This document shows positions 1 through 64,000 of a DNA stretch of 64,000 bases, piece after piece. The stretch spans positions 376-64,375 of the forward strand of contig CANRNR010000006.1 of NCBI GenBank assembly GCA_947632035.1. The letters are read 5' to 3'. Position 1 is the first letter of the stretch. The number at the start of each line of letters is the position of its first letter. The stretch is from an uncultured Clostridia bacterium. Its GTDB lineage: Bacteria; Bacillota; Clostridia; TANB77; CAG-508. A model generated the notes under the pieces. The model saw only the letters and a program-made list of their open reading frames with translations. It made no database searches and was not told where the DNA came from. A program made the translations under genes and the position numbers.

Positions 1-517
1 CATATTTTGGAGTATGTCTATCTTCTGGAAATGTTACATCTGCTGATAATTGTTCTCCTGTTCCTTTTGCTACATGGTGTACTACTACTCCTGGTGATTC
101 TTTTACATCATATAAATATGTTACTTCTATTTCCTCAAATTCATATGTTCCTTCACTATTTGATGGTGTTTCTGTTAATTCATATTGTGGATTTAATTCT
201 TCAGTAGTTTTTGCACTTGTTGTATATGTTGAATGTTCTTTTCCATATTTTATATCATCTTCTGCAACTTTATCATCTACTAATGGTACCGGTTTTTCTG
301 TTCCTTCTATGTAATGGTGTACTATTAATGGTATTTTCTTTTCTACATAATAATATGTTACTTCTTTATCTTCTGGTCCATAATTTCCACTTGCATCTCC
401 TGGTATTTTATATGTTCCATCTTCGTTCTTTTCTGGTTCATATTTTTCTAAATCCAAATGTACTCTTGTGCTATATTCTTCTCCTTCCTTGCATTTTCTG
501 AGCCTTCTATTATTGCT
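1..517 (-). pseudogene. Distal 3' part of the giant surface-protein gene (MucBP-like repeats); open to the window edge and out of frame with 448..2460
   Basis: Minus-strand translation of 517..2 has no stop: SNNRRLRKCKEGEEYSTRVHLDLEKYEPEKNEDGTYKIPGDASGNYGPEDKEVTYYYVEKKIPLIVHHYIEGTEKPVPLVDDKVAEDDIKYGKEHSTYTTSAKTTEELNPQYELTETPSNSEGTYEFEEIEVTYLYDVKESPGVVVHHVAKGTGEQLSADVTFPEDRHTPKY. There is no ATG or SD. The frame opens right after a TAA at 518-520 and overlaps the end of the 448..2445 ORF in another frame. The VTYxY / V(V)HHY spacing resembles MucBP-type adhesin repeats. Confidence 0.6.
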
Positions 518-2460
518 TTATTATCTTCTTTAAAATCCACAGTTACCGGATTTTCTAGAGGTATATATCCTTCAGAAGTATTTACTTCAGTAATTGTATA
601 TCTTCCTAATGGTACTTGTGTTGTTCCTTTTCCATCACTATTTGTTGTTACTGTTGTATGATATAGCTCTGAATCATTTAAAGTTACTTTTATATCTTTT
701 ACTGTAAAACAATCGTCTCCATCATCATCAGTTACACTTTTACAGTAACCTAGGTGTAAATAATATTGATAACCTCCATCTAATGTTATTGTATAATCTT
801 TATACTCTGAATCTGTTGTTCCTGATATACATACAAATCTTGTCGATGTATTACTATTATATGATGGTGCTGTATCTGTTGTTGTTACTGTTGCATATCC
901 ATAATCCCAAGTATCACTTGATACTTTTGCTTTTAGACTTAAATTATATTTTCCTTGACAATCAGACAAATTTATTGGTATGTATGAATTTGCTGTTGTA
1001 TTTTCCTTTGTTTGATTATTTGATTTATATTCTCCATTTTGATTTACAAAATTATATTGTACTTCTTTTGCTTCGTATACTTTTATACTATATATCACTA
1101 CTTGATTTTCGTATGATGTATCTTTATTAGTATATCTGTAATATCCTATATGTAGATATTTTGTAGTTCCTCCATCTATAACTGAAGAAACATATGCTTT
1201 TTTCTCCTGATTTTCATGAATATACAAAAATCTTCCAGTTGAAGTAGTATATGATGGTGGTGTTTTAGAATTGTTTATTGTAGCATAACCATAATCAAAT
1301 CCTCCAGCCGATATACTCGCCTCTATTACTACTACATACTTTCCAGTTTTTCCATTTAAATCTATTGGGAAAGATGAATTAGCTGTTGTGTATGCACTTT
1401 CGTTTGTTGGTATATATGTTCCATCTTCTTGTTGTTCAAACCAATAATTTCTAGCTTTAATCATATCTTTTAATACATCTTCTGTTACATCCACCTCAGT
1501 ATTTGGACCATAGTATACAGCACTATTTGAAGTTAATGGTCCTAGTACATCTTCTGTTGGTGCTAATCTTTCTTCTACTTGATCTAGCTTAAATTCTACA
1601 CCTTCTATTGGTTCTTTTGTTTTACTATCTTCTTTTTTTATTACTATTTTATTTGACTTCTTTGCATATGTTACTACTACATGCTTATCTTCTTTTACGT
1701 TGTCAAATTTATCTAATGTATAACTTCCATCTTCAGCTGGTGTAAAGCTCTGCTCTACTCCATTTACTGTTACTTTTATTATTTCATATGTATTATCTTC
1801 AGGTTTCATTGTTATATCTAATTTACTACTATCTCCATATTTTACTGTTTCATATGGGTTTTGATTTTCACCTAATATGTCTCCTCCTCTTTGTCCATCT
1901 ATTTCTTCTACATCTGTTGTTATTTTAAATTCTTTTCTGTAGTTCTTTACTTCTAATTCTTCTACTTCTGGTACTCCTATCATATTAGCAACTTTTAGTA
2001 ACATACCATCTTCTTTACCTTTATTATTTAGAGTTTTACCATCTGTTTCTATTGTTTCGCTCTCGAAATATCCTCCTGCTAATATTGTTCCATTATTTAA
2101 TTCTATTGCTGAAGTTATATAATCATTAGAGGTTCCACCAATTGATTTTGCCCAGTCTACTACATATTTATCTGGACTATCTATATTTTCATTTAGTTTA
2201 TATTTTATTAATAATCCATTATTGCCCCCATTATTATTTATATTATAATCTTCCACTCTCATAGTACCGCTTGTAAAATTTCCTGCTATTATATACCCAT
2301 CATCACTTGTAGCTGATATTGAAATAATCTCTTCAATTCCAGGTCCACCAATATAAGAACTCCATTCAACTTCATTATTAGCGTTATACTTTATTGTTAA
2401 CACATCTATATAATTATTCATTACATGATCACCGTTCATCTTCACATTTATAACAACTTC
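448..2460 (-). pseudogene. Frameshifted middle segment of the same giant gene: beta-propeller repeats, two unassigned ~110-aa DYGYAT modules, one Cna-B/SpaA-type domain
   Basis: The 665-aa ORF has no SD. Its frame is open upstream to 2460, just after a TAG at 2461-2463. It continues the repeat pattern of the upstream ORF (..YIDVLTIKYNANNEVEWSSYIGG..SDDGYIIAGNF..). The C-terminal TTVTTNSDGKGTTQVPLGRYTITEVNTSEGYIP is a Cna-B/SpaA-like signature. Confidence 0.6.
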
Positions 2461-4310
2461 CTACCAAATATCCTCCTTCATTTGTTGCTAATACTGAAGT
2501 TATTTGCTCATTTGATCGTTCATCTGCCCATTCAATTTCATTATTCGCTCCATACTTAACTAGTAGTCCAAAAGAATATAGCTTATTATATTCCTCAATA
2601 CTATCATTAAAAAATTTATAGTCTCCTACTTCTATACTACTACTTTTGAAATTTCCTCCTACTACATATCCTCCATCACTAGTTGCTGTTACTGAAGTTA
2701 TTTCATCTTCGTCATTTCCTCCAAAGCTTGTTACTCTTTCGACTTCTCCTCTTTCTGATACTTTGATTAGTAATCCATCATAACTTCCATTACTTGTTAA
2801 TGTATCACTTCCTACTGTTATTCTTCCTTCAAAAGATCCTCCTATTATATATCCTCCATCACTTAGTTCTGTTACTGAATTTATATAGTCACTATTACTT
2901 TCTCCAATGCTCTTTGTCCATTCTAATTCTCCTAAACTATTATATTTGTTTATTTTATTACTTTCACCAACTATATAACCCATATCTTTTGTTTCCAAAA
3001 TTACATTAGCAATTATATCAGATACACTCCATTCTAATTCAGATGCACTAGTATATTTTCTTAAACCTACTTCTCCTTCGCCTCCTATTATATATCCTCC
3101 ATCACTAGTTTTTACTATTGAATTTATTCGATCATTACTACCTTCTCCTATTGATGTAGCAGTTATAGTAATTGGATTACCTATTTCCCTCTGCATACAT
3201 TTATAGAACGAATGTGAATTATTAAAAGTTCCTCCCAATATATACTCTCCATTATTGGTTACAGATACTGATGTTATACGATCAGTCCTATTTGTTTCAA
3301 TACATTTAGCATATTCAACTTTTCCTTCTGAATTATACTTGATTGCTATAGCATCGGTTTTTCTTTGATCACCGTGTAAAAATGTACGGACCTACAACTA
3401 CAGCATCTCTATAACATCCACCTATTAAATATCCACCATCATTAGTTTGAATCATTGAAGTTAATTCGCCCGACTCAGCAGAATCAATTTTCTCTGAAAT
3501 CCATTCAAGTTCATTAGTTGAACTGAATTTGATTAGCTCGCCTTCATTATTGTCTCTCACTATATAGCCTCCATCACTAGTTGCTAACAAATCAGATATT
3601 TGAAAATTCTCAATATCTTTTAAATCTGGTACCAATTCAACTTTTCCTTCTGCATTATACTTAATTAATTTCGAGTTTACTCCAGCTATATACCCTCCAT
3701 CTCTTGTTTGCTTCACTTTATTTAAATTACCTTCAAATTTATTTTCCCATTCGACATTTCCATTTAATCCATATTTTATTATTAATACATTATTTAATCT
3801 TTGATCCGTATTCGCATCACTAGTAATAGTATATGTACGATTCTCTATATTTATTGTATCTCCTTTTTTTCCTTCCAAATTAACTCCTAGTATAAAACCT
3901 CCATCACTAGTCGCTGATACTGAAGGATAATTCTGATATTGATATTTTCCTCCAATACTCTTTACCCACTGGAAATTTCCGTTAGAGCTGTATTTAATTA
4001 TTAGTATACCGTCTTCTCCATTTCTTTTTATTGGTTCATTCTCTACTATTACATTGCTTGAAGTGAACCTAGCTAATACTATATATTCTCCATTACTCGT
4101 TTCTTCAACTGAATATATTACATCATAAGAAGTTCCTCCAATGCTCTTTGCCCATTCAACATTATTGTCAGCTCCGTACTTGATTAATAGTCCATCAGCG
4201 CCTCCATAACTTGTTAAGACATCTTCTCCTATTGTTATTTTACTTGTGAAACTTCCTCCTACTATATACCCTCCATCACTAGTTCCTAATACTTTCTCTA
4301 ATTCATTTAT
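1950..4310 (-). repeat. Array of SBBP-like beta-propeller repeats that runs across two of the frame breaks
   Basis: About 45-60-aa units recur: TSDGGYI(V/I)GG.F...I.(V/I)G...L...G..DGLLIKY...G..EW.KSIGG. They begin at LGTSDGGYIVGGSF (~4270) and end near DGMLLKVANMIG (~1960). Confidence 0.6.
2429..3391 (-). pseudogene. Frameshifted segment of the same giant gene (beta-propeller repeats)
   Basis: The frame is open from 3391, after a TAG at 3392-3394. It reads VRTFLHGDQRKTDAIAIKYNSEGKVEYAKCIETNRTDRITSVSVTNNGEYILGGTF..., which continues the GGY..GG / DG.L.KY / G..EW repeat. The 'M' in the ORF track is an internal TTG with no SD. Confidence 0.6.
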
Positions 4311-7300
4311 ATTCAAATTCGATTCAAATGTTATTGACATTGATTTTCTTGCTTCTCTTGATTGTCCTATTCCAAAGTAATATTCGTTGTTTGTTATATC
4401 ATATTTTTCATTATTTGCTTGTATTTCTACTGCTTTGTATAATCCTTCTCTTAAGTCTGCTTCTATTTCTCCTTGTTCATTTGTTGTTAATGTATAATAT
4501 GTTTTTCCATTTATTTCTTCTCTTTCTCCTAATATGTTGTATTTACTGTCTAATGCTAGTTGCTCTTCTCCAGTATCTACATTGTATATTGCAAATTTTG
4601 TACCTGGTAGTGGTGTTTCTGTTTCTCCATCTTTCTTTATTAATTTAAATGATGGGCTATCTTCTATTGTTAATGTTACTGTGTTAGTTTCGTTTTCTAC
4701 TGTTTGTTCTTTTATTTTACCCTCTTTTATTTCCATGATTAACGAACCTTCTGCATTCTTTGTTACAAAGAAGGTTATGTCTTTTACTTTTGCATATCCA
4801 TCTGGAGCTGATATTTCTTTTAACGTATACGTTTGGTCTACTTGTCTTGTTTCTTCATATTGATATAAATTCTCTATTGTTATATTTCCTATATCATTAG
4901 TTGTGTAGTCTTTTATTTTTTCTGTTCCTTTAAATAGTCTGAACTTTACTCCTGCTAATGGTTCTGTCTTTCCCTTTACTACTTTATTTATTTTTAATGT
5001 GTATTCTGGTATTTTTTCATTTTCTATTTTTAATGTTATTGCTGGTATTTCTGCATCTGCTCCTGTTGTTGTATTTTCTACTACTAGATTCTGTCCATTA
5101 TCTTCTGTTATACTTGCAATATAGTTTTCGTTTCCATCATTGTTAATTATAACTTTTATTGGGCTTGCTAAATAATACCCATCTGCTTTTACTTCTTCTA
5201 GGGTATATTCTTCTCCTATACTCAATCCATTTAAACTTGCTTCTCCATTTATATTTGTAGTTATGTTTTTTCCATCTTCATAGTTCTTTCCTGTTATTTT
5301 AAAACGTACTCCTTTTAATTTTGTGTCTGGGTTTCCTTTTTTTGTTTTTACTATTTTTAAGATTGCTTTTACTTCATCTTCTACTTGTACTTCTACCTTA
5401 TATTTTCCATCATCTTGTGGTCCTATTACTTTTATTGATTTTGAGTTTCCATTAACTGTTACTTCATCTACTAATTTTAATGCCTCTCCATCTTCTGTTA
5501 CTTTAAATTTTATTTCTGCTTCATTTAGTTCATAATCTGCTGGACTTTTTATCTCTTTTATTACATATGTTCTATCTACATATAAATTTGTTAATGTTAA
5601 TGTTCCACTTGAATTTGTTGTCCTTGTTTTTCCGTCTTTTGCATTTTCCTCTTTTATCAAATATGTAGCTCCTGGTACTGTATTATTTCTTCCTAATTGA
5701 TATTTTATAAGTTCTATGTCATATTGTTTTGCTATCATTATTCCTACTTTGTTTGGTTCTGTTTGTGTTTTATATTTTCCATGCTCAGTATCTAAACTAA
5801 AGTATACTGCATGGTGACTAAATGTTACTTGATTGTAGGTTAAACCAGTTGGTATTGAAACTGTATAGCTTATTTCATATTTATCATTTTGATTTATTTT
5901 ATTATCCCCTAAGTCTATCAAATAACTTTTTATATTGGTAAAGTCTTTTGGATATTGTTGCCAATTATTAGTTTCAAGTGTTACATCTTCTGTAGCATAT
6001 ATATTATCGCTATAATATACTTTTGCTATTGATTTCAATCTTTCTGGAAGTGTTAGTGTTCCTTGCATTGTTGTATCGAATTCAGAACCTAAATTCTCAC
6101 CACTTATTACGTATTTATTTTCTGTATGAGGTATTCTTCCTAATATTTTTACTTCACTTATTGTGCTATTATAATTATTGTTTATTTGAACATTGATTGT
6201 TGCTGTTTTCTGATTTTTCTCAACAAGTGCTATTTGTGGTGCAACAGTAACACTTGTTTTATTATCATATTCTGTTATTGTTTCACATGTAAGTAATGAG
6301 TTTGGTGATACTAAATTTAAATCCGTATCTGTTTTTCCTATGTTTTCTTTTTTATTTAAATTTCCATTTAAATCATATTCATCTGCAGTTTTATTCCAAT
6401 AATCTACGGCATTTTCATTATAATAATATAGCTCTACTTTTTCTGTTTGCGTTATTTTTCTTGGATCTGGTGTTATGTCACAATTTATTACTACATCAAA
6501 TGTTGTAGGAATACTATTTTCTGTTTTTATTTTTATATAGCAATTTTCTCCTTCTTTATATTGTTCAAAACTTAATATTTCTACATTTGAATTCGTACTT
6601 CTTACATCATTTATTTCTACATCTACTATATTTGGCAATTTTGCTAAAAATACTCCATTTTGCCATCTTGCTTGGTTGTAATCTTCAATTGCTGTTGCTT
6701 GTATAGTTATGTTCATATTCTTTTCTGTTGATTGTGTTGATATTGTGTCCTTATCTAAATATATACTTGCTGTTGCATATGGTGCTTCATATTTTACATT
6801 TTTACTATCTAACTTTACTAATTCGTCTTCTAAATATCCACATAATGTTGAGTTAATATATTCTAATTCCATAAATGCATTTAAATCATAATGTTCTGTA
6901 ATATATTCATCATCTAATTGTTTTATGTTATATACATATAATCTTTCTTCTTTGTTTGCCTTTGTTGTCTCTACTCTTATATGTTTTACTGGTCTTTCAT
7001 ATATATATGGATTACTTTCATTATATCGACTCCAATTGTCTTTATTAAATGTCATAAGTAATTCATCTAATTCATTATCATATACTTTTATTTCTCCTTC
7101 TTCTCCTAATAATAATGATGGATCTGAGAAGTAAATTCCTATATTGCTAGTTACTTCTTCCATGCTTACATAATCACCATTTGTTTTTATAAACTGATCA
7201 CATATTTGTTTATTATTATTTTCTTCTTTCATTACCATTTTTTTATTTCCATCGTTTGTTCCTACCCTACCATACCATGTTACTAGGTAATTATCATCTT

Positions 7301-8729
7301 TTTCCTCGCTTGATAAACCATTATATATTTTTAATGGTTTTTCTTTTGATACTATATATCTATTTGTTGGTTTATATATTTTCTTCCCTATTTCTATAGT
7401 AAAGTTTGATTCCCAAAACTTATCTTGCTGGTCTACGTGTACATTTATAATTGTTACATATGTTAAAACAATGGTTGATTGTGGTTGGTTTGATATTTCC
7501 GGGTTATTAAATTCACTATTTGTATTATTATATCCTTCATAATATGCTTTTACTGGTATACGTAGTTCTACTCTTTCTATTCCTGTTTGTCTATATGCTT
7601 CTAGTGGATATACTACTTTAATAGTATAATTATTGTTTCTTGATATTTTATCTGTTACTATTTTTGTATCTTCATTTAATACAGATTCTCTTTCTATTGT
7701 AAAGTTTCTAGTATCTGGATCATAATCAAATTTTACATTGCTACTTGTACATTCTACTCTTATTGGTGGTTGCTCATTAAATAACGGTATTGTTCCTTCT
7801 ACTACTGACTTTTTTAATATTAATTCTTCTTTTGTTTCTGTAGTAGATACTGTAAATTCTAATTTTAATTCATCATTCTCCTCATCTATTGCTGCTTTTA
7901 TGTCTTTATATTGTGTTGTATTTGTTATTTCTGCTCTTACACTTCCATGCCAATCAACATCAAATTGTACTTCTTTTCTAACTGCTTTATTTATGCTTCC
8001 ATCATCGGATATATATGTTCCTGTTAATGTTACTGTTCCCTTTTTACTATATTTACTTGTATCATATTCTGTTATATTTGATTTTATAGTTCCTGAAATT
8101 AACTTTTGCCAACCAGTATTAACTGTCTTTAAGTTTATTGTTTCTATATCATTTCCTATTGTATTATCTCTTATTATTGAGTCTTTTGGTAAACTTGTTT
8201 GGAAGTCAAAGTTTTCTCCATTTATTGTTATTACACCATTTTCCAAACGTCCATTAGTTTGTACTTTAAGTTCTATGTATAAAGTATCTGTTTCTTTTAC
8301 ATTTCTACATGTTCCTCTTATACTTTCTGCTATTCCATCATAGTTTAAGTCACGCAAAAAGAATGCATCAAATTTAACACATTCGTTAGTATCTGGTACA
8401 TTTTCTTCTCCTGGCTGAACTTGATTATATGTCATTGACCTTGCAATTTCACCCATATCTTGAGGCTTTATTTGGTTATAGCTTCCTACTAAGGCTATTA
8501 CTAGCACTATTGCTGTAGCAAGTACACTTGCTCCTATTAGTAGCTTTTGCCTTAGGCCTTTCGCTTGTTTTTCGCCATTTTCTTTATTTGCTTCAGCTTT
8601 AGCTTTACGTTTAGCCTTAATAATCTTTGCTTTTTCTCTAATTCTTTTCTTCTTAGCATTTGGCAAAATTGCTTTAGGAATTTTCTCCTTTTCGTTTAAA
8701 TTTTCATTTTGGTTTTGATTCTCATCCAT
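3369..8729 (-). CDS. Giant cell-surface protein, intact 5' part (1786 codons): Lys-rich cytoplasmic N-terminus, signal-anchor TM, scaffold region homologous to 33134..38419 and 44560..49782, four Cna-B/SpaA-type domains, beta-propeller repeats
   Basis: Long ORF. ATG at 8729 sits 10 nt downstream of GGAGG (8740-8744); the TTG at 8756 in the ORF track would include the SD itself. TM segment LLIGASVLATAIVLVIALVGSY. Shared family motifs include LYIELKVQTNGRLENGVITINGENF (compare LYINLKVKENGYLKDGVIEFQNSNF) and KILGRIP...LGSEFD. Cna-B signatures include VPGATYLIKEE..TNSSGTLTLTNLYVDRTYVIKEIKSPADYEL and LAGVKFRLFKG..EISAPDGY. Confidence 0.8.
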   Translation of the reverse strand: MDENQNQNENLNEKEKIPKAILPNAKKKRIREKAKIIKAKRKAKAEANKENGEKQAKGLRQKLLIGASVLATAIVLVIALVGSYNQIKPQDMGEIARSMTYNQVQPGEENVPDTNECVKFDAFFLRDLNYDGIAESIRGTCRNVKETDTLYIELKVQTNGRLENGVITINGENFDFQTSLPKDSIIRDNTIGNDIETINLKTVNTGWQKLISGTIKSNITEYDTSKYSKKGTVTLTGTYISDDGSINKAVRKEVQFDVDWHGSVRAEITNTTQYKDIKAAIDEENDELKLEFTVSTTETKEELILKKSVVEGTIPLFNEQPPIRVECTSSNVKFDYDPDTRNFTIERESVLNEDTKIVTDKISRNNNYTIKVVYPLEAYRQTGIERVELRIPVKAYYEGYNNTNSEFNNPEISNQPQSTIVLTYVTIINVHVDQQDKFWESNFTIEIGKKIYKPTNRYIVSKEKPLKIYNGLSSEEKDDNYLVTWYGRVGTNDGNKKMVMKEENNNKQICDQFIKTNGDYVSMEEVTSNIGIYFSDPSLLLGEEGEIKVYDNELDELLMTFNKDNWSRYNESNPYIYERPVKHIRVETTKANKEERLYVYNIKQLDDEYITEHYDLNAFMELEYINSTLCGYLEDELVKLDSKNVKYEAPYATASIYLDKDTISTQSTEKNMNITIQATAIEDYNQARWQNGVFLAKLPNIVDVEINDVRSTNSNVEILSFEQYKEGENCYIKIKTENSIPTTFDVVINCDITPDPRKITQTEKVELYYYNENAVDYWNKTADEYDLNGNLNKKENIGKTDTDLNLVSPNSLLTCETITEYDNKTSVTVAPQIALVEKNQKTATINVQINNNYNSTISEVKILGRIPHTENKYVISGENLGSEFDTTMQGTLTLPERLKSIAKVYYSDNIYATEDVTLETNNWQQYPKDFTNIKSYLIDLGDNKINQNDKYEISYTVSIPTGLTYNQVTFSHHAVYFSLDTEHGKYKTQTEPNKVGIMIAKQYDIELIKYQLGRNNTVPGATYLIKEENAKDGKTRTTNSSGTLTLTNLYVDRTYVIKEIKSPADYELNEAEIKFKVTEDGEALKLVDEVTVNGNSKSIKVIGPQDDGKYKVEVQVEDEVKAILKIVKTKKGNPDTKLKGVRFKITGKNYEDGKNITTNINGEASLNGLSIGEEYTLEEVKADGYYLASPIKVIINNDGNENYIASITEDNGQNLVVENTTTGADAEIPAITLKIENEKIPEYTLKINKVVKGKTEPLAGVKFRLFKGTEKIKDYTTNDIGNITIENLYQYEETRQVDQTYTLKEISAPDGYAKVKDITFFVTKNAEGSLIMEIKEGKIKEQTVENETNTVTLTIEDSPSFKLIKKDGETETPLPGTKFAIYNVDTGEEQLALDSKYNILGEREEINGKTYYTLTTNEQGEIEADLREGLYKAVEIQANNEKYDITNNEYYFGIGQSREARKSMSITFESNLNINELEKVLGTSDGGYIVGGSFTSKITIGEDVLTSYGGADGLLIKYGADNNVEWAKSIGGTSYDVIYSVEETSNGEYIVLARFTSSNVIVENEPIKRNGEDGILIIKYSSNGNFQWVKSIGGKYQYQNYPSVSATSDGGFILGVNLEGKKGDTINIENRTYTITSDANTDQRLNNVLIIKYGLNGNVEWENKFEGNLNKVKQTRDGGYIAGVNSKLIKYNAEGKVELVPDLKDIENFQISDLLATSDGGYIVRDNNEGELIKFSSTNELEWISEKIDSAESGELTSMIQTNDGGYLIGGCYRDAVVVGPYIFTR

Positions 8730-8804
8730 GTGTAGTTTACCTCCATACAAAAACAATAAAAAATAATATAAAACATAGTTTTAAAGTTTATATTTATATA
8801 TATA

Positions 8805-8833
8805 ATTATAAATTCTTGTAAAGAGCTTGTAAA
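8805..8833 (-). promoter_or_regulatory. Predicted sigmaA-type promoter of the giant gene: -35 TTTACA (8828-8833), 17-nt spacer, -10 TATAAT (8805-8810)
   Basis: Read directly on the minus strand. An alternative pair exists: TTTACA at 8817-8822 with ATATAA at 8794-8799. Confidence 0.45.
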
Positions 8834-8839
8834 CAACAT

Positions 8840-8873
8840 GAAAGCTGGTAAATTGCACCATTTACCAGCTTTC
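8840..8873 (-). terminator. Perfect 14-bp stem / 6-nt loop hairpin between the TCS operon and the giant-gene promoter
   Basis: gaaagctggtaaat-tgcacc-atttaccagctttc. On the minus strand it is followed by catgttgttt, a weak U-tract. Confidence 0.4.
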
Positions 8874-8991
8874 TTTACGGATTATCTATTTTGGTTTATT
8901 ATTAAAAATTATTTACATTTTTGTCACATTTTGGCTACTTTTTAGCCCTCATTTTGCATTGTTTGTATTTCCGTAGGTTTTATTTTGTAAT

Positions 8992-9034
8992 AATTGGTAG
9001 AGATAAGCATAAGTAGTTTATGACTCTACCAATT
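8992..9034 (-). terminator. Hairpin immediately after the histidine-kinase stop codon
   Basis: aattggtagag (8992-9002) pairs with ctctaccaatt (9024-9034). The loop is 21 nt and the downstream sequence is A/T-rich. Confidence 0.35.
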
Positions 9035-9037
9035 GAG

Positions 9038-11026
9038 TTAGACTGTTTTAAACTCAATTGTTACTTTGAACAAGTCTCCATCTAAGTATATTTGGAATTT
9101 TCCTCCTTGAAGTTCTGTAAGACTTGTTGCTATTGAAAGGCCTAGTCCACTTCCTTCTGTATTTCTTGAAGACTCTCCTCTAACAAATCTTTGCATTAGT
9201 TCATCTGCACTAATGTTTAGCTTATCTTTAGATACATTCTTCATTTGTATAATAACTGTTTCTTTTCCTTTTATTACATCTACATATACTCTTGTGTTTT
9301 CTAATGAGTACTTAGATGCATTTCCATATATGTTTTCTAATACTCTATACATATATCTTCCATCTGCATTTATGTATACTGGTTCTTCTGGAACTGTTAT
9401 TATTTCCGTTAGTTCTTTTTCTTTGAATTTATCTTCGAACTCACCTGATATTTGTTTTACAAGCTCTATTACATTTAATTTTTCTATATTTAGTTTTATA
9501 TTTCCTGAAGATGCTTTTGATGCTTCTACTAAATCTTCTGTTAGTTTTTTTAGTCTTTGTGATTTATTTTCTAATACCATTAAATATTCTTGTGCTTTTT
9601 CATTTGGCATTTTTTCTTTTTTTAATAAATCTACATAATTTATTATAGATGTTAGTGGTGTTTTTATATCATGTGATACATTTGTAATTAACTCTGTTTT
9701 TAATCTTTCACTTTTTAAACTTTCTTGTATAGCATTTGATAGACCACCTGCTATATCGTCAATGTATACCGCCACTTGTTTTAAATCTCCATCCATTTCA
9801 TTTGGGTTTATGTATACTTCTGTGTTTCCTTCATATATTTTTTTAAGTGCTTGTTTTATTTTGTCAAATTCTTTTAATTTTTTAAACAATAAATAGAAGG
9901 TTGTAAGTGCAAGTACTATTAACATAATCATCCAGAAAAATGCAGTTTGACTACTATATGAATTCATAATTCCAATTGTACAAATAAATTCTATTAAGTA
10001 AAAACCTCCATAGAATAATACTAATTTTGTTGTAATTTTTATATATCTTCCTAATTCTGCTATTTGGTGAAATATAGCATATATTAAGCTAGATTTTATT
10101 AAAGTGTGTGTTTTTATTCTTTTTACTATTGTTTCTAGTAATAAAATTAGCATTAAATAGATAAATATTAAACCGGTTATTATTCCAATAATTCCAATTG
10201 GCCATCTTAATATGCTATCTAATGCATCAAAACACATTATAGTTGCCATAGTAGATAACATAATTATAAATAATATTATAGCTGTTACTATCTCTAGTTT
10301 CCATTTGTCAAACCATGTTAAATGTATTTCTTCATATTTTGCTGTTTTTCCAATTCCATTGATTATTGCAATTATTGCTAAAATTAATGCTATCATTGAT
10401 AATGGTAATAAAATTATTGAGTAGTTATAAAAATACTTGCATACTTGAAAGGCTATTTTAGTAAATACTATTGAATCATTGTATGGCATCTCATCTATTA
10501 TAGCACTATATATATCTACATTTTCCTTGTTATATTTTATTGTTTCAAAATTACTATCGTAATATATATTTTCTTCTTTTAAAGCTTCTGCACTTGTATC
10601 TATTTTTTCGTTCACATAATTCCAGTATATTTTATTCTTTCCGATATGGGTTTTTATTTCGTCTATTGTGTCAGTATATGTTGTTTTTTGCACACTAGTA
10701 TATGCTGTGCCTGTTTTTTTATTAATAATTAAATAAATAATATTTGAATTTCTATCCCAATTATATATTATGTTTTCAGAATTTTTATCTTTAGTAGAAG
10801 CTGGTTCGTAATTTCTTATATAATAATTATTTAATCCTACATTTTTTAAATATTCATTTGTGAATATATAACTTTCATAATAATTATCAGTACTTTTTAA
10901 TTGTATATTTTGCTCTACTGTTATTAATGATAGTATACATAAAATAAATATGGTAAAGAATATTGGTACAAAAAAATATTCTATGTTTTTTACTATTCTA
11001 GCCGTACAGACTTTTTTATTGTTCAT
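9038..11026 (-). CDS. Sensor histidine kinase (multi-TM sensor, HisKA and HATPase_c domains)
   Basis: H-box ELITNVSHDIKTPLTSI, N-box NASKYS, G2 box GSGLGLSIA. SD AGGAGG lies 7 nt upstream of the ATG. Confidence 0.9.
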   Translation of the reverse strand: MNNKKVCTARIVKNIEYFFVPIFFTIFILCILSLITVEQNIQLKSTDNYYESYIFTNEYLKNVGLNNYYIRNYEPASTKDKNSENIIYNWDRNSNIIYLIINKKTGTAYTSVQKTTYTDTIDEIKTHIGKNKIYWNYVNEKIDTSAEALKEENIYYDSNFETIKYNKENVDIYSAIIDEMPYNDSIVFTKIAFQVCKYFYNYSIILLPLSMIALILAIIAIINGIGKTAKYEEIHLTWFDKWKLEIVTAIILFIIMLSTMATIMCFDALDSILRWPIGIIGIITGLIFIYLMLILLLETIVKRIKTHTLIKSSLIYAIFHQIAELGRYIKITTKLVLFYGGFYLIEFICTIGIMNSYSSQTAFFWMIMLIVLALTTFYLLFKKLKEFDKIKQALKKIYEGNTEVYINPNEMDGDLKQVAVYIDDIAGGLSNAIQESLKSERLKTELITNVSHDIKTPLTSIINYVDLLKKEKMPNEKAQEYLMVLENKSQRLKKLTEDLVEASKASSGNIKLNIEKLNVIELVKQISGEFEDKFKEKELTEIITVPEEPVYINADGRYMYRVLENIYGNASKYSLENTRVYVDVIKGKETVIIQMKNVSKDKLNISADELMQRFVRGESSRNTEGSGLGLSIATSLTELQGGKFQIYLDGDLFKVTIEFKTV

Positions 11027-11153
11027 TTACAGCCCTCCTTTTAGATTTTTTATTAAGTTATTAATTTTTTACTTTTGTTCATTTTTACTTTTTCATTATT
11101 TGTTTTGCTTCTTAATTTTATTACTTTTTACTATTCATCTAATTCTCATCTAT

Positions 11154-11870
11154 TTAGCTTTTATTTAAGTTTTCAATTTTATAGCCTATTCCCCATATTA
11201 CTTTTAAGTATTTTGGTTCTCTTGGGTTGATTTCTATTTTTTCTCTTATGTGCCTTATATGTACTGCTATTATATTTTCTGCTGAATAGCTTTCTTCTTC
11301 CCATACATTCTCATATATTTGTTCTATTGAATATACTATTCCTTTGTTTTTTGTTAAAAACTTTAGTATGTTATATTCTGTTGGAGTTAACTTTACTTCT
11401 TTTCCTTCTACAATAACTTGTTTTGTATTATCATTTATTATCAAGTCTCCTGAAGTGTATACGTTTTCATCTTCAATTTGTTCTTGGCTTGCGATTGAAC
11501 CAAGCGAGGTATATCTTCTTATTTGAGAGTTTACTCTTGCTATTAGCTCTAATGGATTAAATGGCTTTGTAACATAGTCGTCTGCCCCATTGTTAAGACC
11601 TGCTATTTTATCATAATCTTCTGATTTAGCAGATAACATAATTATTGGTATTGCTTTATCTTTTCGTATTATATTTGCTGTGCTTATTCCGTCTAGCTTT
11701 GGCATCATTATATCTAATATAATAAGATGTATATCTTGATTTTTTTCTAATACTTGTAATGCTTCTACTCCGCTATATGCTTTTAAAATATTATATCCTT
11801 CTTTACTTAAATAAATTTCAATTGCGTTTACTATTTCTTTATCATCATCTACTACTAAAATATTGTACAT
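11154..11870 (-). CDS. OmpR/PhoB-family response regulator
   Basis: Receiver domain MYNILVVDDDKEIV...DIMMPKLDG...LSAK. Winged-helix C-terminus LTPTEYNILKFL...YLKVIWGIGYKI. Confidence 0.9.
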   Translation of the reverse strand: MYNILVVDDDKEIVNAIEIYLSKEGYNILKAYSGVEALQVLEKNQDIHLIILDIMMPKLDGISTANIIRKDKAIPIIMLSAKSEDYDKIAGLNNGADDYVTKPFNPLELIARVNSQIRRYTSLGSIASQEQIEDENVYTSGDLIINDNTKQVIVEGKEVKLTPTEYNILKFLTKNKGIVYSIEQIYENVWEEESYSAENIIAVHIRHIREKIEINPREPKYLKVIWGIGYKIENLNKS

Positions 11871-12090
11871 ATCATTTTTGTATGATGTATTTAATAACTT
11901 AAATAATCATACACTCCTTTCTTATTTTTATAAATCTTTTTTCTTATTATAACATAATTTTGCTAGTTTTTCTTTTCATTGTAACTTTTTATTTAATAGT
12001 ATTATAATGGATATTTCTTAAGAAAAAAGATATAAAATTATTAAATTTTTCTTAAGTAATTAAATTGCTACTACATTTATTTACAAAATG

Positions 12091-12185
12091 AAAAAGAACA
12101 ATATATTTTTGCTAACAATGTAATAAACTTTTTTCAAACTTTAAAAAGTATTACATATGTAGCTAAAAATTGCATTGTTCTTTTT
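12091..12185. repeat. About 95-nt near-perfect long palindrome in the intergenic region (terminator or insulator-like)
   Basis: aaaaagaacaat (12091-12102) pairs with attgttcttttt (12174-12185). Inner pairings are atttttgcta/tagctaaaaat, tgtaata/tattaca and cttttt/aaaaag. It lies downstream of the DUF2298 gene stop. Confidence 0.5.
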
Positions 12186-12248
12186 TAGTAAAAGTCATTT
12201 ATATATTCAGATTAAATTGTTTAAGTAAAAAACCTAAGTTCCATTGTC

Positions 12249-14690
12249 TTATTTACATTTTACAATATAAACTGGAGACATTACATAATTTTCATCTTTC
12301 TTGTATACTATATCTCCTAAACTTAGCAATACACTAAAATCAGTATTTGTATAGCCACTATATTCTACATTTCCGATATAAATATATGAAATATTATATT
12401 TTTCTATTAGAGATTTTACATAATCTTTATCTTGTGATGTATATATTTGATAAATGTCATTCCATCTTATTGCTAATTCTTCAGGCATACTATAATCTGG
12501 ATTTGCTCTCCAAACCCATTCATGTGCTTGCCATGCTAATACTGTTGCGTTTGCTGTAAAAGCAGATATTCTTGTAGATATTGTATAACTTCCGTCTGAT
12601 TTTTCAAGAATTATTGCATCTCTATCTATGTTTTCTTTTATCCATTGTATTGCTTCATAATCATCTGGAAGATTTGTTTTAATATGGTTCTCAACACTTC
12701 TAAGATTCATTGAGTTATTTTTTAAGTCAACTGTCATATAACCAATTGCATCTATTCCATAACAAATTGTAGTTAAAAATACTATTAGAATTATTATTGT
12801 GATTGTCTTTTTTATTACTGATGATTTTTCAAATATATGCTTTATTAATATGTAGCTTGTGGAAATGTGGAATAATGTTATTGCATTAAATGTAAGTTTA
12901 AACATTGTATTTGCTCTTTTATATTCGTCACTATATATGTCTTTTAGATATATAATTTCAGGTAATAGTACTAGTCCAATTGCACAAACACCTATTATTA
13001 TTACATATACATCTGATAGATTCATTCTGTTTATATAATCAAATATACTTCCTTTTTTCTCTTTGAAATATTTATATAAAAGTGTAATTATGTTTGCTAT
13101 AACACATAGTGTTGGTAATCCCCATAAAACAATCAGTTTATACATTGGGGACATAATGTTTGTGAAGTGTACTTGTGTTGCACTAATATATAAGTGCATT
13201 GAAAATGTTAATGATAATAATTCTTCTAATACAACAACTTCTACTAATTGTGCAAGTGTTACAAGAATTTTTTGCTTGAACTTTTTATATTTTATGAAGT
13301 TTTTAACTGTTACTACTGCACCTATTATTACTAAATATATTGGAAGATCCCAATAATTTGTCATTTTTTGAATTGCTAAAAGGACTCCCATTAAAATTAT
13401 ATTTAGATTAAAGATTTTTTTCCATCTACCTTTTCTTTTAATTTTCTTACCATCTTTTGAAATTTTTACTTTTGCATCATCTTTTGAATTTTTAGTGTCT
13501 TCTTGATTTTTATTATCTTCTAATTTTTCAATATTTTCTGTACTTTTTTCGTCTTCAGAAAGCATATATTGTAACAGTAATGCGAGCATTGTAAGTGCAA
13601 ACATAGTATCAAAATAATGTGCATGTAAATCTCCTGCTATGTTCATATATGATGGAAATGCAGTAATTGTTTTGTCTGGTACATCTGGTCTATATCCTAT
13701 ATAATAACAAGGATCTGCAAAAAAATAGTCTTGGTCTTGCAAAGCCCATCTATATATTGGATAATATGTTGTTCCACCTAAACAGGTTGAAAGTCCAGCT
13801 AATATTGCTATTGCTATTGGTACAGTTTTTGCAAGTTTCTTTGTATTATCTTTTATCAAATTTTTTCCTAGGGTTTTACCTATTGAATATGCTAGTGTAA
13901 ATAAGCATGAGGCAAGTAGTGCAATCATTAGGTTATAACTTTCTTCTACATGAGTCATTGATATTTTATTTAAAAATGCTGTTATGTATTGACCATAATA
14001 ATAATAGTTTATGGTATTTCCTGATAGCCATATATCTTCTACTGGTAAATAGTCTGAATTCATTATCTTATTTATGAACCCATAATTCATAAAGTGTTCA
14101 GTATTTTCATTTAAAACTGGATTAAAGCTTCTAATATATACCCATATTGTGAAAGCTATTAAAAATATTATTTCTATTATTAGTATATTTATAATTATAT
14201 TGCTTATTTTACCCTTTTTTGGATTAGTTGATTTTTCGTTTAATACTTTTTCATTAGTTGATTTTTCACTCAATACTTCTTCTTTATTTAGTTCTTTTTT
14301 TGATGCTTTTGCACTTACTATCTTTCCTTTTGCCTTTTTTCTTCTTGCTACTAATCTTGCTATTAATACTATTAGGTTTATAAATGCTATACTACCTAGT
14401 ATTATATAACTATTTATAGAATTAAATTTTAGTATTTTTAGGTATGATAAGTTCCATAGTATTAAGCCTGAAATGCCAAGCCCTAATATTTTTGAAAACA
14501 TCCATCCTCTATCATCAAATTTTTTAAATACCATAGAAAATGTTGGAAAGGATATAAGCCCTACTGCTATTAATGTTACCCACCATTTTATCATGTATAT
14601 GTAATTTTCTTTTAATAAAAAATATCCTCCTGTTAATACTGCAATTAAAATTAATACTAATATACTTATTTTAATTATTTGCTTTTTCAT
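12249..14690 (-). CDS. DUF2298 ('YYY') family polytopic membrane protein (GT-C-like) with Lys/Glu-rich inserts
   Basis: Many TM segments. Motifs NYYYYGQY and AFPSYMNIAGDLHAHYFD are typical of DUF2298. Confidence 0.65.
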   Translation of the reverse strand: MKKQIIKISILVLILIAVLTGGYFLLKENYIYMIKWWVTLIAVGLISFPTFSMVFKKFDDRGWMFSKILGLGISGLILWNLSYLKILKFNSINSYIILGSIAFINLIVLIARLVARRKKAKGKIVSAKASKKELNKEEVLSEKSTNEKVLNEKSTNPKKGKISNIIINILIIEIIFLIAFTIWVYIRSFNPVLNENTEHFMNYGFINKIMNSDYLPVEDIWLSGNTINYYYYGQYITAFLNKISMTHVEESYNLMIALLASCLFTLAYSIGKTLGKNLIKDNTKKLAKTVPIAIAILAGLSTCLGGTTYYPIYRWALQDQDYFFADPCYYIGYRPDVPDKTITAFPSYMNIAGDLHAHYFDTMFALTMLALLLQYMLSEDEKSTENIEKLEDNKNQEDTKNSKDDAKVKISKDGKKIKRKGRWKKIFNLNIILMGVLLAIQKMTNYWDLPIYLVIIGAVVTVKNFIKYKKFKQKILVTLAQLVEVVVLEELLSLTFSMHLYISATQVHFTNIMSPMYKLIVLWGLPTLCVIANIITLLYKYFKEKKGSIFDYINRMNLSDVYVIIIGVCAIGLVLLPEIIYLKDIYSDEYKRANTMFKLTFNAITLFHISTSYILIKHIFEKSSVIKKTITIIILIVFLTTICYGIDAIGYMTVDLKNNSMNLRSVENHIKTNLPDDYEAIQWIKENIDRDAIILEKSDGSYTISTRISAFTANATVLAWQAHEWVWRANPDYSMPEELAIRWNDIYQIYTSQDKDYVKSLIEKYNISYIYIGNVEYSGYTNTDFSVLLSLGDIVYKKDENYVMSPVYIVKCK
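14224..14283 (-). repeat. In-frame 30-nt tandem duplication inside the DUF2298 gene
   Basis: ttagttgatttttcgtttaatactttttca followed by ttagttgatttttcactcaatacttcttct. It encodes the repeated ..EKSTNEKVLNEKSTN.. segment. Confidence 0.7.
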
Positions 14691-14702
14691 AATACCTCTT
14701 TT

Positions 14703-15836
14703 CTAAACATTATCTTTTGCTTTTTTATTATCTTTTTCTTTATATTCTATGTACTCTTCTATTAAAAGTTTTATTACTGTGCCTACTGGAACTGATAGAA
14801 ACATTCCTAGTACTCCAAAGTATGCTCCACCAATTGTTACTGCAAATATTACTAAAAGTGGGCTAATAGATAATGAATTTCCTATAATTTTTGGGTTTAT
14901 AATGTTTGCATCAATTTGCTGTAATATTATTACAACTATTGCCATTAGAATAGCTTGACCTATACCTCCTGTAAATAGTGTTACTATTATTGCAATTATT
15001 ACTGCTACTATTGCTCCAAAATATGGTATTAAATTGAATAATCCTATAGTAAAGCCTAGCATAACTGCATATTTTACTCCTAAAATTGACATGGCTACTG
15101 ATGTTAAAATTCCTACTACAATTGCATCTAATACTTGACCTGATATGTATTTAAAAAATACTTCATTTGATTTGTTAAAATATCTACTTACCATTTCATA
15201 TGTTCCTTTAGGGAATAGCGCTCCTGCTAGCCTTTTTAAAAATTGTAGTATTTGTCTTCTTTCTGCTAATAAATATACTGAAACGATGAATGATACAAAT
15301 ATATTAAATACTCCACTTACTGCACTAATTGCACCTTGTGCATATTGCATTAGTTTTTCTATGTTTAGATATTCTTTTAAATCGATTTGGCTGAGGTTTT
15401 GAATTATTCCCATTATTGCCTCATTCTTCCAAACTGAATCTTCTGGTAGGTTTTGTATTTTTTCTAATGTGCTATTATAGTAATTTCCAAAGTTTGCTAC
15501 AAAGTCTGCTATACTTTTTGCAATATTTGGTACAACAAATGTTAGTGCTAATACTATTATTAAAATTGCAATTATGTATACTGTAATAATTGATAACCCT
15601 CTTGCCCTTTTTGATAAGAATTTTACTTTTTTGTACCTTTTTTCTACAGCTCTACATGGTATATAGAATAAGTATGCTATTAGCAAGCCCATTACAAATG
15701 GCATTAGAATATTTAGTAAGCTTTTAAAAAAATCAGTAATTGGACCTAAATTATCTAATAGTTTATATACTGCTATTATTGCTATTGCTAACATAAACCA
15801 ATATAACCATTTACTTAACTTTTTTTGTTCTTTCAT
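14703..15836 (-). CDS. AI-2E family transporter (PerM/YhhT-like)
   Basis: Polytopic membrane protein with ...GLFNLIPYFGAIVAVIIA... It lies 12 nt upstream of the DUF2298 gene in the same orientation. Confidence 0.8.
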   Translation of the reverse strand: MKEQKKLSKWLYWFMLAIAIIAVYKLLDNLGPITDFFKSLLNILMPFVMGLLIAYLFYIPCRAVEKRYKKVKFLSKRARGLSIITVYIIAILIIVLALTFVVPNIAKSIADFVANFGNYYNSTLEKIQNLPEDSVWKNEAIMGIIQNLSQIDLKEYLNIEKLMQYAQGAISAVSGVFNIFVSFIVSVYLLAERRQILQFLKRLAGALFPKGTYEMVSRYFNKSNEVFFKYISGQVLDAIVVGILTSVAMSILGVKYAVMLGFTIGLFNLIPYFGAIVAVIIAIIVTLFTGGIGQAILMAIVVIILQQIDANIINPKIIGNSLSISPLLVIFAVTIGGAYFGVLGMFLSVPVGTVIKLLIEEYIEYKEKDNKKAKDNV

Positions 15837-15931
15837 GTTTTTTCCCTCACTTTATTTTAAGTTTACATATTTTATATAATTAATTTCTACTCACTTATCT
15901 TTTTTAATTTATTTGTGTTTCACATATTTAT

Positions 15932-16699
15932 TTATATTTTGCAAACCAATCCAACTGGGCAATGGTCGCTTCCCATTATATTATCATAAATATTACTTTC
16001 TTCAATTTTATTCTCGATTGATTTTGATACTATAAAATAATCTATTCTCCAGCCTACATTTTTCTCCCTTGCATGGAACATATATGACCACCAAGTGTAA
16101 GCATTTTCTTTTTCTGGATATAAATATCTAAAGCTATCAGTAAAGCCTGCATTTAAAAGCTCTGTCATTTTATTTCTTTCTTCGTCTGTAAATCCTGCAC
16201 TTTGATGGTTTGTTTTTGGATTTTTTAAGTCTATTTCTTCGTGTGCTACATTGAAGTCTCCACAATATATTACTGGTTTTTTCTTATCTAATTTTGATAA
16301 ATAATCTCGTATTTCATCTTCCCAAAGCATACGGTAGCTTAATCTTTCTAGCTCTCTTTTCGAATTTGGTGTATAGCAATTTACTAAGAAAAATTTTTCA
16401 AATTCTAAAGTTATTACTCTTCCTTCTTGGTCATGTTCTTCTTTTCCTATTCCATAGGTTACTTTTATTGGCTTTTCTTTTGTAAATACTGCTGTGCCTG
16501 AGTAACCTTTTTTTACAGCACTATTCCAGTATGAATTATAATTTTTAAAAATGTTTTGTATTTCTATATCTATTTGTTCTTCTTGCATTTTTGTTTCTTG
16601 AATGCAAAATATGTCTGCATCTATATTTTCAAAAAATTCTTTAAATCCTTTATTTATAACTGCTCTTAAGCCATTTACATTCCATGATATTAGTTTCAT
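15932..16699 (-). CDS. xth: Exodeoxyribonuclease III
   Basis: MKLISWNVNGLRA..., CIQETK, ...GSDHCPV at the C-terminus. Confidence 0.9.
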   Translation of the reverse strand: MKLISWNVNGLRAVINKGFKEFFENIDADIFCIQETKMQEEQIDIEIQNIFKNYNSYWNSAVKKGYSGTAVFTKEKPIKVTYGIGKEEHDQEGRVITLEFEKFFLVNCYTPNSKRELERLSYRMLWEDEIRDYLSKLDKKKPVIYCGDFNVAHEEIDLKNPKTNHQSAGFTDEERNKMTELLNAGFTDSFRYLYPEKENAYTWWSYMFHAREKNVGWRIDYFIVSKSIENKIEESNIYDNIMGSDHCPVGLVCKI

Positions 16700-16818
16700 A
16701 TTTTTCTCCTATATTATTTTTTTCAGTTATTAATATAACATATATTTTTATGATTTTCAATTAGTTTATTAAGTTTACAAGTTTCTATAATTAATGTTCA
16801 TTTTGTTGCATTACAGTA

Positions 16819-16852
16819 TAAAAAAATTGGCTAGATATTTCTAACCAATTTT
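16819..16852 (-). terminator. Rho-independent terminator after the SleB-like gene
   Basis: On the minus strand, aaattggttag-aaatat-ctagccaattt is followed by ttttttt. The stem has one mismatch. Confidence 0.6.
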
Positions 16853-16875
16853 ATTTTTAATTATATTTAAATTTT

Positions 16876-17877
16876 TTACATTGCATTAAAGTATACGTTT
16901 CCGCCTATATTAACACCATTTGCATAACCTGCTGCTCTAAATGATAAATAATTATGGTTTCTTTTTCCGTTTAATGCATCTATAACTGCTTGTTTAACAC
17001 GATCTGGATAATTTCCGTTTAATCTTCTTCTCCAATAATTATCTATTGAATAACAGAATTGATTTTTTGCTTTGTATTGGCTTAATGGGTCTGTTCCGTT
17101 ATGTTTCCATTTTGAACTTTCTGCTCTGTTACATGCACATGTTATAACTGCTAATGCTCCTTCATAACTTGATGAACATTCTTGGGCTGTTATAGCACAT
17201 ATTAAGTCTAATTCTGATTCTGTGTAGCTCCATTTTCCGCCATATCTTGTTGTTCCACCTCTTGAGATAACCTGTTGTTCATTTCTTACTTCAACAATTT
17301 TATCTACTGGTTTACGAATTATTTTAGATTTAATTTCTTTTTTTTCAATTTCTTTTTCGTTTTGATATTTTATTTTATAAGTAACTTCTTTTAAACCATC
17401 TACACCATATTGTACTATTCTATCTTGTTTTGCACCAAATCCTGATGCTACGTTCTTTGTAATAGTTTCATAAGGTATTTTTACCTTTTTTACCACGATT
17501 TTTTCTACTATGTCATCATAGCTTGCTAAAATTTCTTCTACACTTACATCTGAAGAATTTTCAATTACTTCTGGAAGTGCAATTTCTTCATCTATTTTTT
17601 TAGTTATTTTAATCGTGTTATTATCAGATAATTCCGATTCTAAATCTGGAGTTACTTTTTCATCATCTAATAGAATTATATGATTTTCATCAAGTATCTC
17701 TGATACTTTTTTCTTGCTAGATAATACATTCATTTCGTATCCACTTGCAAGTACTATTTTTACATTACTTATTTTTACATTTGTAGCAGAAACTACTACT
17801 GTCATTATAAAAATAAATAATATACTAATAGAAATGATTTTTTTCAGCGATATAGATGCTTTATCATCATTTTTCAT
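16876..17877 (-). CDS. Membrane-anchored cell-wall hydrolase (DUF348 + G5 + SleB-like catalytic domain)
   Basis: N-terminal TM. G5-like YETITKNVASGFGAKQDRIVQYGVDGLKEVTYKIKY. C-terminal LICAITAQECSSSYEGALAVITCACNR..., as in SleB/Hydrolase_2. Confidence 0.7.
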   Translation of the reverse strand: MKNDDKASISLKKIISISILFIFIMTVVVSATNVKISNVKIVLASGYEMNVLSSKKKVSEILDENHIILLDDEKVTPDLESELSDNNTIKITKKIDEEIALPEVIENSSDVSVEEILASYDDIVEKIVVKKVKIPYETITKNVASGFGAKQDRIVQYGVDGLKEVTYKIKYQNEKEIEKKEIKSKIIRKPVDKIVEVRNEQQVISRGGTTRYGGKWSYTESELDLICAITAQECSSSYEGALAVITCACNRAESSKWKHNGTDPLSQYKAKNQFCYSIDNYWRRRLNGNYPDRVKQAVIDALNGKRNHNYLSFRAAGYANGVNIGGNVYFNAM

Positions 17878-18192
17878 AGTAAATTTGTTCCTCCTTTAAA
17901 ACAACAACTATATTATACCATTTTTGAAAAATAATGTCAAATTTTTTCACATTCTACCTAAGTAGCTTAATGTAGCTTTTTCTCAAATTTTTATTTGCGT
18001 ATTTTTTTAGTTTATATGCTTATACTATAATTATATTCGGGCTTGTACAAAAATATGACAACCTTTAAAAATTTTAGATATTTTTTCTTTTATTTTATAT
18101 AAAAATATTAGCAAATTGCATTTTTTATAATATTGTATTTATTTTTATAATATGATATTATAGTAGAAAACAAATTAAAAGGAGTGAATTTT

Positions 18193-18747
18193 ATGTGGTT
18201 ATGGATTATTTTAGCAATTATTGTAGTATTAGTTATTGCTATTATTGGTGTTTACAATAGTTTAGTAACTTTAAGGCAACGTGTAAAAAATGCTTGGAGT
18301 CAAATTGATGTTCAATTACAAAGAAGATTTGACTTAATTCCTAATTTAGTAGAATGCGTAAAAGGTTATATGGCTCATGAAAGTGACGTTTTAACAAAAG
18401 TTACAGAGCTTCGTACATCTTGGGCAAATGCTCAAACTGTAAAAGAAAAAGCAGATTTGGATAATCAATTATCTGGTGCTTTAAAAACTATTATGGCAGT
18501 TTCAGAAAATTATCCTGATTTAAAAGCTAGTCAAAATTTTTCTGAGTTACAAGAAGAATTAAGAAATACAGAAAATAAAATTTCTTATTCTAGACAATTC
18601 TATAATGATAGTGTTACAAGATACAATACAAAAATAGAGCTATTTCCTTCTAACATTATTGCCTCTATGTTTCATTTTCAAGCTGAAAGCTTATTTGAAG
18701 CTGAAAGTGATGATGCTAGAAAAAACGTAAAAGTAAATTTTAATTAA
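18193..18747 (+). CDS. lemA: LemA family protein
   Basis: ATG at 18193 lies 8 nt after AGGAG; the GTG at 18184 in the ORF track overlaps the SD. N-terminal TM, then [21 protein letters not shown]...SENYPDLKA. Confidence 0.85.
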
Positions 18748-18820
18748 GTTATATTTAAGCTAAATTTAAAACTAAATTTAGCTTAAAAATTTATTTTAAA
18801 GGTGGAATTTATTTAAAGCT

Positions 18821-19723
18821 ATGTATGAAGATATTAGAAGAAATAAAATAAAAACTGGAATTATTATTAGCATTTTTATTTTAGTTATCACTTTGATTGT
18901 TTATTATATTTGTATGGCCTTTGATTTAGGTGCTATTTCTATTGTGATTGCTTTAGCAGTTTCAATAATTTCAGCATGGAGCTCTTATTATTATAGTGAT
19001 AAAATTATTTTGTCATTAAATAATGCTCGTCCTGCTACACCTGAAGAAAATAAGCAATTATTAAATATACTTGATGGTTTAATGGTTTCTTCTGGTCTTA
19101 CTTCAAAACCTAGATTATATGTAGTTGAGGATCCTCAGCCAAATGCTTTTGCTACTGGACGTAATCCGGAAAATGCTATTATTTGCGTTACTACTGGATT
19201 ATTAGAGAAATTAAACTATTATGAACTAGAAGGAGTTGTAGCACATGAACTTTCTCATATTAAAAATTATGATATTCGTTTATCTGCTATAGTTACTGTT
19301 ATGGTTGGACTTGTTGTTATGCTTTCTGATTTAGTTTCTAGAATGTTTCTTTATGGCGGTAGAGGTAGAAGTCGTGATAATGATAATGCAAATCCTATTT
19401 TAATGCTTTTAGGTTTGATTGCCCTAATTCTTGCACCTTTGTTTGGTCAATTAATGAAGCTTGCAATTTCTAGAAAAAGAGAGTATTTAGCAGATGCTAC
19501 TGCTGTAGAATTTACTAGAAATCCTGATGGTTTGATTTCTGCTCTTCAAAAACTAGAAGCAGATAGCAATGAACTTAAAACTGCTAATAATTCTACTGCT
19601 CATATGTATATTATAAGTCCATTTAAGAAAAATGCTAATGGTAAAAGGAAAAAGACAAGTAGTATTTGGTCTACTCACCCTTCTACTGAAGATAGAATTG
19701 AAGCTTTAAAGAATTTAAAATAG
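18821..19723 (+). CDS. htpX: M48-family zinc protease HtpX
   Basis: HELSHIKNYD (HExxH), four TM segments, and the usual pairing with lemA. Confidence 0.85.
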   Translation: MYEDIRRNKIKTGIIISIFILVITLIVYYICMAFDLGAISIVIALAVSIISAWSSYYYSDKIILSLNNARPATPEENKQLLNILDGLMVSSGLTSKPRLYVVEDPQPNAFATGRNPENAIICVTTGLLEKLNYYELEGVVAHELSHIKNYDIRLSAIVTVMVGLVVMLSDLVSRMFLYGGRGRSRDNDNANPILMLLGLIALILAPLFGQLMKLAISRKREYLADATAVEFTRNPDGLISALQKLEADSNELKTANNSTAHMYIISPFKKNANGKRKKTSSIWSTHPSTEDRIEALKNLK

Positions 19724-19754
19724 CATTTATATTTTTAAATAAAATATTTTTAAA

Positions 19755-19803
19755 TAAAAAACATATCCAATTTACTTATAAATAAATTTGGATATGTTTT
19801 TTC
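19755..19803. terminator. Bidirectional rho-independent terminator between convergent htpX and tatD
   Basis: A6, then acatatccaa...ttggatatgt (10-bp perfect core), then T5. Confidence 0.75.
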
Positions 19804-19862
19804 TAATTTTTAATAATCTATGTTTTTCGATTTTTAGTATTCAACTTTTAGTAAGCTAGTTA

Positions 19863-20741
19863 TTATCTAATTTTAAATAATCTCTTTGCATTTTCATAAG
19901 TTATCTTTGCTACTTCTTCTACTGATATATTTCTAATTTGTGCTATTTTTTCAGCTATGTATTTTACATTGCGTGAGTCGTTCCTTGTACCTCTATGTGG
20001 TTCTGGTGCTAAGTATGGGCTATCTGTTTCAATTAACATTTTATCTAATGGAACCATATTTACTATTTCTTCTACATTTTTTGCATTTTTAAATGTAATA
20101 ACTCCTGCAAATGAAATGTAAAATTCCAATTTTAGTCCTTCCCTAACTAAATCTACATTTAGTGGGCAACAATGAAGAACTCCTTTATTATTAGAAATTT
20201 TTTCTTGTTTTAAAATTTCTATTGTGTCATAAATTGCATCTCTTGTATGAATTACTATTGGTAAATCCAATTTATTTGCAAGTTCTATTTGTTTTTTAAA
20301 TGCTAATTTTTGGTCTTCTTTATTTTCTTTATCCCAATGATAATCTAACCCTATTTCTCCTATTGCTACTACTTTTGGGTTTTTAGCTAGTTTTTCTATT
20401 TGTTCTAATTGCTTATTTAACTCTGTTTCAAAATTTACATTTTTTTTATCTATTTGAATTTTTTCTTGGATTGCTATTTGTTGTTCAATATTATTATCTT
20501 TATAATCTGAACCTCCTGGAATATCACTTGGATGTATTCCTACAGCTCCATATATAAATTCATAGTTATTGGCTATCTCTACTGCTTTTTTTGAGCTTTC
20601 TACATCATAGCCTACACATATTAATTTTGTTATGCCACTTTCATATATTTCTTTTAATACTTCTTCTTTATCTATATTGAATTTTTCATCATTATAATGT
20701 GCATGTGAATCAAATAATTCCATTTTTCCTCTCTTCTTCAT
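19863..20741 (-). CDS. tatD: TatD-family metal-dependent hydrolase (with a ~35-aa insertion)
   Basis: FDSHAHYND, ...IGEIGLDYHW..., ETDSPYLAPEPHRG. At 292 aa it is longer than typical; the extra segment is GGSDYKDNNIEQQIAIQEKIQIDKKNVNFETELNKQ. Confidence 0.85.
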   Translation of the reverse strand: MKKRGKMELFDSHAHYNDEKFNIDKEEVLKEIYESGITKLICVGYDVESSKKAVEIANNYEFIYGAVGIHPSDIPGGSDYKDNNIEQQIAIQEKIQIDKKNVNFETELNKQLEQIEKLAKNPKVVAIGEIGLDYHWDKENKEDQKLAFKKQIELANKLDLPIVIHTRDAIYDTIEILKQEKISNNKGVLHCCPLNVDLVREGLKLEFYISFAGVITFKNAKNVEEIVNMVPLDKMLIETDSPYLAPEPHRGTRNDSRNVKYIAEKIAQIRNISVEEVAKITYENAKRLFKIR

Positions 20742-20754
20742 TTAAATAAATTTA

Positions 20755-20803
20755 ATGAACAATATAATTTTTATGTAGTATGAATTTAAATTATATTGTT
20801 CAT
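20755..20803. repeat. 16-bp perfect inverted repeat hairpin between acpS and tatD, sharing the TGAACAATATA core
   Basis: atgaacaatataattt (20755-20770) pairs with aaattatattgttcat (20788-20803). Confidence 0.6.
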
Positions 20804-20809
20804 ATTATC

Positions 20810-21181
20810 TTACTCAAATAAAATTGTAAAGCTTGCTACTGCATATTCTTTCAAATGTGATAAGCTTAAGTCCATATCCATAATACCTTTTATATTAAGC
20901 CTACTTAAATTTGCAATTGGCTTTCCTTTTTTATCTTTTTTTACTTCTATTTTGTTAAAGATATCTTCTTCATTATCTATTTTAGTTGATATTGCTTTAT
21001 ATATGGCTTCTTTCGCTGCAAAACGTGCTGCGTAATGCTGGTACTCCATTTTGCCTTTGTTACTACAATATTGTATTTCTTCTGGAGTATAAACTCTGTT
21101 TAAAAATTTTTCTCCACCTTTTTCTATTGCTTCTTGTATTCTTTTTACTTCTATAATGTCTACTCCTGTTTGTATTTTCAT
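20810..21181 (-). CDS. acpS: Holo-[acyl-carrier-protein] synthase
   Basis: TGVDIIEVKRI..., FAAKEAIYKA, ...SLSH. Confidence 0.85.
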   Translation of the reverse strand: MKIQTGVDIIEVKRIQEAIEKGGEKFLNRVYTPEEIQYCSNKGKMEYQHYAARFAAKEAIYKAISTKIDNEEDIFNKIEVKKDKKGKPIANLSRLNIKGIMDMDLSLSHLKEYAVASFTILFE

Positions 21182-21234
21182 CTAATGCTACTCCTTTAAT
21201 TATTAATTATCAATTATTATTTAATTATTAATTA

Positions 21235-22458
21235 TTATTTAATAATCATGTTTATTAAATTTATAATAGCAACTATTACAATAATTATGGCAATCCATTT
21301 GTTATGTTTATTAGTTTTTTCTATATCATATTCTTTGTATAATAAATCATATTCATTTTTCAACTCTTCAAATGTTTCTTTTAAGTTTTGTGCTTCTTTA
21401 TAGTATTTTTCTAAAATTACTCCCATGTCATTATTAGTTACTTCATATGTCCAATTTTTCTTTGCAAAATTCAAAAATTCTTTTTGTATATTTTTAAAGT
21501 TGTTCGTTTTTGAAAATTCATAATTTAATTGTTTTAAATATATTTTTTGATATAAATGATATATGAAATGATATAGTTGTTCGTTTTCATATTTAAAAAG
21601 AAGAGTTGTGTAATTTTTTATACTATTTCCAGAAGTAAGCAGTACTGTGTTGTTATTAGAAAATCCATAATAAGCATATTTTTCTTGATAAACATTTTTA
21701 TTATTTATTTTTACATCTACTGTTTGTTCTCCTGCTGGTTTTATGTGATAATATTTTTCAAATTCTTTATTTATAATTTCAATATTCGTATTCTCATTCC
21801 AACTGTTTGGATCTAAACAAGTATAAGCATAAGTAATTAATCGGTTAGTATCTAAATTTACCTTTTTTGCTTTTAAATTAGGACCTGCTATTTTTTCTAT
21901 AAAACTTGAAAAAGTTTGCATATTTTGAAATTTTGTAGTTTGTATTTTTATATTGTCATATTCTTTTGGTTGCACTATTTCAGATTGAATATCTCTAAAT
22001 TTATAATTAAAGTTTAAAACATCTGAAAAACTTGCACCTTCATTTAACGTCGTTTTTACTAATAAAAAACATATTCCTGTAGAAAAACATATTATTTCTA
22101 TTTTAGTAATGTCGAAGAAAATTCCGCCATTTTCTCCTATTTTTGCTGGTATATCCTCACCTATGTTATATTCAAAAAAGCATGCTGGCTTTTGGCTTAA
22201 AACTGTTGCTTTCATTTTTGTATCTAGTGAATTATAATCTTTTAGTCCTTCTTTGGTTAAGTATAGTGACCAAAACATTTTGCTTTTTATTTCTGGTAAA
22301 AAATAAGAATCTATTTCAACATCTTTTTCTCTATCAAAGAACTTTATTTTACATTCTGGTTTTCTTAATAACCTATGTAAATAGTTTACATAGTCCTTCT
22401 TTTCCACCAAATATGGATAAATAAAATATGTATATTGATATTTCGTCTTTAGTTCCAT
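21235..22458 (-). CDS. Hypothetical 407-aa protein with coiled-coil C-terminal region and an extreme C-terminal TM (tail-anchor-like)
   Basis: Long ORF in an operon-like array. The C-terminus is NKHNKWIAIIIVIVAIINLINMIIK. I recognise no family motif. Confidence 0.6.
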   Translation of the reverse strand: MELKTKYQYTYFIYPYLVEKKDYVNYLHRLLRKPECKIKFFDREKDVEIDSYFLPEIKSKMFWSLYLTKEGLKDYNSLDTKMKATVLSQKPACFFEYNIGEDIPAKIGENGGIFFDITKIEIICFSTGICFLLVKTTLNEGASFSDVLNFNYKFRDIQSEIVQPKEYDNIKIQTTKFQNMQTFSSFIEKIAGPNLKAKKVNLDTNRLITYAYTCLDPNSWNENTNIEIINKEFEKYYHIKPAGEQTVDVKINNKNVYQEKYAYYGFSNNNTVLLTSGNSIKNYTTLLFKYENEQLYHFIYHLYQKIYLKQLNYEFSKTNNFKNIQKEFLNFAKKNWTYEVTNNDMGVILEKYYKEAQNLKETFEELKNEYDLLYKEYDIEKTNKHNKWIAIIIVIVAIINLINMIIK

Positions 22459-22520
22459 TTTACTTCCTCATCTTTTGATTTATTTTTAAGAAGATTACTT
22501 TATGTTTATCTTAATGTACT

Positions 22521-24047
22521 TTATTTGTCAGTATAATAATTTAAGTTCAAGTCTTCTCCTCTATGCCATTTTCCTATAAATTCAATTATAGAGTTATTTT
22601 CTAATCCGTATGCTGGTGTAATTACTTCTTCTCCTTTAGAATTTATGCAACCCCACATTCCGTTTTTCTTTACACTTGCATATCCAAATTCATTTTGTTC
22701 TTGTGCATCATCATAAATATAGTTTACTACAACAACTCCATCTTTGTTTACATAACCATATTTTCCGTCTTTTTTTGCTAAGAATAATGTGTTTGTTGTT
22801 AATAATTCAATGTTTGTCTTTTCTTCAAATTTGAAATTATAATATTTATATTCTCCATTTGTTCTTATTTTCATGTATCCATTTGCTACATTTAGTTCAG
22901 ATAGAATTCCAGTTTGTTTTACTTCAAAATCTGTTCCTATAAATTCTGTTTCAAAACTACCTTTTTTGCTGCCTTCTAAGAATCCCGCTTCTGACCTATA
23001 TATAAGTGTTTCATACTCAGGTTTTAAAACAGTTTCTCCTGAAATATTCATAATTCCATATAAGTTATTTTCCTTGTAAATGTAGTTATTGTCAAATGCA
23101 TATCTCATATCTTGATATTTAACTGGTATTTTTTCTTCTGCTGTATCTATATCAACTATACCATATTTGTTATCCTTTTTTATTGTAATTCCATTTGATT
23201 GTATATTAATTACTTCATCAAATTTACCTTGTAAATATGTATTTCCTTCTTTGTCTATTATTTGCCAATTGCTTCCTTCTTTTACTACATATTTATCATC
23301 AGCACATACTTGCTTTATATCATCATATTTTATTTCTACTACTACTGAGTTGTTACGTTTTACAACTCCCATTTTTTTATTTTCATCTGTTACAATGTAG
23401 CCGTCTTCTGCTTTAGTAGAAACTGGCTTAATATCAGTATACTCAGTATCTATTACAACTGCACCAATATTATCTATTAATCCTACTTTTCCGTCTTTCT
23501 TTGCTAAATAACTATTTGTTATTCCTTTTAGAGTTTCTATAGAATCATATTCACATTTTAAAAGTTCTTTTCCTTTGAAGTCTATTAATCCGTATTTATC
23601 ATCTTTTTTTACTAATAGTACATCTTTTTCATACCATAAGTTATTATTAGAGTCATAATTTTCTAATGGTAATATAACATCATAGCCTGTAATAAATTCT
23701 TTTCCTTCACTATTTAATACTTCTGTACGATATGTTCCATCATTATAATTTACACCATAAACACATAGGAATACGTCTTTACTATTATCTGGAATTATAA
23801 TTGCTTCTTCATAATCTGCTTTTATAACAATTTCACCTTTTGAATTTATAACTCCCCACTTACCATTTGTGTATACTGCAAAATATTGGTTTGGAACTGT
23901 TTTACCTGATGTTACTGTACTTTTACTAAACATTTTTATAATTCCTATTATTGTTATAATAATTACTGCTAATGCTATTAAAACTGCTATAACTTTTTTC
24001 ATGTTTAGTCTTCTTCCTTCTATTCCATATCTTTTTCCTCTACTCAT
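22521..24047 (-). CDS. Membrane-anchored WG-repeat (KWG) protein
   Basis: N-terminal TM, then about nine repeats such as NGKWGVINSKGEIVIKADYEEA, DDKYGLIDFKGKELLKCEYDSI and DGKYGYVNKDGVVVVNYIYDDA. Confidence 0.75.
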   Translation of the reverse strand: MSRGKRYGIEGRRLNMKKVIAVLIALAVIIITIIGIIKMFSKSTVTSGKTVPNQYFAVYTNGKWGVINSKGEIVIKADYEEAIIIPDNSKDVFLCVYGVNYNDGTYRTEVLNSEGKEFITGYDVILPLENYDSNNNLWYEKDVLLVKKDDKYGLIDFKGKELLKCEYDSIETLKGITNSYLAKKDGKVGLIDNIGAVVIDTEYTDIKPVSTKAEDGYIVTDENKKMGVVKRNNSVVVEIKYDDIKQVCADDKYVVKEGSNWQIIDKEGNTYLQGKFDEVINIQSNGITIKKDNKYGIVDIDTAEEKIPVKYQDMRYAFDNNYIYKENNLYGIMNISGETVLKPEYETLIYRSEAGFLEGSKKGSFETEFIGTDFEVKQTGILSELNVANGYMKIRTNGEYKYYNFKFEEKTNIELLTTNTLFLAKKDGKYGYVNKDGVVVVNYIYDDAQEQNEFGYASVKKNGMWGCINSKGEEVITPAYGLENNSIIEFIGKWHRGEDLNLNYYTDK

Positions 24048-24103
24048 AATTTTCCCTCCAAATAAGTTATTTTTTTACTTGTTGTAGTTCTTATTATTAA
24101 ATA

Positions 24104-24340
24104 TTATGGATTCATAGTATCATTTAATTGATTTTTCAAATCGTTAATATCATTTAGCTTATTGTTCATTACCTGATTAGTTCTTTTTTCTGAGTTTTTA
24201 GCTGCATCTATTACACCATTGTTTCCAAGTACTACTGTTATACTTACTGATGCTAAAATTAAAAGTACTATTATTGTTACAGTAAGTGCAATTATTGTTA
24301 CACCTTTTGTATTTTGTTTATTTAACATTTTGTTATTCAT
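24104..24340 (-). CDS. Small (78 aa) protein with a prepilin-like N-terminus that lacks Glu5
   Basis: The ATG at 24340 is preceded by AAAGGAGAAAAGAGAA, so the longer start in the ORF track (24439) is unsupported. The sequence is MNNKMLNKQNTKGVTIIALTVTIIVLLILASV... The KG/VTIIA segment resembles the class III signal KGFTLIE. Confidence 0.55.
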   Translation of the reverse strand: MNNKMLNKQNTKGVTIIALTVTIIVLLILASVSITVVLGNNGVIDAAKNSEKRTNQVMNNKLNDINDLKNQLNDTMNP

Positions 24341-24533
24341 TTCTCTTTTCTCCTTTGTTACCTTTTTTAGTATTCTCCATTGTGCTTCAATATGTTCATA
24401 TTTGATTTTATTATACATAAATCTAATACTATATGTCAATAATCTATATTGTTTGAGATATTATTGGAAAATTATATTATCATATAATCATATAATTTAT
24501 ATATTTTTCATATTTTCTATATTTTCTATATTT

Positions 24534-27059
24534 TTAATAAATTTTTGCAACAATTACTGTCATGTCATCTTTTTGCATTCCAAATTCACTATCTATTGCT
24601 TCATTTAAAATCATGTTTGCTATTTGTTGTGCATCATCTGTTTGTATATCTTCTAACAAATATTTTACCCATAGCTCTTTGTTTATGTATTCTGTATTTG
24701 CATCTATAATTCCGTCAGTACACATTACCAAAATGTCTCCTGCTTGTAAATCATAATCGTACACTATTAAATCTGCATTTTCTAATATTCCTGTTGGTAA
24801 TGTTAAGGTTCTTAATAATTGTACTTCTTTTCCTCTTTTTATAAATGTTGGGCATGCACTACTTTTTATAAATTCCATGTTTCCTGCATATAAATCTAAT
24901 ATTTGCATATCCAATGTTGCGTACATATCTTCTTTTGTGTTTGCTACTAATGTGGCATTTATTAAATTTAGTGATACTTCTTTATCAAACCCTGCTTTTA
25001 ACAATCTTTCTAACATTTTTATTGCTATCTTACTGCTTTTCATTGCTTCAGGTCCTGAGCCCATTCCGTCACTTATTGCAATTAAATATTTTCCATCTTC
25101 TAATTTGGTTTCAACATGGCTGTCCCCTGAAACTGGTGAGCCATTTTTTACTGCTCCTGCTACACCAACTTGTAATTTAAATTTGTCTTGTGAATAATAG
25201 CTAAATTTGCATCCTTGCTTTTGCTCTCTTAGCCCACATTCTTGTGCTTGTATAATGAACTTATCTTTTAATACTTTTTCTAATATTTTAGCTATTTTCT
25301 TTATGTTACATTTATTTCCTTCTATGTCATCACATAGTTTAGTATACACTTCTACATAATATCTTCCTGAAGCACTTTTCTTTATTTTCATACTTTCTAT
25401 TGTTATTTCTTTTTGTTCTAATAGGCTTCTTATTTCCTTCTCTTCTGTCTCAAATGGATTTTTTTCTTCTTCTTTCATCTCTTCTGCCATAGATGAAATT
25501 GCTTTTGATACACCATCTAATTGTGATGATACACTCTTTTTGTTTTCTTCTATTTTTCTTTTCCAAATGAAGTTTACTTTGCTAATCCTATATGCTGAAT
25601 TTATTGCTTTTATCATTTTTGAAACATCTTCTAATACTTGTTCATTTTTTTCCTCAAAACCTATAATGTATTGATTATGTTTTTCAAATATCCTTACTAA
25701 TTCTTTTTCCGTAACTACTTCTTGTTCTAGTAAATGTGCAAATACATCATCTATAATTCCGTTTTCACTATCAGTTATTTCATCATATAGAATATTATTT
25801 TCTAGTTCTAATAAATTGCCTTCTAATTCTTCTTTAAATACTTGCTCATTTGATAACTCTTGTTCTTTTAAGTCTTTTTCATCTAATATTGTGCTTGCTG
25901 CTTCTTCATAACTTTTTGCTAAATCACTTATAGTTTCTGACATACTATTTAATTTAAAAATAGTGTCTTTGTTTTCTGTTATAACTCTTCCTGTTGTTTC
26001 TGGAAGTAGTCTTTGATTTTTCTTATATATATCTTGTATGTTAATCTCAAATCTTTTTGGTACTGCAAGGAGTCCAAGTGATGCTATTAAAATTTCTTGC
26101 ACTAAAATTATTGGTGCTGTATTTCCATTTGATACATAGTTTAAAATGATATTTCCTAAAATGAAACCTACTACTACCCCTATTCTACCAAGTTTATAGA
26201 ATATTCCTGCTATCATTCCTGAAAGTGCATATGCTGCAATAAGTATTGGGTCGTTGTTTCCTATTATCCCAAGTGCTACACCTATTGTAATTCCACCTGT
26301 TGCTCCTACTAGCATTCCATTTTTCCAACCTAAAATTAGAACTAATAAAATGCTTATAATATGGCATATACTGTATCCAAAAATTTTTAGGTTCCCAAAT
26401 GCCATGCTTACTATTGCAAGAAGAAGGCTTGTTCCCATTACTTCTTCTATTGAAAATGCTTTTTTAGTTTTAAATTCACTTATCATTAATAGCGAATTTG
26501 CAAATATTTTATAAAATACAAAACTACTAATTGTAAGCATTATACTTACTAATAAATCATAAAAATAAAATGTTCTAAAAAACATAGGAATAACTTGCAC
26601 AGCTAAGACTGCTATACTTAAGTGCAAGCCTACTCGCTTTTGTTCGTTTGTGTTTTCTTCTTCTTTTGGTTGTTTTATAAGAATTAAAACGAAGAATAGT
26701 AGGCTACTTAAAAAATATATTAATAAACTGTTAGGTCCAAATGCGATAAATGTACCTAGTAATGTAAATAAATATGCAATTCCTATTGTTTTACGGTTTG
26801 ATACCATTGCTGATATAAAACTAATTGCAAATGGACTCATGTTTAGTATGATATTTTCACTTCTAAAGCCTACCATTGAAACCATAAATGCTATAAAATA
26901 TAATGCTATATTTTCTATAGAAAATAGCTTTATTAATATTTCTTTTAAATTTCTTTTACCTAAATTTTCTTCATTACTTGAATTTTGTTCATTTAAATTA
27001 TCTGAATAATCATCATATTCTGAATTAATATTTCCTTCTCTTTGTATATTTTGAAACAC
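24534..27059 (-). CDS. spoIIE: Stage II sporulation protein E (PP2C phosphatase with a polytopic N-terminal domain)
   Basis: About 10 TM segments, then SGDSHVETKLEDGKYLIAISDGMGSGPEA...DDMTVIVAKI. GTG start at 27059 with GGGGTGA 7 nt upstream. Confidence 0.9.
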   Translation of the reverse strand: MFQNIQREGNINSEYDDYSDNLNEQNSSNEENLGKRNLKEILIKLFSIENIALYFIAFMVSMVGFRSENIILNMSPFAISFISAMVSNRKTIGIAYLFTLLGTFIAFGPNSLLIYFLSSLLFFVLILIKQPKEEENTNEQKRVGLHLSIAVLAVQVIPMFFRTFYFYDLLVSIMLTISSFVFYKIFANSLLMISEFKTKKAFSIEEVMGTSLLLAIVSMAFGNLKIFGYSICHIISILLVLILGWKNGMLVGATGGITIGVALGIIGNNDPILIAAYALSGMIAGIFYKLGRIGVVVGFILGNIILNYVSNGNTAPIILVQEILIASLGLLAVPKRFEINIQDIYKKNQRLLPETTGRVITENKDTIFKLNSMSETISDLAKSYEEAASTILDEKDLKEQELSNEQVFKEELEGNLLELENNILYDEITDSENGIIDDVFAHLLEQEVVTEKELVRIFEKHNQYIIGFEEKNEQVLEDVSKMIKAINSAYRISKVNFIWKRKIEENKKSVSSQLDGVSKAISSMAEEMKEEEKNPFETEEKEIRSLLEQKEITIESMKIKKSASGRYYVEVYTKLCDDIEGNKCNIKKIAKILEKVLKDKFIIQAQECGLREQKQGCKFSYYSQDKFKLQVGVAGAVKNGSPVSGDSHVETKLEDGKYLIAISDGMGSGPEAMKSSKIAIKMLERLLKAGFDKEVSLNLINATLVANTKEDMYATLDMQILDLYAGNMEFIKSSACPTFIKRGKEVQLLRTLTLPTGILENADLIVYDYDLQAGDILVMCTDGIIDANTEYINKELWVKYLLEDIQTDDAQQIANMILNEAIDSEFGMQKDDMTVIVAKIY

Positions 27060-27303
27060 TTTAAAATCACCCCTACTTTTTTAATTTGCTTTTATTTTAG
27101 TACAAGCTATTTAAAATTTTTGTCGTTTTGAATACTCAAATTAAAAAAGTTTTCTTTCTTAATTGTCATCTTACGTGTTCTTTTTATTTTTTTCTCATTT
27201 ATTTTTTTATATTCTATCTTAAAATGTCTAAAAATACAAGCTTTTTGTTAGTTTATTTTTAAATTAATTGTTCAAATATAAATTTTTTATTTTATCCATA
27301 ATA

Positions 27304-27362
27304 AAAAAAGAAGATTGTTTTAAAATTTTGATTTTATTCAAAATTGAACAATCTTCTTTTTT
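27304..27362 (-). terminator. Long-stem rho-independent terminator after the copy-A operon
   Basis: aaaaaagaagattgtt (27304-27319) pairs with aacaatcttctttttt (27347-27362). An inner aattttg/caaaatt pairing is present. The minus strand ends in a T-run. Confidence 0.75.
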
Positions 27363-27465
27363 GTTATTCTGTAAAGTCTTAAGTCAAAAATCCAAATTTT
27401 GTTATTTCATTAGTTTTTTAGCACAATGCCTTTAAAACCTTAAGACAAAAACCCCGTCCCGTTGT

Positions 27466-30400
27466 CTATTTTAATATTCTTTTCTTAATAACAATTGCGC
27501 TTACTGCTACTATTGCTACTATTACTATGCCTAATCCAATGTATAGGTAGTGTGTACCAAATGGTGGTAAAATAACTACATTTTCTGCTTTACTTGCATC
27601 TGGTTCTGCTGGTTCTGCTGTTGGGTCTTGATTTCCTTGTATTGAGTATGCCATTCTTCTACCTACTGTATTTGAAATTGATACTATTTCTGCAATGTTA
27701 TCATATGATAAATCATCTGATGTGTTTTCTGAGGTTATTGTTTGTGTTAATATTAGTTTTGTATTTGCTACGCTACTATTTACATTTCCGCTTCCTACTG
27801 GAACTAAATCTTTCTTCAATGAATCTGTAGTAATAATTGTATTATATTTTCCGTTTATTTTTTCTTCTTGCAATTTTGCATTTACATATCCATTTGCACT
27901 AATATCTGATTGAGTAATTTGGTTCCAATTCCATGTTGCATTTTGATCTTTTATAAATTTCAAATTATTTGGTACATAGTCTAAAGTTAAGTCTGCTGAT
28001 GTCTTTACAATATTATCTTTATTAGCTACTTTTCCTATATAGTAGAATGATGTTTCATTGTAGTCTTCTTCACCTATATTTGTAACTGTCATGTCATATG
28101 TTATTTCTATTGTTGCTCCATGCATTATTTCTTCGTCCATTGTTACTTGGATTAATCCTTTATTACCAGTTACCTTTGTTGCTACTCTATCTAATACTGC
28201 TTGTCTAAAGTCATTGTATCTTGTGTAATCACTATATACTCTTTCTGGATTAGATGCATTTGGTCCTACTGTATCATATTCTGTATTGTTTTTCATATCA
28301 TTTATATTGTAGCTTTCTTTTGGTTGCCAGATTAGATCTTCTACACTTTGTGTTGCATCAAATAATACTGTTCTATCTGCAAGTGTTATTTTTATATTGC
28401 TTACTTTCTTGTCTAATTCTAATCCTGCTTTTGGTCTTTCTTCTAATCCGAAGTCTAAGTTTTGTATTACATAGTTTCCATTATATTCATTTCCATTAGC
28501 ATATTTCATATCGTCTGAATTGTTGCTTTCTTTATTGCTTCCTACTGAAAACTCTCTGTTATACTCTACTTCTACTCTTATTACACCTGTTTCTGCTGTC
28601 ATTTCTTCATATTTAACAGTTCCATCTGCATTCTTTTTGCCGTATGCTTGTTCTTCTGCCATAGTGTTTGTTACACTATGTGCGTATTTATTATTTACGC
28701 CTTCTCTTATGCTCCAAATGTCTTTTGCATCTGATACTCTTAATCCAAATTCATCTGCTTTAGCAATATCATAGCCATATGTAGCTGATTCATTTTGTCC
28801 GTTTAAATCTGTATATCCTACATATCCTAGTACGTCGTCACCACTAATATCTGTTCTTCCGTTTTGGTCTATTTTTGCTCCTGTAGATAAATTCATTTGA
28901 TAGCTTGTTGATTTATAGTCTTGTGCATTGTATATTTCTTTATTAAAAGCTGTTCCTCCGTATGTAAATTTTACTATATAATCTCCTGGTATATATCCTT
29001 CAATTTCATATTCTCCCAATACTCGTGTTGTAGCTGTTGCATCTCTAAATTCTCCACTTGCAAGATCATATATTTTTGCTACATTTGGATCTACTGTTAC
29101 TGTTCCATCAGGTGCTTTAGTTACTTCATGTAATTCTACTCGTATGCCTTCTACTCCTACTTCACCCTCTTCTTTTAAACCATTTCCTATAAGTGCATTT
29201 GTATCACCTGGTGAATATGTTCTCTTGTCTTCCCATACTGTACCATTTATTTTTCTTGTTAAACTGTTATCTGCATATATTCTAATTTCTTTTGCTCTAT
29301 CTGTATCGTCTTCAAAATTATGCTCATAAATTTGTTGTCCTTGTGGTGTTGATTGTATTGCTCTTAATGTAGCATCATTAAAGTTACCTGGGTTAGAATC
29401 CTTATCTATTATACCAGCATGGTCATTTGAAGATTTTGTAATTCCGTTTGGTAATACTTGTCCATTATTGTACCATGTTGAGTATCCATTTACTTCTGCA
29501 ATATTTTTCTTTGAACTATTTTCATCATTATCTAGAAGTAGGCTATAATCTGAAGCTCTTCCTAATTTAAATGTTAAGTAGATATATCCAGTTCCTCCTG
29601 TTGATAACTTGTTGTCTTTTAATCCATTGATATAAATTGTCTTATATCCTAAGTTTCTTAGTTCATCATTATATCTTGTATTTTCTGAATACATTCCAGT
29701 ATCACTTGATTGTACTGGTTTATATTTGTCATTATTTGTTGCATAACTTTCTTTTCTATAAAGTTCGTTTGCTCCATTTAAACCATTTTCTTCTATAATT
29801 TTTAAGTATTCTTTATCACTAACATTATTTATTTTTCTATCATCTTGTTCTCCTTTGTACATTACCCATGACATATTAGGCATAAATACATAATCTTCAT
29901 CATAGTAATCTACTACTTCATCTACTTGTGCTAGTAATGATGCTGTATTTCTAATTGATAATTTATATGTAACATATACATCTAATCTCTTACCTTGTGT
30001 ATTTTCTAAATCCACCTTAGTATCTGCTGGGTATAATTCTCTATTATATGTAGGTGAATAGTATGCTGCATAATCTGAAATTCTCGCACTAATTTCCCAA
30101 TATCTTTCATCATCTTCGTCATCACCATTGTATGTATATGTTTGTGTTTGTCCATTTATTGTTAATGCTGCTTTATATACATCTTTTGTAAGTGATAAGT
30201 CGTTTTGTGATCTTCTTACTAAACCTAAGTTTATATAATTTGCTCCACCATCAAGTAATGTATAATGATAAATGTTAATAGTAACTTCTACCTCTTTATA
30301 TGTTCCATCTGGTTGTAAAACTTGCTTAACATATGTAGAATGTTCTTCTGAATCTAAGTTATTAGTAAATTGGTTTAAAGTCAAATAGTTATCATATGTA

Positions 30401-33111
30401 CTAGTATCTTCACTACTTTGTGGTTTAGTATATGCTGACATTTTACAATCTTCAATAAATTGTAATTTCTTAGCAGTTTCTACATTACCATTTACTATTC
30501 TTAGATATATATTTCTTAATTCTTGATCATTAGGGAATCTATAGCTTCCTGGTGTAATTCCATCTCCCATAATAAACTGTTTAATTGCCTCAGTTACTAT
30601 ACCTTCTTGATATTGATTAGTTTCTATTCCTTGTTCATCATATAAATATCCATCTAATAGTTGTTTTGATCTATCGTAATAATATTTTCCATCTGTTCCT
30701 AAAGTATAACCCATTAAATCTAATCTACTAAAGGTTGTGTTATATGTATCTTGAAGCAATCCTAATGAATTAGTTGTTACATAGTTTTCTGGGTATGACT
30801 CAATTGTTCCAAATCTGTTATCATATGCAGTTTTTTCACTATTTTTTTCTGTTGCTTTTGAAGTTCTTTGCCATGCATCTGTATTATACAATCCGCTATT
30901 AATCATATCTTCTATATTATAATAATTAGGTTTGTTTTTGTCTATGTTTCCTTCTACATCTATATTTGTTAAATAATCAGTTGGCATATATATTTGTCCA
31001 TCATATTCGAATTTAACATAGTATTTTCTCATTGGGTCTAGCCCTCTAAATTCATATTTACCATTTTCATCTGTATATGTTGGGTTTATATATGCATACA
31101 TATTTGAAGCTGTTTTTCTACTTGTATTTATTGGCCAAGCTAATTCGTTAGTATCTGCAAAATATAGTGTTACTTTTATATTTTTAAGACTTATATCTTC
31201 AGAACCTGGAATATCAGTTGTATTACGTCCATCACGTAAGCTTTCTTTTCCTACTCCAGCATCCTCCCATACATTTCCACCTAAGTTAAATGAAAAGTCA
31301 TAAAAATCATATACCTCATAGTCATCATCATCATCGTCATCGTCATTATCATCATCTCCTGGTGGTGGAGGTGGTGGTGGTGTATCATCATCATCTTCTG
31401 GTGGTGTTGGAATTGAAGCATTTAAATCTAATTCTTGTTCATAAAGTAATCTATTTGCATCTGGTATCATTACTTCTTGTTGATCTGTTGAACTAATTGA
31501 AACATTTATTTTACATCCATAAGCTGTTTCATCAACAACTTTTGTTCCATAATGCCCTGCAACATGATCCCAGCTATATCCATCATTTGAATCTGGCTTT
31601 GTAGTTGTTGTTATTGTAGTGCCGTTTTCATCAGTTCTTTCCCAATATTCGTCTATCCAATTGTCTTTGTCTTCAACTGTTTTGGTATGCTTTGTAGTTC
31701 CATCATAGCAATCTCCAGTATGCTCGTATACTTTTTCATTAGCAGTTAGTGTAGCTGTATATTGTTTACCTTCTAATATTGCTGCTTCACCAGATGCTAA
31801 CATATATTGAAATTTTACTTTTACAGAAATAGATGTTACACATTGTTCTTCTGAAGTTTTTCCAACATTTGGGTTACTTATTGTTACGAAAAACTGTTGT
31901 CCTGATTTTGGATATACTTGTTTATTAGTATCTACTAGTTCACTTCCTGATGGAGTGAAGAATTGTAAAGAGCTTCCTCCTCCGTATCCTCCTGTTGCAC
32001 CATCTCCAAGCATAATACTTGAAATTGGAAGTTGTCCTATACAAGCTCCAAATGAGTTATATCCCATTACATACATTTCTGTAATTCCTGCAAAAGATTT
32101 TCCTCCATCAAAAGCTGTTCCATCATCAACATAGGTCATACTAAATGGTCCAAAGGTATAATTTCCTGTTGCCATATCAACTCTAGGGAAAACTCCTGAT
32201 GATGTGTTTTGTGGATTTAATCCACCATTTGCTTCTACTTTATTATGATATTCTGCATAACGAAGTGCTTCGTTTGTAAGTCCATCTGCAGCACCTCCTA
32301 CTTCAGGGTTAGGATATTCTTCTGTTCCTGTACCTACAATTGCGCTTCCATCTGCACTTTCATAACCACCTGTTGCTTCATTAAATACTTGTTTTCCTCT
32401 TAAATTCCAGATTGCATATTGTTTTTCTTCTGTCCATTGTCCTTTTGGATCAGATGATACTATATATGCCATAGCTGGACTTAATTTTATTACTTCTTTT
32501 GTAGAAAATAGTGGTGGTGTTACTATTTTTGATGGCATTGTTACTTTAGTATGCTCTACTAATTCTACTTTTTCTACTGTGTTATAATAGTCAGTCTCAC
32601 CTGTATTGGTATTATACCAAGGTGTTTGTGAGATTTCTTTCCATGTTATTTTAGCATGTCCATATTCTGGTAGTTTTGTATTTGTAGTACATTTTGATTC
32701 TTTAAACTGTGATGCTAAACCTTGTAATTCAGTTTTTGTAAAATATCCTCCACCAGATTTTCTAGTTCTTAATCCTGGTGTTACATGTCCTTGTTTTGGC
32801 TCTATACAATAAACTTCGTAACCTTCAATTAGAGGAGCTAAATCACCTGGTCCTAATTCTAAACATGGTAAATCTTTTGCACCTGCTGGAACATTAAACT
32901 TTGAATATGGGTCGCCAGATACTAATGTACCTGCACCATCTGGTACTATTTCTACGCCATATTCATCTTCATTTGGTACAATTTCTACGTCAGGATCGGT
33001 AACAGCTTTTATTCTATCAATTGTTAATTGTAATATTCCTACTATAATTAATGTTACCATTATCATTAGTATACTTACTCTAAAGATTTGTTTCATCTTT
33101 TTAGTTCGCAT
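27466..33111 (-). CDS. Giant (1881 aa) surface protein, copy A: signal-anchor, candidate thioester domain, Asp/Pro linker, SdrD-B/Cna-B-like and DUF11-like stalk, C-terminal ILPPFG + TM + KKRILK
   Basis: SD AAAGGAGAGGAGG upstream, 22 nt after the stop of 33134..38419. Motifs: EVYCIEP (Cys102) and EEKQYAIWN (Gln231); GGNVWEDAGVGKESLRDG...YTDENGKYEFRGL; NGTVWEDKRTY...GEYEIEGYIPGDYIVKFTYGG; HGATIEITYDMTVTNIGEEDY. Confidence 0.85.
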   Translation of the reverse strand: MRTKKMKQIFRVSILMIMVTLIIVGILQLTIDRIKAVTDPDVEIVPNEDEYGVEIVPDGAGTLVSGDPYSKFNVPAGAKDLPCLELGPGDLAPLIEGYEVYCIEPKQGHVTPGLRTRKSGGGYFTKTELQGLASQFKESKCTTNTKLPEYGHAKITWKEISQTPWYNTNTGETDYYNTVEKVELVEHTKVTMPSKIVTPPLFSTKEVIKLSPAMAYIVSSDPKGQWTEEKQYAIWNLRGKQVFNEATGGYESADGSAIVGTGTEEYPNPEVGGAADGLTNEALRYAEYHNKVEANGGLNPQNTSSGVFPRVDMATGNYTFGPFSMTYVDDGTAFDGGKSFAGITEMYVMGYNSFGACIGQLPISSIMLGDGATGGYGGGSSLQFFTPSGSELVDTNKQVYPKSGQQFFVTISNPNVGKTSEEQCVTSISVKVKFQYMLASGEAAILEGKQYTATLTANEKVYEHTGDCYDGTTKHTKTVEDKDNWIDEYWERTDENGTTITTTTKPDSNDGYSWDHVAGHYGTKVVDETAYGCKINVSISSTDQQEVMIPDANRLLYEQELDLNASIPTPPEDDDDTPPPPPPPGDDDNDDDDDDDDYEVYDFYDFSFNLGGNVWEDAGVGKESLRDGRNTTDIPGSEDISLKNIKVTLYFADTNELAWPINTSRKTASNMYAYINPTYTDENGKYEFRGLDPMRKYYVKFEYDGQIYMPTDYLTNIDVEGNIDKNKPNYYNIEDMINSGLYNTDAWQRTSKATEKNSEKTAYDNRFGTIESYPENYVTTNSLGLLQDTYNTTFSRLDLMGYTLGTDGKYYYDRSKQLLDGYLYDEQGIETNQYQEGIVTEAIKQFIMGDGITPGSYRFPNDQELRNIYLRIVNGNVETAKKLQFIEDCKMSAYTKPQSSEDTSTYDNYLTLNQFTNNLDSEEHSTYVKQVLQPDGTYKEVEVTINIYHYTLLDGGANYINLGLVRRSQNDLSLTKDVYKAALTINGQTQTYTYNGDDEDDERYWEISARISDYAAYYSPTYNRELYPADTKVDLENTQGKRLDVYVTYKLSIRNTASLLAQVDEVVDYYDEDYVFMPNMSWVMYKGEQDDRKINNVSDKEYLKIIEENGLNGANELYRKESYATNNDKYKPVQSSDTGMYSENTRYNDELRNLGYKTIYINGLKDNKLSTGGTGYIYLTFKLGRASDYSLLLDNDENSSKKNIAEVNGYSTWYNNGQVLPNGITKSSNDHAGIIDKDSNPGNFNDATLRAIQSTPQGQQIYEHNFEDDTDRAKEIRIYADNSLTRKINGTVWEDKRTYSPGDTNALIGNGLKEEGEVGVEGIRVELHEVTKAPDGTVTVDPNVAKIYDLASGEFRDATATTRVLGEYEIEGYIPGDYIVKFTYGGTAFNKEIYNAQDYKSTSYQMNLSTGAKIDQNGRTDISGDDVLGYVGYTDLNGQNESATYGYDIAKADEFGLRVSDAKDIWSIREGVNNKYAHSVTNTMAEEQAYGKKNADGTVKYEEMTAETGVIRVEVEYNREFSVGSNKESNNSDDMKYANGNEYNGNYVIQNLDFGLEERPKAGLELDKKVSNIKITLADRTVLFDATQSVEDLIWQPKESYNINDMKNNTEYDTVGPNASNPERVYSDYTRYNDFRQAVLDRVATKVTGNKGLIQVTMDEEIMHGATIEITYDMTVTNIGEEDYNETSFYYIGKVANKDNIVKTSADLTLDYVPNNLKFIKDQNATWNWNQITQSDISANGYVNAKLQEEKINGKYNTIITTDSLKKDLVPVGSGNVNSSVANTKLILTQTITSENTSDDLSYDNIAEIVSISNTVGRRMAYSIQGNQDPTAEPAEPDASKAENVVILPPFGTHYLYIGLGIVIVAIVAVSAIVIKKRILK
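31316..31410 (-). repeat. Low-complexity coding tract for the Asp/Pro linker (PTPPEDDDDTPPPPPPPGDDDNDDDDDDDDYEVYDFYDF)
   Basis: Runs of (tca/tcg)n and (ggt/gga)n on the plus strand. Confidence 0.8.
32419..32808 (-). other. Candidate thioester-domain core in copy A (Cys codon 32806-32808, Gln codon 32419-32421)
   Basis: YC(I)E plus ..KQYAIW.., 129 residues apart, match the [YF]C[ILV][EDQ] and (T)QxA[IV]W motif pair of TIE/TQXA thioester adhesins. Confidence 0.5.
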
Positions 33112-33133
33112 TTTATTTTTCCTCCTCTCCTTT

Positions 33134-36100
33134 TTAGTTTACTTTCTTTGTTAATACTCGTTTTTTGATTTCATATATTCCAAATGCTAATACTGCTAAT
33201 ATTACTACTATTAAAATTGATCCTACTACTAATTTACCAGTTACTACTGATAACACAATATCTGCTTTTGATATATCATCTTCTTGTGATATATTATTTC
33301 CTGCTACTGAATCTAAATCTTCTCTTCCTTCTTCATTATAGCTTTCATATATTTCTGCATTATTGTTTATAATGTTTCCTATGTTTTTATCTGTTATATT
33401 AAAGCTTAATACTAATGTTACTTCTTTGCTTTCTCCAGGATTTATTATTGTATTTGCTAAGCTTGTGTTAAATACATCTTGATTGTTGCTTGCTAAATAC
33501 CAATCACTATTTACTTCTGACATAAACATTGCATCTTCTGGTAAGTAATCTATTAATTTTCTTGCATATCCTGGTATTTTTCCTTCGTTTGTTACTCTTA
33601 TTTTGTATTCTACTATTATGCTACTCTTGTTTACGTTGTTTCCTAATATTTCTACTTTTGCTAATTTTTCATTATTATATGGTGTTACTCTTGTTCCTAT
33701 TGTTGGAGTTGTTAATGTTATTTTACTTACATATTTATCTAGTCTTAAATCAAATTTTTCTGCTACATATAAACCTATATCGATATCTCTTACATTTGAA
33801 TCTGTAATCTTTACTATGTTTGTAATACCTGCAACTCTCTTTTCTCCATCAAATACAGTACTTATATCTATTACATCTGAATTTAATCCTTCATCTACAC
33901 CTTCTGCTTTATATTTAGTTAGACTGTAGCTTGATGCATCATATAAGAATAATACTAAGTATTCTCCTTGTGGAATATTTGCAAATTCGTATGTTCCATT
34001 ATTTGATGTTGTAGTTCTTTTTGGTTCGTTTGTATTTATATCGTTTACAACCATGTTGTTTACTTTATTTAATAATACAACTGGTATATTGCTTAAAAGT
34101 TTTTCTGTGTCATCACGTTTTCCATCTTTATTTTCATCTAACCATGCAGTTCCTGCTATTTTATATTTAGGTGTTGTTGGCGATGTAGTTGTTCCACCTT
34201 GATTTGGGTTTGATGATGGTTCTTGGTGTAATTCTTCATTATATTCTATTGTGTTTGTTACTGTGTTTGTTTGTACTTCTTCAAAATATTGAGCTGAAAC
34301 TTTTACTGTATTTTTAACTTGCTTGTCTTCTTGATTTAATACTTTTGCTCTTACAGTAATAGTTATGCTTGCACTTGCTCCAACAGGTAGTTGTGAAATA
34401 ACAGTTCTAGCTGTATTATTACTTATATTAGTAATATGTTGTACACCTGAATCAGTTGTATAAGATAATTCTGTAAATAAAAGTTCATCAGGTATAACAT
34501 CTTCTATCTTAATATTTTCTGCAATTATGTCTCCTATATTTTTGATGTCAAATTTATATGTAATTGTTTCTCCTTCTTTTACATATCTTGGTGTTGTTGT
34601 AAGTTCAGATATCTCTAGTTTTACTTTTGCTGATTCATACTCTAAAGTATTTGAATAATGTTCTTCTCCTTCAGCACTTTTTGCAATTGCTCTCATAGAA
34701 CTTACTCCGTCAAATTCTTTTCCTTCTAATGTTATACGTATTACTTGTTCTGTAGTAGTTAGAGTGTCTATTTTTACTTGTAATGTATGTGTATTCTTAT
34801 CATAACTAATAGTATTTCTACTTGTTACTCCATTTTCTTGTTCTAATGTTGCTTCTTTATAATTAGTTCCTGGTAATAATGGAATATTTACTGTTACATC
34901 TTTTAATTCACTTTCGCTTCCTATATAACTTATATTAACTCTATATTTTGTTTCTTGTCCTTTTAATAGTGGTGTACTATCTTCAATGCTTCCTATTAAT
35001 TGTAATTTTATTTCTCCATCTTTTATTGTATTTTTATATTCATTTGAAGGAATACCATTTTGCATTTGGTCTCCGATGATAGTAACTTTGCTTGTAAATT
35101 CAGTTTCTGGTAGTTTACCATCTTCTAGTTTTTTAACTGTTCCATCTTCGTCATCTATATATATGTTTCCATCACTATCTTTATAAGTTTTTGGCTTTGG
35201 AATTGAATTATCTATTTTAATATAATAGCTTTTTGTTATAGTTTCTCCTGGTTTTATTGTTCCTATATCGATTGTTTTTTCATCAGCTACCTGCTCAGAA
35301 AATCCCATATTATATGTATAAACTGAAAATTTTGCATATTCTGGTTTTGGAATATTTAATTTTGCATTTGTAACTGCCATGTCTCCTGTATTTGTTACAG
35401 TTACATTCATTTTTACTGTTTGTCCTTCTCTTATTACATCTGCTGTAGATTCTAGTTTTACATCTAATTCTGGTCCTTCACCAGTTGTTAAGGCTATTAC
35501 TGGTGACTCTTTTGTTTCTTCTAAGCTTCCTACTTCTGATGTGTTTGTATAATATATTTTATACATCTCATAGCTACTATTATTATAACTTAAGTTTGCT
35601 GGTACTTCTATATCATAGCTAAATGCTATTACTTCTTGTTCATTCATTTCGTAGCCTTCGTTTGCTACTATCATGTATGATTTTGCTTCTTTGCTGAAGT
35701 TTTCTGTCCATCCATTTTCTGCATCTTCTAAGTTTGAATTTGCATCTACTTTATTTGAATAATATACTTTATAATTTTCTAAACCTGTTACTTTTATTTC
35801 TGAATTTATTACTGCATCAAATGTTGAACCTAATTCTTCTTCTGAATCTATTTTTCTATTATCCTTTGATGGTAATCTTCCTAATATTTTTAAGTCTGTT
35901 ATTTTGTTTCCATAATTATTTACTACTGTTCCTGTTACTGTTGCTACTTTTTTATCACTATATGTTTCTATTTGTACTTCTTCTGTTTTATCTGATATTG
36001 ACATTACTTCTTTACTATTTTGAGCATAATTTGCTATTGCATTGGCTGATACTACTCCAGTTGGTGCTACAAAATTTACTTTTGTTTCTACTTGTCCTTG

Positions 36101-38419
36101 TTTTTCTTTTACAACATCATTTTCATTTATGTAAATCATTTCTATCTTATTTTCATTTGATGGTGTTAATGTTTTTACTGTTATATCTGCATTTAATAAT
36201 ATAATAGTTCCTTTATATTCTGCATCTAATGTATAGTCTGATTGTGTTCCTTCTAATATAATATTAATTACAGGTACACCATCTTCTTTTTCTACATTAA
36301 CACTTTTTATTTTTAATCCATTATTCATTAAAATATTTTTACTATTTAATTTTACGTCACTTATATATGATGGAAATCTTATTTTTAATGTTGGATTTTT
36401 GTATAATGCATAATTTATACTTGATGTATCTAATACTGCTCTTATTTCTACATCTTTATTTACTACTACTGTTGATAAATTTTCTGGATTTATGTTTATT
36501 TCTGCTTTATTTGTTACTTCTGTTAATTTTATATCACTTGTTATTATTTTTGAATCTATGACTGTTCTTTCTGTAGATTGTAAAGCTTTATTTATTGTAT
36601 CTTCCATTGTTGTATTTGCTGTTTCTTCTTTTATTTCTTCATTTTCTACATTATTGTTTCCTTCTTTTACTTCTTCGTTTTTTATACCACTTCTTACATC
36701 TTTTGTTTCATCAATAGTTAATTTTGGTATAGTAATTTTTTGAATTGCTTCTGTTTGTATTTTAGTTAATTCTTTCATTTGATCTTTTGTATAATTGTTA
36801 TCTACTGAAAATGCTTTTGTTAATGTTAATACTAATCTACCTTCTGATTTTGGAGTTGAAGTTTCTATTAGTAATTCACTTAATTTTTGTTTCTCTATAT
36901 TTAATATATAACTTCCATCTTCATCATCAAAAGTATTCATCAAAGTATCTTCTGGTAGGTTATTTATTACTGCTCTTGTTTCATCACTTACGATAATTCC
37001 TATAACTGTTCCATCTTTTTTACTTACTTTTATTAATCCGCTATCTCCTAGAAGTTTTATAAAGTTTGTTTTAGATATTTTTATTTGTTTTACATATATG
37101 TTGTTTTCTGCTGAATATAATTCTCCTTCATATTCTACTTTGTCATTGTTTATTTGATATTCTATACTACTATTTAATACTTTATCATATATTGGTGTTA
37201 TATATGTTATGTCATACATTGTTTCTTGTTTATTTTCCTTCTTATCATAGTTTGCATATAAATATCCTTTGCTTATTTCTTTTGGACTTTCTACATTTAT
37301 ATCTGTTATTTTTCCTATTGGTCCTTCTACTACATATGATCCTTTATTTTCTATTTCTACTGTGCTACTTTTTCCGTCATATGTTTCTACATTTGCTGTT
37401 GCTACAATGTTTCCTGTTATTGCTTTATCATTTACTTGTCCTGCTTTTATTTCATCTTCTGTTAATTTTCCTGCTTCTGCTTCTTTTAATTTATCGTTTA
37501 CATAATTATATACTTCTTCTCCTGTATATACGCTTGTTACTATATATTCGTCTTTTCCTTCTTCCCAATCTATTTTTCCTTCTTCGTCTTTTTCTCTTAC
37601 TGTTTCTATTATTACTTTTTGATTTTCTTTTTCATAATTATATGTTGTAGTATTTTTTTCTTCTACTTCGTCTTCTTTATTTGAATTTAATACTACACTT
37701 ACTCTTTCTGCTTCTTGGTTATTTATTGTTGGTACTTCTACTTCTAAGTTTGTTTTTGCTATTGGGGCTTTGTTATCTTTTATTCCTAAGTTAATTTTGC
37801 TCTGAAAAATAACACCATATTCTTCTCCTATATGGTATGGTAAATATTTATTTAATTTTCCGTCTATTTCTACTTCTGATTCAACTTGCCAGCCTATTTT
37901 ATTTACTACTTCTTTTTCTATTTTTTTCTCATTTCCATTTCCATTTATGTAATCTGCTGTAAATAATGTTTTGACTTCTTTTGAGAAATAGTCGCTATCT
38001 ATTTTTTCACTTTTTGCAAATGTTATTGGTAATTCTACTACATATTCTTCTCCACTTTGCATTTGCTCTAAATAGATTTTTTCATCTTCTATTTTTTGTA
38101 TATGTTCAGATTTTATTTGGCTACTATCTAGCTTGAAGTTGCTGTTTTGGAATTCTATTACTCCATCTTTTAAATAGCCATTTTCTTTTACTTTAAGGTT
38201 TATGTATAATTTTCCTCCCTTTGACACTTCAAAGGTTTTGTCATGTGATTCTCCTTCTTCTAAGTAACTATTAAATTCTACATTAGAGTTATTTGTTTTA
38301 CTATTTTGGGTAGGTAATGTACTTGCTAATGCAATTACTTGTGAACCTACATTTAACAAATTACCACTAAGTAATATTATTAGCATAATAGTTGCTAGTA
38401 TTTTTCTTCTCATTTTCAT
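33134..38419 (-). CDS. Giant (1761 aa) surface scaffold protein, copy A: signal peptide, family-specific N-terminal region, DUF11 repeats, SdrD-B-like Ca-binding domain, C-terminal SVVTG + TM + basic tail
   Basis: SD TAGGAGG. Signal MKMRRKILATIMLIILLSGNLLNVGSQVIALA. DUF11 signatures GQTVKMNVTVTNTGDMAVTNAKLNIP and GETITYKFDIKNIGDIIAENIKIEDVIPDELLF. YKIAGTAWLDENKDGKRDDTE...NGTYEFANIPQGEYLV. DLDSVAGNNISQEDDISKA. Confidence 0.85.
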   Translation of the reverse strand: MKMRRKILATIMLIILLSGNLLNVGSQVIALASTLPTQNSKTNNSNVEFNSYLEEGESHDKTFEVSKGGKLYINLKVKENGYLKDGVIEFQNSNFKLDSSQIKSEHIQKIEDEKIYLEQMQSGEEYVVELPITFAKSEKIDSDYFSKEVKTLFTADYINGNGNEKKIEKEVVNKIGWQVESEVEIDGKLNKYLPYHIGEEYGVIFQSKINLGIKDNKAPIAKTNLEVEVPTINNQEAERVSVVLNSNKEDEVEEKNTTTYNYEKENQKVIIETVREKDEEGKIDWEEGKDEYIVTSVYTGEEVYNYVNDKLKEAEAGKLTEDEIKAGQVNDKAITGNIVATANVETYDGKSSTVEIENKGSYVVEGPIGKITDINVESPKEISKGYLYANYDKKENKQETMYDITYITPIYDKVLNSSIEYQINNDKVEYEGELYSAENNIYVKQIKISKTNFIKLLGDSGLIKVSKKDGTVIGIIVSDETRAVINNLPEDTLMNTFDDEDGSYILNIEKQKLSELLIETSTPKSEGRLVLTLTKAFSVDNNYTKDQMKELTKIQTEAIQKITIPKLTIDETKDVRSGIKNEEVKEGNNNVENEEIKEETANTTMEDTINKALQSTERTVIDSKIITSDIKLTEVTNKAEININPENLSTVVVNKDVEIRAVLDTSSINYALYKNPTLKIRFPSYISDVKLNSKNILMNNGLKIKSVNVEKEDGVPVINIILEGTQSDYTLDAEYKGTIILLNADITVKTLTPSNENKIEMIYINENDVVKEKQGQVETKVNFVAPTGVVSANAIANYAQNSKEVMSISDKTEEVQIETYSDKKVATVTGTVVNNYGNKITDLKILGRLPSKDNRKIDSEEELGSTFDAVINSEIKVTGLENYKVYYSNKVDANSNLEDAENGWTENFSKEAKSYMIVANEGYEMNEQEVIAFSYDIEVPANLSYNNSSYEMYKIYYTNTSEVGSLEETKESPVIALTTGEGPELDVKLESTADVIREGQTVKMNVTVTNTGDMAVTNAKLNIPKPEYAKFSVYTYNMGFSEQVADEKTIDIGTIKPGETITKSYYIKIDNSIPKPKTYKDSDGNIYIDDEDGTVKKLEDGKLPETEFTSKVTIIGDQMQNGIPSNEYKNTIKDGEIKLQLIGSIEDSTPLLKGQETKYRVNISYIGSESELKDVTVNIPLLPGTNYKEATLEQENGVTSRNTISYDKNTHTLQVKIDTLTTTEQVIRITLEGKEFDGVSSMRAIAKSAEGEEHYSNTLEYESAKVKLEISELTTTPRYVKEGETITYKFDIKNIGDIIAENIKIEDVIPDELLFTELSYTTDSGVQHITNISNNTARTVISQLPVGASASITITVRAKVLNQEDKQVKNTVKVSAQYFEEVQTNTVTNTIEYNEELHQEPSSNPNQGGTTTSPTTPKYKIAGTAWLDENKDGKRDDTEKLLSNIPVVLLNKVNNMVVNDINTNEPKRTTTSNNGTYEFANIPQGEYLVLFLYDASSYSLTKYKAEGVDEGLNSDVIDISTVFDGEKRVAGITNIVKITDSNVRDIDIGLYVAEKFDLRLDKYVSKITLTTPTIGTRVTPYNNEKLAKVEILGNNVNKSSIIVEYKIRVTNEGKIPGYARKLIDYLPEDAMFMSEVNSDWYLASNNQDVFNTSLANTIINPGESKEVTLVLSFNITDKNIGNIINNNAEIYESYNEEGREDLDSVAGNNISQEDDISKADIVLSVVTGKLVVGSILIVVILAVLAFGIYEIKKRVLTKKVN

Positions 38420-38466
38420 AGTAACCTCCTAAATTTATTTTTAGACATAATTATTCTATAATATCA

Positions 38467-38494
38467 ATTATACCACATTTTTTTCATTTTTCAA
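38467..38494 (-). promoter_or_regulatory. Promoter of the copy-A operon: -35 TTGAAA (38489-38494), 16-nt spacer, extended -10 TGGTATAAT (38467-38475)
   Basis: Minus strand reads CATTGAAAAATGAAAAAAATGTGGTATAATTGATATTATAGAAT...TAGGAGGTTACTATG. Confidence 0.6.
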
Positions 38495-38534
38495 TGCTTT
38501 TTCGCCTAGAAATATACAAAAAATGTAAATTTTG

Positions 38535-38542
38535 TTTACGGA
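38535..38542 (-). promoter_or_regulatory. TCCGTAAA box, 40 nt upstream of the -35 (copy A)
   Basis: Plus strand tttacgga. The same 8-mer at the same spacing occurs at 49897-49904 and 8874-8881. Confidence 0.4.
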
Positions 38543-38667
38543 AATGATATATTTATGTCAATATATTAAATTTGTATTACATTTTTTTATAATTTTACAA
38601 TCTTCATATTAATAATTCTAATACTTAAAAATGTTATTATTTACAAATATAATTAAATATTTATAGC

Positions 38668-38701
38668 AAAAAAAGAGATGATATTTAAATCATCTCTTTT
38701 T
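38668..38701 (-). terminator. Rho-independent terminator after the copy-B operon, separating copy B from copy A
   Basis: aaaagagatgat-atttaa-atcatctctttt, with T-runs on both strands. Confidence 0.85.
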
Positions 38702-38708
38702 GACTGTA

Positions 38709-41700
38709 TTACTTAAGTACAGTTTTCTTTATAGTTACAACACTAACAGCTAATATTGTTATGATGAATATAGCAAGTCCAATGTATACATAATGTTCAC
38801 CAAATGGTGGAAGTATTGTTACATCTTCTGCTCTGCTTGCGTCTGGTTCTGCTGGTGCTGCTTTTGGATCTTGATCTCCTTGTATTGAGAATGCCATTCT
38901 TCTTCCTACATCATTTGAAATTGATACTATTTCTGCCATGTTCTTGTACGATAAATCGTCTGCTGTGTTTTGTGATGTTATAGTTTGTATTAATATTAAT
39001 TTTGTTCCAACTTTACTATCATTTTCATTTTCGCTGCTTCCTAATGGAATTAATGGTTTATTTAATGCAGTTGTCATAAGGATTGTATTATATTTTTTAT
39101 CTATTGCATTATATACATCGTTATTTACATATTGATGTGCTTCTTCTTGAGTAATTGTTCTCCATTTCCAATCAGTATTGTTATTAGCTTCTCTATATTG
39201 TAAGTTGTTTTCTACATAGTCTATTACTTCATTTGCTGTTGTTTTTACAATCGTATCCGTGTCGTCTATTCCACCTCCTACAATTGTATGTTTGTTTGTT
39301 ATCCTTCCTAGATAGTAGAAATAATTATCCTTGTAATCTTCTTCACCTATATTTGTAACTGTCATGTCATATGTTATTTCTATTGTTGCACCATGCATTA
39401 TTTCTTCATCCATTGTTAATTGTATTAGTCCTTTATTGCTATTTACCATTGTGTCAACCCTGTTTAATACTGCTTGTCTAAAGTCGTTGTATCTTGTGTA
39501 ATCACTATATACTCTTTCTGGATTAGATGCAGTTGGTCCTACATTATCATATGTTGTTTCATTTTTCATGTTATTTATATTGTAGCTTTGTTTTGGTTGC
39601 CAAATTAAATCTTCTACACTTTGTGTTGCATCAAATAGTACTGTTTGATTTGAAAGTGTTAATTTTACGTTACTTACTTTCTTGTCTAACTCTAATCCTG
39701 CTTTTGGTCTTTCTTCTAATCCAAAGTCTAAATCTCTTATGTGATATTCTCCACTATTATTGCCTTCTGTAAATTCTCTGTTATATTCAACTTCTGCTCT
39801 TATTACACCTGTCTCTGCTACAATTGTTGGATATAAATATTCAGATGATGTTGCCATAGAATTTTTTATTTCCTTAGTATATTTATCCTCATAAAATCTT
39901 GCTCTTCCTTGTCCATAAAATGGATATCCCTGAATTGCTCCTAAAAGATCTTTTGCATCTGATACATTTAATTTTTTACCAGAACTATCTACAAAATTAT
40001 CTGCTCTATCTATACTGTAACCATATCCTGCTGATTCATTTTGAGTATCAAGCTCTGGATATATATATCCTAAATAATGGATAGGATTAATGTCATTAGA
40101 ACTAATATCTGTTGTTGCATTTTGGTCTATTTCATCAAGCTTATATTCTCCTGCTCCTTTAATATGAAGATATCTTTGATAACTTGTTGATTTATAGTCT
40201 TGTCCATTATAATCTTTACAATCTTCTCCTCCGTATGTGAACCTTACTATATAATCTCCTGGTATATAGCCTTCAAAGCTATAGTATCCATCTATATTTT
40301 TACCATCTATTGTTTCGTTATGTGTTTTTATTGGCTCGCTCGTCCAATCTCCATTTTCATATCTTTTAGCTGGTGTATCATTAGTCTTACGATTAATTAC
40401 TTCATATAAATTTACAGTAATTCCATTTATTCCTACTTCACCGTCTTCTCTTAAGCCATTTCCTATAAGGGCATTTGTTTCTTCTGGTGAGTAGGTTCTC
40501 TTATCTTCCCATGCTACACCACTTATTTTTCTTACTAGATTTGAATCTTCATATATTTTAATTCCTCTTGCTCTATCAGTATCATCTTCCATGTTGTTTT
40601 CCCATTTATCGTTATTTATTTTACTGTTATCAAAGTTACCTGATGTAGAATCTCTATCTATTATTCCTGCATGGTTATTTGAAGACTTTTCAATTCCGTT
40701 TGGTAATTTAGTTCCATCATTATACCATGTAGTGTAACCATTTACTTCTGCTATGTTTTGTTTAGAAGTAATTTGATTATCTAATAATAGTTTATTATTA
40801 TTTTGATTTCTTCCTAGTTTGAAGGTTAAGAAAACATAACCATTTTCACCGGTTTGTAATTTTCTGTCTTTCAAACCATTAATATGTGTTGCTTTATATG
40901 TTTCACCATCTATTGTTAAATCCCATCTTGTGTTTTGTGAATATTTTCCTTCTTCAGGTGTATATTTTCCTCCAGAAGCTACTGTTTCATCTAGATAAAT
41001 TGGTTTATATTTTGGATTATCTGCTGAATATCCCTCGTTAGCATATGAAATATTTTTACCATCTATTATTTTTAAATATTCTTCATCTGAAACATTTATC
41101 ATTTTTCTATTTTCTACGTTGTCCTCGCTTTGTCCCCTATACATTACCCATGACATTTCTGGCACTAAACTTTCATAGTCTGCATCATAGTAATCTACAA
41201 TTTCATCTATTTGTGCTTGCATACTTTGTGAAGAGTTTCTAACTGCTATTTTATATGTAACATAAATGTCTAATCTCTTGTTTGCATTATCATTATTGCC
41301 TAAATTTGAGTTTGCATCAGATGGGTATACTGATCGTTCATACATGCTATCATAGTAGTTTCCATAATCAGAAATTCTTGCTCCAATATCCCAATATGGA
41401 TAGTCTTTATCTTCTGTATCTCCTCTATCATCATAATCATAAACTTGTGATTGTCCATTTATTGTTAAGGCTGCTTTAAATACGTCTTTTGTAAGTGATA
41501 TGTCTGATAGTGGTCTTCTCCATAGTCCTAAGTTTACATAAGCATTGTTTGGATATATAGTTTCATATGCACTTTCTCCTAATAAGTCATCAATATCTGT
41601 CCATAAATCATCTAATATATCCCAGAATGAAGAATTCTTATCACTACCTAATTCTATACCGTATGAATTTCCATCTTGATCTGTAAATGAACCTCCTCCT

Positions 41701-44543
41701 GAACCTTTTCTATAAACCCTATCATTTATACTGAAGGTTTCTGACATAGGATATGCATCATATGTATCCTTTATTGCTGATGTTATTGATTTTGATGATG
41801 CTTTTGTATATGCTTTAATTTTACAATCTTCTATGAATTGTAATTTTTGCGCCGTTTCTTTAGGATTATTACTATTTTTAGCTATGTTATAATAAATTCG
41901 TTGCATGTCTTGATCAGTTGGGAATTTTCTATTGTTATTAATGTAATTTCTTACTGCTTCTGAAATCTTACCATTAATACAAATTCCTTGTTCATTATAT
42001 CTATCAATTAAGTCTCCTAAATCGTCTTGTGTAAAGCTTGCATTATAATCTCCTGATAGCCATCCATTATTATTGGTAAATAATGAATTTATTTTATTTC
42101 TTATTTTATAGTTTTCAGGATATGAACCAATTGATGCAAAGTTTTCATCGAATTCATTTCTAGAGCCTTTTACTGTTGTTACAGTTTCTTCAGTTGCTTT
42201 TGAAGTAATTTTCCAAAATGCTGCTCTTATTTCTTCTTCAAGATTTTCATCAGTAATCATTTCCTTTGCACTATTGTAAGTCTTATCTCCTACTTTTAAA
42301 TAATCTGTAGCAGTAAATATTTGACCATCATATTCAAAAGTCATATAATATCTTTTCATTGGGTCTATTCCCATAAAGCTATAATGACCATAATCATCTG
42401 TATATGTTGGATTTATATGTGAATATATATCTCCTTCTCCTAAGAAGTTATATATTGGTGCTAATTTTCCATCTAATGTATATAATGTTACTTTAACATT
42501 TTTTATGCCTCTTTCTACACTTGCATCTCTTAAACCATCTCGTACTGATTCCTTTCCACCAGACTGGTCTTCCCATACATATCCTCCTAGATTCATATAT
42601 AATTGAGGTGGATCATACGGTGTTGGTGTCGGCGTTGGCGGTGGTGTTGTTGGCGTTGATGGCGTCGTTGGTGTTGACGGTGTCGACGGTGTCGATGGTG
42701 TCGATGGTGTTGATGGTGTTGATGGTGTCGACGGTGTCGATGGTGTTGATGGTGTTGATGGTGTTGATGGTGTTGATGGTGTTGATGGTCTTGATGGTGT
42801 CGATGGTGTTGATGGTGTTGATGGTGTTGATGGTGTCGATGGTGTTGATGGTGTTGATGGTGTCGATGGTGTTGATGGTGTTGATGGTCTTGATGGTGTC
42901 GATGGTATCGATGGTGTTGATGGTGTTGATGGTGTTGATGGTCTTGATGGTGTTGATGGTGTTGATGGTCTTGATGGTGTTGTTGTTGGAGTTGGTGTTG
43001 GTGTTGGCGTTGGCGTGCCTCCACCTGTTGAGAATATTTCTATAGTTTCTGTGTATTCAACTATACATACATCTGGTATTGATATTGGTTGTAATGTTTC
43101 ACTACCTTTCTTACTTATTTTTGTTGTTACAACACATGTTTGACCCTTTTCATCTTTGCAATATTTTGTTACGGGTACTGTTTTCGTATCATGATCATGA
43201 TCCATTTTTCCATCATTATTTTCATCATGAGTACAATCTACCTCTACTTCTTGTGACTCTTGATGTGAATGACTAGTTTCACCATGTTTAGTAGTTACTG
43301 TTTTCTCATATTGATTTCCTTCATAGTTTGTTTTTACTCCATAAGCTAAAGTGTATTTAAATGTTACCAATATAGATATACTGGATATATAATTACTTCC
43401 ATCATCTTTAACATTAGTATTAGGGTTATTAAAATCTACATAAAATGCTTCTCCTGAAGCAGGATATTGCTGCGCATTAGGATCTGAACCTGATTCATCT
43501 GGATTAAAGAAATGAGTTTCACTTCCACCTCCATATTGAAGACTTCCACCTAGTTTTCTTTCAGAGCCATCAGCCGCATGACCTATAACTTCTACACTAG
43601 CCATACCTCCATGTGAGCCACTACCACCGAAGTTACTTCCTGAATCATTATATCCTATACTAACAGGTCCTGCTCTATATGATCCATTTCCATCTGTCCC
43701 ACCATTTAAATCTCCCTGTAAAAAAGATATTCCTCCTGTAAAGTCTTGTATGTTTAGTCCTTCGTTTTTGATTACAGAATCATGAAAACTTGCATATTCT
43801 TTAGCTGCTGTGCTATAAATATTGTCTGTTCCATGAGTTGTCTCTATATTTTCTCCATGATTTATTTCCCAAAAAGCCTTTTGCTTTTCAGCAGTCCATT
43901 CAGTACCACCATCAGTATATATGTATGCTTCTGCAGGTGAGATGGTTTCTGTACTACTTATTGTATAATAAGCTGGTGAATAGCTAGTTTTTGTGCCATC
44001 TTTTTGGTCTTCACATTTATGTCCATCATGAATTGTACATTCAGAACTCTCTGTCATAGACTTTTTTCCATCTCCCATCTTGTTTTGCAACTCCGTGTAT
44101 TCTTCTACAGAAAATCCTCCTCTATATGAATTGAAACGCATATTAGGGCCATTGCAATATACATCTGCTCCTTCTACTAATGGTGCCATATTATCTTCTC
44201 CTAGTTCATAACTAAGAATTCCCTCTTGCTCAACTCCGTTTTCATCTTTCCATGTTGATGTTTTTAATGTTAATCCATTCTCCTTGTCATAATTTTCTGG
44301 TATTGTATTATATTTATACGTATTTGGATCTTCTCCACTAGTTCTTTTTCCACTTAGTCCTGAGGGCTCCATGTTGTAACCGCCACCTGAATCAGATGTA
44401 CTACTTATTGTTGCTATACCTGAATTTTTATCAGAAGTAGCTACAGAAAAAATTACTAATTGAAATAGACCTATCATTATAAACGTAGTAATTATTGTCT
44501 GTATTATCGTCCCTAGAATTTTACTTTCTTTTTTATATGGCAT
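38709..44543 (-). CDS. Giant (1944 aa) surface protein, copy B: signal-anchor, divergent candidate thioester domain, (S/T)P-repeat linker, SdrD-B/Cna-B-like and DUF11-like stalk, C-terminal ILPPFG + TM + KKTVLK
   Basis: SD AAGGAGGGAG, 16 nt after the stop of 44560..49782. Motifs DVYCNGP (Cys130) and AEKQKAFWE (Gln221). The C-terminal ~900 aa are collinear with 27466..33111 and in blocks near-identical to it. Confidence 0.85.
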   Translation of the reverse strand: MPYKKESKILGTIIQTIITTFIMIGLFQLVIFSVATSDKNSGIATISSTSDSGGGYNMEPSGLSGKRTSGEDPNTYKYNTIPENYDKENGLTLKTSTWKDENGVEQEGILSYELGEDNMAPLVEGADVYCNGPNMRFNSYRGGFSVEEYTELQNKMGDGKKSMTESSECTIHDGHKCEDQKDGTKTSYSPAYYTISSTETISPAEAYIYTDGGTEWTAEKQKAFWEINHGENIETTHGTDNIYSTAAKEYASFHDSVIKNEGLNIQDFTGGISFLQGDLNGGTDGNGSYRAGPVSIGYNDSGSNFGGSGSHGGMASVEVIGHAADGSERKLGGSLQYGGGSETHFFNPDESGSDPNAQQYPASGEAFYVDFNNPNTNVKDDGSNYISSISILVTFKYTLAYGVKTNYEGNQYEKTVTTKHGETSHSHQESQEVEVDCTHDENNDGKMDHDHDTKTVPVTKYCKDEKGQTCVVTTKISKKGSETLQPISIPDVCIVEYTETIEIFSTGGGTPTPTPTPTPTTTPSRPSTPSTPSRPSTPSTPSTPSIPSTPSRPSTPSTPSTPSTPSTPSTPSTPSTPSTPSTPSRPSTPSTPSTPSTPSTPSTPSTPSTPSTPSTPSTPSTPSTPTTPSTPTTPPPTPTPTPYDPPQLYMNLGGYVWEDQSGGKESVRDGLRDASVERGIKNVKVTLYTLDGKLAPIYNFLGEGDIYSHINPTYTDDYGHYSFMGIDPMKRYYMTFEYDGQIFTATDYLKVGDKTYNSAKEMITDENLEEEIRAAFWKITSKATEETVTTVKGSRNEFDENFASIGSYPENYKIRNKINSLFTNNNGWLSGDYNASFTQDDLGDLIDRYNEQGICINGKISEAVRNYINNNRKFPTDQDMQRIYYNIAKNSNNPKETAQKLQFIEDCKIKAYTKASSKSITSAIKDTYDAYPMSETFSINDRVYRKGSGGGSFTDQDGNSYGIELGSDKNSSFWDILDDLWTDIDDLLGESAYETIYPNNAYVNLGLWRRPLSDISLTKDVFKAALTINGQSQVYDYDDRGDTEDKDYPYWDIGARISDYGNYYDSMYERSVYPSDANSNLGNNDNANKRLDIYVTYKIAVRNSSQSMQAQIDEIVDYYDADYESLVPEMSWVMYRGQSEDNVENRKMINVSDEEYLKIIDGKNISYANEGYSADNPKYKPIYLDETVASGGKYTPEEGKYSQNTRWDLTIDGETYKATHINGLKDRKLQTGENGYVFLTFKLGRNQNNNKLLLDNQITSKQNIAEVNGYTTWYNDGTKLPNGIEKSSNNHAGIIDRDSTSGNFDNSKINNDKWENNMEDDTDRARGIKIYEDSNLVRKISGVAWEDKRTYSPEETNALIGNGLREDGEVGINGITVNLYEVINRKTNDTPAKRYENGDWTSEPIKTHNETIDGKNIDGYYSFEGYIPGDYIVRFTYGGEDCKDYNGQDYKSTSYQRYLHIKGAGEYKLDEIDQNATTDISSNDINPIHYLGYIYPELDTQNESAGYGYSIDRADNFVDSSGKKLNVSDAKDLLGAIQGYPFYGQGRARFYEDKYTKEIKNSMATSSEYLYPTIVAETGVIRAEVEYNREFTEGNNSGEYHIRDLDFGLEERPKAGLELDKKVSNVKLTLSNQTVLFDATQSVEDLIWQPKQSYNINNMKNETTYDNVGPTASNPERVYSDYTRYNDFRQAVLNRVDTMVNSNKGLIQLTMDEEIMHGATIEITYDMTVTNIGEEDYKDNYFYYLGRITNKHTIVGGGIDDTDTIVKTTANEVIDYVENNLQYREANNNTDWKWRTITQEEAHQYVNNDVYNAIDKKYNTILMTTALNKPLIPLGSSENENDSKVGTKLILIQTITSQNTADDLSYKNMAEIVSISNDVGRRMAFSIQGDQDPKAAPAEPDASRAEDVTILPPFGEHYVYIGLAIFIITILAVSVVTIKKTVLK
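42620..43020 (-). repeat. About 400-nt coding tandem repeat (9- and 15-nt units) encoding the TP/(S/T)PS(T/R)PS linker
   Basis: Plus strand reads (ggtgttgat/ggtgtcgat/ggtcttgat)n. The protein reads TPTPTPTPTPTTTPSRPSTPSTPSRPSTPSTPSTPSIPS...TPTTPPPTPTPTP. This is the local G+C maximum of the window. Confidence 0.9.
43881..44156 (-). other. Candidate thioester-domain core in copy B (Cys codon 44154-44156, Gln codon 43881-43883)
   Basis: It aligns with the copy-A motifs (APL(I/V)EG..VYC; EKQ.A.W), but the residues after the Cys (NG) depart from the usual [ILV][EDQ]. Confidence 0.4.
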
Positions 44544-44559
44544 TTCTTTTTCTCCCTCC

Positions 44560-47500
44560 TTAGTTTAATTTCTTTGTTAATACTCTTTTTTTAATTTCGT
44601 ACATTCCGAATGCAACTATTACTAGCATAACGATTATTAGTATTGATCCTATTACTAACTTTCCAGTTACTACTGATAGTATGATATCTGCTTTTGACAT
44701 ATCATCTTCTTCTGACATTTTGTTTCCTGGAACTGAGTCTATGTCTTGAGTTCCTTGCTCATTATAGCTTTCATATATTTCTGCATTATTATTTACTATA
44801 TTTCCTATATTTTTATCTGTTATGTTAAAGCTTAGTACTAAGGTTACTTCTTTACTTTCTCCTGGATTTATTATTTTATTTGCTAAACTTGTATTGTATA
44901 CATCTTGGTTATTATTTGATAAATACCAATCACTATTTAGTTCTGACATAAAGATGGCATCTTCTGGTAAATAATCAACTAATTTTTTTGCATAGCCTGC
45001 AACTTTTCCTTGGTTTGTTACTTTAATTTTGTATTCTACAATGATGTTACTTTTGTTTACATTTCTTGCTAATACTTCCACTTTTGCTAAACTTTCTTCG
45101 TTATAATTTGTTACTCTTGTACCAATTGTAGGTGTTGTTAATGTTATTTTGCTTATATACTTGTCCAATCTTAAATCAAATCTTTCTGCTTCATATATAC
45201 CTATATCTATATCTCTTGCATTTGAATTTGTTATTTTTATAACATCAGAAACTCCTGCTAATTTTCTCTCTCCTTCATATAATATGTTTATATCTATTGC
45301 ATCTGAATTTAATTCTTCTTCTACTCCCTCTGCTTGATATGTAGTTAATTTATAGCTTGCAGAATCATATAAGAATACTACCAAATATTCGCCTGGCATA
45401 ATATTTACAAATTCATATGTTCCATCATTTTTAGTTGTAGTCTTTTTCTGTAATTTTGTATCTACATCTGTTACAATAGTATTGTTTGATTTATCTAATA
45501 GCATAACTTCAATATTTTTTAATGTTTGCTCATTACTATCTCTTTTTCCATCTTTATTTTCATCTAGCCATGCTGTTCCTACAATTTTGTATCTGTCTTT
45601 GCTAGAACTATCTTTATCTTTATCATCTTTGTGTATTTCTTCATTGTATTCAATAACATTTGTTACAGTATTTGTTTCAATGCTATCAAAATTAGTTCCA
45701 GAAATTTGCATTTTATTTTTTATTGTTTTATCGTTTTTGTCTTCCAAAGCTTTTGCTCTTGCAATAATTGTAATTTCTGCTGTTTGTCCACTATATAATG
45801 TTTTTATAGTCATTTTTGCTACATTATTAGGTGCTTTTGAGATTTTGTTTTGTTTATTATTTATTGAGTAGTAACCTTGAACAAAAACCAAATCATCTGG
45901 TAATGTATCTGTTATTTCAATATTTGTTATATATGAAGAGCTTTCGTTTGTAATATTAAGTTTATATGTAATGTTTTCTCTTTCTTTTACGTATTTTGGC
46001 AAACCTGTTAAATCTGATACTGTTAATTTTACTTTTTCTGAATTATATGTAAGCTTATTAGAATAGTTTTCTTCTCCATTACCAATTCTTGCTGTAGCCA
46101 TCATAGAACTTTTTCCGTCAAAATCTTTTCCTGTTAATTTTAGTATAATAAGTTGTTCTTCTTCATTTAATTTATCTATTTTTACTTGCAAAGTATGATT
46201 TTTCTTATCATAGCTAATTCCTTCTGTCGTGGTTTCAGATTTCTCTGAGCTTTTTCTTATAGTTGCTTCTTTATAGGTAGTATTTTCTAATAATGGTATT
46301 GTTACTGTCACATCATTTACTTCTCCAATACCCATTGTATTTATATATAATTTAAATTCAAGTTCAGTACCATTTAATATATCTATATCTTCGGAATTTC
46401 TTCCTATTAATTTTAAATTTAATTTTCCTTCTTTTATGATGTTACTATATTCATTAGAAGGTATTTCATCTTCTATTCCATCTACTTTAACTGTTACTTT
46501 AGTCTTGAATTTTATCTCTGGTGTATCTCCTTCTAACGGTTGCATTTCACCATTTTCGTCTCTAAAGAATTTGTTTCCATCTACATCTGTAAAAATAGAT
46601 AATTTTAATATTGATTCATCTATTTGAATATAATATGTTGCATTTACTGTTTCTCCTGGTTTTATTGTTCCTACATCAATTTCCTTAGTTTCTCCTTCAA
46701 AAAGAGTTATATCATAGTTAGTTTTATATTCCATTAAGTTTGCATATTTTGGTTTTGGAACATTTACTTTTGCATTTGTAACTTCTTTATCTCCTGTATT
46801 AGTTATAGCTACTTGCATTTTTACTATTTGTCCTTCTCTTATTACATCTGCTGTTGATGATAACTCTACTTTTAAGTCTGGTCCTTCCCCAGTTGTAATT
46901 TTTATTATTGGTGATTCTTTTTCTTCATTCATTCTTGCTATTTCTGATACATTTGTATAATAAACTTTATACAATTCATAACTGCTATTGTTGTAAGTTA
47001 AACTTTCTGGTATTTCTATATCGTAGCTAAATTCTATTATTTTTTCTTTTTCCATTTCATAGCTTTCATCTGCAACTATCATGTATGATTTTGCTTGATT
47101 TGTAAAACTTTCTGTCCATTCATTTTCTAAATCTTCTAAGCTTGAATTTGCATCTACTTTACTTGAATAATATACTTTATAATTCTCTATTCCTTTTACA
47201 TTTACTTCTGTTTTTATTGTTGCATCAAATGTTGCTCCTAATTCTTCATTAGAATCTATTTTTTTATTATCTTTCGATGGTAATCTTCCTAATATTTTTA
47301 TGTCTGTTATTTTGTTTCCATAATTATTTATTACTGTTCCTGTTACTGTTGCTATTTTCTTTTCACTATATGTTTTTACTTCTGCTACTGATGTTTTTTC
47401 TGCTGATATAGACATTATTTTTTTGTTATTTCCTGCATAATTTGTTATTGTATTTGCAGTTACTACTCCTGTTGGTGCAATAAAGTTTATTATTGCTTCT

Positions 47501-49782
47501 TCTTTTCCTTCTTTATTTTTTACTACTTCATTTTCGTTTACATAAGTCATCTCTACTTTGTTTTCATTTGTTGGAGTTAATGGGTCCAAGTCTATATCTG
47601 TATTTAATAATATTATTGTTCCTTTGTAGTCTGCTCCTATTGTATATTCTGTTTGTTCTCCTTCTAATTCTACTACTATTACTGATTCATCATTTATTTT
47701 TTCTATATTGGCATTTTTTATCTTTAATCCATTGTTCATTACAATGTCTGTTGATTTTAGATTTATATTGCTTATATATGATGGTAATTTTATTCTTAAA
47801 GTAGGATTTTTGTATAATGCATTATTTAAATCTGATGTATCTAGTACTACCCTTATTTGCACATTTTCATTTGTTACTACTGTTGATAGACTTTCTGGTG
47901 CTATGCTTATCTCTGCTTTATTTGTTAATTCTTCTAATTGTATTTCATTTTTCAAAGCTTGCTCGTTTGTATTTGTTCTTGCTATAGCTTCTGTTTCTAT
48001 TTTTGTTATTTCCTTCATTTGCTCTTTTGTGTATTCTGTATTTTCTTTAAATGCTTTTGTTATTTCTAATTTCATAGTTCCTTCTGATATTAGTTCTGAT
48101 GTTTTTATTTTTAATTCTGAAGCTTTTTCTTCTACTATATCTAAAACGTAATCTTTTGTTTGATTATCTAAATAACTTGTTTTTACATTTTCTGTTTCTT
48201 CTTCTAATTCGTCTTGCTCATTATTTATTTGCTCATTATTTACTTGCTGGCTATTTATTTGCTCATTTTTTATTACTGCTATAACTTCTCCATCCTTTGT
48301 GCTTATTTCTATACTTCCTTCTTCACCTAGCATTTTTTTGAAATTTTCTTCTGATATTCTTATTTGTTTTACATATGTATTGTTTCCACTTAAGTATTTT
48401 TCATTTTGATATTCGATTTTGTCATTTTTAATTTCATATTCTATATTTTGATTTAATTTTGTATCATATATGTCTGTTTTATATATTACATCATATTCTG
48501 TTTCTTGTTTATTTTCTTTCTTACTATAATTTGCATACATGTATGCTTTACTTAGTTTTTCATTAGTTGTTGCATCAAATTCTGTTATGTTTCCTTTTTC
48601 TTCTTCTATACTATAGTTAATTACTCCTTCTATTCCTATTGTAGCTTCTTCTGGGTTATAGGTTTCTAATTCTACTTCTACTTTTATTTCTCCTGTTATC
48701 GCTTGCTCATTTGTTTTTCCTTGCTCTATTTCTTCTTCTGTTAATTTTCCTGCTTTTGCTTCTTTAATTTGCTCTTGTATATAATCGTATATTTCTTTTC
48801 CTTCATATATAAATGTTATTATGTATTCGTCTTTTCCTTCTCCCCAAGTTATTTTTCCTTCTGCAACATTATTACTTACTTCTATTACTATTTTTCCTTC
48901 TTCTTTATTATAAGTATAATTTTCTTTTCCAAATATATTTTCACTTGAGTTTCCTTTCGTTGCTTTTAATGAATTTGAAATAACACTTATCCTTTCTGGT
49001 TTTTTACTTTCAAATTCTTCCGTTGGTTCTCCATCTAGCATTTTCTCTGATAATTGATTTTGTGTTTCTTCATCTGTATTTGGAAGTTTTATTTCTGGTA
49101 CTTCTATTTGTAATTTTGTTTTTGCTATTGGTAATTTATTTTCTTTTATTCCTGTTGTTATTTTACTTTGTACCATAACTCCATATTCGTTATCTTTATG
49201 ATATGGTATATATTTAGATACTTCTCCTTCTATTTCTATTTCTGGATTAGCTTGCCATCTTATTCTGTTTGTTATTGTTTTTTCTACTTTTTTCTCATCG
49301 CCATTTCCATTTATATAATTTCCGTTAAAGTATATTCTTGTATCTTTTGAAAAATAATCATTATCTATTTGAGCATCCTTTTTAAAAGTGATTGGTAAGC
49401 TTATTAAAACTTCCTCGCCACTTTTTATTTGTTCTAGATAAATTTTCCCATTCTCTATTTTTTGTATATAATTAGATTCCACTTGGCTACTATCTACTTC
49501 AAAGTTTTGATTTCCTAATTCTACTATTCCATTTCTTAGATAGCCACTTTCTTTTACATTTATTTTAATGTATAAATTGCCTCCTGTTGATGTATCAAGT
49601 GTTTTCTCATGATCTCCACCCTCTAAGTAACTATTAAATTCTACATTAGAGCTATTTGTTTTGCTATTTTGTGTAGGTAATGTAGTTGATAATGCTATTA
49701 CTTGTGAACCCACATTTAACAAGTTGCCACTAAGTAATATTACTAGCATAATTATTGATATAATTTTTTTCCTAAGTCTCAT
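44560..49782 (-). CDS. Giant (1740 aa) surface scaffold protein, copy B (paralogue of 33134..38419)
   Basis: The signal peptide and first ~60 aa are almost identical to copy A (MRLRKKIISIIMLVILLSGNLLNVGSQVIALSTTLPTQNSKTN). DUF11 signature GQIVKMQVAITNTGDKEVTNAKVNVP. YKIVGTAWLDENKDGKRDSNE. C-terminus ...SVVTGKLVIGSILIIVMLVIVAFGMYEIKKRVLTKKLN. Confidence 0.85.
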   Translation of the reverse strand: MRLRKKIISIIMLVILLSGNLLNVGSQVIALSTTLPTQNSKTNSSNVEFNSYLEGGDHEKTLDTSTGGNLYIKINVKESGYLRNGIVELGNQNFEVDSSQVESNYIQKIENGKIYLEQIKSGEEVLISLPITFKKDAQIDNDYFSKDTRIYFNGNYINGNGDEKKVEKTITNRIRWQANPEIEIEGEVSKYIPYHKDNEYGVMVQSKITTGIKENKLPIAKTKLQIEVPEIKLPNTDEETQNQLSEKMLDGEPTEEFESKKPERISVISNSLKATKGNSSENIFGKENYTYNKEEGKIVIEVSNNVAEGKITWGEGKDEYIITFIYEGKEIYDYIQEQIKEAKAGKLTEEEIEQGKTNEQAITGEIKVEVELETYNPEEATIGIEGVINYSIEEEKGNITEFDATTNEKLSKAYMYANYSKKENKQETEYDVIYKTDIYDTKLNQNIEYEIKNDKIEYQNEKYLSGNNTYVKQIRISEENFKKMLGEEGSIEISTKDGEVIAVIKNEQINSQQVNNEQINNEQDELEEETENVKTSYLDNQTKDYVLDIVEEKASELKIKTSELISEGTMKLEITKAFKENTEYTKEQMKEITKIETEAIARTNTNEQALKNEIQLEELTNKAEISIAPESLSTVVTNENVQIRVVLDTSDLNNALYKNPTLRIKLPSYISNINLKSTDIVMNNGLKIKNANIEKINDESVIVVELEGEQTEYTIGADYKGTIILLNTDIDLDPLTPTNENKVEMTYVNENEVVKNKEGKEEAIINFIAPTGVVTANTITNYAGNNKKIMSISAEKTSVAEVKTYSEKKIATVTGTVINNYGNKITDIKILGRLPSKDNKKIDSNEELGATFDATIKTEVNVKGIENYKVYYSSKVDANSSLEDLENEWTESFTNQAKSYMIVADESYEMEKEKIIEFSYDIEIPESLTYNNSSYELYKVYYTNVSEIARMNEEKESPIIKITTGEGPDLKVELSSTADVIREGQIVKMQVAITNTGDKEVTNAKVNVPKPKYANLMEYKTNYDITLFEGETKEIDVGTIKPGETVNATYYIQIDESILKLSIFTDVDGNKFFRDENGEMQPLEGDTPEIKFKTKVTVKVDGIEDEIPSNEYSNIIKEGKLNLKLIGRNSEDIDILNGTELEFKLYINTMGIGEVNDVTVTIPLLENTTYKEATIRKSSEKSETTTEGISYDKKNHTLQVKIDKLNEEEQLIILKLTGKDFDGKSSMMATARIGNGEENYSNKLTYNSEKVKLTVSDLTGLPKYVKERENITYKLNITNESSSYITNIEITDTLPDDLVFVQGYYSINNKQNKISKAPNNVAKMTIKTLYSGQTAEITIIARAKALEDKNDKTIKNKMQISGTNFDSIETNTVTNVIEYNEEIHKDDKDKDSSSKDRYKIVGTAWLDENKDGKRDSNEQTLKNIEVMLLDKSNNTIVTDVDTKLQKKTTTKNDGTYEFVNIMPGEYLVVFLYDSASYKLTTYQAEGVEEELNSDAIDINILYEGERKLAGVSDVIKITNSNARDIDIGIYEAERFDLRLDKYISKITLTTPTIGTRVTNYNEESLAKVEVLARNVNKSNIIVEYKIKVTNQGKVAGYAKKLVDYLPEDAIFMSELNSDWYLSNNNQDVYNTSLANKIINPGESKEVTLVLSFNITDKNIGNIVNNNAEIYESYNEQGTQDIDSVPGNKMSEEDDMSKADIILSVVTGKLVIGSILIIVMLVIVAFGMYEIKKRVLTKKLN
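48215..48274 (-). repeat. Four 15-nt in-frame tandem units (Asn/Gln/Glu-rich insert specific to copy B)
   Basis: ttgctcattatttat-like units encode NEQINSQQVNNEQINNEQ. No equivalent is present in 33134..38419. Confidence 0.6.
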
Positions 49783-49828
49783 AGTAACCTCCTAAATCTT
49801 CTTATGAACATAATTGTTCTATAATATC

Positions 49829-49856
49829 AATTTACCACATTTATTTATTTTTTCAA
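49829..49856 (-). promoter_or_regulatory. Promoter of the copy-B operon: -35 TTGAAA (49851-49856), 16-nt spacer, extended -10 TGGTAAATT (49829-49837)
   Basis: Collinear with the copy-A promoter and 5'UTR (catagtaacctcctaaat...ttctataatatcaatt...). TCCGTAAA box at 49897-49904. Confidence 0.5.
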
Positions 49857-50180
49857 TGGTTATTTTTTCTAATTAAATATAGTAATATGATTTGTGTTTA
49901 CGGATAGTGTTTTTTGTTTAGAAATATTAAATTTTTGTAACAATTTAGCAATTTTTGTCATAAAACATTATTTGTTTTTTAATTTGTATACATAATGTTA
50001 ATATGGTAATCTTTATTTTATAAATTATTTTATCTTTTGGTAACATTTTTTCAAGAAGTGAATATATATGAATATAGATAAATTGAATAATAATAAGTAT
50101 AAAAAATATTCAAATATAGATAAATGAAGTTTTATATTATTGTGTAAATTTTGATTAATATTGAAAGGAGCAAATTTTTT

Positions 50181-50429
50181 ATGGATATTCCCAAAGATAT
50201 TGATGTTACAAAACTTATGAATATGCTTTCTCAAATGGATAAAAAGCAAGTTGAAGAAGGTTTAAACCAAATTAGTAAAATGCTAAATAATAATGGTAAT
50301 AATAGCAATTATAATAATAACAACAATGGTAATTATAATAAGAATTACAATAATACCAATAGTAGCTATAATAAGAATTACAATAACAATAATGGTCAAA
50401 CTTTTAATGGAAGGAGAAATAACTCTTAA
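50181..50429 (+). CDS. Small (82 aa) protein with an Asn/Tyr-rich low-complexity tail
   Basis: ATG at 50181 lies 9 nt after GAAAGGAG (50164-50171). MDIPKDIDVTKLMNMLSQMDKKQVEEGLNQISKML followed by NNNGNNSNYNNNNNGNYNKNYNN... Confidence 0.55.
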   Translation: MDIPKDIDVTKLMNMLSQMDKKQVEEGLNQISKMLNNNGNNSNYNNNNNGNYNKNYNNTNSSYNKNYNNNNGQTFNGRRNNS

Positions 50430-50437
50430 ATTTTATA

Positions 50438-50896
50438 TTGAGTTATCATAAAATAATGAGTGAAGATATTTCTGATATTATGCAAAAAGTTAATAATATG
50501 ATACAAAATAATCAAATACCTAATGATTTGAAAAATATGCTTGAACAATTTTCTTCTAATAATAGTTCTAAAAATACTTTTAATGGTGCTTCAAATAACA
50601 CTTCTAATAATACTGCAAATAACTTATCAAAAGATTCTTCTAGCCAAGATAATATGAACCAAAATTCTTCAGAAATGCCTGATTTTGATATAAATACTAT
50701 TCTTAAAATGAAATCTATAATGGATAATATGAATAATAATCAGTCTGATCCAAGGTCTAATTTGCTTAGATCTTTAAAGCCATATTTAAGAGAAAGTAGA
50801 AAAAATAAGGTTGATGAATATATTAAATTATTTCGCATAGGAAAAATATTTGAAATGATGAATACTTCAGGTGGTGAAAAGAAAAATGATATATAA
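50438..50896 (+). CDS. Hypothetical protein with an Asn/Ser-rich middle and conserved-looking C-terminus (start uncertain: TTG 50438 or ATG 50456)
   Basis: ORF directly after the preceding gene. C-terminus DPRSNLLRSLKPYLRESRKNKVDEYIKLFRIGKIFEMM. No clear SD. Confidence 0.5.
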   Translation: MSYHKIMSEDISDIMQKVNNMIQNNQIPNDLKNMLEQFSSNNSSKNTFNGASNNTSNNTANNLSKDSSSQDNMNQNSSEMPDFDINTILKMKSIMDNMNNNQSDPRSNLLRSLKPYLRESRKNKVDEYIKLFRIGKIFEMMNTSGGEKKNDI

Positions 50897-51194
50897 TTAT
50901 CCTTTTTTTAATTTTCCTCATTCAAGAAATTATTATCCTTATCGTAATTATAATTCTAGTTATGTAAACAATGTGTTGGAATCAAAAAAAGTCTCTCCTT
51001 CTGAATCTCAACAAAAAAAGGAGAGAATTTTGAGTGAAAAATCTTCTAATGAAGATAATTCTTTTTTTGAAATTTTTGGATTAAAATTGTATTATGATGA
51101 TATTCTTTTAATTTGCCTTATTTTCTTTTTGTACAAAGAAGATATTAAAGATAATTATCTAATGTTTGCTTTAGTTTTGTTGCTTCTTACATAA
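50886..51194 (+). CDS. Hypothetical small protein (102 aa) with a C-terminal hydrophobic segment
   Basis: ATG at 50886 lies 8 nt after GGTGGTGA and overlaps the end of the preceding ORF. ...DDILLICLIFFLYKEDIKDNYLMFALVLLLLT. Confidence 0.45.
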   Translation: MIYNYPFFNFPHSRNYYPYRNYNSSYVNNVLESKKVSPSESQQKKERILSEKSSNEDNSFFEIFGLKLYYDDILLICLIFFLYKEDIKDNYLMFALVLLLLT

Positions 51195-51314
51195 TCCATT
51201 CTTGCTTTATTATGTAATTTTTAAGCTGACAGCTTTATGTATAAAGCATTCTTTGCATTATATACTTTTTTAGCATAATACATATTTGCAATAATATGTA
51301 AACCTTTGGATTAA

Positions 51315-51926
51315 TTATTCTAATATTATTTTATTCTCGTCATTTACATATGCACATGTTTTTATTTCTTCTAATTCATTTTTTTCTATTTCTTTTATTA
51401 TACTTGCAATACGAATTTGTACTGATTCTATTGATGCTGCTGCGATAATTGCTTCTTTATTTCCCTTTGCACCTGCATGAGCTATACCCCTTAGAATTCC
51501 TAGAACTACGATATTTTCACCTGCTAAAACTTCAGCTCCTGCATTGACATCTCCTAGAACTACTAAACTTCCTTCAAATTCTATTTTTTGTCCTGATCTT
51601 AAAGAACCTCTATGAAATTTGGTTTCAGATGTTGCAATTTCTTTACTAAATGTTTTCTTAATTCCATGTAATCCTAATATTTTAGGTGTATCAAAACTTA
51701 CTTCTACAGAAATTATTCCTTGTATAACTTCTTGAATCTGTTCCATTTCTTTATTCTTAAAAACTTTACCTGTTACTAAAATAGGAGTTTTATCATCTTT
51801 ATATAATTTTTTTAATTCTGATACTTTTTTCTTTAATTCTTGCAAAATTTCCTTTTGTTCCCCTTTTTCATCTACATTGATTATTACTTGATCTTTTTTG
51901 GTTTGGACACTAATACAATTTTTCAT
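51315..51926 (-). CDS. minC: Septum site-determining protein MinC
   Basis: C-terminal beta-helix signature GSLRSGQKIEFEGSLVVLGDVNAGAEVLAGENIVVLGILRGIAHAG. It lies downstream of mreBCD-PBP2. Confidence 0.85.
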   Translation of the reverse strand: MKNCISVQTKKDQVIINVDEKGEQKEILQELKKKVSELKKLYKDDKTPILVTGKVFKNKEMEQIQEVIQGIISVEVSFDTPKILGLHGIKKTFSKEIATSETKFHRGSLRSGQKIEFEGSLVVLGDVNAGAEVLAGENIVVLGILRGIAHAGAKGNKEAIIAAASIESVQIRIASIIKEIEKNELEEIKTCAYVNDENKIILE

Positions 51927-51994
51927 TTTTTTCCCTTATAATATATTTATAATCCTTATTTAAAATAATAGATTTTATAAATATACCCTTTCTT

Positions 51995-52180
51995 TTATAA
52001 TATTTATATTATTTCTCTTATAATATTTATTTTGTTTCTTATATACTGTTTATTTTATTTTTCGCATAATTATTTATCTTTTTTAACTTATAATGCTTAT
52101 CTTGTTTCTCATATACTGTTTATTTTATTTTTCGCATAATTATTTATCTTTTTTAACTTATACTGTTTACCTTGTTTCTC
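51995..52180. repeat. Tandem repeat block between the PBP2 gene and minC: two 70-bp units (47 bp identical) plus four copies of a 23-mer, the last overlapping the PBP2 stop codon
   Basis: atatactgtttattttatttttcgcataattatttatcttttttaac occurs at 52041-52087 and again at 52111-52157. ttataatatttatNttNtttctc-like 23-mers start at 51995, 52018, 52088 and 52158. Confidence 0.85.
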
Positions 52181-54266
52181 CTGTGCTTGGAATTGCTGTT
52201 GTATCTTCTTTTACATTCTTTGCATCTGTTCCAAAGTATGATTTTATAATTTCTTTTGCAACAGGTGCTACATTTCCTCCTGCTCCTGCATTTTCTATTA
52301 ATACTACTACTGCAATTTCTGGGTTATCATATGGAGCAAATCCAGCAAACCATCCGTTTACTCTTCCTTTTGTACTTGTTTCTGCTGAACCAGTTTTACC
52401 TGCAATATCAATTCCTAAATCTGAGAAAATATAATATGCAGTTCCACCACTTTCACTAGTAACACCTTTCATTCCTTTTCTTACGATTTCTAATGTGTTT
52501 TTGCTAATATCTAAATCTTTTAATTCTTTTGGAGTTTCATTTCCTAATTTTTTATCTATTTTTTCTGTAATTTCTTGTTTATTTATTTCATTTCCATCAA
52601 TATCTGTAATTGATTTTATTAAAGTAACATCTACTTCTTTTCCTCCATTTGCTATCATACTTATATATTTTGCTATTTGAATAGGTGTATATTCATTGTA
52701 GCTTTGCCCTATTACAGCAGATAGTGTATCACCAAATTGCCAGTCTTGTCCAGTTTGCTTTTTACAATATTCTTCTAAATCTACTATTCCTTTTCCTTCT
52801 CCGTATAGTTCTATTCCAGTTTTTGAACCTAATCCATAAATTTTTGCATATTTTATTACTGGTGAAATTCCCATTCTATAGCCCATTTCATAGAAAAAGT
52901 AATTACAAGATTTTTGAATTGCTTGCTTTATACTTAAAGGTCCATGTCCATATCCATATTGTGTATAATACCAGCATGCTGGATGATAACCTCTAGGGTA
53001 TTTTCCTATGTCATTTACTGTTTCATTTTCTGTAACTGTTTTTGTTTCTAATGCTGCTGTGGCTACTACCATTTTAAATATTGATCCAGGTGCATATGAC
53101 CCTGTAATTGCTCTATTATATAAGTTACTTCCTTTATTATATTCTTCTAGCTTTTCTTCTGTAATTCCTGTGATGTATAACTCTGGCTCATAGTCTGGGT
53201 AGCTTGCTAATGCTAGAACTTCACCAGTATTTACATCCATTACAATTACTGCTCCACCATCTGCATTATATTTTTTTCCATATTCACCTTTTTTAATTTT
53301 TTCTACATTCTTTTTTAGTGCATCTTCTACCACTTTTTGTAGATTTGCATCAATTGTTAATGTAACATTATTTCCTGCTATTGCTTCTTTTGTAATATAT
53401 TCTCCTGTAATTGTTCCATCTACTGCCATATCTAGTTGCTTTATGCCATCTTGTCCTTTTAGGTATTCTTCTAAAGTTGCTTCTATTCCAGTTTTTCCTA
53501 TTATATCATTTATATTGTAAGTATCTTTTCTAGTTTCGTATTCTTCTTCAGATATTGCACCTACCTGTCCTAAAACATGTGATGCTAAGCTTCCATATGG
53601 ATATACAACAACTGGCTCTGTAACTACACCAGCTCCTGGGAAATAACTACTTTGCTCTCTTATTTCATTTACACTTAAACTACTAATATTTTTTGATATA
53701 GTTACTGGTTTGATATTTCCAAATCCATTTCTGCTTGTTTCATATCTTACTACCATAATTTTTCTGGCTTTTTCTGGGTTTTCCTCTTGTATATCATATT
53801 TTTGTTTTAAGAAGTTAAAAACTTCTTCTGCTGTTATATTTTCATCTATTCCATTATTTACTTTCCATTTTTTTTGACTTTCTTCATCCTTTATTGTAAA
53901 CTCATATGGTTTTACTTTTATTGGTAAATTATCTATACATTTATCTCCATTTTTTTCTAATAATTCTACTAATTTTAATATTGTTTGATTGAAGGTTTGG
54001 TTGTCCATTTTTGTTTTATATAATTCTAGACTATATCCTATTTTTGTAGTAACAAGCTTGTTTCCATTTGCATCTGTTACATCACCTCTTGCAGCTTTTA
54101 AAGTAGATTCTCTGGTAAGTCTAGTATTAGATGTTTGCCTATATTCTTCTCCATGTACTATTTGTAGATTAAATAATTGAAATAGCAAGATTATTCCGAT
54201 TATGTATACTAACATTATTATAATATTGTATCTTATCTTTTCATTTCTTGCTTTTTTATTTTTCAA
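52167..54266 (-). CDS. mrdA: Penicillin-binding protein 2 (elongation transpeptidase)
   Basis: N-terminal TM. SxxK (GSIFKMV), SxN (KSCNYF) and KTG (AGKTGSAE) motifs. Located in the mreBCD cluster. Confidence 0.85.
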   Translation of the reverse strand: MKNKKARNEKIRYNIIIMLVYIIGIILLFQLFNLQIVHGEEYRQTSNTRLTRESTLKAARGDVTDANGNKLVTTKIGYSLELYKTKMDNQTFNQTILKLVELLEKNGDKCIDNLPIKVKPYEFTIKDEESQKKWKVNNGIDENITAEEVFNFLKQKYDIQEENPEKARKIMVVRYETSRNGFGNIKPVTISKNISSLSVNEIREQSSYFPGAGVVTEPVVVYPYGSLASHVLGQVGAISEEEYETRKDTYNINDIIGKTGIEATLEEYLKGQDGIKQLDMAVDGTITGEYITKEAIAGNNVTLTIDANLQKVVEDALKKNVEKIKKGEYGKKYNADGGAVIVMDVNTGEVLALASYPDYEPELYITGITEEKLEEYNKGSNLYNRAITGSYAPGSIFKMVVATAALETKTVTENETVNDIGKYPRGYHPACWYYTQYGYGHGPLSIKQAIQKSCNYFFYEMGYRMGISPVIKYAKIYGLGSKTGIELYGEGKGIVDLEEYCKKQTGQDWQFGDTLSAVIGQSYNEYTPIQIAKYISMIANGGKEVDVTLIKSITDIDGNEINKQEITEKIDKKLGNETPKELKDLDISKNTLEIVRKGMKGVTSESGGTAYYIFSDLGIDIAGKTGSAETSTKGRVNGWFAGFAPYDNPEIAVVVLIENAGAGGNVAPVAKEIIKSYFGTDAKNVKEDTTAIPSTGETR

Positions 54267-54320
54267 TTTTTTCTCCTTTCAATTTATTACTTAAAAATCT
54301 ATTTTTAAATTTTATGTTAC

Positions 54321-54854
54321 CTATAAATAACGTGTTAAAATTGTATTTCCTTTAAATATAGTTTCTATTTTTTGTCCTAATTTTTGAATTATTGGATATA
54401 GAATAATTACTAAAATTGTATTAAAGAATATTTCTACTAATAATATTTTAAAAAATGGAATTATTTCTATAATTGTTCCCCATTTTATTATTTGAAACAT
54501 ATACATTCCTATTTCATATACAGCAGTACATACTGCTGTTATACTCATAATTGTAATACGGCTATCTTTTGAAAAGCTTTTGTCTATATATTCTGCAATC
54601 ATTCCAATTATTCCAAGCATTATTCCAGACGGACCAATTGTTTTTCCTATAAGTATGTCAATGTAAATTCCAAAAATTGCTCCAAAAACTAATCCTAATT
54701 TCTTACCTATGAATAAACCTATAAATATAACAAATATAATAAACAAGTTTGGCATTATTCCAGCAATAGTAAACCAAGTAAAAAAATTAGCTTGCAAAAA
54801 ATAAATTATAAAAAATGTAATTATAATTCCTATAATCACTAGAATTTTTTTCAC
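54321..54854 (-). CDS. mreD: Rod shape-determining protein MreD
   Basis: Small polytopic membrane protein directly after mreC. GTG start with AAGGAAGGTGA upstream. Confidence 0.75.
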   Translation of the reverse strand: MKKILVIIGIIITFFIIYFLQANFFTWFTIAGIMPNLFIIFVIFIGLFIGKKLGLVFGAIFGIYIDILIGKTIGPSGIMLGIIGMIAEYIDKSFSKDSRITIMSITAVCTAVYEIGMYMFQIIKWGTIIEIIPFFKILLVEIFFNTILVIILYPIIQKLGQKIETIFKGNTILTRYL

Positions 54855-54976
54855 TTGCTCACCTTCCTTATGTTTTTTATTTATTACTGCATCCTTTATT
54901 CTGCTCTTTTCTATTATTTTTTTATCGATTTATGATTATTTAACTTTTTTCGTTTACTATAATTTAATTATGTTTA

Positions 54977-55801
54977 TTATTCTTCATTATTTGTAATAAC
55001 TAATACTGTTTCTAATTTACCAAAATCAACAGCTGTTTGTATATATGCGTACCTATCTATAATATTTTTTGTATTTACTATTTGTTTTATTGTTCCTATA
55101 CGTATACCTTTTGGATAAATACCACCTAAACCAGATGTCTCAAGTGTATCATTTTCCATTAATGTAGCATCTGTTGGAATATATGTGGCCCTTAATGTTG
55201 TATTGTTTTCCAAGGTTCCACTAACTACTACTGTTTCTCTAGAACTTGTTATTACACTACTAACAGATGTAGCTGTATCTATGATAGTTTGAACTTTTGC
55301 AGTTTTATCAGTAGTAGAAATAACATATCCAACTAAACCTTGGTCTGCAATTACTGTCATATTAGGTTTAATTCCATCTTTTTCTCCTACATTTATTATT
55401 ATAGTTTTTGTATAATTTTGAATATCTTTATTTATAATATATGCTGGTATTGTTTTGTATTCTGAATATTTATCTTTTAAGTTTACATATTCCTTTAAAG
55501 TTTCATTTTCTGATTTTATAATTTCTAATTCTCTTAATGATTTTTCTAGTTCACTATTTTTCTTTTTTAAATCTTCATTTTCAGCTTTCAATGTATCTAT
55601 ATTTGTAAAGAAACTTTCATTTCCCTCTATTTTATTTTTCAAGTATACAAAACCATTTTGAATTGGCATTACAATACTAGTAAAGATATTCTCTATATAC
55701 GATATACCTTTTATGTCAACATTAGATACTATTACTATTACTATTAAAATGATAATTGTAATAACAACTCCAATTATACCTGTTTTTTTATTTTTATACA
55801 T
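54977..55801 (-). CDS. mreC: Rod shape-determining protein MreC
   Basis: TM, coiled coil (LKAENEDLKKKNSELEKSLRELE), and DQGLVGYVISTTDKTAKVQTIID. Confidence 0.85.
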   Translation of the reverse strand: MYKNKKTGIIGVVITIIILIVIVIVSNVDIKGISYIENIFTSIVMPIQNGFVYLKNKIEGNESFFTNIDTLKAENEDLKKKNSELEKSLRELEIIKSENETLKEYVNLKDKYSEYKTIPAYIINKDIQNYTKTIIINVGEKDGIKPNMTVIADQGLVGYVISTTDKTAKVQTIIDTATSVSSVITSSRETVVVSGTLENNTTLRATYIPTDATLMENDTLETSGLGGIYPKGIRIGTIKQIVNTKNIIDRYAYIQTAVDFGKLETVLVITNNEE

Positions 55802-55876
55802 TGCACGCTCCTATTTTAAAACATTATCTTTTTACCAAGTTTATAATTTTATTTATGATAACTCAATTTTAAAATA

Positions 55877-56905
55877 TTATCTTTTTCTTGAATTCATAAG
55901 TACGACTTTTAATTTTTCTATATCTTCTAGTGCTTTTTCTGCTCCTTGAGCAACACACTCTAATGGTTTTTCTGCTATGTATACTGGCATATCCGTTCTT
56001 TCTGATAATAGCTGATCAAAGTTTTTAAGTAATGAACCCCCTCCTGTTAGTACTATTCCCTTTTCCATTATGTCTGATGCAAGTTCTGGTGGTGTTCTTT
56101 CTAGTGTTTGTTTAATTACATCTATGATTTTTTCTACTGATTCAGATATTGCTTCTTGTATTTGTGTAGAAGTTATTTCTATTGTTTCTGGGAATCCGTT
56201 TCCTAAATTTCTTCCTCTTATTTTGTCTACTTCTTCTGCCATTAATGGTTTAGCACATCCTATTGATATTTTTATTTGCTCTGCCATATTTTCACCTATT
56301 GCTAAATTCATTTCTCTCTTTACATAATTTACTATATCTTGATTTAGCTTGTCTCCACCTATTCTAAGGGAATTGCTAACAACTATTCCGCCTAATGATA
56401 TTATGGCAACTTCTGTTGTTCCTCCTCCGATGTCAACAATTATGTTACCTGCTGGTTCTGCAACATCTAATCCTGCACCTATTGCTGCTGCCATTGGTTC
56501 TTCTATTAAGTAAACTTCTTTTGCACCTGCTTGTAATATAGATTCTTCTACAGCTCTTTTTTCCACTTCAGTAATTCCAGATGGAACTCCAACTACAACT
56601 CTAGGTCTTCCAGCATTATATCTTTTGCATACTTTTTGTAGCATTGTTTTTATCATAAGACCAGTTGCAGTATAATCTGCAATTACTCCTTCTTTCATTG
56701 GTCTTATTGCATTTATATTTTCTGGTGTTCTTCCTAACATCTCTTTTGCTTCATTTCCTGTAGCCAAAATTTCTCCTGTTCCTTTTTCAATTGCAATTAC
56801 AGATGGTTCATTTAATACTATTCCTTTTCCTTTTACTGTAATAATTATATTAGCTGTACCTAAGTCAACTCCTATATCTTTTGAATTCCATCCTAATAAG
56901 TTCAT
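55877..56905 (-). CDS. mreB: Rod shape-determining protein MreB
   Basis: DIGVDLGTANIIITVKGKGIVLNEPSVIA...IRPMKEGVIADY...DIGGGTTEVA. Confidence 0.95.
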   Translation of the reverse strand: MNLLGWNSKDIGVDLGTANIIITVKGKGIVLNEPSVIAIEKGTGEILATGNEAKEMLGRTPENINAIRPMKEGVIADYTATGLMIKTMLQKVCKRYNAGRPRVVVGVPSGITEVEKRAVEESILQAGAKEVYLIEEPMAAAIGAGLDVAEPAGNIIVDIGGGTTEVAIISLGGIVVSNSLRIGGDKLNQDIVNYVKREMNLAIGENMAEQIKISIGCAKPLMAEEVDKIRGRNLGNGFPETIEITSTQIQEAISESVEKIIDVIKQTLERTPPELASDIMEKGIVLTGGGSLLKNFDQLLSERTDMPVYIAEKPLECVAQGAEKALEDIEKLKVVLMNSRKR

Positions 56906-57612
56906 ATTGTTCTTCCTTTCTTTAATAAATATGATTTTATACTTGTATATTCATTATATCCAATTATTATGTGGTCTAATAATTGAATATTTAATAAATT
57001 TCCTGCTTCTTCTATTCTTTTTGTAAAGTCTATATCTTGTTTGCTTGGTATTGAGTTTCCACTAGGATGATTATGCAATAATATGATTTTATTTAACCCT
57101 CTTTTTATTGCTTCTGTGAAAATATCTTTTATATCAATATTTGCAGAGTTAGTTTTTCCTAATGCTATAGTTTGTATTTTTATAATTACGTTTTGGGAAT
57201 TTAATACTACAACTTTCACTATTTCCCTTTTTTCTAATTTTAATTCATTCATTACTAAATTAACTATATCTTGTGGAGATTTTATTTTTATTTTTTGATT
57301 ATCAATTGGTCTAGAAATTCTTTTTGCTAGCTCACAAACAGCTTTTATTTGTAGTGCTTTTACTTTTCCTATTCCATTTATTTTGGTAAGTTCTTCTATA
57401 GTAATATCTTGCAAAAAACTTAATGTGTCTTTACTATATTCTTTTCCTAGCGAAAGTATTTTTTGTGCTAACGTAACTGAACTTTCGTCTTTCGTTCCAT
57501 TTTTTATAATTATCGCTAGTAATTCTGCATTGGAAAGTACACTTTCTCCGTACATTTCCATTTTTTCATAAGGTCTCTCTGAAATTGGGAGCTCTTTCAT
57601 TTTAATTGACAT
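56902..57612 (-). CDS. radC: RadC-family JAB-domain protein
   Basis: HhH-like INGIGKVKALQI and JAMM motif LLHNHPSGNSIPSKQD. Its stop overlaps the mreB start (ATGA). Confidence 0.9.
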   Translation of the reverse strand: MSIKMKELPISERPYEKMEMYGESVLSNAELLAIIIKNGTKDESSVTLAQKILSLGKEYSKDTLSFLQDITIEELTKINGIGKVKALQIKAVCELAKRISRPIDNQKIKIKSPQDIVNLVMNELKLEKREIVKVVVLNSQNVIIKIQTIALGKTNSANIDIKDIFTEAIKRGLNKIILLHNHPSGNSIPSKQDIDFTKRIEEAGNLLNIQLLDHIIIGYNEYTSIKSYLLKKGRTI

Positions 57613-57697
57613 GTTTTTTCATTCCTTTCTATTTTAGCCCCCAAATAAATATCTTTTGAATTAAATAAAGTATGAGTTTAAATAAATTTAAATTCTT

Positions 57698-57955
57698 TTA
57701 TATCTTTTTATAAATAAAAATGGCTAATACAATTCCTACAATACTTGCAATATTGATTTTGAACATTAATCCAAATGTTAATTTAATAACACTTAAGTCT
57801 AATTCTACTGGAGTTGTTAATCCAAATTCTTTTCCATATGATAGCCATGATAAGAAGTCAACTTGAGATGCTAATTCCCCTATTAAACCTCCTACTACTA
57901 TTCCAGATAAAAGGAATAAAATTAGTATCCATATATTTTTTTCTCTTACTGCCAT
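57698..57955 (-). CDS. DUF4321-like small membrane protein (85 aa)
   Basis: ATG at 57955 is preceded by AAGGAGGAAGAAAAA; the upstream extension in the ORF track contains this SD. MAVREKNIWILILFLLSGIVVGGLIGE...KINIASIVGIVLAIFIYKKI. Confidence 0.6.
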   Translation of the reverse strand: MAVREKNIWILILFLLSGIVVGGLIGELASQVDFLSWLSYGKEFGLTTPVELDLSVIKLTFGLMFKINIASIVGIVLAIFIYKKI

Positions 57956-58186
57956 TTTTTCTTCCTCCTTAGTATCTTCTTCTATTTTTCCATATGCTAG
58001 TATTATATATTCAAATACTATTTTTTTCAAGATAATTATTACATTTTTAATATAAAAGTGTTTTCTTTTTTATTTTTTTGTGTTATATTTATAAACACAA
58101 AAAATTTTCCATATTTTGTTGGTTTCATTTATGGATTTATAGTAGTATAATATTATTAAAGATAAGTATATTTTGGAGGACTTTTA

Positions 58187-58828
58187 ATGAAATTTGAAAA
58201 ACTTAGTGATAATAAAATAAGAATTATTTTAACTATTCAAGATTTAGCAGAAAAGAATATTGATTTTCAATCTTTTATGTCTAATAATATTGAATCTCAA
58301 GATATTTTACTGGATATGTTAGAAGAAGCTAAAAAGGAAACTGGCTTTGATGCTGAAAATTCAAATTTAAAAATTGAAGCTTTAGCTTTAGCAGATACTA
58401 ATTTTATTTTTACAATTACAAAAATTACTCCAGAAACTGATAAGAATAAAGTTTTAAAAAGAAAAATTATGATAAAAAGAAAATGTATGAATCCTTCTAC
58501 TACACAAGCTATTTACATATTTCATTCTTTTGAGGATTTTTGCAGTTTGTTAAAATTTTTAAGTCAAAGAAATTTAATGATGTATAGTAATGCAATTGCT
58601 GATAATATTGAGCTTTATAGTTATAAGAATAATTATTATTTACTTATGAATGATATTCATTCAGTAGTTATTGATAAAATCAAATTTTACACTTGCATAA
58701 CAGAATTTGCAAGATGTATCACTAATTCAAAAGTTTTTGCAAGTAAGCTAAAAGAATGTGGCACTTTAGTTATGAAAAACAATGCTTTGGAAATTGGGTT
58801 TGAAAATTTCGTAAAGAAAACTTCGTGA
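58187..58828 (+). CDS. mecA: Adaptor protein MecA
   Basis: MKFEKLSDNKIRIILTIQDLAEKNIDFQSF... is typical of the MecA N-terminus. SD GGAGGA upstream. Confidence 0.75.
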   Translation: MKFEKLSDNKIRIILTIQDLAEKNIDFQSFMSNNIESQDILLDMLEEAKKETGFDAENSNLKIEALALADTNFIFTITKITPETDKNKVLKRKIMIKRKCMNPSTTQAIYIFHSFEDFCSLLKFLSQRNLMMYSNAIADNIELYSYKNNYYLLMNDIHSVVIDKIKFYTCITEFARCITNSKVFASKLKECGTLVMKNNALEIGFENFVKKTS

Positions 58829-58914
58829 AAATCTAAAAAATATAATATATTTCATAAAGAAAACTTCGTAAGTACTTTATAAAAATTTCATAAAATAAAG
58901 TATAATACAATATA

Positions 58915-59082
58915 AAATGAACAATATATGTTTTGTGTAGTGTCGCGTAGCGTTCAAACGAAACGAAGTGAAGTGCGCTTGGAGCAACCATCATATATTG
59001 AAAAAAGATGTAGATATTCTACATCTTTTTTCATAAAAGGTTTGCGACAACAAGACACAAGCAAAACATATATTGTTCATTT
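58915..59082. repeat. 168-nt composite palindrome: 21-bp perfect terminal inverted repeats, a relatively GC-rich interior and a nested terminator
   Basis: aaatgaacaatatatgttttg (58915-58935) pairs with caaaacatatattgttcattt (59062-59082). Inner pairings are tgtcgc/gcgaca and tgtgt/acaca. Confidence 0.7.
59001..59031. terminator. Bidirectional rho-independent terminator between convergent mecA and the M23 peptidase gene
   Basis: aaaaaagatgtag-atatt-ctacatctttttt. Confidence 0.85.
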
Positions 59083-59140
59083 ATTATTAAATATATTATT
59101 TTAAATAACATTTTAAATAACATTATTTTTTAGCAAATTT

Positions 59141-60136
59141 TTAGTATACATAATTTTGAGGATTTAATAATACTCCATTTTTTCTTACTTCAAAGTGTAA
59201 ATGTGGACCAGTTACATGACCTGTAGTTCCAACTTTTGCAATTACTTGACCTTGAGTTACTGTCTGACCTGTTGAAACACTTAATACACTACAATGTGCA
59301 TATAATGTTTCAACACCATTTCCGTGTGAAATACGTACCATATTTCCATATGAGCCACTATAGCCTGCTGCTATTACTGTTCCACCTGCTGCTGCTTTTA
59401 TTGGTGTTCCAGTAGATGTTGCAATATCTAATCCTCTATGTGCTGCACTACGAATACTTTCTCTACTTCCAAATCTTGATGTTATTATTCCTGAAATTGG
59501 TTTTATAAAAGATATACCTATATCAACTTTTTGACTTGATGTTCCTGAAACTGACCCTGATGATGCTGTTGCAACATATACAACTTTAGGTCTTGCTTCA
59601 TATAGTTTAGAAACGCAAGTTTCTACTGATGTGAATTTTTTTGTTTCTGTATCATATTTTTCTACAATTCCAAGATCATTTTTATTCATACTGTCTTTAC
59701 TTTTTAATTTTTTTATTACACTTTCAGCTTCTTCAAATGTAGCTACGTAATACTTTTCCTTTTTTTCATCTGTAATTGCATAATATTTATAGTATTGTGT
59801 ACCATTTTCAGTAACTTTTGCATATATTTCATCATCATTAAATTCATAATCTTTTTTTAGTAAGCAAAGTGTATATTGTGGTAGAGAATCAATTTGTCTA
59901 AAAGCGATTCCATCTTCTGATTCTCCTTCCATATATTGATTAATTCTATTTTGTAATTTGCTTTTATCTGCTGTATATCCAATTACTTCTCCATTCAAAC
60001 TAACTGCATAAGTTGGTTTATAGCAAATGGCAACTGCACTACAAATAAGAAAAATAGATATAATTGTTAATATAATAACTTTTATAGATGTTCTAAAGAA
60101 CATAAAAAATCTTTTTATAGTACTAATTTTAAACAC
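59141..60136 (-). CDS. Membrane-anchored M23-family metallopeptidase (start codon uncertain)
   Basis: HRGLDIATSTGTPIKAAAGGTV...GNMVRISHGNGVETLYAH...GTTGHVTGPHLHFEVR. AGGAG abuts the GTG at 60136, so an in-frame ATT (60127) or ATG (60103) may be the real start. Confidence 0.8.
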   Translation of the reverse strand: MFKISTIKRFFMFFRTSIKVIILTIISIFLICSAVAICYKPTYAVSLNGEVIGYTADKSKLQNRINQYMEGESEDGIAFRQIDSLPQYTLCLLKKDYEFNDDEIYAKVTENGTQYYKYYAITDEKKEKYYVATFEEAESVIKKLKSKDSMNKNDLGIVEKYDTETKKFTSVETCVSKLYEARPKVVYVATASSGSVSGTSSQKVDIGISFIKPISGIITSRFGSRESIRSAAHRGLDIATSTGTPIKAAAGGTVIAAGYSGSYGNMVRISHGNGVETLYAHCSVLSVSTGQTVTQGQVIAKVGTTGHVTGPHLHFEVRKNGVLLNPQNYVY

Positions 60137-60329
60137 TCCTATCTTTTTTTACTTCTGTTATATTTTACATCAATTAAATATTTTTTACAATAGATTTTGA
60201 TTAATTTTTTGCTTTAAAAATTTCCGCTTCTTTTTATTTCCGTAGTACTGGGCAGTTTGACTGTTTTTATTTTTTTGATATTTTATAATTATTTTTATGT
60301 AGTTATTTTGGTGGCATTTTTATATTTTT

Positions 60330-62660
60330 TTAATCTATAACTTCTAATCCTGCAAATTTTGCCATTAATCTTTTATGTCCAGATTTATCAAATTGTATAT
60401 CTACCTTATAATCATCATCTTCTGCTTCAATCTTTTGGATTGTGCCTTCTCCAAATTTCTTGTGATAAATTCTAGTTCCTTCTTTGTATTTGTTAATATC
60501 AAATTCATTTTGCACTTTCTTCTGACCTAATGAATTTAAGAAGCTTTCTGCTGTTCTAAATTGATAATTACTTGCAGCTACTTTTGGTTTAATAGGTATA
60601 TTATCTTCATTTCCAATTTTATAAGTTTTAACTTTTCCGCCTGCATCACTTCCAAAATAATTATTTCCGTATGACTTTGAATATTCCCAACTATATGAAG
60701 AATCTTCAAAATCATCCTCTTTACTATTTGTAAAGCTTCCTTCTAACAAGTTTTCTGGTATTTCTTTTACAAATCTTGAAATTGCATTATAACTAGTAGA
60801 ACCAAATATCGTTCTATGTTTGCTACAAGTTAAATATAAAAATTGCTTTGCTCTTGTAATTCCTACATAAAATAATCGTCTTTCTTCTTCTAATTCTTTA
60901 GGCTCTCCTATTGATTTATATCCAGGAAAAATTCCTTCTTCCATTCCTACTAAGAATACTACCGGGTATTCCAAGCCTTTTGCGCTATGAAGTGTCATTA
61001 ATGTAACTGAATTATCTTCATCTTGCATTTCATCAACATCACTAGAAAGTGTAATGCTCTCTAAGAATTCTGCTAAACTATTATCTGCTGATTCTTCTTC
61101 AAATTCCATTGCTACTGTTAAAAACTCTTCTAAGTTTTCTATTCTTGACTCTGCTTCTACAGTATTTTCATTTTCTAAGGCTTTTGTATAGCCAGATTTT
61201 CTTAAAACTTCTTTTAATAATTCAGATATTGTAAGTTCTTCTTTTTTTACTCTCATTTCTTCAATGAAATTTACAAATCCTTGTGCAGTTTCTTTTATTC
61301 TGCTAAGTCCATATTGATCAGTATTTTTAATTATTTCATACATAGATAATCCTGTTTTGTCCGATATTTCTTGTATATTATCTAAACTTGTCTTTCCAAT
61401 ACCACGTTTTGGCTCATTTATAATTCTTTTTAATGATAAATTATCGGATGTATTATGTATTAGTCTTAAATATGCTATTGCATCTTTAATTTCTTTTCTT
61501 TCGTAGAATTTTACTCCTCCTACTACTTTATATGCAATGTCTTCTCTTCTTAATATATCTTCAATTGCTCTTGATTGTGCATTCATACGATATAAAATTA
61601 CAAAATCTTTTAACTTGAAATATTCCTCTGTTTTTAAATGATTTATTTGTTCTACTATATATCTTCCTTCGTCATACTCATCTTCTGCTTGATATAAATT
61701 TGGAAGATTTCCTTCTTCATTTTCAGTCCATAATTTTTTTTCATATTTATTTTCATTATGTTTTATAACACTATTTGCAACTTTTAGAATATTTCCTGTG
61801 CAACGATAATTTTGCTCTAACTTAATAATTTTAGTTCCAGGAAAGTCTTTTTCAAAGTTCAAAATGTTAGTAATATCAGCTCCTCTAAAGCTATATATTC
61901 CTTGGTCATTATCACCTACTACTGTAATATTTCCATAACGTGATGCAAGTATTGATACAAGTGTGAATTGTGCTTTGTTAGTATCTTGATATTCATCTAC
62001 TAATACATACCTAAATTTTTCTGTATAATATTCAAGTACATCTGGGTTATTAGTTAAAATATCAATTGTATAATTTATTATATCATCAAAATCTATAGCA
62101 TTATTTTCTCTTAATCTTTTTTGATATAATTCATATACTTGTCCTATCTTTTCTTTACGATATTCTCCTGAATATTTAGTTTGATATGCTTTTGGTGTTA
62201 ACATTTCATTTTTTGCATTACTTATTTCAGATAAGACACTTCTATCTGTAAACATTTTATCATCTATATTTAATGTTTTTAAGCACTCTTTTACTACAGT
62301 TCTCTGGTCTGATGTATCAAATATTAAAAATGATGTATCAAAACCTATTCTATCAATATATCTTCTTAAAATTTTTACACAAATAGAGTGAAATGTTCCC
62401 ATCCACATATCCATAGCTACTGGTCCAACAATTTTTTCTACCCTTTGTTTCATTTCACTTGCTGCTTTATTTGTAAATGTGATTGCTAAAATATTCCATG
62501 GGCTTACATTTTTTTCTGAAATTAAGTATGCTATTTTATGTGTTAATACTTTTGTTTTTCCACTTCCTGCTCCTGCTATTACTAAGCATGGTCCATCTGT
62601 ATTAAGTACCGCTTCTTTTTGTCTATCATTTAATTCTTCTAATAAATCTTGCATTTTCAT
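60330..62660 (-). CDS. pcrA: ATP-dependent DNA helicase PcrA (UvrD family)
   Basis: LNDRQKEAV...AGAGSGKT (Walker A), VDEYQDTN, QNYRC, VTLMTLHSAKGLEYPVVF. Confidence 0.9.
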   Translation of the reverse strand: MKMQDLLEELNDRQKEAVLNTDGPCLVIAGAGSGKTKVLTHKIAYLISEKNVSPWNILAITFTNKAASEMKQRVEKIVGPVAMDMWMGTFHSICVKILRRYIDRIGFDTSFLIFDTSDQRTVVKECLKTLNIDDKMFTDRSVLSEISNAKNEMLTPKAYQTKYSGEYRKEKIGQVYELYQKRLRENNAIDFDDIINYTIDILTNNPDVLEYYTEKFRYVLVDEYQDTNKAQFTLVSILASRYGNITVVGDNDQGIYSFRGADITNILNFEKDFPGTKIIKLEQNYRCTGNILKVANSVIKHNENKYEKKLWTENEEGNLPNLYQAEDEYDEGRYIVEQINHLKTEEYFKLKDFVILYRMNAQSRAIEDILRREDIAYKVVGGVKFYERKEIKDAIAYLRLIHNTSDNLSLKRIINEPKRGIGKTSLDNIQEISDKTGLSMYEIIKNTDQYGLSRIKETAQGFVNFIEEMRVKKEELTISELLKEVLRKSGYTKALENENTVEAESRIENLEEFLTVAMEFEEESADNSLAEFLESITLSSDVDEMQDEDNSVTLMTLHSAKGLEYPVVFLVGMEEGIFPGYKSIGEPKELEEERRLFYVGITRAKQFLYLTCSKHRTIFGSTSYNAISRFVKEIPENLLEGSFTNSKEDDFEDSSYSWEYSKSYGNNYFGSDAGGKVKTYKIGNEDNIPIKPKVAASNYQFRTAESFLNSLGQKKVQNEFDINKYKEGTRIYHKKFGEGTIQKIEAEDDDYKVDIQFDKSGHKRLMAKFAGLEVID

Positions 62661-62832
62661 CTTCCTTTTCTATTGTTCTTTTCATCTATTTATATTTCTA
62701 TTTATTTATATTTATATTTTTTATGTTTCTATTTTTTAGTTGTATCATCTTTATGTCTTATAGCTACATTTTATAGTTTTATGTTTACTTGTCTTTATTT
62801 TATGTTAAGTGCTGTTTACGCTGATTTTTAAG

Positions 62833-63309
62833 CTATTGACCTTTATGATTACTCTCTTCTAGCAATTTATTTTTAATTATTTCTAAACATGTATAAATTT
62901 CTTTTGCACATTCCTCATATACTTTCTTGTTATAACCCCAAGGATCTGAAATATCAAAATTATTACCTTCTTTTGAAAATCCTGCATATTCTTTTATAGT
63001 ATATACTTTATCTTTAATATTTGGATATTCTTGTATAACAGCTAATTTATGAGATCTTGTTGCACATAATATTAAATCCATTTTTTCTATCTCAGAATCT
63101 TGTATGTTTGTAGCTCGATGTTTAGTTAAATCAATATTATAATCTTTCATTACTTCTATTGCATCTTGTGTTGGAATATCGCCTGTATCTGCATATATTC
63201 CTGCTGAACACACTTCTATATTTTCTTCTCCTTCTAGCATCTTTTTAAGCATTGCTTCAGCCATTGCACTTCTGCAAATATTTCCTGTGCAAATAAACAT
63301 TATTTTCAC
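62833..63309 (-). CDS. Low-molecular-weight protein phosphatase (Tyr/Arg; YwlE-like)
   Basis: P-loop MFICTGNICRSAMAE (CX5R-S) and DPWG. Confidence 0.85.
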   Translation of the reverse strand: MKIMFICTGNICRSAMAEAMLKKMLEGEENIEVCSAGIYADTGDIPTQDAIEVMKDYNIDLTKHRATNIQDSEIEKMDLILCATRSHKLAVIQEYPNIKDKVYTIKEYAGFSKEGNNFDISDPWGYNKKVYEECAKEIYTCLEIIKNKLLEESNHKGQ

Positions 63310-63540
63310 TACTTTTTCCTCCGTTTTTTACCATACTATAAGCATTTCTTATTGTATCATACATATAATTTTTGCACAATTAAATATTAAAATTTTTGTA
63401 TTAAATTTTTAACTTTCTTATGCTTATGATAAAAAATAAGAAGGTAACTAATTGAGATTAATATTTTTCTCTCGATAATGTTACCATCTAATTATAAAAT
63501 TTTTTAAATTATAAAATTTTTTAAATTATAAAAAATTAAT

Positions 63541-63942
63541 TTATTTTTCTTGATCTTCTACTAATTTATTTACATTTATTGTAGGTAGTATTAATGGGTA
63601 TATATTTGCATTAGCTGTATATGTAGAAACTATTGATCTTATATATGGATATAATATTGCAATTGCATTTTTTGCAAATTTTTCAGGTGATTCTCCCTCG
63701 CATTTAAAATACCCTGTTAACTTAATTGTCATTTCAAATGGATAATTGTTTTGTTTTGAATCTTTAAATATTTCTGTATTCAACAATATGCTCATATTTT
63801 GTCCTTGAACTTTAATTGTTGGCACAATTGATAAATTTATAGGAATCTTATCACCGTTATCTTTAAAATCGTCATTATTTTTTAATTCTATTTCATTAAC
63901 TCTATATTCTAAAAATTGTAATACACTATTATAATCCTTCAT
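63541..63942 (-). CDS. SecB-like chaperone
   Basis: 133 aa. NAIAILYPYIRSIVSTYTANANIYPLILPTINVN matches the SecB signature (ILFPY.RE.I......G.PPL.LPP.NF). Confidence 0.6.
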   Translation of the reverse strand: MKDYNSVLQFLEYRVNEIELKNNDDFKDNGDKIPINLSIVPTIKVQGQNMSILLNTEIFKDSKQNNYPFEMTIKLTGYFKCEGESPEKFAKNAIAILYPYIRSIVSTYTANANIYPLILPTINVNKLVEDQEK

Positions 63943-63943
63943 A

Positions 63944-64000
63944 CTATGCTACCATCACTTCCTTTTTTTCATCTATGCATAAATTTCTATCTTTTTTATT
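63944..64000 (-). CDS. Possible 3' end of an upstream gene coupled to the SecB-like gene (only 18 codons visible)
   Basis: The minus-strand frame is open from the window edge: NKKDRNLCIDEKKEVMVA then TAG (63944-63946). It ends 1 nt before the ATG at 63942. An open frame this short could be chance. Confidence 0.25.
   Translation of the reverse strand, partial: NKKDRNLCIDEKKEVMVA

Follow-up and report, generated by a model that had tools for sequence, protein, structure and literature searches.

Two tandem copies of a paired giant surface-protein operon in an uncultured Clostridia bacterium, with a probable divergent thioester-type head in one partner

Approximately one third of the window analyzed here (a 64-kb stretch of DNA from an uncultured Clostridia bacterium) is occupied by four very long open reading frames (A2, A1, B2 and B1), all on the minus strand, which make up two collinear units arranged head-to-tail (Table 1). 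The coordinates of the four frames, and the collinearity of the two units, are exactly those of the initial annotation of this DNA. Within each unit, a first gene (‘gene 1’; A1 or B1) is followed by a second (‘gene 2’; A2 or B2) after a gap of 22 nt (A1-A2) or 16 nt (B1-B2), and a strong GGAGG-type ribosome-binding site lies inside each gap. The regions upstream of the two units, when aligned, share long identical runs over the -35 box, the extended -10 element, the 5'UTR and the ribosome-binding site; this base-for-base alignment of the promoter regions bears out the proposal that the promoter was included in the duplication. The terminators that had been placed after A2 and B2 are likewise upheld, by their folding energies and z-scores and by the T-runs that accompany the hairpins. 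Each unit would use its own sigma-70-type promoter and stop at its own hairpin.

Table 1. Positions of the two units and of their principal features in the window.
Feature	Position	Strand	Description
Promoter-like site, unit B	49829..49856	-	TTGAAA-16-TAAATT, TG before -10; weaker match than unit A
B1 (gene 1, unit B)	44560..49782	-	1740 aa open reading frame
SVVTG of B1	44662..44676	-	Residues 1703-1707; 33 residues from C-terminus
B2 (gene 2, unit B)	38709..44543	-	1944 aa open reading frame
N-terminal module of B2	43029..44543	-	Residues 1-505; Cys130 in VYCNGP, Gln221 in EKQKAFW
Tandem repeat coding the (P-S-T)n linker of B2	42642..43000	-	9-nt x 40
LPPFG of B2	38799..38813	-	Residues 1911-1915; 29 residues from C-terminus
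Terminator hairpin and T-run after B2	38668..38701	-	dG -16.2 kcal/mol, z -5.9
Promoter-like site, unit A	38467..38494	-	TTGAAA-16-TGnTATAAT (extended -10 TG), 11/12 positions matching
A1 (gene 1, unit A)	33134..38419	-	1761 aa open reading frame
SVVTG of A1	33236..33250	-	Residues 1724-1728
A2 (gene 2, unit A)	27466..33111	-	1881 aa open reading frame
N-terminal module of A2	31432..33111	-	Residues 1-560; Cys102 in VYCIEP, Gln231 in KQYAIW
LPPFG of A2	27556..27570	-	Residues 1848-1852
Terminator hairpin and T-run after A2	27305..27361	-	dG -21.8 kcal/mol, z -3.3

In a set of 75 related loci, drawn from species-representative genomes of uncultured gut Clostridia and including CAG:245 and CAG:508 (order TANB77), a homologue of gene 2 comes after one of gene 1 in every case (75/75), and no unlinked homologues were found there; the fixed pairing proposed for the two genes is thereby confirmed. 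When the count is instead made over the gene 1 copies whose 3' end is complete (n = 84), gene 2 directly follows 75 of them, and the remaining copies are explained by fragmentation of open reading frames or by the ends of loci. The usual site of the cassette is between mreCD-PBP-minC and spoIIE, with a typical order of PBP-[g1-g2]-spoIIE-WG; as far as the flanks are visible, PBP lies upstream in 49 of the 75 loci and spoIIE downstream in 33. Tandem extra copies are present in 23 of the 75, and the copy number differs among species. The earlier remark that the pairing is not known as a described operon type agrees with the literature searched, in which no description of it was found, and the genomics paper on TANB77 (Kim et al. 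2024, PMC11680825) makes no mention of a giant two-gene cassette. Thus far undescribed, the gene 1-gene 2 pair is conserved within a TANB77-type clade of gut Clostridia that are uncultured and have small genomes; the cassette spans 11-22 kb, and one complete metagenome-assembled genome (MAG) of the clade measures 1.70 Mb.

The two gene 1 proteins share a common architecture, consisting of a signal peptide, a head of approximately 960 residues, domains of the CLIPPER (DUF11) and SdrD_B families, a C-terminal module resembling DUF11 and, finally, an SVVTG motif with a transmembrane helix and a basic tail (KKR in B1). Against Pfam gathering thresholds of 24.6 bits for DUF11 (PF01345) and 29.7 bits for SdrD_B (PF17210), the DUF11 scores of A1 and B1 are 56.7 and 71 bits and their SdrD_B scores 45.3 and 49.3 bits, all above cut-off, which substantiates the initial description of gene 1 as a DUF11(CLIPPER)/SdrD_B protein; the corresponding scores for TIGR01451 are 45.5 and 36.7 bits. 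A1 harbors a further DUF11 copy at about residues 985-1070 (30.8 bits), and its DUF11-like C-terminal module scores 23.1 bits. The ~960 N-terminal residues matched no Pfam family in A1, the only copy scanned piecewise, and the number of cysteines is zero both in A1 and in B1. Homologues of gene 1 are constant in length (~1,550-1,750 aa) and can be aligned from end to end down to an identity of 28%. The structure of CLIPPER, a stalk domain of fibrillar adhesins, has been solved (PMC12617251), and the product of gene 1 would be the second fiber of the pair, displaying its own ~960-residue head on a CLIPPER/SdrD_B stalk.

In the gene 2 proteins, an N-terminal module that resembles a thioester domain (‘TED’) comes first. 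It leads into a linker, which is (PST)n in B2 and acidic/proline in A2, and then into a stalk (SdrD_B-type in B2, SdrD_B-like in A2); both chains end in an anchor module consisting of LPPFG, a transmembrane helix and a basic tail (KK in B2, KKR in A2), and B2 has a set of middle domains between stalk and anchor. The SdrD_B match of B2 (32.8 bits) exceeds the threshold of 29.7 bits and that of A2 (23.9 bits) falls below it. The tails of gene 1 and gene 2 are weakly homologous to each other, which points to a shared anchor module.

Each of the four proteins in the window ends in a hydrophobic segment with at least two basic residues at the C-terminus, and the pentapeptide ahead of it lies 29-33 residues from the end of the chain, within the range of 17-45 residues used here as the criterion for an LPXTG-like sorting signal. 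In gene 1 this motif takes the form xxxTG, in which the TG is invariant (T1706 and G1707 of B1 are kept in 18 homologues), and in gene 2 it takes the form [IVL][LTV]PP[F/T/Y]G across the family. The 79 gene 2 tails listed comprise 52 with PPFG, 10 with PPTG and 5 with PPYG, two species (L067 and L077) having a canonical ILPPTG; a transmembrane helix followed by a K/R tail is found in all but one of these 79 and in nearly all gene 1 tails. The NCBIfam sorting-domain models that matched isolated tails (LPXTG_anchor, Rumino_NPXTG and CoaP_CTERM) did so at sub-threshold scores. The residue at the scissile site of characterized sortase motifs (LPXTG, (S/P)PXTG and NPQTN) is Thr, and the Phe that occupies this position in the dominant gene 2 motif is unprecedented; nothing relevant was found in the literature searched for LPPFG, PPFG, VPPTG or LPPTG as motifs.

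In three of the 75 loci (L062, L065 and L069), the gene immediately downstream of gene 2 codes for a class B sortase, recognized by TIGR03064 (178.9 bits; cut-off 153.75). The 64-kb window itself contains no sortase gene, and sortases of class C were found neither there nor in the flanking DNA of the 75 loci. SrtB of C. difficile, which is also of class B, cuts the T-G bond of its (S/P)PXTG signals (PMC4155245). In the light of the ILPPTG tails and of the sortase genes downstream of gene 2, the initial view of the C-termini as transmembrane anchors rather than LPXTG signals has to be replaced: the tails are LPXTG-derived look-alikes of sorting signals, and their processing would most likely fall to a class B sortase of the clostridial kind, with its gene at another place in the genome.

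The N-terminal module of gene 2 had been put forward as a ‘candidate thioester warhead’. Its first signature element, a motif of the type [YF]C[IV][EQ]P, occurs in the majority of 80 gene 2 homologues and is invariant in two alignments of the family (A5 and A6). Between 74 and 130 residues past this Cys lies a helix motif, (E/D)KQxA(I/L)W, in which the Thr of TQxxΦW is usually Lys, and which, as (K/T)QxxΦW, sits on a predicted helix in the second of two AlphaFold models (that of homologue P0013). Near the end of the module, an invariant Gln (Q543/544 of A2, in DQQEVMI; Q370 of the P0013 construct) lies on the second of the two strands that make up a long hairpin in the prediction and, in A2, belongs to an invariant pair (Cys533 / Gln543-544) within GCKINVSISSTDQQEVM; a second invariant Gln (Q398 of A2) is found in the sandwich. 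Measured against the published definitions of TED motifs (Cys motif, TQxxΦW and ΦQζΦΦ; PMC6194298), the Cys, the helix and the later Gln keep the TED order, and no positions of the module are better conserved. The predicted order of structural elements (Cys strand, QxxΦ(W/Y) helix, helix, beta-sandwich and long hairpin with the invariant Gln) would also parallel the topology of class II TEDs (PMC6194298). Adjacency of either invariant Gln to the Cys was not seen in the models, in which the pLDDT of the Cys-bearing lobe is below 50. A further invariant Cys, 10-12 residues ahead of the invariant Gln, could point to a disulfide or metal site, and many homologues harbor a His/Cys-rich stretch (HxHxxxHxCHH...CxxC) near that Gln. 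The head contains seven of the eight cysteines of A2 (in its first ~533 residues) and seven of the ten of B2 (in its first ~493).

A profile of the head, when compared with 177,635 PDB sequences, found its best match in SaTIE-TED, from a TIE protein of S. aureus (E = 0.16, with both motifs aligned); a larger head profile gave zero matches in the PDB, and a PDB sequence search with the full-length proteins gave nothing useful. Neither Pfam TED (PF08341) nor the NCBIfam thioester models matched the full-length proteins significantly; two of 29 isolated modules matched PF08341 (best E = 0.022), which is the sole family weakly matched by more than one member of the head-module family. In hhalign comparisons with four class II TEDs recovered from enterococcal and Vagococcus plasmids, the probability was below 10% and the alignment covered ~18 columns of the Cys strand only, with P = 0.003-0.03 (about 0.005) as against 0.3-0.7 for reversed controls. 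AlphaFold models of the A2 head (residues 36-560; pLDDT 55, with the Cys-bearing lobe unmodelled) and of P0013, a compact homologue (pLDDT 75, pTM 0.70; Cys-bearing lobe below 50), had no Foldseek match in the PDB at E <= 0.001 and none to solved thioester domains; the pore-forming toxins and factor XIII that appeared in the output were not significant and reflect the long hairpin or the sandwich. The family to which the module belongs is small and isolated, with 132 representatives among 1.84 billion proteins. By these comparisons, the gene 2 head cannot be called a homologue of solved thioester domains with statistical confidence, and what stands of the ‘warhead’ proposal is the presence of Cys, helix and Gln motifs in TED order, and not a significant match to a TED profile or structure. 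Based on the conserved Cys, the (K/T)QxxΦW helix and the distal Gln, the head is probably a covalent binding domain of a diverged, class II-like thioester type.

A tandem duplication of a unit of about 11 kb, as the arrangement had been interpreted, is borne out by blastn: the matches between units A and B (69-78% DNA identity) form one collinear series, which extends from their 3' ends via both genes into the upstream regions, where the final match (37722-38585 with 49088-49946) has an identity of 76.6%. At the protein level, A1 and B1 are ~55-59% identical (55% over the full length by BLASTP), and A2 and B2 are 49% identical across their C-terminal ~1300 residues and ~30-38% identical across the first 600 (BLASTP). 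The suggestion that signal peptides and anchors are near-identical between the copies is correct for the signal peptides of gene 1 and for the C-terminal tails of all four proteins, but not for the N-termini of gene 2, which display moderate similarity only. The head modules have diverged fastest and the anchors least, and the heads are mosaic among close relatives. Because the copies differ by more than 20% in DNA, and because the same two-unit arrangement recurs in an independent MAG (GCA_947630185.1), an artefact of assembly is excluded; a recent duplication is ruled out on the same evidence, and the two units represent an ancient paralogy. Since the tandem copies retain anchor and stalk and differ most in their heads, the duplication most likely broadens or varies binding specificity.

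Several described systems share parts of this architecture. The TIE proteins with class II TEDs (BaTIE, SaTIE, EfmTIE86 and TIEpLS20) resemble gene 2 in their [YFL]CΦζ cysteine, TQxxΦW-type helix and later Gln, as well as in the succession of a head that leads into beta-sandwich and hairpin, a long CnaB/SdrD_B-type Ig stalk and a C-terminal anchor; TIEpLS20 additionally provides a precedent for a thioester adhesin without sortase dependence. However, gene 2 has no significant sequence or structure match to Pfam TED or to the solved TEDs, its Cys and candidate Gln are ~330-440 residues apart in the family (as opposed to a Cys-Gln spacing of 171-204 residues in solved class II TEDs), and it is further set apart by an extra invariant Cys, a three- to fourfold greater length, the LPPFG tail and the constant company of a second giant gene. 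Gene 1, in turn, is similar to CLIPPER (DUF11, PF01345) fibrillar adhesins, in that two to three domains above or near threshold lie between signal peptide and sorting tail, but has few copies in place of long tandem arrays, a fixed length, and ~960 N-terminal residues that lack a Pfam match. Both genes contain SdrD_B (CnaB-like) spacer or stalk domains like those of staphylococcal SdrD and other MSCRAMM proteins, but are devoid of the A-domain (DEv-IgG) and SD repeats and possess other heads and anchors.

The substrates of C. difficile SrtB provide the corresponding comparison for the tails: the window proteins resemble them in having a pentapeptide (here 29-33 residues from the C-terminus) ahead of a hydrophobic helix and at least two basic residues, xPxTG-type variants (TPPTG and LPPTG) occur within the family, and three species have a class B sortase gene next to the cassette. 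Most gene 2 proteins nevertheless differ from these substrates in that the Thr of the scissile site is replaced by F or Y, and gene 1 is without the Pro (xVxTG), as is CbpA (NVQTG), which SrtB does not cleave in vitro. A pilus-like cluster previously reported from TANB77 (Kim et al. 2024, PMC11680825) is also a surface-structure locus conserved across this same uncultured order, but is composed of 10-14 small genes, for pilin-like proteins of 143-236 aa and assembly machinery, and has neither sequence nor architecture in common with the giant cassette.

From the anatomy of the locus, its duplication, linkage and synteny, and the motifs and Pfam domains of its products, we infer, with a probability of roughly 0.6, that the window holds two old paralogous bicistronic operons for a surface-anchored two-fiber system, in which gene 2 has a probable divergent thioester-type head. 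Each operon would encode two Sec-exported, beta-rich fiber proteins of ~1,700-1,950 residues, both of which would be processed by a sortase and sit at the cell surface by way of an LPXTG-derived motif, a membrane helix and a basic tail; gene 2 would hold a clade-specific head beyond an Ig-like stalk (of SdrD_B/CnaB-type and CLIPPER-like domains) and a linker of low complexity, the two proteins may cooperate, and the head could bind its target through thioester chemistry. As judged from its sequence, the pair appears to belong to fibrillar adhesins of the TIE kind (with thioester, isopeptide and ester cross-links), in a variant not described before. A bolder version, by which a two-component fiber system would define TANB77 through the combination of a novel structural class of internal-thioester head (diverged beyond the reach of current profiles), an LPP(F/Y)G class B sortase motif and an obligatory partner fiber, is tentative and on balance unlikely; if true, such a system would provide these bacteria with the attachment to host mucus or partner microbes that they rely on, with head-diversified copies tuning the targets.

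The two-fiber surface system could also exist with a head that is not a thioester domain, in which the cysteines form a disulfide or metal site, binding is non-covalent, and the likeness of the motifs is convergent or coincidental. Such a head would be in keeping with the lack of a significant profile or structure match to thioester domains, with the second invariant Cys so close to the invariant Gln and the His/Cys-rich stretch of many homologues, and with the small size and isolation of the family; however, three signature elements of TEDs are found in the expected order, at the best-conserved positions of the module, SaTIE-TED, which aligns at both motifs, comes first among all the PDB sequences searched, no family other than Pfam TED recurs among the weak matches, and a conserved metal site is doubtful because the hairpin region of A2 has few His or Cys. 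We therefore regard a non-thioester head as a possible but rather unlikely explanation. It is still less probable that the cassette is a structural component of the envelope (such as a coat or sheath, or a surface layer linked to sporulation or division) and not an adhesin. Its CLIPPER and SdrD_B domains, sorting-like tails and low-complexity linker are the content of a fibrillar adhesin, its fast-diverging, mosaic heads are what is expected of exposed binding or antigenic surfaces, its copy number varies among species, and its promoter resembles the sigma-70 type (in a scan that covered sigma-70-type sites only). An envelope component would explain why the cassette is universal in the clade and fixed at the mre/min-spoIIE site (with PBP and spoIIE as its visible neighbors), although gene neighborhood by itself is weak functional evidence; the same explanation gains from the constant length and full-length alignability of gene 1, unlike adhesins whose repeat number varies, and from the space that reduced genomes (1.70 Mb in the complete MAG; PMC11680825) still devote to the cassette.

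A sortase-polymerized pilus, in which gene 1 would supply the shaft and gene 2 a thioester adhesin at the tip in the manner of Cpa and Spy0128 of S. pyogenes, has precedent in that a thioester-bearing tip adhesin with a partner protein is a known form of pilus logic (PMC6194298), and both proteins do have sorting-like tails and Ig-like isopeptide-type domains. The pilus was rejected on grounds of protein size (at 1,740-1,944 aa, both are 5-10 times the length of a pilin) and because no class C sortase is linked to the cassette, the sole linked sortase being of class B and in 3 of 75 loci; the repeat-unit architecture of a shaft was not seen either, and we consider this explanation very improbable.

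To our knowledge, almost nothing is known about how TANB77 bacteria make contact with their host or with other microbes. No other predicted surface structure in the window comes near the cassette in size; since it is found in every related locus examined and claims 11-22 kb of a genome of ~1.7 Mb, the cassette is an obvious candidate for the attachment organ and dominant surface antigen of these bacteria, which form a prevalent uncultured gut order with reduced genomes that has been linked to cancer immunotherapy response (PMC11680825). If the gene 2 head does represent a new thioester class, it might find use in covalent protein-capture tools, and the tails raise the tractable question of whether class B sortases accept Phe or Tyr at the Thr position.

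The repeat that codes for the (P-S-T)n linker of B2 is responsible for a local rise in GC content to 36%, and two short-read assemblies break near it; in strains with an identical B1, B2 is 1911 aa long.

Four giant open reading frames (ORFs) lie on the minus strand as two tandem units, each consisting of a gene 1 (A1 or B1) followed by a gene 2 (A2 or B2), at exactly the coordinates assigned to them in the initial annotation (see the table). The paired genes are separated by 22 nt in unit A and 16 nt in unit B, with a strong GGAGG-type ribosome-binding site in each gap, and in a blastn comparison the two units form a single collinear chain of 69-78% identity that reaches into their upstream regions. 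There, long identical runs span the -35 box (TTGAAA), the extended -10 box (TGnTATAAT-type), the leader and the ribosome-binding site, which bears out the proposed duplication with its promoter included; the -10 box of unit B has lost one base and matches less well. The terminators that had been predicted after both units fold far better than shuffled sequence (z of -5.9 and -3.3), and a T-run follows each. An assembly artefact is ruled out, because over 20% of the DNA positions differ between the copies and because the same two-unit arrangement recurs in an independently assembled MAG (GCA_947630185.1), whose A-type proteins are 95-96% identical, and whose B-type gene 1 protein is 75% identical, to those of the window. 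By BLASTP, A1 and B1 are 55% identical over their full length (59% over aligned columns), while for A2 and B2 the figure is 49% in the ~1,300 C-terminal residues and only ~30-38% in the first 600. The initial observation is borne out in all its details, with the single proviso that the duplication is an old paralogy and not a recent event.

Table. Coordinates of the features discussed
Feature	Position	Strand	Description
A2, gene 2 of unit A	27466-33111	minus	ORF, 1881 aa
A1, gene 1 of unit A	33134-38419	minus	ORF, 1761 aa
B2, gene 2 of unit B	38709-44543	minus	ORF, 1944 aa
B1, gene 1 of unit B	44560-49782	minus	ORF, 1740 aa
Linker repeat of B2	42642-43000	minus	9-nt x 40 tandem repeat, encodes (Pro-Ser-Thr)n
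Beta-hairpin of head	A2 residues ~460-545 (window ~31477-31732); P0013 (homologue) ~320-410		AlphaFold, ~45 residues, two-stranded
minC	51315-51926		adjoins mreBCD and PBP
Third giant surface-protein region	448-8756	minus	ORFs 3369-8756, 2429-3238, 448-2445
Class B sortase genes of related loci	L062 18858-19670; L065 ~10202-10987; L069 ~18839-19666		TIGR03064

More than 120 full-length homologues of gene 1 were found, of very constant length (~1,550-1,750 aa) and down to 28% identity, nearly all of them without a protein name and encoded in MAGs of Clostridia; 254 relatives came from a scan that took one genome for each species. Seventy-five loci were retrieved with 10-kb flanks, and their ORFs were mapped against the window proteins. 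Without exception they stem from uncultured Clostridia of the gut (such as Clostridium sp. CAG:508, CAG:273, CAG:245, CAG:780 and CAG:354), with many rabbit, human and ruminant MAGs among them. A gene 2 homologue follows gene 1 in 75/75 loci and lies immediately 3' in 75 of the 84 gene 1 copies that have a complete 3' end, the rest being copies with a fragmented ORF or at a locus end. Because this holds throughout the set, the proposal of a fixed pairing passes decisively the test of linkage in relatives, and the gene 1-gene 2 cassette is a fixed, clade-wide feature. The commonest order, PBP-[g1-g2]-spoIIE-WG, is that of the window and is seen at 35% identity too, and at least two tandem pairs are present in 23 of the 75 loci. 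One complete MAG carrying the cassette measures 1.70 Mb; in GTDB, CAG-245 and the family CAG-508 are placed in the order TANB77, a gut clade of uncultured organisms with reduced genomes (PMC11680825), to which the organism of the window, judged by these relatives, probably belongs as well. The one genomic study of TANB77 described another conserved cluster, made up of small pilin-like genes (PMC11680825); its 80% similarity criterion would not have picked up the cassette.

Gene 1 encodes a typical N-terminal signal peptide, ~960 residues that have no Pfam match even by piecewise scan, CLIPPER/DUF11 domains (56.7 and 71 bits, with an extra copy at ~985-1070), an SdrD_B domain (45-49 bits) and a C-terminal DUF11-like module, in agreement with its earlier description as a DUF11/SdrD-B-type scaffold protein; A1 and B1 contain no cysteines. 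DUF11 has lately been renamed CLIPPER, and crystallography shows it to be a stalk domain of fibrillar adhesins that is CnaA-like and carries an isopeptide bond (PMC12617251). Gene 2 begins with a hydrophobic signal or anchor segment and a head module of 400-560 residues, continues through a low-complexity linker ((Pro-Ser-Thr)n in B2, an Asp/Pro tract in A2), SdrD_B-like domains and several hundred residues without assignment, and closes with an anchor module that shows weak homology to the gene 1 anchor module (E = 8e-4); the tails of the two proteins can be aligned. The repeat encoding the B2 linker is a local GC spike (36% versus ~27%). In assemblies with an identical B1, B2 has 1911 aa, 33 residues fewer than in the window, and two short-read contigs end inside B2 near residue 590, the place of this repeat; these observations suggest that the repeat is polymorphic in length and breaks short-read assemblies.

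The head had been put forward as a candidate thioester ‘warhead’. In thioester domains (TEDs), as defined by Miller et al. 2018 (PMC6194298), the Cys that forms the bond sits in a [YFL]CΦζ motif, helix α2 bears a TQxxΦW motif, and the Gln that forms the bond follows further on in a ΦQζΦΦ motif, which is weak. The gene 2 family keeps [YF]C[IV][EQ]P (with Cys at A2 C102 and B2 C130), (E/D)KQxA(I/L)W at 74-130 residues past the Cys (A2 Q231, B2 Q221) and an invariant Gln close to the module end (A2 Q543/544), all among the very few invariant positions of the module. A 29-module profile searched against all PDB sequences placed the TED of an S. aureus thioester-isopeptide-ester (TIE) protein, SaTIE-TED (6FX6), at the top, aligned on FCIEP and TQMLIW, with E = 0.16; a larger head profile found nothing in the PDB. 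When single members were scanned, Pfam TED was the only family matched by more than one (E of at least 0.02), and four class II TEDs, taken from plasmids of enterococci and Vagococcus, were compared with the head by hhalign, with a P of 0.003-0.03, better than the 0.3-0.7 of reversed controls, but over the Cys strand only and at a probability below 10%. The second AlphaFold model of the head (pLDDT 75, pTM 0.70) runs from the Cys strand through a QxxΦ(W/Y) helix, a further helix and a beta-sandwich to a long two-stranded hairpin with the invariant Gln, a predicted order that parallels the head, inserted sandwich and extended P/Q hairpin of published class II TEDs (PMC6194298). The Cys lobe falls below pLDDT 50 in both models, Foldseek searches with the head models returned no significant structural match, and a second invariant Cys, 10-12 residues N-terminal to the invariant Gln, counts against the thioester reading. 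The warhead claim is partly supported: the head is probably (about 0.6) a highly diverged thioester-type head, but its membership of the thioester family is not established. It is also rare and isolated, with 132 representatives in an exhaustive HMMER search of 1.84 billion proteins, nearly all of them N-terminal in similar-sized proteins or in fragments. The tip of the hairpin is His- and Cys-rich in many homologues (HxHxxxHxCHH...CxxC), and could be a metal-binding knuckle.

Both proteins had been described as ending in transmembrane anchors instead of LPXTG. A transmembrane-type helix is present, but the architecture of both tails is in full that of a cell-wall sorting signal. That of gene 2 comprises [IV]LPPFG, a helix of ~20 residues and KK(R); of the 79 gene 2 tails listed, 52 have PPFG, 10 have PPTG and 5 have PPYG, with canonical ILPPTG in two loci (L067 and L077), and more distant relatives of 2,600-2,900 aa have TPPTG. 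That of gene 1 comprises xxxTG (SVVTG in the window), a helix and KKR, the TG being invariant in 18 diverse homologues. The xPPTG variants of gene 2 fit the pattern of the C. difficile class B sortase, which recognises (S/P)PXTG and cuts between T and G (PMC4155245). A search of all 75 loci with the expression TLxTC identified the ORF directly 3' of gene 2 in three of them (L062, L065 and L069) as a class B sortase (Pfam Sortase 41.6 bits; TIGR03064 178.9 bits, cut-off 153.75); gene 2 is shorter there (~1,250 aa) and ends in VPPFG. The same position holds no sortase gene in sister species (L068, L071, L072, L074 and L078), and the 64-kb window contains none. We know of no sorting motif with Phe or Tyr at the scissile position, and none is described in the literature searched. 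For this reason, and because the window is without a sortase, we only infer, at slightly better than even odds, that the cassette proteins are processed by such an enzyme; alternatively, the LPXTG-like motif would be a relic and the helix itself the functional anchor.

Between A2 and B2, the head and linker are the fastest-diverging parts (17-41% identity) and the anchor module is the slowest (63-78%), and the same gradient appears against the more distant homologues P0003 and P0013; the close orthologue P0002 is fairly uniform (~76-89%) except in the linker region (55%). Gene 1 is most variable around its central CLIPPER domains. B1 and its orthologue in GCA_947630185.1 (P0030) form a mosaic, with identity of 90-97% in the first ~600 residues and of 46-51% at residues ~1050-1350 (the CLIPPER region), which suggests recombination or gene conversion inside the cassette between lineages. 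A pattern of this kind would be expected of exposed, diversifying surface proteins, and it speaks for the heads being diversified through the duplication.

Each unit would, on this evidence, be a bicistronic operon driven by sigma-70, the products of which would be exported, held at the surface by their common tail (probably via a class B sortase) and project as long Ig-domain fibres, that of gene 2 with a flexible linker topped by a reactive, probably thioester, head and that of gene 1 with a different head, without assignment. Physical cooperation between the two proteins is putative, the sole evidence for it being their invariable linkage and common anchor module. The universality of the cassette and its fixed position by cell-shape and sporulation genes suggest instead a structural component of the envelope, but that role is a poorer fit to the domain content and to the diversification of the heads. 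For the surface fibres favoured here, the closest described systems are class II TIE-type thioester adhesins (BaTIE, SaTIE, EfmTIE86, TIEpLS20), CLIPPER/DUF11 fibrillar adhesins and clostridial SrtB substrates. What sets the cassette apart from all three is that it is an obligatory two-gene unit of very large, length-conserved proteins, with a head module missed by current profiles and an LPP(F/Y)G tail, and that it forms a syntenic locus that defines the clade and is recurrently amplified in tandem.

The window comes from the chromosome of a sporulating organism of Clostridia type and has a low GC content (~27%); its two units are flanked on one side by mreB, mreC, mreD, a PBP and minC, and on the other by spoIIE, a WG-repeat protein, acpS and tatD. 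No minD or minE ORF follows minC in the window, the cassette and small ORFs occupying that place. The small ORFs, three in number (92, 152 and 107 aa; 50151-51194), separate minC from unit B on the plus strand, against the direction of the cassette, and are Asn- and Ser-rich, of low complexity and without a Pfam match; a relative of 35% identity (L001) has small unannotated genes in the equivalent place and orientation, at 3688-4621. In the third giant surface-protein region, no sorting-signal-like tail was seen and a Colicin_E5 match was weak, below threshold. Its longest ORF (1795 aa) has four SpaA (prealbumin-like) domains, and the other two, in other frames, contain one more SpaA domain as well as repeated motifs of beta-propeller-like type (‘DGGY(I/L)(I/V)GG’); the region may hold three genes, or a single gene of ~2,700 aa that frameshifts have broken.

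Follow-up and report, generated by a model that had tools for sequence, protein, structure and literature searches.

Thioester domains (TEDs) carry three sequence motifs, one of which, TQxxΦW (formerly written TQxA[IV]W), lies on a central helix, where its Gln and Trp only hydrogen-bond the backbone of the Cys and are dispensable (PMC4450167, PMC6194298). The Gln that forms the bond sits in a separate, later β-strand with the motif ΦQζΦΦ (PMC4450167, PMC6194298), and in Class II TEDs this strand comes after a β-sandwich inserted as a slipknot (PMC6194298). The bonding Cys and Gln are the only residues described in the literature as universally conserved. In Class I TEDs the thioester captures a Lys amine, for example Lys100 of fibrinogen Aα (PMC4450167). 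Divergent TEDs that are missed by Pfam have already been documented (PMC9210967).

Here we describe protein A, a 1881-aa protein encoded in a 64,000-nucleotide stretch of DNA (the window) from an uncultured Clostridia bacterium. All three TED motifs are found in its N-terminal head, in the right order and in the right predicted secondary structure, and we judge it about an even chance that this head is a new, divergent TED-like domain with a bond between Cys102 and Gln545.

Protein A, its relatives and its gene neighbours

Protein A is encoded by the open reading frame (ORF) at 27466–33111 of the window, on the minus strand (ORF list and translation). In plus-strand translation the interval 32419–32808, which holds two of the motifs, is riddled with stops; the feature therefore belongs to the minus strand, as do all protein A coordinates below. 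The protein opens with a basic start followed by a hydrophobic run, read from the sequence as a signal peptide or membrane anchor (aa 1–36, MRTKKMKQIFRVSILMIMVTLIIVGILQLTIDRIKA; 33004–33111), with a signal-peptide cleavage site that we infer. The N-terminal lobe of the head (aa 84–305; 32197–32862; delimited by AlphaFold secondary structure and hhalign) runs from the Cys strand through a lineage-specific insert to three predicted helices. It is followed by a β-sandwich region extending from helix 3 to a hairpin (aa 306–528; 31528–32196; model 1 strands and alignment), and by the long β-hairpin itself (aa 529–566; 31414–31527; model 1 and conservation), which contains DQQ545EVM and Arg554. A Pro/Asp-rich low-complexity linker (aa 567–608; 31288–31413) separates the head from a stalk of SdrD_B/CnaB-like modules (aa 609–1836; 27604–31287) recognized by faint Pfam matches. 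The location of the head at the N-terminal tip, ahead of the stalk, had been noted in the preliminary description and is read directly from the protein. The description of the stalk as Ig-like agrees with sub-threshold matches to SdrD_B and CarboxypepD_reg in protein A, but its documentation is weak. Relatives match SdrD_B, SpaA and NOMO1-like models in Pfam, and a PDB sequence search with the stalk of protein A gave no match.

The C terminus (27469–27570) is arranged in three parts like a sorting signal, namely LPPFG, a hydrophobic helix and KKRILK, but with LPPFG, which lacks the Thr, in place of LPXTG. ILPP[FY]G is kept throughout the protein A family, and TPPTG is found in distant relatives. 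No sortase domain was detected in a scan that covered a subset of the window's ORFs, each at least 150 aa long, and a literature search on LPPFG, LPPYG and TPPTG returned nothing relevant.

An ortholog that is 95–98% identical to protein A is present in a rabbit-gut Clostridia MAG. Within the window, blastp identified a paralog, C (1944 aa; 38709–44543, minus strand), with 49% identity to protein A in the stalk and about 30% in the head. Paralog C has a ~130-aa (PST)n linker at the position of the Pro/Asp linker, and carries Cys130 (VYC130NGP; nt 44154–44156), Gln221 (EKQ221KAFW; nt 43881–43883) and Gln485 (TLQPISI; nt 43089–43091). Upstream of A lies a partner gene, B (1761 aa; 33134–38419, minus strand), the product of which has DUF11/CLIPPER and SdrD_B matches in Pfam and contains no Cys at all; D (44560–49782; Pfam), a paralog of B, lies upstream of C. 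In a relative with 35% identity, the same gene pair is flanked by MinC and SpoIIE. An exhaustive profile search of 1.84 billion proteins recovered 43 representative clusters of the head family. No match came from word-indexed homology searches that used just the head or the head alignment, although full-length relatives exist; we attribute this to the index and not to absence.

Conserved residues of the head

The preliminary description proposed a thioester adhesin in which Cys102 of YC102IE (32806–32808) would bond to Gln231 of KQ231YAIW (32407–32424; Gln231 codon at nt 32419–32421). The two residues are 129 positions apart, and their codons form the exact ends of the interval 32419–32808, as was claimed. 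The observation holds: each motif varies hardly at all among some 45 relatives of less than 50% identity, and [YF]C[ILV][EDQ] followed 60–260 residues on by Q.A[IV]W arose in a fraction of 5e-5 of 20,000 shuffles of protein A that preserved its composition.

Cys102, the candidate thioester Cys by conservation and alignment to the [YFL]CΦζ motif, is kept in all relatives that cover the position (28/28), with Y or F before it and with I, A or T, then E or Q, after it. In hhalign it is paired with the Cys of bona fide TEDs, and AlphaFold model 1 places it in a β-strand, at a pLDDT below 50. K230-Q231-Y-A-I-W235 is the predicted counterpart of TQxxΦW: it falls on the middle one of three helices predicted by AlphaFold (pLDDT 82–95) and is aligned by hhalign to the TQxxIW of SaTIE-like TEDs. 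Gln231 is present in 30 of 31 relatives and Trp235 in 28 of 31. The occurrence of Lys rather than Thr before Gln231, remarked on from the single sequence, is family-wide (Lys230 in 30/31).

The strands of the β-sandwich region have pLDDT values of about 85–94 in model 1. This region contains a variable, Cys/His-rich sub-insert and a conserved Gln398 (nt 31918–31920), which is found in 28 of 31 sequences; the three relatives without it retain both Cys102 and Gln545. Model 1 proceeds from a helix (model residues 233–259) through β strands to the long hairpin, the strands of which span model residues 493–530 (pLDDT 69–90 over 501–530). Gln545 (31477–31479), the proposed thioester-forming Gln by conservation and motif context, is present in all 31 sequences of less than 50% identity and is the sole invariant Gln. 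It is followed by D or E, then L or V, then M, L or A, as in ΦQζΦΦ. The polar residues that are invariant or nearly so are Cys102, Lys230, Gln231, Gln545 and Arg554. The Cys and Gln545 are 443 residues apart in protein A and 279–452 apart across the family.

A possible thioester fold and its bonding partner

The HMM search against TED and TQXA models that had been suggested in the preliminary description returned no significant match: neither Pfam TED (PF08341) nor TED_2 (PF20610) nor any NCBIfam model was hit at E ≤ 10 in scans that covered protein A, the head alone, 33 N-lobes of the family and 5 distant relatives. To treat this as a refutation, as was also suggested, is too strict to be decisive, because the real Class II TED of pLS20 barely passes Pfam: TIEpLS20, which has experimental support, scores 23.6 bits against a TED cut-off of 22, and phmmer finds no PDB TED with it. 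Sequence and profile searches of the PDB for the head gave chance matches only and no TED.

AlphaFold models of the head have mean pLDDT values of 64 and 68, falling below 50 around Cys102. With the whole-head model (pLDDT 64), the top three Foldseek matches among 350,542 PDB chains were Class II TEDs (6fwy_A, 6fwy_C and 6fwv_B; E = 7e-3 to 1.8e-2, with TM-scores of at most 0.18). The second model (pLDDT 68), which was built from a deeper alignment and comprised the N-lobe only, leaving out the Gln545 hairpin, gave no meaningful Foldseek match in the PDB. In hhalign, the family N-lobe scored 27.8 against the N-lobes of SaTIE-like Class II TEDs (P = 5.9e-4, 97 columns), in an alignment that pairs Cys with Cys, KQxxIW with TQxxIW, and the two third helices; the highest score among 40 column-shuffled nulls was 15.5, and the negative-control alignments gave 9.5–14.4. 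Against pLS20-like TEDs the score was 21.7–21.9 (P = 0.007–0.008). Other hhalign runs aligned the Cys strand only (P = 0.014–0.08), runs of the full-length head against Class II TEDs (P = 0.011–0.056) placed the Gln region unreliably, and an alternative alignment pairing Gln545 with the bonding Gln of SaTIE was not significant (P = 0.35). When one genuine Class II TED group is aligned with another, the score is 70.9 (P = 2e-11), far higher than the 27.8 of this family. The Cys-to-Gln545 spacing, longer than in characterized Class II TEDs, also counts against the TED-like reading. The evidence for a TED fold in the head of protein A is weak but consistent.

Possibly, though we hold it somewhat unlikely, the head is not a TED but an unrelated or motif-convergent ligand-binding or enzymatic domain. 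Any adhesion would then be non-covalent, and Cys102 would either be free or serve in redox chemistry, metal binding or catalysis. The uniformly negative results with curated TED models and PDB sequences speak for such a domain, as do profile–profile scores far under those between true TED groups and structure models of low confidence where it counts; the motif triad, its order and secondary structure, the top Foldseek matches and the three-point hhalign alignment favour a TED instead. The architecture also fits a TED, with the head at the tip of a secreted protein that has SdrD_B/CnaB-like modules and an anchor at its C terminus. A reading as a Cys protease or transglutaminase was rejected, as the family has no invariant His, Asp or Asn for the triad. 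A conserved disulfide for Cys102 was likewise discarded: Cys141 is present in 13 of 31 sequences and Cys533 in 25 of 31, and since no other Cys position is universal, Cys102 is without a fully conserved disulfide partner.

For the TED-like reading, we start from what the sequences and models show: the motifs and how well they are conserved, the order of the predicted secondary-structure elements, and a head placed at the N terminus. The remainder of the scheme, from the fold and the bond to Gln545 as the partner, the reactivity and the ligand, is inferred. Proteins A and C would be giant, fibrillar proteins on the surface of an uncultured gut Clostridium, and residues about 84–566 of protein A would form a very divergent TED-like head with Class II-type topology, in which the Cys102 strand would be followed by three helices (with KQ231YAIW on the second), an enlarged β-sandwich and the hairpin. 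The long β-hairpin would bring Gln545 (DQQEVM) back to the N-terminal lobe. On folding, the Cys102 thiol would attack the side-chain amide of Gln545 with loss of ammonia (−17 Da), and Gln231 and Trp235 would do no more than pack against the backbone of the Cys. An amine on a host or microbial ligand, as a rule that of a Lys side chain, would then attack the buried thioester and become joined to Gln545 by an intermolecular isopeptide bond. The Pro/Asp linker and the ~1,200-aa stalk would hold the head off the cell, and the protein would be tethered by the C-terminal LPPFG, transmembrane segment and basic tail.

A thioester between Cys102 and Gln231, as first put forward, is in our view very improbable, and Gln231 is probably not the partner. 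The proposal merged two TED motifs, the helical TQxxΦW and the bonding ΦQζΦΦ. The Gln of the helical motif is non-bonding in every characterized TED, where its mutation leaves bond formation intact, and it is Gln545 that fits the bonding motif. Both Cys102 and Gln231 are nearly invariant, the two are probably close in space (the equivalent Gln adjoins the thioester in known TEDs), the invariant Lys230 before Gln231 is unusual, and the family is divergent enough for residue roles to have shifted. Yet KQ231YAIW is helical, whereas the bonding Gln of TEDs is in a β-strand; hhalign sets it on the TQxxIW of SaTIE-like TEDs, away from the bonding Gln; and one relative (P0064) has Asn at position 231 while keeping Cys102 and Gln545. 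What survives of the original idea is the covalent warhead at the tip, which is the best available explanation of the head; the Cys102–Gln231 pairing does not. For motif screening, the Gln of TQxA(I/V)W marks the domain and not the bonding residue, and mutagenesis or mass-spectrometry designs with Q231A as a 'dead' control would mislead.

Least probable of all is a TED in which Cys102 bonds to Gln398 (NKQ398VYPKSGQ) of the β-sandwich region rather than to Gln545: this Gln (28/31) lies inside a strongly conserved D..xQxYP..G.xF block, near which one full-length hhalign alignment of low confidence puts the bonding-Gln region of Class II TEDs, and its 296-aa spacing from Cys102 is nearer to that of known TEDs, but it is replaced by Ala, Lys and Glu in P0053, P0057 and P0058, which keep Cys102, Gln231 and Gln545, it is outside any long strand in the model, and the V-Y-P after it fits ΦQζΦΦ less well than the sequence after Gln545.

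More tentatively, the family might constitute a third class of TED, defined by an enlarged β insertion bearing a variable, Cys/His-rich knob, by Lys230 and Arg554 that possibly tune reactivity, by LPP[FY]G as a new sorting signal at the C terminus and by an obligatory B-type partner, a Cys-free DUF11 giant. The pair would be a two-gene adhesion module of small-genome gut Clostridia. A literature search turned up no description of a 'Class III' TED. If confirmed, the TED-like reading would extend covalent thioester adhesion to the giant proteins on the surface of uncultured commensal Clostridia of the gut and add a TED lineage that present Pfam and NCBIfam models miss entirely, and its natural variation (Lys where other TEDs have Thr, one more Arg and a much larger insert) could help to show which features tune thioester reactivity.

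Comparison with described thioester proteins

In complement C3 and α2-macroglobulin (CGEQ), a Cys–Gln thioester also captures nucleophiles covalently; there the TED is helical and unrelated in fold, and the two residues are three positions apart, whereas the candidate Cys and Gln of the protein A family are hundreds of residues apart. The TED clusters of Monzon et al. 2022 are linked to PF08341 by jackhmmer and comprise tens of thousands of homologs (PMC9210967), unlike the protein A family, with no PF08341 link and only its 43 representative clusters. Class I TEDs (SfbI, FbaB, Cpa, CpTIE and PnTIE) have the same three motifs and the same Cys–Gln chemistry as proposed here. They have a ~10-residue linker from helix 3 to the Gln strands and an extra helix, α0 (PMC6194298), whereas the head of protein A has a large β region between helix 3 and the Gln hairpin.

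The closest matches, by both Foldseek and hhalign, are the Class II TEDs (SaTIE, 6FX6; BaTIE, 6FWV; EfmTIE86, 6FWY; and TIEpLS20). Like these, protein A is a Gram-positive surface protein with its head at the N terminus, and its predicted secondary structure matches theirs in order: a strand with [YF]CΦζ, three helices of which the central one bears (T/K)QxxΦW, and a β-sandwich before a hairpin, where an invariant Gln is set in a sequence resembling ΦQζΦΦ. The protein A family differs in having no significant match to sequence models, Lys in place of Thr, and an invariant Arg nine residues past Gln545. Its β insert, with the variable Cys/His-rich knob, is 130–250 aa longer than that of Class II TEDs, which is roughly 75 aa (PMC6194298), and its Cys-to-Gln spacing is 279–452 aa as against 171–204 in characterized Class II TEDs. 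Protein A also differs from Class II TEDs in ending in LPPFG rather than LPXTG, and is 1.9 kaa long, chromosomally encoded and paired with a DUF11 giant.

Motifs of the protein A head and their conservation

The giant surface protein A (1,881 aa) is encoded on the minus strand (27466..33111) of the window, whose GC content is 27.7%. Near its N terminus, Cys102 lies in EVYC102IEP (nt 32806-32808, minus strand) and Gln231 in EEKQ231YAIWNL (nt 32419-32421, minus strand). These are the two motifs claimed in the preliminary description; their codons form the exact ends of the interval noted there, the plus-strand translation of which is full of stop codons. Of 20,000 shuffled versions of protein A, a fraction of 5e-5 contained both motifs in the correct order and with the correct spacing. 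The two-motif observation is thus confirmed and is not a chance pattern. Downstream of the third predicted helix lie a β-rich region (aa 306-528) and then a long β-hairpin (aa 529-566; pLDDT 69-90 over most of its length) that carries Gln545 in DQQ545EVMIPDANR (nt 31477-31479; within the peptide INVSISSTDQQEVMIPDANR). The counterparts in C, the 1,944-aa paralog of A, are Cys130, the helical Gln221 and Gln485.

A search with the full-length protein returned 27 relatives, and the head family comprises only 43 representative clusters in an exhaustive profile search of 1.84 billion proteins with the head alignment. The closest relative (95-98% identity) is from a rabbit-gut 'uncultured Clostridia' metagenome-assembled genome (MAG; GCA_947630185.1); further relatives come from gut MAGs, Hadza samples among them. 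Conservation was counted over 31 diverse members spanning the whole head, except that Cys102 was scored in the 28 sequences covering that site, all of which have it. Lys230, Gln231 and Arg554 are each conserved in 30 of 31 members, Trp235 and Gln398 in 28 of 31, and Gln545, the sole Gln kept by every member, in 31 of 31. Gln398 is lost from three relatives (P0053, P0057 and P0058) that retain Cys102, Gln231 and Gln545.

Within the β-rich part of the head sits a variable Cys/His-rich sub-insert (aa 440-528 of A; about 31528-31800 in the window). It varies among the relatives P0003 and P0004-P0017 (SHEHYNKHSHTCHHYSEVDGETVHSGCHPKDCYSC in P0004) and holds about 15 Cys in P0003; the region in A has Cys468 and Cys533 only, the latter conserved in 25 of 31 members. 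The sub-insert may be a knob that binds metal or is held together by disulfides.

Relation of the head to thioester domains

Three motifs of thioester domains (TEDs) were set out by Walden et al. 2015 (PMC4450167) and Miller et al. 2018 (PMC6194298). The first, [YFL]CΦζ, is on a β-strand and bears the bonding Cys; the second, TQxxΦW (formerly TQxA[IV]W), belongs to α2, the central helix, and contributes a Gln and a Trp that make hydrogen bonds to the Cys backbone only, are dispensable for bond formation and are not universally conserved; the third, the weak ΦQζΦΦ, bears the bonding Gln on β-strand Q. Class II TEDs have an inserted β-sandwich after helix α3; the P/Q hairpin that follows it loops back into the N-terminal lobe. 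Only the bonding Cys and Gln are universally conserved (PMC4450167, PMC6194298). They are spaced by 171 residues in SaTIE, 204 in EfmTIE86 and 188 in TIEpLS20 (PMC6194298, PMC8092201), and pairwise identity among solved TEDs goes down to 12% (PMC4450167).

No TED, TED_2 or TQXA match was obtained in Pfam and NCBIfam for protein A or its head alone (E <= 10), nor for 33 family N-lobes (A aa 84-305) or five distant relatives, and sequence and profile searches of the PDB found no TED. The preliminary description had named the lack of a significant TED/TQXA hit as a refutation of the thioester idea, which it would be if taken literally. As a refutation it is too strict, because TIEpLS20 (the pLS20 adhesin), for which mutagenesis supports a Class II TED (PMC8092201), barely passes Pfam, at 23.6 bits for TED against a cut-off of 22 and 28.8 bits for TED_2 against one of 27; phmmer with TIEpLS20 recovered no solved TED. 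That Pfam can miss divergent TEDs has been reported before (PMC9210967).

In a Foldseek comparison of an AlphaFold model of A37-572 (model 1; 10-sequence alignment, mean pLDDT 64, below 50 around Cys102), the best three of 350,542 PDB chains were Class II TEDs (6fwy_A, 6fwy_C and 6fwv_B; TM-scores low, E 7e-3 to 1.8e-2), ahead of generic β-sandwich proteins. Model 2, of the N-lobe alone (33 sequences, mean pLDDT 68) and thus without the Gln hairpin that would complete the lobe, gave no meaningful PDB match. In hhalign runs against bona fide plasmid-borne Class II TEDs, the family N-lobe scored 27.8 (P 5.9e-4) with the SaTIE-like set, which contains TQxxΦW, over 97 columns in which the Cys, the Q/W and helix 3 were aligned; the maximum of 40 column-shuffled nulls was 15.5. 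The pLS20-like set gave 21.7-21.9 (P 0.007-0.008) and negative-control alignments 9.5-14.4. Separate runs of two head-family alignments (A1 or A3) against a TED-side alignment (A4) gave 21.1-22.4 (P 0.014-0.08), with the Cys strand alone aligned. Since these scores exceed those of nulls and controls but lie far below that of true TED against true TED (pLS20-like versus SaTIE-like, 70.9, P 1.8e-11), remote homology of the head to TEDs is suggested, not established. The main rival, that the head is an unrelated domain merely sharing short motifs with TEDs, appears rather unlikely to us.

Assignment of the proposed bonding glutamine

In A, the TQxxΦW motif corresponds to KQ231YAIW. This stretch sits on helix 2 of three predicted helices, is helical in both AlphaFold models (pLDDT 82-95) and is placed by hhalign opposite TQxxIW of the SaTIE-like TEDs. 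The preliminary description had merged the second and third TED motifs into one, and the Cys102-Gln231 thioester that it proposed is very improbable, as the residue falls in the non-bonding helical motif and is replaced by Asn in the relative P0064, which keeps Cys102 and Gln545. Should the head be a TED, Cys102 would pair with Gln545, whose hairpin has the family consensus xQ[D/E][L/V][M/L/A]..D[A/G].R, compatible with ΦQζΦΦ. The proposed warhead is supported in part: a divergent thioester-like head with a Cys102-Gln545 pair is the best explanation, to which we give about an even chance.

Genomic setting and comparison with known thioester proteins

Four giant genes lie in tandem on the minus strand in the order D (44560-49782), C (38709-44543), B (33134-38419) and A, with a B-A gap of 22 nt; the cluster is bounded by MreB-MreC-MreD-PBP-MinC at one end and by SpoIIE at the other. 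The stalks of the paralogs A and C are 49% identical and their heads about 30%; the paralogs B and D share 55% identity, contain no Cys and have DUF11/CLIPPER and SdrD_B domains. The locus (L021) of P0013, a 35%-identical relative on a 1.3-Mb contig, has one B-type and A-type pair at the same MinC...SpoIIE position; the two types therefore form a conserved two-gene module, duplicated in the window. Two distant relatives, P0021 and P0022, apparently have them fused in one ORF, with an internal anchor and then a new signal peptide.

A fifth giant (1,795 aa, 3369-8756, minus strand) has four or more SpaA/prealbumin-like domains and no C-terminal anchor; it and the B and D giants have related N-terminal regions. 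Its extreme C terminus (aa 1726-1755, nt 3492-3581) gives a sub-threshold Colicin_E5 ribonuclease match (E 3e-4, 21.4 bits, cut-off 25), and the giant is possibly a surface protein of the polymorphic-toxin type. A 111-aa ORF (24104-24439, minus strand) located between SpoIIE and a WG-repeat protein has a pilin-like N terminus (NTKGVTIIALTVTIIVLLILASVSI) and no Pfam match.

The head-stalk linkers of A (31288-31413; poly-Asp/Pro, DDDDTPPPPPPPGDDDNDDDDDDDD) and C (about 42590-43060; a (PST)n run of ~130 aa) are low-complexity and unrelated in sequence, which suggests that this spacer turns over rapidly. The C-terminal element, ILPP[F/Y]G with a hydrophobic helix and KK(K/R)xLK (A 27469-27570, C 38799-38813; minus strand), is conserved family-wide and looks like a sorting signal without the usual Thr. 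In one member the motif reads IPPTG, and in distant relatives TPPTG; the C termini of B and D consist of ...SVVTGK, a transmembrane (TM) segment and KKRVL. We found no literature on LPPFG, and a scan of a subset of those window ORFs that are 150 aa or longer turned up no sortase domain.

In contrast to known TEDs, the helical Gln of the A family is preceded by Lys rather than Thr, the hairpin Gln is followed nine residues on by an invariant Arg, and the Cys-to-Gln545 spacing is longer (279-452 residues, 443 in A). Whereas known TED proteins carry LPXTG, the A family ends in ILPP[F/Y]G, a TM segment and a basic tail; the stalk of A shows faint SdrD_B/CnaB-type signatures only, and its gene is chromosomal and paired with that of a DUF11 giant.
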